In this document: positions 1-25,873 of the stretch, piece by piece
How the letters are laid out: every line of letters begins with the position of its first letter
Position numbering within the stretch: position 1 is the first letter of the stretch
Virus record (IMG/VR): IMGVR_UViG_3300047323_000428
Coordinates: 85,208 to 111,080 of that record
Strand: one strand, 5' to 3'
DNA from: a virus
Lineage: Duplodnaviria > Heunggongvirae > Uroviricota > Caudoviricetes
Length of the DNA stretch: 25,873 nucleotides
Translations under genes and position numbers: made by a program
The notes under the pieces: model-generated
What the model saw: the letters and a program-made list of their open reading frames with translations, nothing else
Databases searched by the model: none
Told to the model about the DNA's origin: nothing

Positions 1-1219
1 CGACCTGCTCGCTCATGCGCTTGGACATGGCCGGATCGAACCCGCTGCCGACATGCAGCGGCTCGACCACATCGTGGTCTTTCGTGTAGATGAGGTAGTC
101 AGAGCCGTTGGCTGCGTCGATCGCCTCATTGGTGATGAGGTTGCTCATGGTTTCATCGAAACCATTGCGCGTCTCCTTGTCCAGCGCTTCAAGGAAGCCG
201 CCCGAGCTGCCGTCGGTCGAGTTGCCCTCGTCATCATCGTCGGATTCGTCCTCCTCTTCGGGCGCCGCGCCGACGGGCTCTTCGTCCTTGTCCTCGTCTT
301 CGTCTTTCTCCTCGTCGGAGTCTTCGTCCTTCTCTTCGTCGGACTCGTCCGAGTCGTCCTCGCTCTTACCGCCAGCGCCGCCCTCCTCGTCTTTCTCCTC
401 CTCCGACTCTTCATCGCCCGGCTTTCCGCCACCAGAACCCTCTTCGTCCTCCTCCTCGCTCTCTTCGCCGCTACCCGACGACGCGCCCTTGCCCTTCATC
501 GGCACACCGGCCTTTGCAGCACCGCCAGCAGGCTTCGGCTTCTTCCTGGGCGCTGCACCACCGCCGCCACCGGAGGCATCCGATCCGAGCGCCGTGAGCA
601 CTTCTTTGGCGACGTCGATCGCGTCGGCCGTCGAGGCGCAGTTCTCGATCTTCGAGGCGAGGTGTTCGATCTTGGAGACTTCATCGGCCACCGCGGCTTG
701 GAGGTCCGGGTGATTCGCCATGAACTCCTTGAAAATCTGCTGTCCAGCCATCGCGCGGATCGCCGGGACCATGACGGTTGCCTTCACCGCGTTCACGTCA
801 CCGCGCTTGGCCGCTTCCGCGACTTGCTTCTTGGTGTATTTCTCGAGGAAGAACTTGCCAACCGTCGTGATGTTGTGGCCGGAACCCGTGAAGCGCTGGG
901 CCATTGCCTTCTCGATGCGGGCATCTTCGATCAGGTTCACCATCGAATGCAGGCTCGGGTTCTTGATCGCGCCCATTGCCTTGAAGTCGGTGAAGAGGAT
1001 GTGTGCGACTTCGTGGTCGAGAAAGCCCTGGATCGCCTCGATCAGTTCGTTGCTGGCGTTATCAGGGATGAACGGCAGGTTCACGCGCGCCGGCTCACCG
1101 GTCGGGCCCGGCTCGACAAAAGCCTGGACGCCTTGCTGCGTGACACGCACGCCCTTACCGGCGAGCATCTGCGTGAGCTTGACGACCGCCTCACGCATCA
1201 CTGCAACACGTTCGTTCAT
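1..1219 (-). CDS. CobT-like protein (N-terminal HExxH domain, long acidic linker; VWA domain expected beyond window); 3' truncated by window edge
   Basis: Not in the ORF track (no stop in window). Hand translation from ATG 1219 (RBS GAGGGG): MNERVAVMREAVVKLTQMLAGKGVRVTQQG...GFLDHEVAHILFTDF...VNLIEDARIE..., then a Glu/Asp-rich tract. Open to position 2. The motifs match CobT-like N-termini. Confidence 0.75.
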   Translation of the reverse strand, partial: MNERVAVMREAVVKLTQMLAGKGVRVTQQGVQAFVEPGPTGEPARVNLPFIPDNASNELIEAIQGFLDHEVAHILFTDFKAMGAIKNPSLHSMVNLIEDARIEKAMAQRFTGSGHNITTVGKFFLEKYTKKQVAEAAKRGDVNAVKATVMVPAIRAMAGQQIFKEFMANHPDLQAAVADEVSKIEHLASKIENCASTADAIDVAKEVLTALGSDASGGGGGAAPRKKPKPAGGAAKAGVPMKGKGASSGSGEESEEEDEEGSGGGKPGDEESEEEKDEEGGAGGKSEDDSDESDEEKDEDSDEEKDEDEDKDEEPVGAAPEEEDESDDDDEGNSTDGSSGGFLEALDKETRNGFDETMSNLITNEAIDAANGSDYLIYTKDHDVVEPLHVGSGFDPAMSKRMSEQV

Positions 1220-1242
1220 TTGAAATACCCCTCTTGTTAGTG

Positions 1243-1256
1243 TGTCAAAATTGACT
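1243..1256. promoter_or_regulatory. Operator, AGTCA-N4-TGACT family (1 mismatch)
   Basis: TGTCAAAATTGACT, just downstream of the minus-strand promoter of the CobT-like gene. Confidence 0.75.
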
Positions 1257-1267
1257 GTATGAACGAC

Positions 1268-1296
1268 ATTCTATGTGCGCACTTCAGGGAGCGCAA
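1268..1296 (-). promoter_or_regulatory. Sigma70-like promoter for the leftward (CobT-like) operon
   Basis: Minus strand TTGCGC (1296-1291), 17 bp spacer, TAGAAT (1273-1268); flanked by two operators. Confidence 0.6.
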
Positions 1297-1297
1297 C

Positions 1298-1311
1298 AGT
1301 CAAAGTTGACT
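1298..1311. promoter_or_regulatory. Operator AGTCA-N4-TGACT
   Basis: AGTCAAAGTTGACT, extending to CAGTCAA-AG-TTGACTG; next to the -35 element. Confidence 0.85.
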
Positions 1312-1324
1312 GACCTAGCGGGCG

Positions 1325-1347
1325 AAAAGAAAGCGGCCGGAGCCGCT
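1325..1347 (-). terminator. Rho-independent terminator after the 74-aa gene
   Basis: AGCGGC-CGGA-GCCGCT stem-loop followed on the minus strand by TTCTTTT. Confidence 0.6.
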
Positions 1348-1355
1348 AGGAGTGA

Positions 1356-1369
1356 AGTCAATACTGACT
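1356..1369. promoter_or_regulatory. Operator AGTCA-N4-TGACT
   Basis: AGTCAATACTGACT immediately after the stop codon of the 1370..1594 gene. Confidence 0.8.
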
Positions 1370-1594
1370 TTAAATGAGACGGATCAGTGCGGCCGCGCCC
1401 GAGTCAGTGCTGATAAGCAGGAGTGCGCCGAGCGCCGGGTGCATCACCTTGTTGATGAGCGAGGAACCCAGGTCCAGCCGCCCCAGCAGGGCCGAGCTCT
1501 CCATGTATTCCGCGAACTCGTCGGGCTCGATCAGGGAGCCGATTTGGGTTGCGTTGATGACTGCGTTTTGCACTTGATTGTTACCCGTGTTCAT
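1370..1594 (-). CDS. Hypothetical phage protein, 74 aa
   Basis: ORF with RBS GGAGAG, its own upstream TATAAT plus operator, and a downstream terminator. Confidence 0.7.
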   Translation of the reverse strand: MNTGNNQVQNAVINATQIGSLIEPDEFAEYMESSALLGRLDLGSSLINKVMHPALGALLLISTDSGAAALIRLI

Positions 1595-1644
1595 TTGACT
1601 TCACTCTCCAAAAACTGACGTTCGATATGATTCGCTGCTGAAAC

Positions 1645-1663
1645 ATTATAGTCAACACTGACT
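1645..1663 (-). promoter_or_regulatory. Operator AGTCA-N4-TGACT (1650-1663) fused to a perfect -10 TATAAT (1650-1645)
   Basis: Minus strand caatAGTCAGTGTTGACTATAATg. Confidence 0.85.
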
Positions 1664-1752
1664 ATTGTTACTACATTTCGAGTGTTCGTTTTCGTCCACT
1701 CGGGATTGCGTTCGGTAAAAAAGTGCGCAAGAATCCGGCACATGGAGCGAAC

Positions 1753-1766
1753 AGTCACGGCTGACT
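1753..1766. promoter_or_regulatory. Operator AGTCA-N4-TGACT upstream of the repressor gene
   Basis: AGTCACGGCTGACT exact match. Confidence 0.8.
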
Positions 1767-1798
1767 TACGCTCATATGGGACGTCGCCCACCCAACAC

Positions 1799-1828
1799 AG
1801 TCAGTATTTATTACTATCTGACTATAAT
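1799..1828 (+). promoter_or_regulatory. Putative repressor-gene promoter: degenerate operator half-sites plus TATAAT (1823-1828)
   Basis: AGTCAGTATTTATTACTATCTGACTATAAT; same TGACTATAAT junction as other sites; no canonical -35. Confidence 0.6.
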
Positions 1829-1880
1829 CGATTCAACAAGATTCGCGGGACGTCCCGCTTCAAATACAGGGAGAGTTAGC

Positions 1881-2309
1881 ATGAACGCCAAGAAGAACGA
1901 CCAGCCTCAGAGCCTCACCGTTTCGGAATACTTCGACGCACAAGTGTCACTGCGCCAAATCACCCTTCAACAACTGAGCGTCAACATCGGCGGCGCGATC
2001 AAGCCAAACATGCTTTCGATGATCCGCCAGGGTCACTCAAAGCTGCCGCTCAAGCACGTTGCAAAGGTCGCTCGGGCGCTGGGCGTCGATCCGATGTTCC
2101 TGATGAAGCTGTGTCTGCAGGAATACCAGCCGGAGAACTGGCACGCGATTCAAGAAGTGATGGGCAATCAGCCACTTCTGACGCACAACGAGATTCAGAT
2201 GATCGAGGCGATCCGAAAGGCCAACCCGCACAACCCCAAACTGCGCACGCAAGCAGACGAGGAAAAGTTTGTCAGAGTCGTCGCCTCCTTGAGAGGTGAT
2301 AACGAGTGA
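1881..2309 (+). CDS. XRE/Cro-cI family HTH regulator, probable phage master repressor, 142 aa
   Basis: Start moved to ATG 1881 (RBS GGGAGAG). HTH-like segment ITLQQLSVNIGGAIKPNMLSMIRQGHSKLPLKHVAKVARALGVDP. Divergent from the lytic genes with operators in between. No S24 peptidase domain. Confidence 0.75.
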   Translation: MNAKKNDQPQSLTVSEYFDAQVSLRQITLQQLSVNIGGAIKPNMLSMIRQGHSKLPLKHVAKVARALGVDPMFLMKLCLQEYQPENWHAIQEVMGNQPLLTHNEIQMIEAIRKANPHNPKLRTQADEEKFVRVVASLRGDNE

Positions 2310-2357
2310 GTGAGCAGGTGCGGGCGAGTTCATAAACAAGTTCTAAGCAGTTCCACG

Positions 2358-2386
2358 AAGCGTCCCAATGGGGCGCTTTTTTATTT
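2358..2386 (+). terminator. Rho-independent terminator of the repressor gene
   Basis: AAGCGTCCC-AAT-GGGGCGCTT followed by TTTTATTT. Confidence 0.8.
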
Positions 2387-2406
2387 CCCAGAGCCGGGTG
2401 CTAACA

Positions 2407-2422
2407 CTGTTTATTTATACAG
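2407..2422. promoter_or_regulatory. LexA (SOS) box
   Basis: CTGT-TTATTTAT-ACAG matches CTGT-N8-ACAG with an AT-rich core; the palindrome extends to ACACTGT...ACAGTGT (2404-2425). Confidence 0.75.
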
Positions 2423-2442
2423 TGTCGAGCGATTGATAGGAT
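2414..2442 (+). promoter_or_regulatory. Putative LexA-repressed sigma70 promoter (extended -10)
   Basis: TTTATA (2414-2419, inside the SOS box), 17 bp spacer, TGa-TAGGAT (2434-2442). Confidence 0.5.
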
Positions 2443-2550
2443 TGTAGGACCGTTGGAGGCGTAAAACAACTGGTAGTTGGCGGAAATGTAAAAAAATGTA
2501 GGCGGCTGTTTCATAATCGTCACAGCAACTTTTACCTACGTATTGCCGCC

Positions 2551-3243
2551 CTACGCCTCCACACACGGGTCTGTCCTAGTAACGCCCACCATCCGAACCG
2601 GTTGACCGGCATCGTTCCGGTAAATTTGGAACACTATCGTCACTTTGGGACGAATAGCGTCCCTTTCTCTGAACACTACCTGATAGCGTTGGGTCGGTTC
2701 CAATAAGGCTCGATTGTAGAAATCGTCAACCACCGGTTTATTTTCTTCAGATAATAGGCTTCGGAAGCTATCATGCGAGGGCAGCAGGTCTGGTGGAGCT
2801 TCCAAGTGTTGTCGAGCTAGATCGCTCCAATAGCACTTGCCTGTGATGAGGTCTTCCTCAATCACTCCAGCCTCCAAGATTGCGAGCGCGGCACACAATC
2901 GGCTTTCGTTGGCTATGACCTGTTCAACCAACTCTTGGCGCATCTGCCCAAAGCGCCCCTCTCTTTCTAGTCTAAGTTGCTTCTCAATTGATTGGAGAGC
3001 CTCGTCCCCATAGCGTAGCCACACCCAATTCACTCCGAGGTGGTTAGCAACTTCTTGGAGGACGTCAAAGCCTATGTCTCCTCCCTTCAACCATTTGGCA
3101 ACAGCTTGAGGAGTGACAGAGATGGAGCGAGCTAGCGATGCCGCGGTCATTTGTTTGTAACTAAGGACTTGTCTTAGTCTGTCAGGAAACCCTGACCCTA
3201 TACCTTGGCTTTGCAAGTTAGCTTCCTCTTGGTCCAGAATCAT
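2551..3243 (-). CDS. XRE-HTH + PAS-domain transcriptional regulator, 230 aa, low GC
   Basis: N-terminal FPDRLRQVL...TAASLARSISVTPQAVAKWLKGG...VANHLGVNWVWLRYGD is an XRE HTH. C-terminal ESRLCAALAILEAGVIEEDLITGKCYWSD...YRNDAGQPVRMVGV follows the PAS_3/PAC pattern. Confidence 0.8.
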   Translation of the reverse strand: MILDQEEANLQSQGIGSGFPDRLRQVLSYKQMTAASLARSISVTPQAVAKWLKGGDIGFDVLQEVANHLGVNWVWLRYGDEALQSIEKQLRLEREGRFGQMRQELVEQVIANESRLCAALAILEAGVIEEDLITGKCYWSDLARQHLEAPPDLLPSHDSFRSLLSEENKPVVDDFYNRALLEPTQRYQVVFRERDAIRPKVTIVFQIYRNDAGQPVRMVGVTRTDPCVEA

Positions 3244-3473
3244 CTTTAGTTTTTGAACAGGCGCGGCCCCGCTCTCTCATTGTTTTATTGGAGTTTGACC
3301 GCGAATTATATTTGAGAACTGATACTGGAAAGATAGGATCGAGACAATGTTGCCCGATTGGGACATTGCTTGCGGCGTCTGCTTTGTTGTCCAATTCTTG
3401 TCTTCTCGCAACGCTCATAGCTATTTCCGTTCCACGCTAGTTTCCCGCGCAGGTAGCACGCCCTGTAGCTTGG

Positions 3474-3491
3474 TTGGTATCAAGATACCAA
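3474..3491. promoter_or_regulatory. Perfect palindrome upstream of parA (operator or centromere candidate)
   Basis: TTGGTATC-AA-GATACCAA, with a further ATACC copy 3 bp after the first. Confidence 0.4.
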
Positions 3492-3525
3492 AATACCTAG
3501 CAGAGAAGCAGAGTTGAGAAGTGCC

Positions 3526-3554
3526 TTGAGGAATCGGCTGCTTTCGACTACGCT
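3526..3554 (+). promoter_or_regulatory. Putative parA promoter
   Basis: TTGAGG, 17 bp spacer, TACGCT. Confidence 0.4.
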
Positions 3555-3586
3555 ACGCGGCAATCACAGTAGCCAGCGAGGCAGCA

Positions 3587-4258
3587 ATGTCCGTAATCAA
3601 GGACGTATTTATGGTGGGAACAGAGAAGGGAGGTGTCGGCAAATCTACCTTCACTCAGAACTTGGCTGTTATACGCGCATCTCTCGACCGACGTGTGGCG
3701 GTATTTGATCTGGACGGGCAGGGCACGACCACGAAGTGGGCGTTGCGGCGCGCGGAGCATCCCGAACTGACCCAGATTTACGTCGAACGGTGGCCGCGTG
3801 AGAAGCGCCTCACCGAGGAAGAGTTTGCAGACGTGCTCGGTCGCCTCGTCGACCAATACGATGACGTCTTTATCGATGTGGGCGGCAAGGACTCTGATGG
3901 ATTCCGTTACGGGCTGGCGGTCGCTGAGAAAGTCGTCGCGCCGCTTATTCCGTCGCCGGCAGACCTGGACACGGTGCCCGATCTTCACGAATTGCTCGGC
4001 ACCTACACCAAGAAGATCGATGTGCGCGTTGTGCTTAATCAGGCTGACAAGCGCAAGCGCATGACCAAGGCAATGCTGAAACAAATGGAAGCATTCAAGG
4101 ACCGGTTGCCTCTCATGAAGCATCTCGTCGCCTCGCGCGAGAGCTATAAATTCGCCCTCGCTCAAGGCAAAGGCGTGACGGAATTGACCGGCGAGTGGTG
4201 GGATGCGGCCGCCGCCAACGAGATGAAAGATACCTATCTGGGAGCATTCGGAGCATGA
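3587..4258 (+). CDS. parA: ParA-family partition ATPase (short, type Ib-like)
   Basis: Deviant Walker A EKGGVGKST, DLDGQG, VFIDVGG; 223 aa with no N-terminal HTH. Confidence 0.92.
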   Translation: MSVIKDVFMVGTEKGGVGKSTFTQNLAVIRASLDRRVAVFDLDGQGTTTKWALRRAEHPELTQIYVERWPREKRLTEEEFADVLGRLVDQYDDVFIDVGGKDSDGFRYGLAVAEKVVAPLIPSPADLDTVPDLHELLGTYTKKIDVRVVLNQADKRKRMTKAMLKQMEAFKDRLPLMKHLVASRESYKFALAQGKGVTELTGEWWDAAAANEMKDTYLGAFGA

Positions 4259-4623
4259 GTAAAGACGACGTGATGAGCGCCCCAAAGGGTCGCAGTGCCA
4301 TTCTTGGCGCGCTGAAGAGTGAAGTGGCGGCGGTAACGACGGCGCCGCCCGCTGAGACTGTGCGACCGAGTGCCCCACCTGAGCCTCAAGCACCGACTGC
4401 GGAAGAGGGTAGGGCGCCAGCAGGCAAGCTCGACCTCTCGGCCCTGCGTGCGATGCGCCCGAAAAAGGAGGCGCCTGTCCAGCAACCTGTGCGTATTCCG
4501 CCGGCGCTTAAAGAGGATCTTAACTTGATCTGTTTTGCCACCGGGCAAACGAAGAACGACTTCATTGCCGAGGCACTGCGTGTTGCGGTGGCGCGTGAGA
4601 AGAAGCGGCTCGGGATGGATTGA
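4255..4623 (+). CDS. ParG-like ribbon-helix-helix partition protein
   Basis: ATGA overlap with the parA stop; disordered Pro/Ala-rich N-terminus; C-terminal QQPVRIPPALKEDLNLICFATGQTKNDFIAEALRVAV fits an RHH pattern. Confidence 0.75.
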   Translation: MSKDDVMSAPKGRSAILGALKSEVAAVTTAPPAETVRPSAPPEPQAPTAEEGRAPAGKLDLSALRAMRPKKEAPVQQPVRIPPALKEDLNLICFATGQTKNDFIAEALRVAVAREKKRLGMD

Positions 4624-4644
4624 CCGCCTCCTTGCAGACGCTTT

Positions 4645-4894
4645 TCGGGTTTTGAGGAACGCCCCAATCGGGTTTTGGGGAACGGTCCAACCTAGTTAAA
4701 AAGAAGTTAAAGGAAGTTAACAGAAAGAGGGTCGGGTCTGAAAGCCTTGTGTGGCAACGCCTTGAGCAAAGTAGGGCGTTTCTCAAAACCCGATACTTTG
4801 TTCCTCAAAGCCCGATACTGGCGTATCTCAAAACCCGAAAGCGTTCCTCAAAACCCGATAACAAAAGTTCCTCATAACCCGATAGTTGTCCACA
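4645..4894. repeat. Iteron plasmid origin (oriV): 7 iterons, AT-rich core, DnaA-like box
   Basis: Consensus GTTCCTCAAAACCCGATA. Direct copies at 4778, 4800, 4823, 4843 and 4867 (mean spacing about 22 bp); inverted copies at 4645-4660 and 4667-4683. AT-rich AGTTAA x3 tract at about 4692-4725. TTGTCCACA at 4886-4894. Confidence 0.9.
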
Positions 4895-4929
4895 TCTCAA
4901 ATCGGTGGGTGCGTGCTAACCTCGCCGGC

Positions 4930-5751
4930 ATGAAAACCAACACCGCTCTCGACATTCTGAATCGCCGTGCGGCTGCCCAGCAAAAGGCCGCTCCGGTTCA
5001 GACGCAGCTTGAACTGTGGTCGGAGAAGGTGCGTGGCATTCCAAACTCGTTCGCTCGGTGCGCACTCTTCACGGCGGCCGGCAAGAAAGAGCCTCGCTCC
5101 ACTTTCAACCAGGACGTCATCTTCTCGGTGCAGGGGTTCGAGCTGACCTACACCGGTGAGGAGCTACGCCAGGACGATCAGGACGTGTTCCTTCAGCTCG
5201 TCCACATGACGCGTGGCATTCCCCTCGGCCACAAGCTCGAAGTGACCGGATACGAGATTCTCAAGGCGCTCGGGTGGGGGCGGGGAGGGCGCGACTACGA
5301 GCGCCTGCGCGACAGCATCGAGCGGCTGTCGGACACGAAGATCGTCCTGCAGAGCAGCAACGTTCGATTCAAAGGCGGATTGCTGCCATCGATGACGCGT
5401 GTGGGCGACTCTGTCGCGAGCCGATTCCGTCTTTGGCTCGATCCCGACGTGATCGCACTTTTCGGCGAGAACGAATACTCGCTGGTCGATTGGAAGGACC
5501 GACTCACTCTCGGCTCCCTTGCCAAATGGCTGCACAGCTTCTACTTCACGCATAAGGAGCCGCTTGCCTATACCGTCGAGAAGATCCACAAGCTCTGCGG
5601 TAGCAAGGCGAAGAACCTGCGATTGTTCAAAGCCAAGCTCAAGCTCGCGCTCGAGGAATTGGTGCAGATCGGCTTTCTCGAAACCTATCAGATCATGGGC
5701 AGTCTGGTCTCAGTGCGCCGGCGATTCCCGCAGCCGCAACTAGGCAACTAA
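4930..5751 (+). CDS. trfA: TrfA-family plasmid replication initiator
   Basis: RGIPNSFARCALF, YTGEELRQDDQDVFLQLVH and LAKWLHSFYFTH match TrfA-family motifs. Start set at ATG 4930 because the longer ORF runs through the iterons. Confidence 0.85.
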   Translation: MKTNTALDILNRRAAAQQKAAPVQTQLELWSEKVRGIPNSFARCALFTAAGKKEPRSTFNQDVIFSVQGFELTYTGEELRQDDQDVFLQLVHMTRGIPLGHKLEVTGYEILKALGWGRGGRDYERLRDSIERLSDTKIVLQSSNVRFKGGLLPSMTRVGDSVASRFRLWLDPDVIALFGENEYSLVDWKDRLTLGSLAKWLHSFYFTHKEPLAYTVEKIHKLCGSKAKNLRLFKAKLKLALEELVQIGFLETYQIMGSLVSVRRRFPQPQLGN

Positions 5752-5773
5752 CTGTCCGACGCCATGCGTCCCT

Positions 5774-5796
5774 TTATCCACAGAATCGGTGCATAA
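5774..5796. promoter_or_regulatory. DnaA boxes downstream of rep
   Basis: Perfect TTATCCACA (5774-5782) and an inverted 1-mismatch TTATGCACC (5796-5788). Confidence 0.55.
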
Positions 5797-5816
5797 CCCT
5801 GTTGAGAACCGGTCAC

Positions 5817-6050
5817 ATGCCCAAGCAGCCATCAGCAAAAGTCGAGCATCGTGAATGGACGATCAAGTCTTTCCCCGAGTGCCGCAATTTCCTCTGGCAT
5901 TCGCAGATCGAGGTCGAGCGCGGCCCGTGGGAAGATGAAGACGACGGCCAGATTTTCGCATTCAGTGATATCGGCTACTTCGACACTGAGGCCGCGGCGA
6001 ACGATCGCGGCATTGCCTGGGCGAAGGCCTGGCTCGACGAGAACTTCTGA
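5817..6050 (+). CDS. Small acidic hypothetical protein, 77 aa
   Basis: Protein-like ORF with a beta-beta-beta-alpha pattern, ending FDTEAAANDRGIAWAKAWLDENF; start (5817 vs 5802) uncertain. Confidence 0.7.
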   Translation: MPKQPSAKVEHREWTIKSFPECRNFLWHSQIEVERGPWEDEDDGQIFAFSDIGYFDTEAAANDRGIAWAKAWLDENF

Positions 6051-6059
6051 GGATCGACG

Positions 6060-6308
6060 ATGAAAAGGCCCGGCGCCGTCGCTCTCAGTGAAGTCGCAGC
6101 ACGGACAAGCCACATCGAGATTGCCTGCACCCGGTGCGAGCGGCGCGGCCGCTATCAGTTGGCGAAGCTGGTTGCTCGGCTCGGTGAGGACTTCGCCATG
6201 ACCGACCTCGGCAGCGAACTCGCGGACTGTCCACGGCGCGCGTCGCCCGCTTGGAGCGAGCGATGCGACGTGTATTTCCCCGGCCTAGCCAAGATCATGA
6301 GCGAGTGA
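6060..6308 (+). CDS. Small putative Zn-binding protein, 82 aa
   Basis: RBS GAGGA; CxxC (ACTRCER) plus two later cysteines (DCP, RCD). Confidence 0.75.
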   Translation: MKRPGAVALSEVAARTSHIEIACTRCERRGRYQLAKLVARLGEDFAMTDLGSELADCPRRASPAWSERCDVYFPGLAKIMSE

Positions 6309-6311
6309 GGC

Positions 6312-6341
6312 CTTGGCTGCTAATTGTTATTAGCAGCCAAG
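6312..6341. repeat. Perfect 13-bp inverted repeat
   Basis: CTTGGCTGCTAAT-TGTT-ATTAGCAGCCAAG, lying between convergent transcription units. Confidence 0.8.
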
Positions 6342-6397
6342 CGTTTAATGGCCTCTAAACGGCTTTGCCGCTCTGCGATGCGGGTTCTGGGCCCAAA

Positions 6398-6425
6398 ACG
6401 GGTGTTAATAAAGCTTATGTCAAAT
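6398..6425 (+). other. Possible Xer (dif/cer-like) recombination site
   Basis: ACGGGTGTTAA-TAAAGC-TTATGTCAAAT. The right arm is 10/11 identical to the E. coli XerD arm TTATGTTAAAT; the left arm is degenerate but ends in TAA. Confidence 0.45.
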
Positions 6426-6435
6426 GCGCGAGCCG

Positions 6436-6459
6436 AAACAAAGCCGCCCGAAGGCGGCT
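6436..6459 (-). terminator. Rho-independent terminator ending the long leftward operon
   Basis: Minus strand AGCCGCC-TTCG-GGCGGCT followed by TTGTTT. Confidence 0.8.
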
Positions 6460-6465
6460 CGTGCT

Positions 6466-6780
6466 TTAGGCGGCGATTAAGAACTGCTCGCGGTCCTTGT
6501 CTCGGATCCACGCCGGCGCCCGACCCTGCCCACTCCACTCGGCACCCGTCTCCGGGTCGCGGTATTTCGCAGCAACCTTGCCTTTCTGTCGGCCTCTCTT
6601 TCTGGCCGGCGTCATTGCCTGCTGGATATCCTCGAGGGTGATTTCGTTCTCATACATCAACTGCTGGATTTGGCCCATTGCCTGCGAGCGCTGATGCGTC
6701 TCCGCTTCCTTAATGGCTTCCTGCAGTCGCGCGAGTTGTTCTCGCATCTCCTTGATGGATTGTGGGGAATTCGGTGCCAT
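6466..6780 (-). CDS. hns: H-NS family nucleoid protein, 104 aa
   Basis: Start reassigned to ATG 6780 (RBS AAGGA). Coiled-coil N-terminus and the signature AKYRDPETGAEWSGQGRAPAWI. Confidence 0.9.
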   Translation of the reverse strand: MAPNSPQSIKEMREQLARLQEAIKEAETHQRSQAMGQIQQLMYENEITLEDIQQAMTPARKRGRQKGKVAAKYRDPETGAEWSGQGRAPAWIRDKDREQFLIAA

Positions 6781-6788
6781 GTCTTTCC

Positions 6789-7430
6789 TTAACTCAGCCA
6801 GAGCATTCGCTCCATGTCGCTGTCTAGCTTGATGATGGTTTGATACGCGTGACGCAACTGCGGCCACTCCATGTCGAAGATTTCGGCCAGCTCCAGGGAG
6901 AGTCCGAATAGCGGGGTCACGCGCTCCTCGACTTGCTGCCAAAAGACGTAGTGCGTGCGAATGTGGTGAGGCGCCGCACGCAGGATCGCTTCGGCAAGTG
7001 GTGTGACCATTTGACGCTGGCGGAATTCCCGCACCCTCTCCCATTTGAGCGTAATGAGGTCGTCGATCGGCAGATCCATTTCAAGTCCGAAGAGGACCGC
7101 TGCCGGGCGCGGTGTCGAGAGTTTCATCAAACCGCGCTTGAGCTCGCCAAGCGTCATGCGCTCTTGCGGTATAGCAAAGCGCATCAGTGGCACCTCTACG
7201 ATCTCGCCTCGTGCGAAAGCCGCGGTGAGTTGCGCAAGCAGTGTTTCGACAATTGCGACCCCTTCCTCGTCGCGGTGATCGAGTTTGAGCCGGGTGAGGA
7301 ATGCGTGAAGCTGGACCGGATGGATTTTTTCCAGCGGAGTGTCCCACATGGGGGATTGGGCGATGGGGGTGTCACCCAGGAGAGACGACAACTCTCCAAC
7401 GTTTTTGAGCGCCTGCATGTTGTTCTCCAT
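6789..7430 (-). CDS. Hypothetical protein with a degenerate tyrosine-recombinase-like segment
   Basis: AAVLFGLEMDLPIDDLITLKWERV resembles integrase box I (ll..tGlR..El..L.w..i) with Pro in place of the catalytic Arg; no HxxR/Y box II seen. Confidence 0.5.
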   Translation of the reverse strand: MENNMQALKNVGELSSLLGDTPIAQSPMWDTPLEKIHPVQLHAFLTRLKLDHRDEEGVAIVETLLAQLTAAFARGEIVEVPLMRFAIPQERMTLGELKRGLMKLSTPRPAAVLFGLEMDLPIDDLITLKWERVREFRQRQMVTPLAEAILRAAPHHIRTHYVFWQQVEERVTPLFGLSLELAEIFDMEWPQLRHAYQTIIKLDSDMERMLWLS

Positions 7431-7454
7431 GAGGCGCCCAAATTTAACACAGCG

Positions 7455-7763
7455 TCAGTCCTGATACGAGGCCAGCGCCTTCGCCGCTCGGTCTTGCAGC
7501 TCCAGCGTGTCCTTGCGCAGCTCCTCGAGCATGTCCTGGCGCTTCTGCCCCTCCGCGAGCATGTTCTGGATAAACTCGGCGTGCTTTGCAGTGCGCTTCG
7601 CCAGCAGGCGGTTGCAGAAGTTGCCGACCATGATAAACACGGCGAACTGCACCAGCCAGATCAGCAGAAAGATCATCGCCATTTCGTTGCCGTCTTGGAC
7701 GCGCTGCGTGATGGCGTAGGTGAGCGCCAAGTTCGCGACAAACCAGATGAAGACGTAGCTCAT
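7455..7763 (-). CDS. Membrane protein (2 TM + coiled coil), 102 aa
   Basis: Two hydrophobic N-terminal segments; ATGA overlap with the upstream gene. Confidence 0.75.
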   Translation of the reverse strand: MSYVFIWFVANLALTYAITQRVQDGNEMAMIFLLIWLVQFAVFIMVGNFCNRLLAKRTAKHAEFIQNMLAEGQKRQDMLEELRKDTLELQDRAAKALASYQD

Positions 7764-7978
7764 GCCGTCACCTCGTTCGATGCAGCAATCAGCGCCTCAC
7801 CAATCTTGCGCATCATGTCGGCCGGCAGGTCGAGTCGGATCGCTCCAAAATACTCGGCCTCGCTGTCGTCGGTCATCAGGCAGACGCAGCCGGGCAAGTC
7901 GGGTGACGGGCGAACCGTCAGGTATTGCCCGTTGTCCTCGTCGTAGACGCGGCGGAAAACCTCTGTCGTGTAGCTCAT
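7760..7978 (-). CDS. Hypothetical protein, 72 aa
   Basis: Start MSYTTEVF at 7978, with ATGA overlaps at both ends. Confidence 0.75.
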   Translation of the reverse strand: MSYTTEVFRRVYDEDNGQYLTVRPSPDLPGCVCLMTDDSEAEYFGAIRLDLPADMMRKIGEALIAASNEVTA

Positions 7979-8646
7979 GCTGCCACCTGCTGGATTGGAT
8001 GCGCGCCCTTCACGCCGAGCAGGTGCATCTTGATTGCGCGCACGGCCGAGTCCTCGTTGTCGCGGTTGAAGATCGGCACGTAGACCTCGATCAGATCGCC
8101 TTTGGCGACTTCCGGCCAGCGCTGCTCGGTCGTGAGCATTTCCTTCATGCGGCGAGCCCACGTCTTCACCAATGCGGCGGTCGCATCGGGGTGTTTGTGG
8201 ATCATCGCTTCGGCGATATCGATGCCGGCGCGTTTCAGGAACCGCTCCGCGATCACTTCAGGCGGATTGTCGACATAGACGCCCAGGTGCCGCACGTCGT
8301 TCTTCTTGGCCCAGGCCGCGATCTGAGCAAGCCCCACCGGCTCGCACACGAGCACCACGTCCTTGCCAGCGGCGAAGGCCTGCTCGAGCTCCTTCACGGT
8401 GAGCCCATAGCGGTTGCCGCCAAAACTCACCTCCTCGACGAAGGCGCCCTGCGTCGAAAGCCGGCTGAACACGGCCGTGTCCACGAAGTGATAGTGCTTG
8501 CCGTTCACCTCGCCCTCCGCTTCACGGGGCTTGCGAGTCGTGGTGCTGATGAGGCCGACGAAGCCCTCGCCCTTGAGCAGCCCTTCGAGGGTGCTCTTGC
8601 CCGCGCAGGACGGGCCGGTGAGAGTGACGATGACGGGCTTACGCAT
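7975..8646 (-). CDS. gmk: Guanylate kinase-like nucleotide kinase
   Basis: P-loop GPSCAGKST, STTTRKPR, GEVNGKHYHFV, FGGNRYG are GK-domain motifs. Confidence 0.85.
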   Translation of the reverse strand: MRKPVIVTLTGPSCAGKSTLEGLLKGEGFVGLISTTTRKPREAEGEVNGKHYHFVDTAVFSRLSTQGAFVEEVSFGGNRYGLTVKELEQAFAAGKDVVLVCEPVGLAQIAAWAKKNDVRHLGVYVDNPPEVIAERFLKRAGIDIAEAMIHKHPDATAALVKTWARRMKEMLTTEQRWPEVAKGDLIEVYVPIFNRDNEDSAVRAIKMHLLGVKGAHPIQQVAA

Positions 8647-8857
8647 TGGTGCTCTCCTGTGCCGGTGCCGGCTTCACAGCCAGCTTGTTCGTGATGACTT
8701 CGAGGAAGCGGCACATGGTGATGAGATCCACTTCCTGGTTGTTCTTGTTGATGACGACGATGCGAATGCCGAGCCCACCCATGCGGGTTGGGTCGGGCAT
8801 TTGCACGTGGCGCCAGGGCATGGTCGCCTGCAGCGCCTTGAATTCTTTCTCGTCCAT
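8639..8857 (-). CDS. Hypothetical protein, 72 aa
   Basis: Start MDEKEF coupled by TAATG to the upstream stop. Confidence 0.7.
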   Translation of the reverse strand: MDEKEFKALQATMPWRHVQMPDPTRMGGLGIRIVVINKNNQEVDLITMCRFLEVITNKLAVKPAPAQESTNA

Positions 8858-9039
8858 TACCAAACCCCGATCCAGATGCCCAAACCGTGAACGATCGCCA
8901 CCGGGAACATCAGCGCGCCGGCAATCAGAAAGCCCCACTTGCCGTGACCGAGGCAGTTGACGATGTGCGTGAGCCAGGCGGCCACGAACGCGATGGTCAA
9001 CAGAATGCCGATCGAGGCGTTACCAAGTTGCTTTTTCAT
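8857..9039 (-). CDS. Small phage membrane protein, 60 aa
   Basis: Hydrophobic AWLTHIV...WGFLIAGALMFPVAIVHGLGIWIGVW. Confidence 0.75.
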   Translation of the reverse strand: MKKQLGNASIGILLTIAFVAAWLTHIVNCLGHGKWGFLIAGALMFPVAIVHGLGIWIGVW

Positions 9040-9451
9040 GTGCTTTCTCCAAAGCGAGTGTGTTGATGTGGATTTCTTCTTGGGCTGTCAGGTCGAGGCC
9101 GACGTGCTTCATAGCGATTGCGCGCATATCGTTTAAATGCGCGCGTGTCGCTGCCAACGCTGCTTGATGCGATTCGGTCGCTTCACCGCTCGATGGACGG
9201 AGCCCCGCTTTGTAAAGCGCGTCGAAAATGATCTGCGCGCTCTTGCAAGGGAGATTCATCACCGGTTCGTTCGGCGGCATCTGACCGCGTGGCACGTTCT
9301 CTATTTCGAAGGCCGCGATGGGCTTGACGACGCCGGTGCCGGCCGTGTTGCGATAACTGAGCAGGTGCAGGTCATACCCGCCCATGCTCAGGTTCTCGCG
9401 CACCATCGCATCCTCGATGTAGAGGCTTGATACGGTGACAGTCGTGCTCAC
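9020..9451 (-). CDS. Hypothetical protein, 143 aa
   Basis: GTG start overlapping the upstream TGA (GTGA); fits the operon packing. Confidence 0.7.
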   Translation of the reverse strand: MSTTVTVSSLYIEDAMVRENLSMGGYDLHLLSYRNTAGTGVVKPIAAFEIENVPRGQMPPNEPVMNLPCKSAQIIFDALYKAGLRPSSGEATESHQAALAATRAHLNDMRAIAMKHVGLDLTAQEEIHINTLALEKAHEKATW

Positions 9452-9645
9452 TTCGTCGGCTCCTCGTGAATCACCTCACCCACCGACGTGTCAAAGCGCA
9501 GCACACGGCCGCCCGCCGGGCACCGACCAATCGCCTGTTTCTTGCGGATATACACCTTCGTTCCGGTCGAGAGATTGGTGCGATGCTTGCCCTGTGCCGT
9601 CACCACGACGAACATTTCCTTGATGGGGCTCGGGGCGGTTTTCAT
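9448..9645 (-). CDS. Hypothetical protein, 65 aa
   Basis: ATGA overlap with the ligase stop. Confidence 0.7.
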   Translation of the reverse strand: MKTAPSPIKEMFVVVTAQGKHRTNLSTGTKVYIRKKQAIGRCPAGGRVLRFDTSVGEVIHEEPTK

Positions 9646-11036
9646 GCTGCGAGCGCCTCCTCGACCTTCTTGCCGGTGACGGCGTTCGCACGGGCGGCGA
9701 GCACTTCTTCGAGGCTGTCGGCGACGTCCTTGTCCGTGCGATAGCCGGCTTCGGCCATGCGCGGAAGGAACAGGCTGTGCAGCGGGTTGCTGTCGGAGGG
9801 ATACATGACCTCGTTAAAGCGCACCGGCCACACGTGACCGATAAAGGCTTCCCGGTCGGCGTCGATGGCATCACGCAGCGCTTCGTTTTTCACCGCCACG
9901 TAGACGCGCAGCTTGTCGTCACGGGTGCGCATGCCTACACGCCCTGCCCGGCCTTCGTTCTTGGTGCCCGCTTCGCCGTCGAGGATTTCGAACGACTCCA
10001 GATCCACGTCGATTTCGAGCTTGAGCTTGACCACATCGGGGTTGCCGCTGGAGGTGTCTTTCCAGATGCCCGAGCCATTCTTGATGACCGTCCCTTCCTT
10101 ACCCTCAATCTGCAGGCTCGCGCAGTGCGCGTAGGCTTCGTCGAGGGACTTGACGATCTTCGTCGGGATCAGACGCACGGACGTGCCTTCATAGCTCACC
10201 AACTGCTTGAGCAGGCCTTTGAATCGCTCGCGGTAAGGCGTGTCGCACTTACCCTTCGGCAGCGCGACGTCCAGCGGGATTTGGTCCCAGGCGAAGAAGA
10301 CCGGCTTCTGGTTGGGCTCGAAATCGCCGCCAGCGAGCACGCTGTTCAGAATGCCGTTCCCGACTTCGCGCGATGCGACCACACCATCGACCAACACAAC
10401 GATTTCGCCGTGCGTCTGCGTCCCCATCGGGAACACCTTCTTGACGTTGTGCTCCAGTGCCGGGAACTTCTCGATCGGCAGTTCGTTGCCCTGGCGCGTG
10501 GTCAGGCGCACGACGCCCGCGTGGTCGTGGTCGACGTTCGTGAATGCGCCGTCAGCCTTGTGCTGACTGAACGCGCCCGCCTTCCAGTCCCACTTGTCGA
10601 ACTTGGCCTTCTCCGGCAGCACGCAGCGCATGTAGGGGAACGAGCGAATCGTGCCCTTCTTCGCCTTGTTGACGGTTTCCGCCGAGAAGCCCGCGCGCAG
10701 GTCTTTCTTGATGATGCGCCAGAAGAGTTCGGACGATGCCGGTTCGAGACGGGCCAGTTCGGTGCGCACCGTGTCGATGGCGGCGTTGCCGGTGAGTTCG
10801 CGGCACTCAAGCTGAGTGATGATTTCCCACGTATAGGCCTCGAACATGCCGTCACCGTTCGTTTCGATCGACGGGCGTTTGCTGATGCCGTAGCTGATGA
10901 GCGGGTCGAGTGCGCTAATCAGCACGTCCTTGAAGAACTTGTCCTCGATGTTTGCCGAGACAAGTGCTTGCTTTTCGTTCTTGCTGCTGGTCGCGGCGAT
11001 CATATCGATCAGCAAGAAGGCTTCTTTTGAGTTCAT
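9642..11036 (-). CDS. lig: ATP-dependent DNA ligase
   Basis: Motif I KADG, motif III THGEIV, motif IV EGTVIK, motif V VKLK, and a C-terminal OB fold ending SLFLPR. Confidence 0.9.
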   Translation of the reverse strand: MNSKEAFLLIDMIAATSSKNEKQALVSANIEDKFFKDVLISALDPLISYGISKRPSIETNGDGMFEAYTWEIITQLECRELTGNAAIDTVRTELARLEPASSELFWRIIKKDLRAGFSAETVNKAKKGTIRSFPYMRCVLPEKAKFDKWDWKAGAFSQHKADGAFTNVDHDHAGVVRLTTRQGNELPIEKFPALEHNVKKVFPMGTQTHGEIVVLVDGVVASREVGNGILNSVLAGGDFEPNQKPVFFAWDQIPLDVALPKGKCDTPYRERFKGLLKQLVSYEGTSVRLIPTKIVKSLDEAYAHCASLQIEGKEGTVIKNGSGIWKDTSSGNPDVVKLKLEIDVDLESFEILDGEAGTKNEGRAGRVGMRTRDDKLRVYVAVKNEALRDAIDADREAFIGHVWPVRFNEVMYPSDSNPLHSLFLPRMAEAGYRTDKDVADSLEEVLAARANAVTGKKVEEALAA

Positions 11037-11045
11037 GGCTCTCCC

Positions 11046-11759
11046 TTAGTGTGTGGTTTGTGCGGCTTCTTTTTCTTTCAGCGCGCGAACGCGCTTGGCG
11101 AACTCCAGCATCGACTCGCCCGGCAGCATCTTCGGCGGGGCGATGGTCGCCCTCGTAGCTGGCAGCGGGGTTGTCGCGGCGACAGCCGTGACTGGTTGTG
11201 CTGCGGGCACGACTGGTAGTTGCGTTTGCATCCTTACCGGCTCGGGCTTCGTTTCTTCGTTCAGCGCCTCGTTGATGGCGGCCGCGTAGCTGAAAACGCT
11301 GCCGATGATCGGGGCCGCCGGTGCGGGCTGCGGGGCGGTTTTTGTGACCGGGGCCGGCGCGGGCTTCTTCTCTTCGCGCGACTCGCGGGCTTCCTTGCTC
11401 GCCGCCTTCAGTTCTTTCAGGAACTCGGACGTGACCGGGGCCTTCGCTCGCGCCTCGAAGAACTCCTGCTGCTTCTGGCGATCGACGTAGAACATCGCGC
11501 GGCCTTCGAGCTCCTCTTGCTGGCGCATCGCCATAGCCGGGCATGTCTTCCACTCCATTGCGCCCTGACACGCGCTGAACATCGCCGGCAGACGGCCTTC
11601 CGCGTGAGCCTGGATCTTGTGCAGGCACACCGCGTAACCGGGGCGGCAGCCGCCCGTTGTGCAGTAGTCGAGGTAGTAAGCGTTCGTGCCGGCCGCCGAC
11701 TGTGCGGGCGGGTAATACGTGTCGTCCTTGAAGACGGGCTTTTCAGCGACTTGAGCCAT
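11046..11759 (-). CDS. Hypothetical protein: Cys-rich N-terminal domain, Pro/Ala-rich linker, helical C-terminus
   Basis: Start MAQVAEK at 11759 (RBS AAGGGGAG); YCTTGGCRPGYAVC...C...C. Confidence 0.75.
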   Translation of the reverse strand: MAQVAEKPVFKDDTYYPPAQSAAGTNAYYLDYCTTGGCRPGYAVCLHKIQAHAEGRLPAMFSACQGAMEWKTCPAMAMRQQEELEGRAMFYVDRQKQQEFFEARAKAPVTSEFLKELKAASKEARESREEKKPAPAPVTKTAPQPAPAAPIIGSVFSYAAAINEALNEETKPEPVRMQTQLPVVPAAQPVTAVAATTPLPATRATIAPPKMLPGESMLEFAKRVRALKEKEAAQTTH

Positions 11760-11769
11760 TGCTCTCCCC

Positions 11770-12009
11770 TTACCAGGCGCCCCAATCGGGGCAGAAAGAT
11801 TCCAACTCTTGGCGCTCGTTCGCATGAACGAGCAGCATGTTGGCGAATGTGTTGATGACGGCCTTCTTCTCGCCGGCTTGGCGCATCACGCTGTTGAGGC
11901 GGAACCGCGCGTCAAACTCGACCAGCTTGCGAACGTCCGGCGACATGGCGGCGAGCAGCTTTTCAGCGCCTTTGGCTTGCTCGATGGCGAATGCTTCTTG
12001 AATACTCAC
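11770..12009 (-). CDS. Hypothetical protein of about 79 aa ending WGAW
   Basis: GTG 12009 overlaps the upstream TGA; alternative start at 12021. Confidence 0.65.
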   Translation of the reverse strand: MSIQEAFAIEQAKGAEKLLAAMSPDVRKLVEFDARFRLNSVMRQAGEKKAVINTFANMLLVHANERQELESFCPDWGAW

Positions 12010-12476
12010 CACGACCCCCACGCTTCGCCGCGGTCAACGCTCGGTTCGAACACCGGCTCGGCGACGGGCTTGACGGTCGGCTCGGCGGCTTTAGCATCGA
12101 CCGCAAGCTCGCTAATGAGCCGCGCGATCAACGAGGCGTCCTCGTAATGCAGCCCACTCGACAATTGGCTGAGAAACTCATCCTGAGTGAAGCTGTCCTT
12201 GCCATCGATGAGGCCGAACTTGCTGCTGTTGTCGCGCTGGTAGCCGCCCTTATGCTTGGCGCCGCCCTGCTTGCGCGCAGAATCCAGCATGTCGGCCAGC
12301 GTGCGATGCTTAATCACGCTCGTTTGCCCGCCGCCGCGTCGCATATAGAGGGTCTTGCCCCAGCGCCGCACTTCCAGATACCTTTCCTTTTCGACGCTGC
12401 CGAAGGTGATGATTTCGTAGAACTTGGTCCCACCTTCGTGAACCATCAGTTCTGATTCAACAGTGATCGTTGACAT
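12006..12476 (-). CDS. WGR-domain protein
   Basis: TKFYEI...YLEVRRWGK...GGGQT...KHKGGYQ fits the WGR pattern; RBS GAGGA. Confidence 0.7.
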   Translation of the reverse strand: MSTITVESELMVHEGGTKFYEIITFGSVEKERYLEVRRWGKTLYMRRGGGQTSVIKHRTLADMLDSARKQGGAKHKGGYQRDNSSKFGLIDGKDSFTQDEFLSQLSSGLHYEDASLIARLISELAVDAKAAEPTVKPVAEPVFEPSVDRGEAWGSW

Positions 12477-12546
12477 TGATCGGTCCTCTCTTGCGCTTAA
12501 CGTGTAGCGCTTTCATGTAAAGCATTCTACGAAGCACACGCAGGGA

Positions 12547-12565
12547 AGTATAGTCAGTTTTGACT
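12547..12565 (-). promoter_or_regulatory. Operator AGTCA-N4-TGACT (12552-12565) fused to a -10-like TATACT
   Basis: Minus strand caatAGTCAAAACTGACTATACT; a second -10, TAGAAT, at 12529-12524. Confidence 0.85.
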
Positions 12566-12582
12566 ATTGCCTATGGCAAAAA

Positions 12583-13665
12583 TCAACGCCCTTTCGTGAG
12601 CCTCATACGGGTGGCGGTCATCGGATTGATGGCCGTTGCCTTCCAGAAGGCATCACGCACGACCGACGGCGGCACCTCGTTCGGATCGCGCCCTTCGGGG
12701 AGAATCGCCACGCGCGCGTTCAGCCCGATCTTCTTGACCATCAGCGCCGCCTCGATCGCCGCATCGATGGCTTTGGGCTCGCCGTCCCACATGAACGTGA
12801 CCGTCTCCAGTCCGCGATCCCTGAGCGTCGTGAGCTTTGCCATTTGCGAGGCGTCATCGCCGTGCGAGAGGTGCTTACCAAAGCTGCCGATCGGCACCAC
12901 GTCGCGCAACTCAGCCTGTTCATCCAACGCGATCTTGGCGGCGGCCACGTCGAACACCCCTTCCCCAATCACCACGTGCTTCGCTGCGAGCGCGTTCTGG
13001 CCGTTGTAGAGGACCGAACCCGTCGAGGCGAACCCCGGCGGGAACAGGTATTTCTTGTCTGCCGTGCCGGTGATATCGCGGCCCTGGAACGTCACGAGGT
13101 CGCCCTCGAGGTCGAAGACCGGGATGATGACGCGGTTGGCGTAACTCTGAGAGCACGGCGTGCCGTCATCGTCCTTGTAGAAGAAGCTGCCGTCGAGCGA
13201 GAAGCGCAGGCTGAAATACTGGGCGATCGCGCCTGTGATGTTGCGACGGTCCAGATACTTGAGATTGCGCCCGTTGTGCGGCAGCGGGATCGACTTTGGC
13301 AGTTTCAGTTCCGTGTTCATGTTCACGGCGACGGCCACCTTTCTCTTCGGCCGCCAGCCTTGCTGCTTGGCGAATGTCTTGATGTGCTCCACGGTGTCGC
13401 GGGCGCTGTCCGTGCCGAGCGAGGCCTTGATGAACGACCACTTGTTGAACTTTGTCTCGCAGTCACCACTGAAGCAGTTGCCAAGTCCCGTCTCGAGGCC
13501 GATGTAGACCTTCCAGTTCGAGTTGCCGCACACCGGGCACTCTTTGACGTTCGCCTGCCGGCCGCGCGCACCCCGCGCTTGCTTATACGTGATGCCCTGA
13601 TCGTCTAGCCAGGACTCGATATCAAGCTGCTCGATCGCTTCCTGAAGCTCCGCGTTGTCGCTCAT
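12583..13665 (-). CDS. DNA primase (Zn finger + TOPRIM)
   Basis: ECPVCGN...GNCFSGDC Zn-binding region, NRVIIP, FQGR, TOPRIM VIGEGVFD and FMWDGE. Confidence 0.9.
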   Translation of the reverse strand: MSDNAELQEAIEQLDIESWLDDQGITYKQARGARGRQANVKECPVCGNSNWKVYIGLETGLGNCFSGDCETKFNKWSFIKASLGTDSARDTVEHIKTFAKQQGWRPKRKVAVAVNMNTELKLPKSIPLPHNGRNLKYLDRRNITGAIAQYFSLRFSLDGSFFYKDDDGTPCSQSYANRVIIPVFDLEGDLVTFQGRDITGTADKKYLFPPGFASTGSVLYNGQNALAAKHVVIGEGVFDVAAAKIALDEQAELRDVVPIGSFGKHLSHGDDASQMAKLTTLRDRGLETVTFMWDGEPKAIDAAIEAALMVKKIGLNARVAILPEGRDPNEVPPSVVRDAFWKATAINPMTATRMRLTKGR

Positions 13666-13743
13666 ACGTCACACCGTTTTAGAACACATGCGCGCACGAT
13701 ACGCGCTGAAATCAGGGGTTTGTTAGACCCCTGTGAAACCGCC

Positions 13744-13947
13744 TTAGAACCGCCCGATGCGGCTGGCGAGCACGCCGGACAACTCACGCATGAGGGCGAA
13801 CTGGTAGCGCAGATCGAACTTCTCCAGCTCGTCCAGGCCTGCGAAGATCGGCGTGTCGAAAAACAGGCGCAACTTCTCCATGCGTTCGTCCAGCTCCGCC
13901 TTCTCGTCGACCACGCGCCGTTGGTGCGGCAGGTATTCTTTGGTCAT
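13744..13947 (-). CDS. Small helical phage protein (crAss001_48-like pattern)
   Basis: PHQRRVVDEKAELDERMEKL..FF.TPIF..L...E...L..QF..M...S.VL..RI. Confidence 0.75.
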   Translation of the reverse strand: MTKEYLPHQRRVVDEKAELDERMEKLRLFFDTPIFAGLDELEKFDLRYQFALMRELSGVLASRIGRF

Positions 13948-13959
13948 GTGGTGCTCCGG

Positions 13960-14061
13960 TTAGCTGCACGCCTGGGCGAGCAGGGTGATGAGGATGGGCA
14001 GGCCGAGCCGCCCACCGCTGAAGAGGATCAGGAGAAGCAGGAATACCCAGGGGTGGCTCAT
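13960..14061 (-). CDS. Small membrane peptide, 33 aa
   Basis: MSHPWVFLLLLILFSGGRLGLPILITLLAQACS; ATGA overlap with the upstream stop and fills the gap exactly. Confidence 0.6.
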   Translation of the reverse strand: MSHPWVFLLLLILFSGGRLGLPILITLLAQACS

Positions 14062-14261
14062 GCTGCGCCCGTCTTCGACACTTGCCGGATGACCTTTCCG
14101 ATCCGGGCGGCCGCATCCACGCCGGCGAGGTTTGCATCGGTGGCCGGGCCGCTCAAGCACCAATGCCGCTCGGCTTCCGCCACGTCGAAGGCAAAGTTGA
14201 GCGCCAGCTCGAAGCCGCGCTCAAAGGCCTCTTCTTCCTTGCGATGATTCAAAATGCCCAT
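14058..14261 (-). CDS. Hypothetical protein, 67 aa
   Basis: TAATG coupling to the helicase stop. Confidence 0.7.
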   Translation of the reverse strand: MGILNHRKEEEAFERGFELALNFAFDVAEAERHWCLSGPATDANLAGVDAAARIGKVIRQVSKTGAA

Positions 14262-15673
14262 TACTCGACCCTCAAAATGCCCTTGATGAACGTCATCGTC
14301 GCCATGTCTTGTTGGATGAACACGGTGAAGCCTGACTCCTGATTCCGTGAAGCAGCGAAATACAGCCGCGCTTCGCCTTTTGACCGCTCCTCATCAGTGA
14401 TGTTGATGGAGATCACCAAGTCGGCAATTCGGATGCGGTTGAAGTCCTCTGCGACGTGTTCGGCTTTTGCCACCGTCGACTTGAAGCCTTCGCGGTTGGT
14501 CTGCGTGGCCGAAAGCATCGCAAAGCCTTCCACCAGCGCGATATCCCGCATGTCGGTGTAGACGGACTTCGAGTTCTCCACCGTGTCCGGCGTGCGAATG
14601 TTCGGCGCCATAATGTCGAGGTAGTCGACCACCACCACGTCGAAGATCACGCCCTTCGCCTTGTAGCGGTCGATCAACGTCTGCATCTTGTTGGGCGTGA
14701 ACTTGCCCGCCGGATGAACGGCGATCTTGAGCATTCCCGCTCTCGCCCGCAGCGCTTTGATTTTGCTATCGGTATCGTGGATGTTCTTGCCGAGCTCCTT
14801 GATCTTGTTCTCGGCTATTGACGCATCCAGGCGCATGGAGATAATCTCTTCCTGCAGCTCCAGTGACACGTAGAGGACGTTCTTTCCAGCGAGCGACGCA
14901 TTCTTAGCGAAATTTAGGAGTGCTGTGGACTTGCCCGCCTTAGCCCCGCCCATAAACAACGTCAGTTCGCGCCGACCCCAGCCCTTGTGCATCAGGATTT
15001 CATCGAGCTTGGGCAAGCCTGTGGAGATGCCCTTCGGCGGCGTCTTGCCGGATGCGGCGTCAAGGCGTTCTTCGGTTCGCGCCTCGATTCCGCCCCAGTA
15101 GTCGTAGTCATCCTCGTCCTCATTCAAGCCGACGTCATATGCTTCCTTGATCGACTTGAGGATCGGATCGAACTTCTTCTTCTCCAGCAGGCTCACCGAG
15201 GACAGGATCGCGTTGCTGACTGCCTGGTGCCGAGCGAACTCCGCAACCTTCTCAGCCACGAAGTCACGATCGCCCACGTCGGCGTCTTTCAATACCTTGA
15301 TCGCCCGCAGCACTTCGCCGGCGAAGTCCTTCTTCATGCGCGCGCTTGCAATCTCATCACGCAAGAGCGTCGGGAGAACACCGAAGTCGGGAACGCGCTT
15401 GAAGCGGTCGAAATAGCGCTTGACGAGGTCCACCAGACCCGCTTCACCGCTATTCTCGAAGTAGTCGGGCTTGAGCAGGTGCGACGTGCGGCGCATGAAT
15501 TCCGTATCGCGCAGCACGAGCGTAGCGATCTTGCTCTGGAACTCCTCGTCGAACTCGAACTTGGCGACTTCTTCGGCCGGCGAGGCTTCCGCTTCAACGG
15601 CCGCGCCGCTGAACGCTTTGCCCACCATTTCAGCGACCGACTCCTCGACGCTCGGAATGGTGGTGTCGCTCAT
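14261..15673 (-). CDS. DnaB-like (SF4) replicative DNA helicase
   Basis: Walker A GGAKAGKS, YVSLE, VVVDYLD, SATQTNR, AEDF...ADLVISI, ASRN. Confidence 0.92.
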   Translation of the reverse strand: MSDTTIPSVEESVAEMVGKAFSGAAVEAEASPAEEVAKFEFDEEFQSKIATLVLRDTEFMRRTSHLLKPDYFENSGEAGLVDLVKRYFDRFKRVPDFGVLPTLLRDEIASARMKKDFAGEVLRAIKVLKDADVGDRDFVAEKVAEFARHQAVSNAILSSVSLLEKKKFDPILKSIKEAYDVGLNEDEDDYDYWGGIEARTEERLDAASGKTPPKGISTGLPKLDEILMHKGWGRRELTLFMGGAKAGKSTALLNFAKNASLAGKNVLYVSLELQEEIISMRLDASIAENKIKELGKNIHDTDSKIKALRARAGMLKIAVHPAGKFTPNKMQTLIDRYKAKGVIFDVVVVDYLDIMAPNIRTPDTVENSKSVYTDMRDIALVEGFAMLSATQTNREGFKSTVAKAEHVAEDFNRIRIADLVISINITDEERSKGEARLYFAASRNQESGFTVFIQQDMATMTFIKGILRVE

Positions 15674-16149
15674 TGGTAGTGGCCCTCTTCAGCGCGCTCG
15701 ACAGCGGGCTTCGCAGCCGGCGTGCGACGCAGCGGCACGAAGCGCTGAATGGCGTGCTTGAAAATCACGTTCACTTCGAAGCTGCCAGCTTGCTCGGCTT
15801 CGATACCGGCCAGCTCAACCTCCACCGAGATCGTGTATTTGTCATGCGCCCGGATTTTGCCGACGATCGGTTCGTCCTGATCGAGCAGATAGACCTTGAT
15901 GCGCGCACCGGACTCCTGCAGCGCCTTGACGAACGCTTCGTGACCGACCGGGGCTTGCTTATTCGGCTTGGCGGCAGCGCGCGTGTTGCTGCGCAGATGA
16001 CCGGTGCCGGTCGTGCGGCTCGGCTCGTAGCCAGGGCGGGTGCCCAGACGCGGACGGGCGGCTTGCGGCGTATCGTCGTCGCAGCGAGCCATGCGCTGAC
16101 CTTCACGCAGTTGCTCGGCACGCGCTTGTTCGGGGGTGAGATAACTCAT
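15670..16149 (-). CDS. hfq: Hfq-like Sm-fold RNA-binding protein with a long N-terminal extension, 159 aa
   Basis: Start MSYLTP at 16149 (RBS GGAGA). EAFVKAL...IKVYL...GKIRAHDKYTI...VIFKHAI..FVP aligns with Hfq DPFLNAL...VSIYL...GQIESFDQFVI...MVYKHAI..VVP. Confidence 0.75.
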   Translation of the reverse strand: MSYLTPEQARAEQLREGQRMARCDDDTPQAARPRLGTRPGYEPSRTTGTGHLRSNTRAAAKPNKQAPVGHEAFVKALQESGARIKVYLLDQDEPIVGKIRAHDKYTISVEVELAGIEAEQAGSFEVNVIFKHAIQRFVPLRRTPAAKPAVERAEEGHYQ

Positions 16150-16205
16150 GAAACTTCTCCAACGCGGGGAAAATGGGGTAATCGAAACGTCACACTGACG
16201 CACAC

Positions 16206-16224
16206 ATTATAGTCAATTTTGACT
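16206..16224 (-). promoter_or_regulatory. Operator AGTCA-N4-TGACT (16211-16224) fused to a perfect -10 TATAAT
   Basis: Minus strand taatAGTCAAAATTGACTATAATg, upstream of the hfq-helicase operon. Confidence 0.85.
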
Positions 16225-16225
16225 A

Positions 16226-16957
16226 TTACTCGCTAACAAGATCGATGGCTTGACTGACGACGCCCGGAGGGAACTCGGCAAGGGCGCGCTCGATCCTGAG
16301 CACCCCGTGCGTGTAGAGCGCGGCCGACAGGGAATACTGGTGGTGCCGGCGCTGCTTGATCTGGGCGATGAGGAAGTCTTCATAGGCAATCTGATCGGCG
16401 TGGCCGAACCAGTTCTGCGCCAGATACCGCTCGTCCTTGCAGATTTGGAGGCTATTGCGGCACTCCTCTTCCCAGGCGATCACCAGCTCCGCCAGCATCT
16501 CCTCGTTGGCGTTGATGTGGGAGGGGCGCGGTGCGTGGTGCCAGTTGTGCGCGATCTTCCAATTCATTGCGAAGCGCAGGAAAAAATCGTATCGAGTGCC
16601 GAGCTGATCTGCCGTTTGCCGCAGCATCCAGAGCGCCTTCTTCTCTTTCGCTACCATGAAATCTTCGCCGCCCTTGAATGGACGCATGAAGCGGCCCCGC
16701 TCGTGATCGAACGTCGTCACCATGAAATTCTGATACGCCTTCAGATAGCACTGCGCGAAGAGGTAGGTCGCTTTCGTCGGGTGCATACGCCGGTAGTCGA
16801 ACCACTTGGTCGTGAGCAGTTCCGGCTCCCGCTTGAGCAGCTTGCCCTCGATGTTCGCAATCGCCTTCACTTCGCAGTGCAGGAAAGACAGGTCATGCCC
16901 GTAGAACTCGCCGAACCATTCCGCGGTCTTGGGTTCGACTTGGGTAACTTGGGTCAT
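16226..16957 (-). CDS. Hypothetical phage protein, 243 aa (KWFDYRRMHP motif), replication region
   Basis: Long, aromatic-rich protein-like ORF with typical codon usage; function not recognised. Confidence 0.8.
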   Translation of the reverse strand: MTQVTQVEPKTAEWFGEFYGHDLSFLHCEVKAIANIEGKLLKREPELLTTKWFDYRRMHPTKATYLFAQCYLKAYQNFMVTTFDHERGRFMRPFKGGEDFMVAKEKKALWMLRQTADQLGTRYDFFLRFAMNWKIAHNWHHAPRPSHINANEEMLAELVIAWEEECRNSLQICKDERYLAQNWFGHADQIAYEDFLIAQIKQRRHHQYSLSAALYTHGVLRIERALAEFPPGVVSQAIDLVSE

Positions 16958-17084
16958 CCATCGCCTCTCGTATATAAAACTTAATACTTAAATCGTAGTC
17001 TTTAGATGCTTTAATACATACGGGAACGCATTGGGAGCCCAAGTGGCGGCCCCGTGTTACCCGTGTCCCATCAGAGACGAATAT

Positions 17085-17111
17085 GGGCGGACCCGAGAAC
17101 CGGACCCGCCC
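17085..17111 (-). terminator. Stem-loop after phoH (weak U-tract)
   Basis: Minus strand GGGCGGGTCCG-GTTCT-CGGGTCCGCCC followed by ATATT. Confidence 0.4.
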
Positions 17112-17119
17112 TTGGCTTC

Positions 17120-17872
17120 TTACGCTGCCTTCTTGTAGCTGGACAGGATCTCTTGGATGATCCCGTGCCGCACCACGTCGCGCTCCTCGAAGCGCACATG
17201 GCCCACGGTCGGGATCCACGTGACCCGTTCCACGGCGTCGGCCAGGCCGCTCTTGCCGCGAATGTCGGTCTGGTCAATGTCGCCGTTGATAATCATGCGG
17301 CTGCCTTCCCCGATGCGCGTGAGGAACATTTTCATCTGCTCGGGCGTGGTGTTTTGCGCCTCATCCAGAATCACGATCGCATCTTTGAAGGTGCGGCCGC
17401 GCATGTAGGCGAGCGGTGCCGGGATGATGTTGCCCATGCGCTTGTGATACTCGTAGGCGCCCGTGCCAAGCCGCTCGATGAAGGTTTCCTCGAACGGGAT
17501 CAGGTAGTGGGCGAATTTCTCTTCCATCTCGCCGGGCAAAAACCCCAGGCTCTCGCCCGCTTCCACCGCCGGCCGGGTGATGACGATTCGCTCGATGCGC
17601 TTCTCCCGCAGGGCATCTGCGGCGAGCGACGTGCAAACCCACGTTTTCCCGGTGCCAGCCGGACCCGTTGCGAATGTGATCGTCTTGCCCTTGATGGACG
17701 CGATGTAGCGCTCCTGAGCGTCGCTGCGGGCGCGTATCGGTTCGTAGCTGGGTTTCACGACCTTGCGCTGTTCCGCTTGAGCAGCGGCATCGTGAAGTGC
17801 GGTGTGGTCCTCATGTTGCCGACGATCGGCGCGGGCTTTCTGACGGGTCTGGTGCGGTTGCTTGCGGGGCAT
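17120..17872 (-). CDS. phoH: PhoH-family ATPase
   Basis: GPAGTGKT, TRPAVEAGESLGFLPG, PLAYMRGRTF, DEAQN, GDIDQTD. Confidence 0.95.
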   Translation of the reverse strand: MPRKQPHQTRQKARADRRQHEDHTALHDAAAQAEQRKVVKPSYEPIRARSDAQERYIASIKGKTITFATGPAGTGKTWVCTSLAADALREKRIERIVITRPAVEAGESLGFLPGEMEEKFAHYLIPFEETFIERLGTGAYEYHKRMGNIIPAPLAYMRGRTFKDAIVILDEAQNTTPEQMKMFLTRIGEGSRMIINGDIDQTDIRGKSGLADAVERVTWIPTVGHVRFEERDVVRHGIIQEILSSYKKAA

Positions 17873-17910
17873 GAGGGCGTCCTAGGCGGGTTCTAAGAGC
17901 CCTCATTATT

Positions 17911-17924
17911 ACTCAGTTTTGACT
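17911..17924. promoter_or_regulatory. Operator AGTCA-N4-TGACT (1 mismatch) upstream of phoH
   Basis: Minus strand taacAGTCAAAACTGAGTaataat. Confidence 0.75.
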
Positions 17925-17959
17925 GTTACTCCATATAAGAGGAACGCCTTTTTAGTGGA

Positions 17960-18703
17960 TCAGGGGCTTGACAATGCCGCTTCACCCATCGGGCGACGAA
18001 TGCGCTGCATCGGCCCGGTCGCGGCTTCCTCGAGCGTCATGCCGAGCTTCATCCGGTAGGCGATCGTCTGTCTTGACCTGCCGACCAATTCCTCGAGCTG
18101 GCGCATCGTCACCATCTGACCCTGCCATTCGACGGTCGCCTTGGCGGCTCTCATGCGGCCCTTCGCTTCCTCCGAGTGCGCGATGCCCGTGTTGGGAGGT
18201 GGCTTGCCTTTGTTGGCTGCGCTCAGGTTGGCACGGTGCGCCGCGCTCTTTGGCTTGCCAAGGTGGGCCACCCGGATCGCCTCCCGCGACTGGTCTGTGT
18301 GCGGCGCTCCAGGCTTGCCCATTTTCGCAGCGCTGATTCTGGCCCGAGCCTCTGGTGAGTTCTTGAGGCCGCGCCTCGATCCGTTACGCCCTTCCCAGCA
18401 AATGTTGTAGCCGAAGGCGTCATCGGTCAATTGTCGGCCGCGGATCTGCTCTTCCTCGATCCGATCAAGATCGTCGCCTTCGCAGTAGCAGATCACCTCT
18501 AGGACGAAGGAGTCTTCCCCATATTTCGACCAGGCGTTCTGCAGGCGCCCATTGTAGTGAGCGCCCCTGCGGAGTAATTTTCGATGGTCGGCGAACCGCC
18601 TGAGCATGTTGACCGATTGCCCGACATACACCCTGTCGTTCGCTGTGTTGCGAATCTGGTATATGCCGGACTTGGCAAACAGCTCACGATCTTCTTCCGT
18701 CAT
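17960..18703 (-). CDS. Free-standing GIY-YIG homing endonuclease with NUMOD3-type repeats
   Basis: Start MTEEDR at 18703 (ATGA overlap). SGIYQIRN...VYVGQS...RFADH and HYNGRLQNAWSKYG; repeats HTDQSREAI and HSEEAKGRM. Confidence 0.88.
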   Translation of the reverse strand: MTEEDRELFAKSGIYQIRNTANDRVYVGQSVNMLRRFADHRKLLRRGAHYNGRLQNAWSKYGEDSFVLEVICYCEGDDLDRIEEEQIRGRQLTDDAFGYNICWEGRNGSRRGLKNSPEARARISAAKMGKPGAPHTDQSREAIRVAHLGKPKSAAHRANLSAANKGKPPPNTGIAHSEEAKGRMRAAKATVEWQGQMVTMRQLEELVGRSRQTIAYRMKLGMTLEEAATGPMQRIRRPMGEAALSSP

Positions 18704-19986
18704 GCAACCACTCGCACCAATTCCTTCGCGTTGCGATAGTAGAACTGGCCGCCCACCACGGCGAAGTCGGTGATCGGGATGTATTCCTGATTCACGGCCT
18801 TCTTTTCCGTGTCGATATGCGCCAGCAGAAAGCCCATGTCCCACTTCTCGGCATTGCAATACGACGCATCCTGCAGGTGGCCGCACCCCGTTTGAATCCA
18901 GCTATAGGAGCCGAAAATCTCGTTGTAGCAGGGCGTCACCTTGAACTTGTGGGAGTGACCATTCGTTCCCGGCAAGCCGAGCTTCACGCCTTCGGGGAAG
19001 TGGTTCGTTGCGTAGCAGTCGAAATAGACCTTATAGTTCTTGGCGACTTCCGACTTGATGTTCGTTGCCGTGTAGGCGCCGAGGTCTGACTTGGCAATGA
19101 AGTTCACCTGGAACTTGTCGAGAGCGAGCAGACTACCCACGGTAAAGCCGTGCAGGTCGGAAAGCAATACCTTCATCGCAGGCGTTGCATCTGCAAGGTG
19201 CTTTACCAGACGATCCTCGTGATTGCCCGAGATCCAGTCGATCTGAGCATTGGGGCAGGCCTCACGCAGCGGCTTCAGGATGCGTTCGTGGACGAACTTG
19301 ATTTTGCCCACCACATCGAAGTTGCGCGGGTCTACCGCGTAGCGACCGAACTCCGTTGCATCCCACACGTCGCCGTTGAGCGCGATGATTTCGGGCTGCA
19401 CTCGCTTCGCAGTGTCGATCAATACCCGGAGATAGAACGGGTCCACAAGTTCGTCGTGCAAGTCGGAGCAGACGAGAATGGTTTGGAATCGCTTCTTGTC
19501 TTTGCGCTCGTATTTCGCCGCATATGAGGCGCGCTGCTCTGCCAAGTTACGATAGTGGTCCACCGAGACATGCTTCGCAACATGGCGCTCCAACTGATGC
19601 TGCTGGCGCGAGAGCTTCAGTTGCGCCTGGCGCATGAACTCGTTGAAGGTGCCGAAGTGGTGATTCCAGGCGGATTCTGCGAGCGGCCCGTATTTGCGGA
19701 ACGAATCGCGCGTGACGCCCTTTTCCGAATTGAGCAGCGCGAACGTGCGCAGGTGCTCGATACACTCTTCCGCCGTCGCCTCACGGATGCGCTCCGTGTT
19801 CTCCGACAGGGGAAGCTCCACGCCATTGCGGTTGATGACCTTGCCCGCGTATTGCTTGGTGCGGCGCAGAGCGACCGCCTTGTTCTTCACCGTCTGCACC
19901 GAGAGCCCAAGCTCCCGCGCGACGTCTTGCATGGAGGGGAACTCTTTGGTGTTGTTGAACACCTTGACGAATTGGTCGTGCATCAT
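18700..19986 (-). CDS. Calcineurin-like metallophosphoesterase with N-terminal DNA-binding-like domains
   Basis: SDLH, NGDVWD, GNHEDR, GHSH motifs; N-terminal SMQDVARELGLSVQTVKNKA resembles an HTH. Confidence 0.85.
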   Translation of the reverse strand: MMHDQFVKVFNNTKEFPSMQDVARELGLSVQTVKNKAVALRRTKQYAGKVINRNGVELPLSENTERIREATAEECIEHLRTFALLNSEKGVTRDSFRKYGPLAESAWNHHFGTFNEFMRQAQLKLSRQQHQLERHVAKHVSVDHYRNLAEQRASYAAKYERKDKKRFQTILVCSDLHDELVDPFYLRVLIDTAKRVQPEIIALNGDVWDATEFGRYAVDPRNFDVVGKIKFVHERILKPLREACPNAQIDWISGNHEDRLVKHLADATPAMKVLLSDLHGFTVGSLLALDKFQVNFIAKSDLGAYTATNIKSEVAKNYKVYFDCYATNHFPEGVKLGLPGTNGHSHKFKVTPCYNEIFGSYSWIQTGCGHLQDASYCNAEKWDMGFLLAHIDTEKKAVNQEYIPITDFAVVGGQFYYRNAKELVRVVA

Positions 19987-20012
19987 TCGGCTTCTCGGGC
20001 AGTGGTGGGTTG

Positions 20013-20318
20013 TTATTGGCTGGCTTGTTGGTCGACCAAGTGCTGCACGTAGTCGACCAGCGCGTCGTGGTAGGTGGCGAGCTCGTGGTAGAGCCGCACG
20101 ATCTCCAGATCGTTGTCCACGAACTCTTTAAGGTTGAGCGGGTGATCCTCCGGCAGCAGAGGCAGGGCTTGCGACTTCTGCATGGCTGCCTGCGGCGGCA
20201 CTAACAACGATGCCTGCACGGGCGCTGTTGAGCAGCCGGACAGTATCGACGTCGAAAGGCAAAGGCTGGTCGCCAACAGGGTTGCTCGCATCACAGACAG
20301 GAGCTTGAGCGGTTTCAT
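20013..20318 (-). CDS. o-spanin (Rz1-like outer-membrane lipoprotein)
   Basis: Lipobox LSGC after a hydrophobic signal, Pro-rich segment, overlaps the 3' half of the i-spanin; start 20318 or 20291 uncertain. Confidence 0.8.
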   Translation of the reverse strand: MKPLKLLSVMRATLLATSLCLSTSILSGCSTAPVQASLLVPPQAAMQKSQALPLLPEDHPLNLKEFVDNDLEIVRLYHELATYHDALVDYVQHLVDQQASQ

Positions 20319-20598
20319 GGTTTGTCGAGGTGGAAACGACAGGTTTGCGGGGTTGAGCAAGCCGCGCGTCGATGGCCTGCTTCACGTTTGCGACGGCCGC
20401 GTCTTTGGATTGCACGGTCGTCTGGATCTGTTGGCTTGCCGCGGTCGATTGTTGAACCGCGCGGGCCGTGACTTTCACTTCCTGCTTCACTGCTGCGACC
20501 TGGCTTGCCAGCGCGAACTTGTGCGCGGTGTAGAGGCCCGCGCCAAAGGCGATCGCGCAAGCAGCGGCCAGGATGCCGAGTTTGGAGAGCAGATTCAT
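20128..20598 (-). CDS. i-spanin (Rz-like)
   Basis: Single N-terminal TM, helical periplasmic domain and a C-terminal Cys; position after holin and endolysin. Confidence 0.8.
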   Translation of the reverse strand: MNLLSKLGILAAACAIAFGAGLYTAHKFALASQVAAVKQEVKVTARAVQQSTAASQQIQTTVQSKDAAVANVKQAIDARLAQPRKPVVSTSTNHETAQAPVCDASNPVGDQPLPFDVDTVRLLNSARAGIVVSAAAGSHAEVASPASAAGGSPAQP

Positions 20599-20601
20599 CG
20601 G

Positions 20602-20850
20602 TTACTCCGGTTTGGGCGGGACCGGCGCGCTCTCCTTTTTCATCGACATCCACACACCAATGCCGGCAAATAGAGCGGCGGCACCCGTGCCGAACGAGGT
20701 AGCCGAAAACGGCACCTTGTTCGCTACGGTGTCCCACGTCTGATTGAAGATGAAGTCCGCTGCCGTAATGGCCGCGGCGTATTTCGCCAGGTCGGGCGTT
20801 GCGTTGTCGACCTCGGTGAAGAGCCGGTGCAGGTAGTCCTTGATGCTCAT
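20602..20850 (-). CDS. Putative holin, 82 aa
   Basis: Start MSIKDY with ATGA overlap to the endolysin stop; two hydrophobic segments and a basic C-terminus. Confidence 0.65.
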   Translation of the reverse strand: MSIKDYLHRLFTEVDNATPDLAKYAAAITAADFIFNQTWDTVANKVPFSATSFGTGAAALFAGIGVWMSMKKESAPVPPKPE

Positions 20851-21398
20851 GCCGCGCGCCCTCCGAGGAACATCACCTGCTCGGCCATGCGGCGCTTCAG
20901 GAGCCCCGCGATGTGCTTGCCGCCGGCCATGTCCCACTTCGGGAATTCGCGCGCTGCCGCCGCGTCGTTGGTCGAATTCAGGTAGCGCAAGAGGCTCGAT
21001 CCGGCGAAGTTGCCCGCACCGATGTTGAAGACCAGATCCACGAGCGCGTCGAATTCGTTCTGCGTGAGACCGCCTTCCTGCTTGGAGAGATCGACCAGGC
21101 GGTTCACCGTCGCAACGGCGCCTGCCACGTCGTGCAGCAGTTGTGCATCAGCCTGCTCTTGGGTCCACGTGAGGCCGTAACGCACTTCCGGGCCGGTGTG
21201 CCCCACTCCGATCGTCCACGGCCCGCCATTGAGCTTGAGCAGCGCCGGCGGGATCACGCCCGTTTTGAGCACGTCCTGCCACATGCCGCGACGCTGCAGT
21301 TCCTTCGCAAGCGGAGAAGCGGGATCGGGATAGGCGTGAAGAATGCACCCTTCTGCCGTTTCGGTGAGGTGCAGACCGTCTTTGGAATATTGCATCAT
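20847..21398 (-). CDS. Endolysin, GH24 (T4-type) lysozyme
   Basis: EG...AYPD...WTIGVGHTG, QNEFDALVDLVFNIG, GLLKRRMAE. Confidence 0.92.
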   Translation of the reverse strand: MMQYSKDGLHLTETAEGCILHAYPDPASPLAKELQRRGMWQDVLKTGVIPPALLKLNGGPWTIGVGHTGPEVRYGLTWTQEQADAQLLHDVAGAVATVNRLVDLSKQEGGLTQNEFDALVDLVFNIGAGNFAGSSLLRYLNSTNDAAAAREFPKWDMAGGKHIAGLLKRRMAEQVMFLGGRAA

Positions 21399-21400
21399 GG

Positions 21401-21751
21401 TCAGTGAGCGAATTTGACGATGGCGGCGACAGCGCCGGAGCCAACAAGACCTGCGAGAAGCGTGTAAACCACCTTCAGCGTGCCGGACATGCCCTTGACC
21501 ATTGCCACGTGCTCGATGTTGGTTTCATTGAGCTTGGTGACCTTCTCGCTCGTCTCGGTCACGCGGTCTTCGAGTTTTTCAACCCGCAACTGGGTCGCCT
21601 GATGGCGCTCTTCCAGAATCGCGAGTTTGGTGATGGCCGTCGCAATCTGCGACAGGGCGCCTTTAATATCGACAACGTCGCGCTGAACGTTGTTGACTTG
21701 TTGCTCCAACATTCCAAGGTCGACAGGCATGTCATCGGTCCCAATGGTCAT
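21401..21751 (-). CDS. Coiled-coil protein with a C-terminal TM (XhlA/holin-accessory-like)
   Basis: Heptad region then LKVVYTLLAGLVGSGAVAAIVKF; RBS AAGGGA before ATG 21751; first gene of the lysis cassette. Confidence 0.65.
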   Translation of the reverse strand: MTIGTDDMPVDLGMLEQQVNNVQRDVVDIKGALSQIATAITKLAILEERHQATQLRVEKLEDRVTETSEKVTKLNETNIEHVAMVKGMSGTLKVVYTLLAGLVGSGAVAAIVKFAH

Positions 21752-21794
21752 TCGCTGATTTCCCTTGTCTGTCTCTTGCAAAGGCTGAGACGAA

Positions 21795-21836
21795 ATGATA
21801 AGTCAAAACCGACTGTTAGGCCAGTCAGTTTTGACT
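21795..21836 (-). promoter_or_regulatory. Tandem operators (21801-21814 with 1 mismatch; 21823-21836 exact) plus -10 TATCAT upstream of the lysis cassette
   Basis: Minus strand taatAGTCAAAACTGACTggcctaacAGTCGGTTTTGACTTATCAT; 22-bp repeat spacing. Confidence 0.85.
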
Positions 21837-21857
21837 ATTATGGCAGTCGAAACGACC

Positions 21858-22190
21858 TTAGACGATTTCGCCGCCAGCGAGCGCGTAGCGCGAGAGCATC
21901 ATCATGCCCGGCAAGATCGGCGTATCGACCACGCCTTCGGGAATCGGAGCAACAAGCGCCTTTTCCGCGAACTCGAACGGGTCTTCACCCGCTTCCGGCA
22001 TCGTGCCCAGCGTCACCGTGCTACCGAAGGAGATCGGCTGCTTGCCGGCCTTGTAGGTGTCTTCCGAGACGTAGCTATGCACCTGCACGTTGGTGTTCTT
22101 CGTCATGCGGTCGATGTTGACCGACGAGACGTAGTGGAAGCTCGCGGTGCTGCCAGTCGACTCGAGGATGACTTCCTTTTTGATGCCCAT
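21858..22190 (-). CDS. Tail-module hypothetical protein, 110 aa
   Basis: Start MGIKKE at 22190 (RBS AGGAG). Confidence 0.8.
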   Translation of the reverse strand: MGIKKEVILESTGSTASFHYVSSVNIDRMTKNTNVQVHSYVSEDTYKAGKQPISFGSTVTLGTMPEAGEDPFEFAEKALVAPIPEGVVDTPILPGMMMLSRYALAGGEIV

Positions 22191-22217
22191 AAAGGCTCCT
22201 GTTTGGTGGTGAATAAC

Positions 22218-22231
22218 AGTCAATGTTGAGT
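22218..22231. promoter_or_regulatory. Operator AGTCA-N4-TGACT (1 mismatch)
   Basis: taacAGTCAATGTTGAGT in the 22191-22244 intergenic gap. Confidence 0.7.
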
Positions 22232-22244
22232 GTATCCCAGACCG

Positions 22245-22790
22245 TTATTTTAGGCCATAGATTGTCTTGAAAAAGCCACGGCCGGGTGTGAAGCAAATCG
22301 GCGTGCGCCAGGCCGGACCCCAGGGCGCGCTCTTCCACTTCGGCTTGCCCGCATCGTCCAGACCGTCGAAGTAGTTCCACGCCTTCCAGCCGAGCTTGGT
22401 GCCAGTGGCAGTCATCACGTTGAAGTAGCGGCCGTCCTTGGTGCGCGCGTGGAAGTCGCAGGTGCCGTCGGCATGTCGCACGAAGCTCACGATCTCCCAG
22501 TCGGCCGGCACGAAGTTGATGCCGATCGCCCAGTAGCAAAAGCCGTATGCAGGGTTGCGCCATAGCCACTTCGTTCGCAGCCACCATCGCTCTCGCCCGG
22601 TTGGAACGCCCGTCGTTGGGAAGTAGCCATCACGCCAGCCCGCATCGAGCGAGGCATCGAAAGTCTGGAACCAGGCGAGCCAGTTCGGCAGCCACCCGTC
22701 GGCGCGGCAAAAGAGCGCGACCACGGGTGCGAGCGCGTAGGCCACGCCCGTGAAAAGCAAGTTCAGCAGCGTGAGAAGGACGTAAATCAT
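22245..22790 (-). CDS. Trp-rich membrane-anchored phage protein
   Basis: N-terminal TM; LPNWLAWFQTFD...WLWRNPAYGF pattern seen in tail-fibre-adjacent genes. Confidence 0.75.
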   Translation of the reverse strand: MIYVLLTLLNLLFTGVAYALAPVVALFCRADGWLPNWLAWFQTFDASLDAGWRDGYFPTTGVPTGRERWWLRTKWLWRNPAYGFCYWAIGINFVPADWEIVSFVRHADGTCDFHARTKDGRYFNVMTATGTKLGWKAWNYFDGLDDAGKPKWKSAPWGPAWRTPICFTPGRGFFKTIYGLK

Positions 22791-23260
22791 GCGAGCGCTC
22801 CTGTCGGAATGAGAAGGTCGATTTCCATCGGCTTGATGACCGCGGCAAAGGTGTTCGGGTCAAAGCGCCAGGCTTCGGGCCAGCCGAGTGCGGCCGCGAC
22901 CGCTTCCGAGCAGAACCACTTCGCCTTGTCGCCCTCTTCCCGACGCCATACGAAGCCGAGCAGCCCGCGCACGTCATACGGCAAGCCTTCGTGTGCGGCG
23001 AACCACGCGAGCGCCGCAGCTTCTTGCGTGGGCGTCGTTTGCAGGTCGAACACGTCCCAGTCCGCCGGGTCCAGCTCGAGTTCGGCGCGTCGCACACCGC
23101 CATCGAGATACGTCGCGCTCCAGCAGATTGCCTTGCCGTCATCGGTTTGGCCGACGACCAGCTCCGCGTGGCTATACGGCCCCTCGGTCCACCACTTCGT
23201 CATCACGCCCAGCCACCCTTTCATGCCGGGGTGGCGTCCCTTGAAAAACGCTACCTTCAT
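22787..23260 (-). CDS. Permuted papain-like (YiiX/YaeF-type NlpC/P60) amidase
   Basis: Start MKVAFF at 23260 (RBS AGGAG). His first (YSHAEL), PYD, and Cys late (WFCSE) give the circularly permuted order. Confidence 0.8.
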   Translation of the reverse strand: MKVAFFKGRHPGMKGWLGVMTKWWTEGPYSHAELVVGQTDDGKAICWSATYLDGGVRRAELELDPADWDVFDLQTTPTQEAAALAWFAAHEGLPYDVRGLLGFVWRREEGDKAKWFCSEAVAAALGWPEAWRFDPNTFAAVIKPMEIDLLIPTGALA

Positions 23261-23271
23261 CTTTGCTCCTG

Positions 23272-23826
23272 TCAGTGAATGGATGCTGCGACGGCCTGAA
23301 TCGCCGCGATGATCGAGGTGTGCGCAGCGCTTGCTGTGTCGCAATCGGCCGCCATCAGCACCTCGTATTTGCGCATGCGAATGGTGCCGAGCTGCTCCAG
23401 TGCGCCACGCAGGCTCACTGACTGTTGGAGAATCAGATCGGTCGCTTCCTGTGCCGTCTTGTTCGCAGCGTCGGCGAACCCGGAGATCCACACCGAGACG
23501 TCGCCCGTGTAACCGGCGTCCTTGTAGGCCTGGGCTGCCGCCTCACGCCCCTCGTATTCGGCCTGAAAGCGCATCCACGTCGAGTAGACGGAGGCGACCG
23601 TCTGGTCGATATCGGCAGAAAGTTGCACCTTGAGCGTGTTGAGCCAGGTGGCCGCATCAATTTCGACCACTGCGGGCGTCGCGCCCGAAAGATCCACACG
23701 GTGCTGGGCGAATGCGGCCGCTTGCTCGGCGGTGCATTCGATCATCCCGTCAGGCAGCCGGGCGAGCGCCGGCTGCTGCAACGAGCCAGTCACCCGGCCC
23801 GTTGCGTCATAAATCAGGACATACAT
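23272..23826 (-). CDS. Tail fibre assembly/chaperone-like protein
   Basis: Directly coupled (TGATG) to the tail fibre stop; helical C-terminal half. Confidence 0.65.
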   Translation of the reverse strand: MYVLIYDATGRVTGSLQQPALARLPDGMIECTAEQAAAFAQHRVDLSGATPAVVEIDAATWLNTLKVQLSADIDQTVASVYSTWMRFQAEYEGREAAAQAYKDAGYTGDVSVWISGFADAANKTAQEATDLILQQSVSLRGALEQLGTIRMRKYEVLMAADCDTASAAHTSIIAAIQAVAASIH

Positions 23827-25873
23827 CAGGCAATCTCCAGTCGAGCTTCAAGCGCTTCCACGCGCGCAAGCAGGTTCTTGATGACCGCCATTCCCACCGC
23901 GCCGATCTGGTCGTGATCGAGGTTGAAAATGTGGTCGGCCGGCGAGACGAAGCCGTCTTCGTCCGTCGATTCCTCGATGCCCTCTTTCGGAGACAGAGCG
24001 ATGAAGTCCATGCGTCGCTGCTCGTCGGGGTAGCACTTCACGACGTCCTGCGCGATAAAGCCGAACTCGGCACGACCTTCCTTCAAGTAGTGCTTGGGTT
24101 GGAGCTTCTTCACGAAGGCGATCGCATCGGCCAGATCGACGTCAACGATGTTCGTTTTGAGGCGGCGGTCGGAGTTGGCGATGAACTGCGATGCCAGCGC
24201 ACTCTGGTTGCAGCTAAGGCCGAACGTCCACGTGCCGCTAGAACCTGAGCCCGGCCCCGTCGAGTTGATATATCCGAACTGGCCGACCGAAATGTTCTGG
24301 CCGCCAGTGATAATCAACAAGTTGCGCAGATTGACCTGGCCGCTATCCCAGACCTGCAGGTTCCAGTTATTGCCCGCTTGATTGACAATGCCCACCAGGC
24401 CGGCCGAGTCTGCTCGCAGATAGCCCGTATAGGAGTATCCGTTGCCAAGGACGAGCGAATTCGCTCCGGCGACATATACGGCGCCGTTGGCTACCAGATT
24501 GCCTTGAGCCACGACCGAACCGCCTGAGTTGATCTGCCCACGGGTGGTCAGCCCGCCGCCGTCCGCAATTGTCAGGTTCACCGCCGTATTGGCCGCGTTG
24601 ACGAACTCGACGCTGCTATTGCCCTGATTCGCGCGCATCACCGGGTTATACCCGTTGGCATTTATCAAGATCGACGACAGCGTGCTGGGGCTGTAGATCT
24701 GGAATTGCGCGGCTTGCAATGCCATCACGCCATTGCCTGCCGTGCCATTTCCGCCCGATGCGATGAACCGCGCATCGAAATCGTTGCCGGTGCCCGAGCT
24801 ATGAAAGTCAATAAACGGCGTCATCGGAGCTGTGACGGAGCCAATCTCGATCACGCCACCACGGAACCAGTTATTGCCGAACGTAGTGACGTCGCCAGCC
24901 GCCAGATAGAAGCCGTTGTTCATCGTGACCAAGCCGCTCGCCCGGTTGATCGAAAAGGGCGTGCTCACCCATACGCCGGAATCGTTGAAGCGGTCAATCG
25001 AGAAATCCGAGCCTGCAGCGTTACCCGTTTCCGAGCCTTGGTTGGACCCCACCGACCAGCGGTTGATGCTATTCGTCTGGAAATACGTGCCCTTCCACGT
25101 CGCGTTCGCGCCGGAGATATTCAGGATGTTGTTGCTGATCGTGGCGCCACCGGCGACATACAGATTGCCAGTCGAGTTGCCCACCGGCGGCGTGCCCGCC
25201 GTGTTGCCCGTAGTCGTCGTCAGCGTGAACTTGTTCGTCGTGGTCGTGAAGTAGTTTGCTTCCGCTCCGGCTGCCGTGCCGTAGTAGACGCGATAGGTGA
25301 CAGCGCCCGTCACGGCAGGCCAGGTCCAGGCGATCGAGCCGGTGGTGCCGGTCGTTGCGACGCCTGCCGACTCAACGCTCGGCAGCGTCATGCCGCCCGA
25401 GTTGTCGACCGCCACAACCTTGACGTAATAGGTCGCAGCGGCGAGCGAGCCGCCCGTCGTCGATGCCGTGCCGGTCGGCTTGGCTGGAGCCACAAGCTGC
25501 ACCGATTGGATGAACCCGACCGTGTAAAGGCCGTTGGACGCCGACACGACGCCGTTCGAACGGCTGATCGAGATGGGGTTGCTGATCCAGTTACCCGCGT
25601 CGTCGTAGCGCGAAACGTAGAAGTTCGAGCCGGCATTGCTGCCACTCTGCGCCACGTTGTCGACGCCAACGTCCCAGCTCTGCAAGCCAGCCGTTTGATA
25701 CTTGAACACGCGGAACTGACCGGCGTTCGCGTTCATGAAGAGAGACGCAGGAGCGGCGCCCGTGCTGACGGTCGGGCTTGCCGAGAACGTCATCGCGCCC
25801 GTAATCGTCGCCGCGCCTACCGTGTCGAGCAACATGCGCCAGTCATACCACGTGCCGTTGTAGCAGGCGCGCG
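23826..25873 (-). CDS. Tail fibre protein with C-terminal peptidase S74 autocleaving chaperone; 5' truncated by window edge
   Basis: Frame stays open past 25835 (RACYNGTWYDWRMLLD...); Gly/Asn/Thr-rich fibre repeats; SDRRLKTNI S74 motif and a C-terminal coiled coil LLARVEALE. Confidence 0.9.
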   Translation of the reverse strand, partial: RACYNGTWYDWRMLLDTVGAATITGAMTFSASPTVSTGAAPASLFMNANAGQFRVFKYQTAGLQSWDVGVDNVAQSGSNAGSNFYVSRYDDAGNWISNPISISRSNGVVSASNGLYTVGFIQSVQLVAPAKPTGTASTTGGSLAAATYYVKVVAVDNSGGMTLPSVESAGVATTGTTGSIAWTWPAVTGAVTYRVYYGTAAGAEANYFTTTTNKFTLTTTTGNTAGTPPVGNSTGNLYVAGGATISNNILNISGANATWKGTYFQTNSINRWSVGSNQGSETGNAAGSDFSIDRFNDSGVWVSTPFSINRASGLVTMNNGFYLAAGDVTTFGNNWFRGGVIEIGSVTAPMTPFIDFHSSGTGNDFDARFIASGGNGTAGNGVMALQAAQFQIYSPSTLSSILINANGYNPVMRANQGNSSVEFVNAANTAVNLTIADGGGLTTRGQINSGGSVVAQGNLVANGAVYVAGANSLVLGNGYSYTGYLRADSAGLVGIVNQAGNNWNLQVWDSGQVNLRNLLIITGGQNISVGQFGYINSTGPGSGSSGTWTFGLSCNQSALASQFIANSDRRLKTNIVDVDLADAIAFVKKLQPKHYLKEGRAEFGFIAQDVVKCYPDEQRRMDFIALSPKEGIEESTDEDGFVSPADHIFNLDHDQIGAVGMAVIKNLLARVEALEARLEIA

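Follow-up and report, generated by a model that had tools for sequence, protein, structure and literature searches.

The stretch of DNA analysed here (the window; 25,873 nucleotides) is the final 26 kb of a 111-kb phage-plasmid in which ParA and TrfA genes were identified. It carries the dyad AGTCA-N4-TGACT in 7 exact copies (1298, 1356, 1650, 1753, 12552, 16211 and 21823) and 4 one-mismatch copies (1243, 17911, 21801 and 22218), so that all 11 sites listed in a preliminary description of this DNA are present. The dyads also stand before the CobT, WGR/ligase, Hfq/helicase, PhoH and lysis blocks, as that description had stated. Five of them cluster around the gene of an XRE protein. The features are as follows.

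1243..1256, no strand assigned: one-mismatch dyad TGTCA-AAAT-TGACT, at about +5 to +18, downstream of the cobT -10
1268..1296, minus strand: predicted sigma70-like promoter of the CobT-like operon, TTGCGC-N17-TAGAAT, read from the sequence and scored
1298..1311, no strand assigned: exact dyad, whose minus-strand extension TGACT-G-TT runs into the cobT -35
1356..1369, no strand assigned: exact dyad, flanked by the stop codon of the 74-aa protein gene and by that gene's terminator (1332-1347)
1370..1594, minus strand: 74-aa protein gene, first gene of the leftward (lytic-direction) transcript, divergent from the XRE gene
1645..1668, no strand assigned: exact dyad (1650-1663) with fused hexamers, conserved in the relative G001
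1753..1772, plus strand: exact dyad with AAC extension, then TACGCT, upstream of the XRE gene
1799..1828, plus strand: split half-sites AGTCA (1799-1803) and TGACT (1819-1823), 15 nt apart, as read from the sequence
1881..2309, plus strand: XRE142, a 142-aa HTH_3 protein and candidate dyad binder (Pfam, PHROG, orthologues, homodimer model)
12552..12565, minus strand: exact dyad fused to TATACT, heading the WGR-to-ligase-to-guanylate-kinase block
16211..16224, minus strand: exact dyad fused to a perfect TATAAT, heading the Hfq-like / DnaB helicase / primase block
17911..17924, minus strand: one-mismatch dyad (..TGAGT on the coding strand), then AATAAT, heading the PhoH block
21801..21836, minus strand: dyad pair (21823 exact, 21801 one-mismatch), then TATCAT, heading the holin-like/endolysin block
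22218..22231, minus strand: one-mismatch dyad (ACTCA.. on the coding strand), preceding a 121-aa gene of unknown function

By GC3-based gene calls, 11 of 11 window dyads are intergenic, with the dyad at 22218 touching an uncertain start codon, and an AAY extension accompanies 9 of 11 when either strand is counted; both observations agree with the preliminary description. Among 100 dinucleotide-preserving shuffles the exact dyad did not occur, and copies with at most one mismatch had a mean of 0.45 and a maximum of 4. In the whole 111-kb genome we counted 30 exact dyads and 48 with at most one mismatch, compared to 0.05 exact copies expected from composition, which is consistent with the earlier rough figure of about 0.01 per 26 kb; a search of the same genome for a second dyad of comparable abundance returned none. 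The preliminary description had named equal frequency in coding DNA and equal frequency in the host chromosome as findings that would speak against the motif. Genome-wide, however, 45 of the 48 dyads are non-coding, although non-coding bases make up 19.5% of the sequence (binomial p about 1e-28), and in 81 genomes of the likely host family, Burkholderiaceae (~333 Mb), there were 129 dyad matches vs. 112 matches to the reversed motif used as control (0.39/Mb vs. ~270/Mb in the phage). The dyad is absent from a 9.6-Mb Caballeronia genome in which an XRE142 gene of 66% identity is present. The dyad repeat is therefore real and phage-specific. Dyads span the entire 111-kb genome and only the plasmid module is spared, the gaps of the XRE230/ParA/TrfA module being free of dyads both here and in the relative L058; the regulon proposed earlier is not confined to replication and lysis genes but would include virion genes as well.

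The full site is a 20-bp dyad, AAY-AGTCA-AAAN-TGACT-RTT, with half-site centres 9 bp apart, and is partly asymmetric in its AAAN spacer and outer arms. Relative to transcription, 30 sites are co-oriented and 10 are in the opposite orientation (p = 0.001). A simple symmetric dimer requires neither the asymmetric spacer and outer arms nor this orientation bias, and these features count against the explanation that we rank highest below. Comparison of orthologous sites with those of G001 (n = 41) gave column identities of 93% in the half-sites, 59% in the spacer and 78% in the flanks; the corresponding values for the relative G002 were 86%, 53% and 72%. Variation within the half-sites is symmetric, A(G/C)TCA, with G·G or C·C at positions 2/13 in 11 cases and compensated pairs in 0. 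As the preliminary description had supposed, the dyads look like scattered sites at which a sequence-specific, dimeric protein of the phage binds.

A sigma70-like promoter is found near 30 of the 48 dyads (about 60%) compared to 10% of random windows, and the remaining 18 are without promoter-like hexamers; most dyads are thus predicted, from hexamers, to sit on host-type promoters. The geometries are mixed, with the dyad in the -35/-10 spacer (where its final T is the first T of the -10), directly upstream of the -35, or over the predicted transcription start, and because of this mixture a repressor fits better than an activator. In 10 of 44 sites the closing T of the motif starts a TAnnnT (2.4% in the background), and a perfect TATAAT is seen five times. 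The upstream -35 match averages 2.59 of 6 positions at dyads vs. 2.52 in the background (p = 0.17), and the perfect -10 sites have weak -35s, as activator-dependent promoters do, which counts against a repressor. Some promoters are sandwiched between two dyads, an arrangement conserved in G001 and paralleled in RHEph10. The predicted cobT promoter is flanked in this way by the dyads at 1298 and 1243 (centres 55 bp apart), and that of G001 (TTGCGT-N17-TACAAT) shows the same sandwich; the dyad at 1243 lies 24 nt before the cobT start codon, a position conserved in G001, G002 and L058. Several dyads are promoter-less and are found 13 nt ahead of a start codon or in the gap separating a stop codon from a terminator, which counts against the explanation ranked highest; the dyad at 1356, which has no promoter association, is not conserved in G001 or G002. 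The dyads at 21801 and 21823 have opposite spacer orientations (centres 22 bp apart), and both spacers are flipped in G001.

Around the XRE gene, the dyad at 1650 is fused on the minus strand to a perfect TATAAT (1650-1645), the predicted promoter of the 74-aa protein gene, and on the plus strand to TATTGT (1663-1668). The dyad at 1753 may serve the XRE gene as an autoregulatory operator/promoter, and the TGACT of the split site is fused to TATAAT (1823-1828), the predicted proximal promoter of that gene; the Caballeronia XRE142 homologue is preceded by a similar split arrangement. For the 74-aa protein we found no Pfam or PHROG family. Rhizobium and Klebsiella relatives have a gene of similar small size in its place, without a detectable sequence match, and a Cro- or antirepressor-like role for the protein is a speculative possibility.

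XRE142 matches Pfam HTH_3 (PF01381) over residues 27-71 with E 8.2e-5 and 23.0 bits, exactly at the cut-off of 23, and its PHROG matches (phrog_8 and phrog_2967) are annotated 'transcriptional regulator'; its assignment to the XRE / HTH_3 (Cro/CI-type) regulators is marginal but consistent. Orthologues occur in all lineages, and it is the sole control-region regulator common to all, whereas XRE230 (2551-3243) and the 74-aa protein were detected in close relatives only. XRE142 is predicted to dimerise through a C-terminal domain: the homodimer model has an ipSAE of 0.62 vs. 0.00 for the best control, with a partner pLDDT of 83 and at least 95% of contacts agreeing between runs, and its interface consists almost wholly of residues 57-142, mainly the C-terminal domain. 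Since the model interface has no contacts before residue 57, most of the HTH would be exposed. Among solved proteins, 20 of 30 one-chain pairs attain this ipSAE mark, compared to 1 of 23 single chains; as HTH dimers are common, however, the score may reflect likeness to solved structures. A search of solved structures for a sequence match to XRE142 gave none, the best hits (E 0.06) being unrelated proteins.

Relatives with an identical recognition helix (LKPNMLSMIR) share the motif in the same places, with 29 copies in G001, 11 in G002 and 7 in 20 kb of L058. A 5-N4-5 dyad abutting TAnnnT is dispersed through distant relatives too, and is again found upstream of the XRE142 orthologue, with the word changed: to ARTCA-N4-TGAYT, 19 times in each of the Rhizobium phages, and to GGTAA-GTAC-TTACC in the Klebsiella SSU5-like plasmid pJN2-26. 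The Klebsiella recognition helix resembles ours (PNILSL vs. PNMLSM), yet the dyad differs at 2 of 5 half-site positions. Dyads were found upstream of the XRE142 gene in three lineages, those whose region was read.

We consider it probable that an HTH regulator encoded by the phage and acting as a homodimer, most likely XRE142, has the dyad as its operator and silences nearly all lytic operons. The XRE protein at 1881, put forward earlier as the regulator, thus remains the best candidate binder; both its identity as the binder and the repressive effect of binding we infer from architecture and comparison. Each HTH would read one A(G/C)TCA half-site of the 20-bp dyad. While the element persists as a plasmid prophage, dimers on promoter-embedded dyads would keep RNA polymerase out, and dimers on the remaining, mostly co-oriented dyads could stop read-through, as at stoperators. 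A single protein would in this way silence replication, virion and lysis blocks across about 45 sites, while the ParA/TrfA maintenance module, which has no dyads, would stay on. The five dyads around the regulator gene and the divergent 74-aa protein gene may form the switch and allow autoregulation.

That the dyads are operators bound by XRE230, or by a conserved protein encoded elsewhere, rather than by XRE142, we regard as unlikely. The 72.5-kb fragment of the relative G003 has 7 exact dyads and no detected XRE142 homologue, but it is only 68% complete. XRE230 has a stronger HTH_3 match than XRE142 and PHROG matches to 'transcriptional repressor', and the similar XRE142 recognition helices of Klebsiella and Burkholderiales, despite different dyads, also favour another binder. 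However, Rhizobium and Klebsiella phages without an XRE230 homologue keep dispersed dyads in the same frame, and no dyad lies near the XRE230 promoter region, whereas the XRE142 gene has dyads upstream in the three lineages whose region was read.

A positive factor of the same kind that binds the dyads and lets RNA polymerase use lytic promoters lacking a -35 is distinctly unlikely. Such a factor would functionally resemble T4 MotA or a MerR-type spacer binder. It would account for the many dyads in fixed register with a -10-like hexamer, which recur in Rhizobium and Klebsiella relatives, for -35 matches no better than background at dyads and poor at the five perfect TATAAT sites, and for a G003 dyad centred near -41.5, the classical class II activator position. 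But a dimer with its centre near -18.5 would encroach on the sigma/-10 contacts, the geometries vary (spacer, upstream of the -35, over the start site, flanked by two dyads), the spacers are 16-18 bp and not the 19-20 bp of the MerR type, and the near-consensus promoters next to G003 dyads (TTGACA-N17-TACATT and TTGACA-N18-TAGAAT) would not need activation. Moreover, the same word stands before replication, virion and lysis genes alike and therefore marks no single temporal class. Less likely again is that the XRE protein is a bifunctional promoter-specificity factor, with the dyad and -10 forming a portable cassette that needs no -35 and drives the whole lytic programme. If so, the lytic programme of a very large and widespread phage-plasmid superfamily (Burkholderiales, Rhizobium and SSU5-like enterobacterial) would depend on an XRE protein, and co-evolution of the helix with the 5-N4-5 word would define immunity groups.

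It is highly improbable that the dyad acts as an RNA hairpin (a processing, stability or termination signal in polycistronic transcripts). In favour of a hairpin, most dyads have the orientation of transcription, and those outside promoters would become part of the RNA; a lone dyad is predicted to form a 7-bp hairpin (-6.6 kcal/mol, z -2.5 to -4.4), and the 21801/21823 pair one of 15 bp (-23.1 kcal/mol); and two of the dyads occupy the loop of larger stems that have co-varying arms among relatives. Against it, the 11 variants at positions 2/13 break the pair and, being symmetric and never compensatory, point to a protein-DNA site, the stem is conserved in sequence and not merely in pairing, promoter-embedded dyads lie upstream of the predicted start and hence outside that transcript, some dyads are in the opposite orientation, and no Rfam family matches the dyad.

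Clinically common plasmids of Klebsiella, Salmonella and E. coli are among the SSU5-related elements, as are environmental elements of Burkholderiales and Rhizobium, and in the literature searched we found no description of the lysis-lysogeny control of this group. Together, the operator word, the candidate regulator named here and the conserved layout of promoters and operators make a directly testable switch, and they offer a sequence-only prediction of transcription units and immunity groups.

Among known systems, lambdoid Cro/CI-type repressors (434, P22) have an HTH_3-type domain, dimerise via a separate C-terminal domain and bind 14-18-bp dyad operators whose outer half-sites are conserved while the A/T-rich centre is not, at divergent promoters and clustered at the repressor gene. 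The HTH_3-type domain, predicted C-terminal-domain dimer, 14-bp dyad, divergent promoters and clustered operators described here resemble this arrangement, but lambdoid operators occur only in the immunity region (OL, OR), whereas here about 45 sites cover the whole genome. Repressor c of the temperate Streptomyces phage phiC31 has a palindromic operator word at many intergenic positions next to early promoters; that phage integrates, is 41 kb long, and differs from ours in word, protein and host.

In phage P1, 22 operators are dispersed over the genome (PMC8546580). P1 C1 is alike in that one repressor controls many scattered lytic functions of a phage-plasmid; the repressor gene is under operator control too, and the P1 immunity region includes coi, a small antagonist gene. 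The P1 operators, however, are 17-bp asymmetric sequences (ATTGCTCTAATAAATTT), in contrast to a dyad of 5-bp half-sites and a 4-bp spacer, and the 142-aa HTH_3/XRE candidate is set apart from C1 by family assignment; the 5-N4-5 dyad and the HTH_3 candidate therefore make the resemblance functional only. Mycobacteriophage L5 and other Cluster A phages have about 30 sites in short intergenic regions across the genome, most pointing the same way with respect to transcription; only a few of them are genuine promoter operators, and between related phages motif and repressor diverge together (PMC6550527). Their stoperators are asymmetric 13-bp sites, unlike the two-fold symmetric core found here; few are at promoters, compared to the about 60% of our dyads that coincide with promoter-like hexamers; and the present element is a plasmid prophage of proteobacterial hosts. 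Because the dyads are physically fused to promoter hexamers, the stoperators are as close an analogue as P1, and the comparison with C1 made earlier is fair functionally but not the only one to draw. Many copies of one word lie before lytic functions in a temperate phage-plasmid, as in dispersed-operator systems. P1 and L5 already exemplify the principle of one repressor acting at many dispersed sites, and the mechanism is not new; what would be new here is the site, the protein family and the lineage to which the dispersed-operator principle is extended.

We found AGTCA-N4-TGACT in the window in seven exact copies (1298, 1356, 1650, 1753, 12552, 16211 and 21823) and four copies with one mismatch (1243, 17911, 21801 and 22218), precisely those listed in the preliminary description. 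Dinucleotide-preserving shuffles of the window yielded 0 exact dyads and, with ≤1 mismatch allowed, 0.45 dyads on average. The window corresponds to 85208-111080 of the source record, an IMG/VR virus of 111,080 bp (60.7% G+C, rated complete; its coordinates are hereafter called genome positions). This record contains 30 exact copies and 0 copies of the reversed, non-complemented control word. In a de novo census of 5-mer dyads across the whole genome (gaps of 0-12), AGTCA-N4-TGACT leads with 30 copies vs. 0.05 expected; the runner-up dyads reach 9 copies and are themselves sub-words of this site. Sites with ≤1 mismatch are non-coding in 45 of 48 cases, compared to 19.5% of bases (p ~ 1 × 10−28), which bears out their description as intergenic; the 3 ‘coding’ sites are located at doubtful 5' ends of gene calls. 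Copies with two mismatches show no clear intergenic enrichment (8 of 26 vs. 5 expected), so ≤1 mismatch is a sound boundary for the site set. The one-mismatch dyads at genome positions 35621 and 36329, outside the window, abut another palindrome, GTTTCACGTGAAAC, in a low-GC island.

Genes called by codon-position G+C (GC3 ~0.8, GC2 ~0.4) numbered 136 and are nearly throughout on the - strand. Searches against Pfam and PHROG identified the following products in the window.

Gene products of the window (Pfam/PHROG)
2-1219, - strand, CobT-like protein
1370-1594, - strand, 74-aa protein, no family
1881-2309, + strand, HTH_3 protein of 142 aa (XRE142)
2551-3243, - strand, second HTH_3 protein, 230 aa (XRE230)
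3587-4258, + strand, ParA
4747-5751, + strand, TrfA
window, - strand, guanylate kinase, ATP-dependent ligase, WGR protein, primase, DnaB helicase
window, - strand, Hfq-like protein, PhoH, endolysin, tail fibre with S74 chaperone domain

This gene content, with ParA and TrfA next to phage genes, identifies the element as a phage-plasmid. No matches were returned when the window was compared by megablast with GenBank phages, or TrfA by tblastn with phages. The sites lie just 5' of the CobT, WGR-ligase, Hfq-helicase, PhoH and lysis blocks, as had been proposed, but the proposed restriction to replication and lysis genes was too narrow: across the genome, virion and other blocks likewise start just downstream of sites. 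The XRE230/ParA/TrfA module (window 2310-6788) is free of dyads in its gaps. As annotated, the Hfq-like gene (window 15670-16203) starts 7 nt from a dyad, within the -10/start region predicted there; its long N-terminal extension, rich in Arg, Pro and Gly, may be an artefact of picking the first in-frame start codon.

The consensus of 37 sites aligned in the local gene direction is (t/c)AAY-AGTCA-AAAN-TGACT-(A/g)T. Its outer arms (AAY vs. RTT) partly extend the palindrome, and the full site is therefore a 20-bp dyad. The site is partly asymmetric: among the 37 sites, the two bases of the 5' AA are retained 31 and 35 times and the three of the spacer AAA 35, 29 and 32 times, and the 3' arm is weaker. 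Sites are oriented along transcription in 30 cases and against it in 10 (p = 0.001), with the opposed sites falling mostly into two groups, namely, the divergent control region (1243-1766) and the second members of close pairs (21801 with 21823, and, at genome positions, 65265 with 65292 and 49519 with 49552).

Anchoring on CobT and the XRE protein, we identified three relatives in IMG/VR: G001 (113 kb with terminal repeats; CobT 81% and XRE 71% identical), G002 (a 40.7-kb fragment) and G003 (a 72.5-kb fragment, also L028; CobT 51%), which carry 29, 11 and 7 exact dyads, respectively. A protein search added L058, a 115.6-kb JGI contig, whose 20-kb locus contains 5 exact and 2 one-mismatch dyads preceding DNA polymerase III alpha, CobS, CobT (two sites), a small gene and the XRE gene, and zero dyads in its ParA/TrfA/toxin-antitoxin stretch. 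Across 41 orthologous sites compared to G001, identity is 93% over the ten half-site columns, vs. 59% over the four spacer columns and 78% in the flanks; the same comparison to G002 gives 86%, 53% and 72%. To judge from these alignments, constrained half-sites around a free centre are the pattern predicted by a dimeric operator. At the conserved pair 21801-21836, compared to G001 96134-96169, both spacers are flipped (AAAC/GTTT here, GTTC/AAAT in G001), and spacer polarity is thus not evolutionarily fixed. The exact dyad at genome position 83066 (2142 before the window start) lies within a 32-bp insertion, 13 nt 5' of a start codon; G001 and G002 lack this insertion in the orthologous gap, which makes the dyad an example of recent site gain. 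In G003, the more distant relative, an apparent N-terminal part of a P4-type integrase (9059-9679) replaces the XRE/ParA/TrfA module next to cobT, and this phage may integrate instead of replicating as a plasmid. Its dyads have spacers that are not A-rich and mostly adjoin the -35 element, not the -10.

More distant XRE homologues, at 31-37% identity, are encoded by the ~115-kb Rhizobium phages RHEph10 and RHph_N1_10 and by ~110-kb Klebsiella phage-plasmids such as pJN2-26. In all of these relatives, the XRE gene has a small gene, CobT and CobS as neighbours; in the Rhizobium phages it is co-directional with cobT rather than divergent from it. Many core proteins are held in common at 25-60% identity. 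De novo dyad counts in the Rhizobium phages identified AATCA-N4-TGATT and, with R/Y allowed at positions 2/13 (ARTCA-N4-TGAYT), 19 sites in each phage. In RHEph10, 16 of the 19 dyads are intergenic. As a rule TAC(c/a)AT comes next, and in several cases TTGATG, TTGGCA or TTGACG is located exactly 17 bp upstream. AGTCA-N4-TGACT is absent from pJN2-26, which has 9-15 copies of TAGGTAAGTACTTACCTA, likewise abutting TAnnnT hexamers, one of them immediately 5' of its XRE homologue; this word fits the 5-N4-5 frame as GGTAA-GTAC-TTACC, with G2, T3 and A5 in common with AGTCA, and for a Klebsiella SSU5-like plasmid the word is given as GGTAAGTACTTACC. The layout is kept while the word shifts by lineage, and this speaks for a cognate protein encoded by the phage. 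A second dispersed dyad of pJN2-26 (MZ779062), AAACAAnTTGTTT, occurs in 14 copies (e.g., record positions 27047, 27632 and 29082) inside a ~35-bp conserved module and is distinct from TAGGTAAGTACTTACCTA, the counterpart of AGTCA-N4-TGACT. Many of its copies lie ~13 nt downstream of a GATAAT-like box, just 5' of the ribosome-binding site, a placement that implies at least one more system in pJN2-26; a second regulator may bind AAACAAnTTGTTT, or it may be an element of the 5' UTR.

The preliminary description had named XRE142 as the simplest candidate for the binder. Of the three control-region genes, XRE142 alone has homologues that could be detected in the Rhizobium and Klebsiella lineages; those of XRE230 and of the 74-aa protein were found in close relatives only. 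In all three lineages read, the lineage's own word, as a copy or spacing variant, is upstream of the XRE142 gene, and the helix LKPNMLSMIR is common to 8 of 8 close XRE homologues. The possibility that a protein other than XRE142 binds the dyad draws on G003, where dyads are present and an XRE142 homologue was not found in the available 68% of the genome, and on the Klebsiella helix PNILSL, which is close to that of XRE142, yet the word differs (few lineages were compared). XRE142 had no solved-structure relatives, the best matches being unrelated bacteriophytochromes (E = 0.06). Modelled as a homodimer from an 8-sequence alignment, XRE142 reached an ipSAE of 0.62 vs. 0.00 for the best control, with a partner pLDDT of 83 and three runs agreeing in ≥95% of contacts; among proteins of solved structure, 20 of 30 pairs of one chain and 1 of 23 single chains attained this ipSAE mark. 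This outcome may partly reflect likeness to solved structures, in which HTH repressor dimers are well represented. The modelled interface involves residues 57-142 almost wholly, mainly the C-terminal domain, with zero contacts before residue 57, and leaves the HTH (residues 27-71) mostly exposed.

The last T of the dyad is frequently the first base of a -10-like hexamer on the coding strand: TAnnnT starts there in 10 of 44 sites vs. a 2.4% background (p = 8 × 10−8), and a perfect TATAAT 5 times, including 1650 and 16211. Sigma70-like pairs (-35 matching at least 3 of 6; -10 at least 4 of 6 with A2 and T6; total at least 8 of 12; spacer of 16-18 bp) occur near 30 of 48 sites, compared to 10% of random windows. 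The dyad fills the spacer (e.g., TTGACC-N17-TATGAT, genome position 39018), is immediately followed by the -35, with the GTT arm running into TTG (TTGACA-N17-TACAGT at genome position 26146; the cobT promoter TTGCGC-N17-TAGAAT at window 1296-1268), or covers the predicted start site. Sites 1298 and 1243, with centres 55 bp apart, sandwich the cobT promoter; the same sandwich is found in G001, and an analogous one in RHEph10. Two caveats bear on this association: a generic scan of the window for canonical promoters showed no excess (5 vs. 5.1 expected; 0 vs. 2.0), and the mean -35 match upstream of sites is at background (2.59 vs. 2.52 of 6). The motif is therefore not a mere by-product of consensus promoters. 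The expected compensation between -35 and -10 quality across sites was not significant (Spearman −0.14, p = 0.38). The other 18 of the 48 sites lack any promoter-like hexamers; some of these precede a start codon by 13 nt or separate a stop codon from a terminator hairpin, the latter as at genome position 20353 after a highly conserved gene, an arrangement kept in G001 and G003.

We favour repression by the dyad-bound regulator because the positions of sites relative to promoter hexamers are mixed, two sites flank some promoters, G003 has near-consensus promoters next to dyads, lytic genes of every temporal class are preceded by one word, the maintenance module is spared, and operators cluster around a divergent regulator gene. 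An activator, for which the fixed register of the dyad with the -10 and the weak -35s speak, appears unlikely. Under repression, promoter-less, co-oriented sites may act as roadblocks resembling L5 stoperators.

A host transcription-factor site is rejected, since the motif occurs at control level in the host family, which we infer from one XRE homologue and G+C content: 81 sampled genomes of that family (~333 Mb, summed) contain 129 motif copies vs. 112 of the reversed control, a density of ~0.39 per Mb compared to ~270 per Mb in the phage. Bacterial XRE loci were sought with the closer-homologue alignment, the distant-homologue alignment being too divergent for a genome scan, and only two were identified. 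One, an orphan with 66% identity and the nearest bacterial copy, is located on a 9.6-kb Caballeronia calidae contig (NZ_FCOX02000125, 8700-9202). It retains traces of the promoter architecture, with an AGTCA half-site and also a GC hairpin ahead of the XRE start codon, and has no dispersed sites; the exact dyad is absent from the whole 9.6-Mb genome.

At the paired positions 2/13, the sites genome-wide comprise 30 G/C, 11 G·G or C·C, 2 potential G·U and 0 compensated pairs, the half-site being A(G/C)TCA in either arm; single sites fold into a predicted hairpin of only −6.6 kcal/mol, an Rfam search of the window gave zero family matches, and promoter-embedded sites would fall 5' of their own transcripts, so we reject an RNA hairpin and read the site as the target of a two-fold symmetric DNA-binding protein. 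The dyads at genome positions 84382 and 58896 (826 and 26,312 bases before the window start) occupy the loop of a larger inverted repeat with arms TAGGGAAC ... GTTCCCTA. The arms co-vary in relatives (CGGGAAC/GTTCCCG in G001; TTGGGAAA/TTCTCAA in G002), which suggests selection for a stem-loop enclosing the operator at both positions.

A literature search found no description of an SSU5-type phage-plasmid operator. In the lysogen transcriptome of the SSU5-like element Cyrano, a ‘putative repressor’ is expressed 10-fold over the prophage background, with no operator given. The word, protein family and lineage are without description in the searchable literature; the principle of dispersed operators is already known. 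P1 has 22 dispersed C1 operators, which are asymmetric and 17 bp long (PMC8546580), and Cluster A phages have ~30 sites oriented along transcription, only some of which are true promoter operators (PMC6550527).

Follow-up and report, generated by a model that had tools for sequence, protein, structure and literature searches.

A phage-encoded XRE-PAS regulator and a candidate antisense promoter in the immunity region of a 111-kb phage-plasmid

The phage-plasmid described here carries, beside the gene of its likely master repressor, a gene for a regulator that joins an N-terminal XRE-type helix-turn-helix (HTH) to a C-terminal PAS domain (XRE-PAS). As judged from its sequence, XRE-PAS is a phage-encoded sensory transcription factor outside the VqmA, TF-smORF and CI/S24 classes, which probably helps to set the level of the main repressor of the phage. 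To our knowledge, only a few phages have their own sensory transcription factors, examples being VqmA of VP882 and the TF-smORF modules with XRE or LuxR factors, all of which work by means of small antirepressor proteins. XRE-PAS differs from them in sensor architecture, and it has become fixed in the immunity core throughout a branch of ~110-kb phages and phage-plasmids with Burkholderiales-type hosts.

Architecture and setting of the regulator

The window, i.e., the whole stretch of DNA that was analysed (25,873 nucleotides), forms the final 25.9 kb of a viral record of 111,080 bp, whose completeness is rated at 100%. The genome contains phage genes (ligase, primase, DnaB, PhoH, endolysin and tail fibre) and, on the same replicon, a plasmid module composed of ParA, a small partner gene, seven iterons and TrfA; the presence of phage genes together with replication and partition genes on one replicon identifies the genome as a phage-plasmid. 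The initial annotation had described an XRE-HTH and PAS sensor placed between repressor and replicon, and both the domain content and the position were borne out: the one-component regulator is located in the lysogeny region, with XRE1 on one side and parA on the other (Table 1). The intergenic region upstream of XRE-PAS, toward the divergent parA, measures 343 bp (3244-3586). A megablast search with positions 1300-5800 against plasmid and phage collections gave no match.

Table 1. Coordinates of the features discussed, in positions of the window; a dot marks elements without strand
Feature	Position	Strand	Remarks
Five AGTCA-N4-TGACT dyads flanking orf74	1243..1766	.	Between the CobT-like gene and XRE1
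orf74	1370..1594	-	Heads the leftward early block; divergent from XRE1; likeness to Cro in position only
XRE1, 142-aa HTH protein	1881..2309	+	Likely master (CI/C1-like) repressor; convergent with XRE-PAS
Terminator past XRE1	2357-2379
LexA (SOS) box CTGT-N8-ACAG	2407..2422	.	About +13 to +28 of P_as; near-consensus
P_as promoter-like element	2441..2469	-	TTGTTT (2469-2464), 17 bp, TACAAT (2446-2441)
O1 palindrome CAAC-N5-GTTG	2467..2479	.	Candidate XRE-PAS operator; overlaps the -35 of P_as
XRE-PAS regulator gene	2551..3243	-	230 aa from ATG 3243
Single PAS (PAS_3-like) domain, residues 123-224	2572..2877	-	Profiles, model, Foldseek, purifying selection
O2, second AAAC/CAAC-N5-GTTG site	2727..2739	.	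Inside the XRE-PAS coding sequence, codons K/Q-P-x-V-D
Long helical linker, residues 80-122	2878..3006	-	Model; C-terminal part is predicted dimer interface
XRE/Cro-C1-type HTH domain, residues 19-79	3007..3189	-	Pfam HTH_3, model helices 19-78, invariant columns
Putative XRE-PAS promoter, TATAAT -10-like hexamer	3305..3310	-	Block conserved with L002; weak -35
parA	3587..4258	+	Starts the swappable maintenance module; divergent from XRE-PAS
Small partner gene	4255..4623	+	Overlaps parA stop (ATGA); possible centromere-binding role, by position only
Iterons, two inverted and five direct copies, about 20-23 bp	4645..4884	.	Ahead of trfA
TrfA-family replication initiator	4930..5751	+	PF07042, 1.2e-31; ORF open from 4747, probable start Met62

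The XRE-PAS open reading frame is real. Besides the ATG, a TTG at 3216, preceded by AAGAGGA, would yield a product of 221 aa; this codon lines up with the start used in the relative L002 and may be the true start. The gene call in the database begins at Met32 and gives a protein of 199 aa in which the HTH would be cut, but homologues back the longer form. The gene has a GC content of 50.9%, compared with 60.7% for the 111-kb genome, and falls in the lowest 1.5% of 693-bp genome windows, while its GC3, 0.52, lies below the 0.63-0.84 of the other genes measured and the 68-84% of its neighbours. Thus, the low GC reported initially (about 47%) is confirmed in kind, although the ligase gene then used as a reference has 60.7% (GC3 0.82), and not 67%, overall. 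The recent acquisition that had been deduced from it does not stand: orthologues with 37-67% identity hold the same place in 8 relatives, and low GC3 was found in all seven that were measured (0.52-0.67, against about 0.75-0.85 in flanking phage genes). As this composition is common to the relatives, it is an old and maintained property of the regulatory region, rather than a sign of recent gain.

The HTH domain is matched by Pfam HTH_3 (PF01381) over residues 32-76, with 27.4 bits at a cut-off of 23. The profile of the XRE-PAS family also matches the 434 Cro and repressor proteins and the P22 C2 repressor, and the modelled domain has the five-helix fold of the XRE/Cro-C1 type; it includes a near-invariant VNWVWLRYG motif at residues 71-79. 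For the C-terminal half, XRE-PAS alone does not reach the threshold of PAS_3 (PF08447; 13 bits against 25.6, E 0.13). Nonetheless, the sub-threshold match spans positions 3-88 of the 89 of the profile, PAS_3 is matched by 27 of 39 family members (best 6e-31), the family profile aligns with FixL PAS-A (8js5) at 4e-24, and many multi-PAS sensors match residues 100-223. The structure prediction proposed in the initial annotation was run with AlphaFold (AF2) and gave a model with a pLDDT of 90.5, consisting of the HTH (residues 19-78), a long helix (80-122) and a PAS domain with five strands (126-131, 137-139, 186-191, 201-209 and 215-224). Foldseek matched it to the PAS domains of Brucella LOV-HK, 3mr0 and FixL, with E values of 2e-7 and below. 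By predicted fold and homology together, the assignment of a PAS domain is secure.

A homodimer was also predicted, with an ipSAE of 0.61 against 0.00 for the best control; of the proteins solved as one-chain pairs, 20 of 30 reach the mark applied, as does 1 of 23 of those solved as single chains. The dimer runs agree in at least 87% of contacts, the partner having a pLDDT of at least 76. The predicted interface is symmetric and is formed by residues 106-129, the PAS sheet and, from the VNWVWLRYG motif, residues 72-74. Because solved structures include many PAS dimers, passing the mark may partly reflect likeness to these and is not a proof. The model suggests that XRE-PAS is a homodimeric one-component regulator, in which a coiled-coil-like helix connects the XRE HTH to one PAS domain.

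Conservation is uneven along the protein: the mean identity of pairs among seven phage orthologues falls from 0.64 in the HTH to 0.37 in the PAS domain and 0.30 in the linker. Omega values of 0.17-0.39 indicate purifying selection on the PAS domain of the phage orthologues, and are rough because dS is saturated between most pairs. The phage group displays its own conserved PAS motifs, (S/T)H(D/E)xFRxL and K/Q-P-x-V-D, which extend beyond the residues of the predicted interface. The HP(D/E)D motif of PAS_3 is absent from the phage-group PAS, and no flavin, haem or LOV signature or cofactor motif was recognised in it.

A stable core beside an exchangeable maintenance module

The survey of this locus in relatives, also proposed at the outset, found XRE-PAS to be kept in 8 phage relatives with DNA sequence and in the P0005 contig, which lacks it. 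The order XRE-PAS, XRE1, small ORF, CobT-like gene is seen in L002, L004 (a Paraburkholderia prophage), L007-L010, L093, L094 and the P0005 contig. In these relatives XRE-PAS is convergent with the gene of the 142-aa HTH protein XRE1, which is in turn divergent from an ORF of 61-91 aa heading a block of CobT-like, AAA_5, (sigma-like) and PolIII-alpha genes. The module upstream of XRE-PAS varies: it is composed of ParA, its partner and TrfA in the window and in the P0005 contig, of ParA, partner and Rep3 in L002, and of ParA, an HTH_36 protein and a small integrase in L093, whereas L004 and L007-L010 have an integrase module, accompanied in all of these five save L007 by an HTH_17 Xis. In the protein tree, 12 phage XRE-PAS proteins form one side of a branch (99/98) that separates them from 20 chromosomal homologues, and the type of maintenance does not track the tree. 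This variation shows that a repeatedly swapped cassette, either plasmid or integrative, has its fixed boundary next to the stable XRE-PAS gene.

According to this comparison, the fixation of XRE-PAS is ancient and took place in a branch of beta-proteobacterial phages and phage-plasmids of ~110 kb; the branch is distantly related to the pKpn/AB (SSU5-related) phage-plasmids. Insertion, as the initial annotation had it, applies only on a deep time scale, since the pKpn/AB relatives inspected are without XRE-PAS, and not as a recent event. The objection foreseen there, that homologues might be purely chromosomal, does not arise: the close homologues are phage-borne, and the only chromosomal ones are distant XRE-PAS-PAS forms with 25-36% identity. 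By tblastn, the protein gave only an HTH-only match, in a Klebsiella phage, when searched against phages, and only distant chromid-type PAS proteins when searched against plasmids. In a collection with one genome per species, 209 of 247 candidate stretches encode a relative of XRE-PAS, so that the family extends to at least 209 sampled bacterial species, and its chromosomal members keep one to three PAS domains. NCBIfam contains no family for XRE-PAS and Swiss-Prot no protein with the full architecture; in the literature searched, Swiss-Prot and NCBIfam, neither a characterised member nor a paper on XRE-PAS regulators was found.

XRE1 and XRE-PAS are the only two HTH_3 proteins of the genome. 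XRE1 homologues, with 33-39% identity, are present in Klebsiella phage-plasmids of ~110 kb and in Acinetobacter plasmids of ~90-134 kb, which represent the pKpn and AB phage-plasmid groups (PMC7969092). These relatives are found in Klebsiella and Acinetobacter isolates, and their lysogeny control is poorly understood. Both pJN2-26 (Klebsiella) and pAbNCIMB8209_134 (Acinetobacter) keep the order CobT, small ORF, XRE1, and pJN2-26 additionally keeps the PolIII-alpha and AAA genes; XRE-PAS is absent from both, an integrase lying directly after XRE1. The conservation of XRE1 where XRE-PAS is missing suggests that XRE1 is the likely master repressor, while XRE-PAS is likely an accessory, specific to a sublineage, that was gained by the beta-proteobacterial branch.

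The AGTCA-N4-TGACT dyad has 48 copies in the genome, with at most one mismatch. In pJN2-26, dyads of the AGTAA-N4-TTACT type are found at the XRE1 and small-ORF promoters and after CobT; as dyads with this 5-N4-5 geometry exist without XRE-PAS, the comparison assigns the dispersed operator to XRE1, which most likely reads the 48 copies. The phage P1 C1 repressor has dispersed operators, and XRE1 would resemble it in acting as one repressor at many operators over a phage-plasmid of ~100 kb; this likeness concerns XRE1 and not XRE-PAS, and the C1 and XRE1 proteins are unrelated. Upstream of XRE-PAS, AGTCA dyads are absent in the par-type phages. Two degenerate ones overlap the XRE-PAS/xis promoter region in the integrase-type relatives, where XRE-PAS may thus be repressed in lysogens.

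No match to Peptidase_S24 (PF00717) was obtained anywhere in the 111-kb genome. XRE-PAS was considered for, and rejected from, the autocleavable class of lambda CI and LexA, having an HTH without a Peptidase_S24 domain. As the genome has no autocleavable repressor, a non-classical induction input is plausible.

The spacer between XRE-PAS and XRE1

XRE-PAS and XRE1 converge on a spacer of 214-259 bp, which was compared by alignment among seven phages. A T-run follows the XRE-PAS stop, and the palindrome O1 is almost invariant in the seven phages, its first base differing in two. O1 and the T-run could be a weak hairpin. The symmetry of O1, which reaches the centre in several phages, suits a protein site better than an RNA hairpin. 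RNA folding of the stretch past the XRE-PAS stop, considered as a terminator, gave nothing better than shuffled sequences (z -0.57).

P_as points antisense into the 3' end of XRE1. In six phages it is represented by TTG(T/A)(T/C)T and TA(C/G/A)AAT at a distance of exactly 17 bp, while the sequence between the two hexamers diverges. The element is modest, with 8 of 12 consensus positions; it was not flagged by a scan for consensus promoters and is not recognisable in L010, L093 and L094. A candidate on the opposite (+) strand, directed into the PAS gene (TTTATA, 17 bp, TAGGAT), was rejected, as its -10, unlike P_as, is not conserved in L002 and L007. The LexA box downstream of P_as is present in the window, L002 and L007, and another palindrome takes its place in L008 and L009. 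An SOS-gated antisense RNA of the OOP kind would consist of a promoter convergent on a lysogeny gene, a LexA site and a short antisense transcript; the locus has the promoter-like element and the LexA box, both conserved, and the transcript is a predicted one. An antisense, in-phase ORF across XRE1 was also considered as a product of P_as: its last ~90 codons are open in 9 of 9 phages, but this is unconvincing because 68% of the genes of the genome show the same openness.

The second site, O2, lies 260-274 bp from O1. It is kept in 6 of 6 phages through A-ending Lys/Gln codons and a GTT Val codon, a pattern recognised post hoc, the usage of these codons within the genes being 0.43-0.53 and 0.27, respectively. 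As a dispersed operator CAAC-N5-GTTG was discarded, having just 5 sites in the whole 111-kb genome, for which an excess over chance is not established.

An extended and perfect form, GTCAAC-N5-GTTGAC, occurs at a fixed place in 23 Pseudomonas chromosomal XRE-PAS-PAS loci, whose proteins have 27-29% identity to the phage one. It is located 8-9 bp upstream of TATACT and about 40-50 nt before the start codon; the left flanks of the palindrome are unrelated, and only ~0.016 sites per locus are expected by chance. Together with the phage O1, these palindromes make it reasonable to regard CAAC-N5-GTTG as a candidate operator of the family. Recognition helices are not identical, with TPQAVxKW in the phages and SRTAVHKW in Pseudomonas, and the Ralstonia and Paraburkholderia homologues have other palindromes or none; outside the Pseudomonas putida-type group, the upstream regions of homologues contained no exact CAAC-N5-GTTG. 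The transfer of operator specificity from Pseudomonas to the phages is therefore weak.

Possible mode of action, alternatives and known systems

The reading that we prefer, tentatively and with slightly less than even confidence, is that XRE-PAS is a dimeric accessory regulator acting at O1 and P_as, where LexA and the occupancy of the site by XRE-PAS, as governed by its PAS domain, would jointly set transcription antisense to XRE1. XRE-PAS would most likely bind O1, which overlaps the -35 of P_as just beyond its own gene, and P_as would fire into the 3' end of the master repressor gene. A cue read by the PAS domain, either a ligand or a partner, would alter the action of XRE-PAS at this promoter; the centre of O1, near -39, would fit occlusion as well as class II activation of a weak -35. 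The SOS response would enter through the LexA box located just downstream of P_as in three phages, in a logic resembling the LexA-gated OOP antisense RNA of lambda. The PAS cue and SOS may thus meet on the short piece of DNA between 2400 and 2480 and together affect how much master repressor is present, and hence the switch between lysis and lysogeny. A more far-reaching version appears rather doubtful: induction would be decided at one antisense promoter gated by host LexA and by XRE-PAS, with DNA damage and a PAS cue (metabolite, redox or protein partner) integrated on the same 60 bp, and in XRE-PAS a widespread but unstudied class of one-component regulators would have its first characterised representative.

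The position of the gene would also suit a regulator of the adjacent maintenance module, responding to the state of the host and acting on parAB/rep, and so on copy number and partition, in plasmid forms and on xis/int, and so on excision, in integrating ones. Indeed, XRE-PAS adjoins this module in every relative and in most is divergent from parA (window, L002 and P0005 contig), from xis (L004 and L008-L010) or from the small integrase (L093), and just 75 bp separate it from xis in L004, L008 and L009. Such a role is nevertheless unlikely, considering that XRE-PAS stays conserved while four unrelated types of module are swapped, that the upstream regions share no palindrome across module types, that CAAC-N5-GTTG does not occur between XRE-PAS and parA, and that the xis intergenic region contains dyads of the AGTCA type attributed to XRE1. 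Similarly, the PAS domain might only dimerise or scaffold without receiving any signal, which would make XRE-PAS a constitutive second repressor involved in immunity fine-tuning, superinfection exclusion or the control of host genes. The use of the N-cap helix and PAS sheet in the predicted interface, the divergence of the phage PAS (reflected in its Pfam score), the far lower conservation of PAS and linker compared with the HTH and the lack of a recognised cofactor motif are all in line with it; this, too, is improbable given the purifying selection on the PAS domain, the two conserved motifs beyond the predicted interface and the retention of one to three PAS domains across the whole chromosomal family.

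Two further explanations are much less probable. XRE-PAS, being one of the only two HTH_3 proteins of the genome, could itself be the master repressor and, with or without XRE1, read the AGTCA-N4-TGACT dyads; the dyad and the recognition helix of XRE-PAS are conserved to the same degree, and the degenerate dyads over the XRE-PAS promoter in the integrase-type relatives could mean autoregulation. This is very unlikely, as pJN2-26, which has no XRE-PAS, retains XRE1 along with dyads of like geometry in the corresponding location, and no dyad is found upstream of the gene in the par-type phages. The initial annotation had instead drawn an analogy with VqmA/Qtip and the modules near repA, in which XRE-PAS would activate a divergent small antirepressor gene whose product inactivates the repressor. 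TF-smORF modules, consisting of a transcription factor and a divergent small ORF that inactivates cI (Silpe et al. 2023), do occur near par/repA in linear plasmid phages, some of them with XRE proteins (PMC10432266), and the 343-bp region beside parA would offer room for one. Yet the window and L002 share no conserved ORF of 25 aa or longer there and the alignment contains non-triplet indels, the corresponding region is only 75 bp in integrase-type relatives, and the domain order and HTH class are unlike those of VqmA. The lack of a conserved divergent small ORF of this size thus argues that XRE-PAS belongs to neither the VqmA/Qtip type nor the TF-smORF type; the analogy is not supported, and this last explanation is the least probable, with hardly any weight left to it.

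Returning to an accessory regulator acting at P_as, XRE-PAS shares with VqmA-Phi/Qtip of VP882 and with the TF-smORF modules (PMC10432266, PMC12802170) the presence of a phage transcription factor that has a sensory domain and lies beside the maintenance genes of a phage-plasmid, and like them it could add an induction input other than repressor autocleavage. Whereas VqmA carries its PAS at the N-terminus and a LuxR-type HTH at the C-terminus, XRE-PAS has the reverse order and an XRE-type HTH, and it belongs to another host lineage and phage family (~110 kb, with CobT, AAA and PolIII genes). The comparison with lambda concerns the promoter: the OOP antisense RNA promotes decay of the cII mRNA (PMC2327240), and a LexA site lies within lambda oop-pO (PMC5869508). 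Likewise, P_as is a short promoter-like element, convergent with the lysogeny gene past whose 3' end it lies; it is associated with a LexA site and could lower expression of that gene. The candidate target here would be the maintenance repressor gene itself instead of cII, the transcript is a predicted one, and P_as, unlike pO, carries a candidate operator for a PAS regulator.

The pKpn/AB phage-plasmids (SSU5/pHCM2-related, PMC7969092) resemble the present branch in size (~110 kb), in the block of PolIII-alpha, AAA, CobT, small ORF and XRE1-type genes, and in that phage genes are conserved while plasmid genes vary (PMC7969092); the members inspected differ in having the integrase right after the repressor, without XRE-PAS and without the O1/P_as spacer. 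With the chromosomal XRE-PAS-PAS proteins of the Pseudomonas putida group, Ralstonia, Paraburkholderia and Methylophaga, the phage proteins share the VNWVWLRYG HTH, the linker and the first PAS_3 domain. With 361-491 aa and at least two PAS domains, the chromosomal proteins examined exceed the phage ones in length; their contexts are ordinary chromosomal ones, and the Pseudomonas genes have their GTCAAC-N5-GTTGAC in their own promoter region, whereas the phage group constitutes a separate branch with a single, divergent PAS domain.

Operator-like sites flanking XRE-PAS

In the integrase-type relatives, the 75-bp intergenic region separating xis from the gene of the XRE-PAS regulator contains two degenerate dyads of the AGTCA type, the operators attributed to the likely master repressor XRE1; in L004, L008 and L009 their positions are fixed at -57 and -8 relative to the XRE-PAS start, and there is an overlap between the second dyad and the start codon. 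In the spacer between XRE-PAS and XRE1, L008 and L009 carry a different perfect palindrome in place of the LexA box of the window, and this position may represent a swappable input site. A further palindrome, located on the parA side of XRE-PAS, recurs in L002, a relative of the ParA/Rep3 type, and is absent from relatives of the integrase type; its possible roles are those of a parA operator or of a centromere-like site in the partition module.

Features of the window and of related phages
Feature	Location	Strand	Remarks
Antisense frame of XRE1, in phase, stop-free	window 2037-2339	-	downstream of candidate promoter P_as
Palindrome TTGGTATC-TT-GATACCAA	window 3466-3492		between XRE-PAS and parA
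H-NS-family protein	window 6466-7044	-	PF00816 C-terminal domain, 6e-11
GIY-YIG homing-endonuclease-like ORF	window 17960-18886	-	PHROG 314, 2e-28
xis/XRE-PAS dyad regions	L004:9926-10006; L008:1537-1617; L009:5926-6006
Spacer palindrome CTTTCGACGGC-GTTA-GCCGTCGAAAG	L009, about 6765-6795		at position of window's LexA box
ParE-toxin gene and small upstream partner	L002:5133-5402		close to Rep3 module

The antisense frame of XRE1

The in-phase antisense frame of XRE1 has no stops across the last ~90 codons in all nine phages compared (the window, L002, L004, L007-L010, L093 and L094), stops being confined to the region opposite codons 9-53. Similar openness is displayed by 68% of the genes in the window's genome, and therefore the open frame is probably a codon-bias effect.

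Replication module and other genes

The reading frame of trfA extends back without a stop to 4747, but the five direct iterons (4776-4884) fall within 4747-4929; the true start is probably Met62 (4930). L002, which carries the ParE-toxin gene and its small partner, is the closest relative; no equivalent pair was seen within the window. The H-NS-family gene lies a few kb away from the low-GC regulatory region, and its product could bind the AT-richer immunity region. The GIY-YIG ORF overlaps the metallophosphoesterase gene region at the latter's 3′ end.

Follow-up and report, generated by a model that had tools for sequence, protein, structure and literature searches.

A Divergent Hfq/Sm-Family Protein Encoded Directly Upstream of the Replicative Helicase in a Lineage of Phages and Phage-Plasmids

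Introduction

Hfq is among the best-studied RNA regulators of bacteria, and the copies of it that are encoded by phages have, to our knowledge, no assigned role. A second kind of described system that is relevant to the locus considered here is that of the small helicase loaders whose genes immediately precede that of a DnaB-type helicase, namely G39P of SPP1 and the bacterial protein DciA, the compact domain of which has a nucleic-acid-binding type of fold; in SPP1, genes 38, 39, and 40 are arranged in the order initiator, loader, and helicase. In a 111-kb phage-plasmid, the minus strand between positions 16149 and 15670 of the window (the whole stretch of 25,873 nucleotides that was analyzed) contains an open reading frame for a 159-residue protein, which sequence comparison and structure prediction identify as a divergent member of the Hfq/Sm family that is specific to this phage lineage. 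The family is already known from the automatic annotation of relatives as "RNA chaperone Hfq", and our literature search turned up no publication that describes a phage gene of this kind adjacent to a helicase gene.

The protein has several features in common with the helicase loaders: it is small, it joins a compact domain to a long disordered segment, and it is encoded directly upstream of, and apparently co-expressed with, a DnaB-family helicase, the two genes overlapping by an ATGA in the window and being syntenic in 78 of 78 related loci, in most of them tightly coupled. Its position behind a conserved upstream protein and ahead of the helicase also recalls the SPP1 genes 38-39-40, by analogy only. 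In contrast, the phage protein has no likeness to G39P or DciA in sequence or fold, its top fold matches all being Hfq proteins, and searches of Pfam, PHROGs, and NCBIfam returned only Hfq or function-unassigned families and no known loader.

Gene Organization and Regulatory Signals

The Hfq-like gene (15670..16149, minus strand) comprises 159 codons plus a TGA stop, and it was delineated from the open reading frame together with Pfam, homologue, profile, and fold searches. Translation is likely to begin at the ATG at 16149, which a Shine-Dalgarno-like GGAGAAG (16154..16160, minus strand) precedes by 4 nt; a GTG at 16203 is the less likely start, because close homologues also begin MSYLTPEQ or MTPEQ. 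At the far end of the gene, the plus strand reads tcat at 15670..15673, which on the minus strand is an ATGA shared by the TGA of the Hfq-like gene (15672-15670) and the ATG of the next gene (15673-15671). The latter (14261..15673, minus strand) encodes a 470-residue DnaB-like replicative helicase (Pfam DnaB_C, 2e-15; phrog_19, 4.5e-77). Both the overlap and translational coupling to the helicase gene had been proposed in a preliminary description of this DNA, and they are borne out by the four shared nucleotides; an operator-bearing region lies upstream of the Hfq-like gene. On its other side the gene is preceded by that of a 243-residue phrog_2500 protein (16226..16957, minus strand), which PHROGs and synteny identify as a constant upstream neighbor; its function is not assigned, and when the protein was folded in search of an initiator or loader fold, no solved structure matched.

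Just upstream of the Hfq-like gene, a 16-bp palindrome, TAGTCAAAATTGACTA (16210..16225, read as 16225-16210), is recognizable as an operator from its symmetry and from its count in the window, and it shares 2 nt with a TATAAT, a -10-like hexamer (16206..16211, minus strand) that may function as part of a promoter. The motif gives 10 strand-matches at seven sites across the window, against 0.03 expected by chance, with the other sites of this type lying at 1242, 1297, 1649, 12551, 17910, and 21822, and in the closest relatives (L008 and L009) the same type of operator is found 75 nt upstream of their own Hfq-like genes. The operator type of the immunity switch region is present before the Hfq-like gene as well as at the PhoH and primase-distal boundaries, a recurrence which suggests that the gene is expressed along with those of lytic replication. 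The earlier proposal that the gene has its own operator and TATAAT promoter holds in part: the operator and the hexamer stand, whereas no acceptable -35 hexamer was found upstream of the gene and a consensus promoter scan called none.

Hfq Homology and Predicted Fold

The homology to Hfq lies below the curated family cut-offs, with the Pfam model (PF17209) matching at E = 3e-5 and 24.0 bits against a cut-off of 27 bits, and the NCBIfam models TIGR02383 and NF001602 reaching 20.5 bits against 61.7 and 15.8 against 95, respectively. When compared with the PDB, the profile of the phage family matches Aquifex Hfq (5szd, 1e-7) and B. subtilis Hfq (3ahu, 3e-7), and the AlphaFold2 model, with a mean pLDDT of 83 that rises to 94-98 in the core, has the Sm topology of a helix (residues 70-80) followed by strands at 83-88, 95-102, 106-112, 124-130, and 134-139. 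The best 50 Foldseek matches of this model in the PDB are all Hfq proteins, with TM-scores by target of up to 0.89 and a core identity to the solved Hfqs of about 15-26%. The Pfam, profile, AlphaFold2, and Foldseek comparisons together argue for a homology beyond chance, and the Hfq-like identity put forward in the preliminary description, for which HMM searches and structure prediction had been suggested as checks, is upheld by both, the monomer being predicted to have an Sm-like fold. The Sm/Hfq domain, delimited by AlphaFold2, Foldseek, the family profile, and conservation, covers residues 70-140 (15730..15942, minus strand), and it most likely assembles into a ring, as judged solely from the conserved Sm2 interface strand. 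A structural search of BFVD (E = 9e-4 and 4e-3) showed that an Sm-like fold is also shared, by structure only, with the "Hfq-like domain-containing protein" of the Mycobacterium phages Tonenili and Phabba.

Conserved Surfaces and Domain Architecture

With bacterial Hfq (PF17209; structures 5szd, 3ahu/3hsb, and Listeria 4nl2/4noy) the phage protein shares the N-terminal helix and five strands of the core, G97, D103, the FKHAI motif, and the proximal-pocket residues K104, Y105, K131, and H132. The motifs to which the preliminary description had drawn attention are all confirmed in the translated sequence, namely VYL (Y87, equivalent to Hfq Y25), HDKY (D103, equivalent to D40, followed by K104 and Y105), and FKHAI (F130, K131, and H132, equivalent to Y55, K56, and H57), along with a rim of Q78-E79-S80-G81 in place of R16-R17-E18-R19; the DKY form of the pocket residues is that of S. 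aureus Hfq. The DKY and FKH residues are those that form the proximal uridine pocket of Hfq. Conservation was counted over 40 family representatives with about 30-50% identity to the window protein, and across these H70, G97, D103, and V128 are invariant, E71, K104, T106, F130, K131, H132, and F137 are near-invariant, and an aromatic residue stands at position 105 throughout (Y in 28, F in 12), so that both the Gly and Asp of Sm1 and the (Y/F)KH of the Sm2 motif are represented. The pocket residues K104, Y/F105, K131, and H132 are kept in 38-40 of the 40, with an invariant His in place of Q8.

The remaining surfaces depart from those of Hfq. The rim arginine patch (R16, R17, and R19) is absent, being Q78, E79, and G81 in the window protein and E (30/40), T/A/E, and G (32/40) at the same positions in the family, and the distal-face position of Y25, although occupied by Y87 in the window protein and its closest relatives, is a tyrosine in 2 of the 40 representatives, with glutamate being the commonest residue. 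As far as alignment can tell, the phage family has kept one of the three RNA-binding surfaces of Hfq, the proximal one. The name "RNA chaperone" given to the protein in the preliminary description is sound as to Hfq homology, whereas its chaperone part is a label only, the rim arginines and the distal tyrosine not being kept family-wide.

The phage protein also differs from bacterial Hfq in the placing of its additional segments, with a 69-residue N-terminal extension where Hfq has a C-terminal tail, one residue more in the loop joining strands 1 and 2, and an insertion in the loop joining strands 3 and 4. This acidic insertion, correctly noted earlier as lying between Sm1 and Sm2, occupies residues ~111-124 (15778..15819, minus strand) according to alignment and AlphaFold2, and includes a short helix at 117-121; it is found in 4 of 11 close homologues, is subclade-specific, and varies across the family. 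The Arg/Pro/Gly-rich extension was likewise correctly described, with the qualification that it is not disordered throughout: residues 6-24 (16078..16134, minus strand) are predicted with confidence as a helix (mean pLDDT 85-95 in the blocks covering residues 1-20), whose conserved columns form the motif R10..Q13..E16-G17-x-R19-M20-A21, matched by a regular expression in 60 of 120 family members. The linker that follows (residues 25-69; 15943..16077, minus strand) is Arg/Pro/Gly-rich and predicted to be disordered (mean pLDDT 57-68), and it ends as a basic arm before the Sm helix; over 99 family members, the net charge of the 20 residues preceding the GHE motif averages +4.6 and is never below +2, and the core is slightly acidic. 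The C-terminal tip (EEGHYQ or TLQ), also considered as a family-wide feature, was dropped as specific to subclades.

Distribution and Genomic Context

In 78 of 78 related IMG/VR viral contigs, the gene order is PhoH, phrog_2500, Hfq-like, DnaB, and primase, and in most of these loci the distance from the Hfq-like stop to the DnaB start is between -10 and +11 nt, the 4-nt ATGA overlap occurring 24 times; of nine outliers in spacing, seven, either inspected or near-identical to inspected loci, are alignment artefacts. Pseudomonas phage nickie has this arrangement too, as do 27 plasmids of A. baumannii (~105-114 kb) and two contigs, one from Paraburkholderia and one of 113 kb from Massilia. The statement in the preliminary description that Hfq is not a standard phage gene thus does not apply to this ~110-kb phage and phage-plasmid lineage, in which the gene is fixed at a single position before dnaB, a further difference from bacterial Hfq. 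Between relatives, the Hfq-like protein is less well conserved (~30-57% identity) than DnaB (46-92%) or primase (50-86%).

The family profile recovers both the A. baumannii phage-plasmid member WP_000614153.1 (9e-20) and nickie gp117 (3e-10), each encoded directly before a DnaB-like gene, with gp117 (89 residues) overlapping the DnaB start. The former (179 residues) is annotated as "RNA chaperone Hfq", as are family members on ~107-kb A. baumannii phage-plasmids, and, at 27.7 bits, lies just above the Pfam cut-off. These members differ from the window protein in their N-terminal extensions, of ~105 residues and none, respectively, and the R..Q..EGRRMA helix is absent from both. Matches to PHROGs 5258 and 19781 were obtained with the window protein (5.5e-7 and 7.5e-6), and tblastn with this protein and the family member P0017 against isolated phage genomes returned nothing, whereas the profile search did recover nickie gp117. 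Stenotrophomonas phage BUCTxx99 and Xanthomonas phage JGB6 have ORFs of 68-69 residues in the corresponding position that are Sm-like by eye; these were set aside, as neither Pfam nor profile-profile comparison supported them. No fused Hfq-like-helicase protein came to light in a search for longer relatives, the one candidate (L021) being ruled out by a TAA stop between the two frames.

The phrog_2500-DnaB-primase module also occurs in Salmonella SSU5 and Rhizobium RHEph10, where the gap between phrog_2500 and DnaB is just 60-118 bp and no Hfq-like gene was found anywhere in the genomes; this is a further difference from the helicase loaders, and it indicates that the Hfq-like protein is not generally required for this helicase. 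The genome of the phage-plasmid encodes DnaE, DnaQ, RecA, and an SSB homologue of the nickie gp098 type, no SSB of the PF00436 family being found in it, and the notion that the Hfq-like protein is the only SSB of the phage was dropped on account of this homologue. In the Paraburkholderia relative, genes of the Acb2/Tad1-hairpin and Sequestin families are interleaved in the module and flank it a few genes away.

Functional Interpretation

The best reading of these data, which we hold tentatively and at somewhat less than even odds, is that the protein forms a ring that binds single strands and aids lytic replication, where ring assembly, nucleic-acid binding, and the replication role are each inferred. 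The Sm cores would form a ring that bears the disordered basic arm and the tethered N-terminal helix of every subunit, and the protein would be made, in translational linkage with the DnaB-type helicase, from a gene that probably opens the lytic helicase-primase unit. Such a ring may bind U-rich, and possibly T-rich, single-stranded nucleic acid through the proximal-face pocket (H70, K104, Y105, K131, and H132) together with the basic arms, and its accessory role in lytic replication could lie, for example, in helicase loading, in the handling of origin or primer RNA, or in control of the helicase-primase message. General sRNA-mRNA matchmaking would not be among its activities, since the family has conserved neither the arginine patch of the rim nor the A-binding tyrosine of the distal face, and it is more probably a replication-linked nucleic-acid binder than a classical small-RNA matchmaker. 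The fixed position in all 78 loci, the stop/start coupling, the pocket conservation, the basic arm, and the operator speak for the replication reading, and of the three options raised in the preliminary description (interference with host Hfq, service to phage sRNAs, and recruitment into DNA replication), the last fits the context evidence best. Set against it are the absence of the gene from SSU5 and RHEph10; the SSB homologue, DnaE, DnaQ, and RecA of the phage itself, which leave no obvious vacant slot in the replisome; the fact that operon neighbors may differ in function, as the interleaved anti-defence-type genes of the Paraburkholderia relative illustrate; the intact proximal pocket, which is equally compatible with an RNA-only role; and, weakly, the lack of a fused Hfq-like-helicase protein among the relatives searched. 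In a narrower version, which we consider improbable, the Hfq-derived hexamer would be synthesized in parallel with that of DnaB and would represent a new kind of factor for the primosome or for helicase loading, gripping single-stranded DNA of the origin, or U-rich RNA of the origin or of a primer, with the proximal pocket and the six basic arms. The tethered helix at the N terminus would bind to the helicase or to the phrog_2500 protein, and the Hfq fold would have moved from RNA regulation into DNA replication.

The main rival to the replication reading, possible though somewhat less probable, is post-transcriptional regulation proper, after the manner of Hfq. RNAs with U-tails would then be bound at the proximal face and stabilized, sequestered, or presented during the lytic cycle; they could be transcripts of the phage or sRNAs of the host that carry Rho-independent terminator tails, and the position before dnaB would reflect no more than the timing of co-expression or autoregulation of the helicase-primase mRNA. 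The strongest conservation does fall on the proximal uridine pocket, the fold and the closest solved relatives are those of RNA-binding Hfqs, and the replication of SSU5 and RHEph10 with the same helicase module but without the gene is easier to reconcile with a regulatory accessory than with a core factor of replication. In canonical Hfq, however, sRNA-mRNA annealing requires the rim and distal surfaces, and the rim arginines are needed for it (PMC3753642), whereas those arginines and the distal tyrosine are missing family-wide; moreover, no Rfam family reaches threshold within the window, the fold of the 5' leader of the gene is not significant (z = 0.39), and a regulator would have no evident reason to stay linked to the dnaB start among members ~30% identical to the window protein. 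The earlier suggestion that the protein serves an "SOS-box RNA" finds no support here. An anti-defence or takeover decoy, that is, a ring-shaped sponge for an RNA or nucleotide signal of host immunity or a binder of a host RNA-binding partner, would be in keeping with the Acb2/Tad1-hairpin and Sequestin family genes of the Paraburkholderia relative, with an evolution faster than that of DnaB and primase, and with the ATP, ADPNP, and CTP complexes named in the entry titles of solved Hfqs, but we think it more doubtful still, as the Pfam, PHROGs, and NCBIfam searches gave no homology to known sponges and anti-defence genes are usually patchy and mobile, not fixed as this gene is. Least probable is interference with host Hfq, either its poisoning through mixed hexamers, which was the leading idea of the preliminary description, or competition for its RNA or protein partners. 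The FKHAI strand of Sm2, which is the subunit interface of Hfq, is held in common, but the limited core identity to solved Hfqs leaves mixed hexamers unsupported, the loop between strands 1 and 2 has its extra residue and that between strands 3 and 4 its variable insertion, the hosts of the family (Burkholderiales, Pseudomonas, and Acinetobacter) have very different Hfqs, and the nearest sequence matches are to Aquifex and Bacillus and not to proteobacterial Hfq, which also argues against recent capture from a host.

Significance

The family amounts to a natural dissection of Hfq, in which the proximal pocket has been kept, the rim and distal surfaces have been dropped, and basic N-terminal arms have been added, in a gene that is locked to the replicative helicase gene even among members ~30% identical to the window protein. 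Since members are present in phage-plasmids of clinical A. baumannii and in cultivable phages of Pseudomonas syringae, its role is directly testable. A role in RNA biology, if true, would provide a model of a virus that brings its own minimal Hfq, and a role in replication, if true, would establish a connection between the Sm fold and DNA replication, with the protein as a helicase accessory factor of a new kind.

Sequence and Predicted Fold

The 159-aa product matches the Pfam Hfq family over residues 72–142 (E = 3e-5; 24 bits, the cut-off being 27) and scores far under the cut-offs of the NCBIfam Hfq equivalogs. A profile built from 11 close homologues matches solved Hfq structures from Aquifex (5szd, 1e-7) and B. 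subtilis (3ahu, 3e-7), together with about 35 other solved Hfq sequences. The AlphaFold2 model, computed from a 40-sequence family alignment, has Sm topology with a mean pLDDT of 83 and a core of 94–98, and its best 50 Foldseek matches in the PDB are all Hfq (TM by target up to 0.89). Profile and model agree with the preliminary description in assigning an Sm-like fold, and the protein is Hfq-like despite its scores under the curated thresholds.

The residues highlighted in that description are all present: Y87 is the equivalent of Hfq Y25; D103, K104, and Y105 of D40, Q41, and F42; and F130, K131, and H132 of Y55, K56, and H57, with Q78, E79, S80, and G81 standing where the Hfq rim has R16, R17, E18, and R19. 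The acidic insertion placed between Sm1 and Sm2 was also found, at about residues 111–124 between strands 3 and 4, and is shared by only 4 of the 11 close homologues. The N-terminal extension, originally put at about 65 aa, stands at 69 aa; its disorder is not uniform along its length, residues 6–24 being a confidently predicted helix with a conserved R..Q..EG.RMA motif.

Gene Boundaries, Operator, and Promoter

The reading frame in the ORF listing occupies 15670–16203 on the minus strand and opens with GTG; the ATG at 16149, which gives the 159-aa product, is the likely start, since a Shine-Dalgarno-like GGAGAAG (16160–16154, minus strand) precedes it and close homologues start at the same residues. 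The downstream gene encodes a 470-aa DnaB-type helicase (Pfam DnaB_C, 2e-15; phrog_19, 4.5e-77). Plus-strand bases 15670–15673 read tcat, so that the TGA stop (15672–15670) overlaps the helicase ATG (15673–15671), which bears out the ATGA overlap noted earlier.

A perfect 16-bp palindrome, TAGTCAAAATTGACTA, lies upstream of the gene at 16225–16210 and is overlapped by a TATAAT at 16211–16206 (minus strand). Related 16-bp palindromes occur in the window at 1242, 1297, 1649, 12551, 17910, and 21822 and, with 10 strand-matches observed in the window against 0.03 expected, the palindromes form a real operator family. In the closest relatives (loci L008 and L009), an operator of the same type lies 75 nt 5' of the Hfq-like gene. 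The operator once ascribed to this gene is thus upheld, as is the presence of TATAAT; promoter activity there is putative, since upstream of the gene a good -35 hexamer is absent and a consensus scan calls no promoter. The sites, including that at 16210, are of the type TAGTCA-N4-TGACTA. They mark the immunity switch region as well as the start of several gene blocks that run leftward, namely past primase, ahead of the Hfq-like and PhoH genes, and close to the lysis genes.

Conservation and Classification of the Family

An exhaustive HMMER search returned a family of 148 representative clusters (50% identity representatives, E below 1e-3), with proteins of approximately 80 to 170 aa. Among 40 representatives, only about 30–50% identical to the window's protein, H70, G97, D103, and V128 are invariant, E71, K104, T106, F130, K131, H132, and F137 are nearly so, and position 105 is always aromatic (Tyr in 28, Phe in 12); these positions jointly account for the Sm structural motifs and the uridine pocket of the proximal face. 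The position equivalent to Hfq Y25 is Tyr in 2 of the 40, Glu being the commonest residue, and the rim positions hold E, T/A/E, and G. Across 99 members, net charge over the 20 residues before the Sm helix averages +4.6 and is never below +2, and the Sm core is slightly acidic. This pattern, with the pocket conserved, the rim and Y25 position not, and a basic segment added, shows that the family retains one of the three Hfq RNA-binding surfaces and gains adjoining basic arms.

The protein is assessed as being of Hfq descent and as probably working like Hfq. In contrast to bacterial Hfq, it is without two defining functional surfaces and, because it also misses the curated thresholds, it is filed as a divergent Hfq-family variant and not as "the RNA chaperone Hfq", the name that automatic pipelines already give to relatives. 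PHROGs 5258 and 19781, the relatives' families, are listed as of unknown function, and full-text literature searches found no study that deals with a helicase-linked Hfq-like gene in a phage. A ring oligomer, nucleic-acid binding, and expression are predicted properties of the protein.

Genomic Context and Distribution

The source record (111,080 bp) is rated complete in IMG/VR, and the window, which makes up its final 25.9 kb, holds, in order, PhoH, the phrog_2500 protein, the Hfq-like protein, DnaB, a 67-aa ORF, and primase, beyond which come the gene for an ATP-dependent ligase, lysis genes, and a partition gene of the ParA type. In IMG/VR, a pattern scan gave 78 loci encoding a relative, and PhoH, phrog_2500, Hfq-like, DnaB, and primase genes keep their order and orientation in every locus long enough to show neighbors. 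Identity to the window is approximately 30–57% for the Hfq-like protein, 46–92% for DnaB, and 50–86% for primase, which, at a constant position, points to faster evolution of the Hfq-like protein than of its neighbors, without relocation. The stop–start overlap is ATGA in 24 loci, and in most others the spacing is between -10 and +11 nt; seven of nine outlier spacings are alignment artefacts (inspected, or near-identical to inspected loci), among them one with an apparent Hfq-like–DnaB fusion.

The same arrangement is found in a 450-kb Paraburkholderia sp. contig, in metagenomic contigs, in a 113-kb Massilia contig (the sole match among GTDB species representatives), in 27 non-mobilizable A. 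baumannii plasmids of 105–114 kb, and in Pseudomonas phage nickie. Matches to the family profile reach 9e-20 for the A. baumannii protein (179 aa, named "RNA chaperone Hfq" by PGAP) and 3e-10 for nickie gp117 (89 aa). Salmonella phage SSU5 and Rhizobium phage RHEph10 have the phrog_2500–DnaB–primase module in common with the window but encode no family member genome-wide, their phrog_2500–DnaB gap being only 60–118 bp.

Small genes also occur in and around this module. In the Paraburkholderia relative (L005), genes with Acb2/Tad1-hairpin and Sequestin Pfam matches (6817–7041 and 9842–10090) are interleaved in the PhoH–helicase–primase module. The window's 67-aa ORF after DnaB (14058–14261, minus strand) is without a PHROG match. 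Where the window has its Hfq-like gene, Stenotrophomonas phage BUCTxx99 (L088, 4188–4397) and Xanthomonas phage JGB6 (L089, 4186–4392) have acidic ORFs of 68–69 aa, that of BUCTxx99 overlapping the helicase start, which look Sm-like by eye but are supported by neither Pfam nor profile searches. Inserted between the PhoH and metallophosphoesterase genes is a gene for a homing endonuclease of the GIY-YIG type (17960–18886, minus strand; phrog_314, 2e-28).

Neighboring and Other Putative Replication Proteins

In phages of the nickie, SSU5, and RHEph10 types, the helicase module always has the phrog_2500 protein (16226–16957, minus strand; 243 aa) as its upstream neighbor. The fold of this protein, predicted at very high confidence (pLDDT 94.8), is all-alpha, with no match among solved structures and with AlphaFold DB relatives that are all uncharacterised; the protein is a candidate for origin binding or helicase loading, its fold being undescribed. 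DnaB itself bears, at residues ~8–23 (15605–15652, minus strand), a conserved short motif, AE.SVA.MIG..F.G, which a variable acidic or Pro-rich linker separates from the canonical N-terminal domain. The motif, which the 36 aligned family-linked helicases share and those of SSU5, RHEph10, the A. baumannii plasmid, and BUCTxx99 lack, is a possible tethered docking peptide. In the same phage's sequence outside the window (G000:C1, 73562–82352) are homologues of the nickie non-canonical SSB (gp098), DnaE polymerase, RecA, and an exonuclease, with a DnaQ homologue further off (51648–52169); the phage has no PF00436-type SSB.

Possible Functions

A replication-linked role is favored by the fixed position of the gene at the head of the helicase–primase genes, its conserved translational coupling to DnaB, the operator common to the immunity region, and the loss of the annealing surfaces. 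Against it stand the SSU5 and RHEph10 relatives, which do without the gene, the phage's own SSB homologue, DnaE, DnaQ, and RecA, and a search for fused relatives that found no Hfq-like–helicase fusion. A further point against it is that the conserved pocket would fit an RNA-only role equally well, such as that of a proximal-face riboregulator, possibly one autoregulating the helicase–primase message, which we consider rather unlikely; were it of the classical type, it would need the rim arginines, which Hfq-catalysed annealing requires (PMC3753642) and which the family has not kept, so that classical sRNA–mRNA matchmaking is unlikely. Service as an anti-defence decoy is distinctly improbable, and interference with host Hfq more improbable still.

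The replication-linked reading has parallels in known systems. Genes 38-39-40 of SPP1 follow an initiator–loader–helicase order, and loaders of the DciA type join a disordered tail to a small fold that binds nucleic acid. The window, where a small protein directly precedes a DnaB-type helicase and follows a conserved protein of no assigned function, resembles both by analogy and not by membership, and it is as an accessory linked to replication that we would, tentatively, place the Hfq-like protein.
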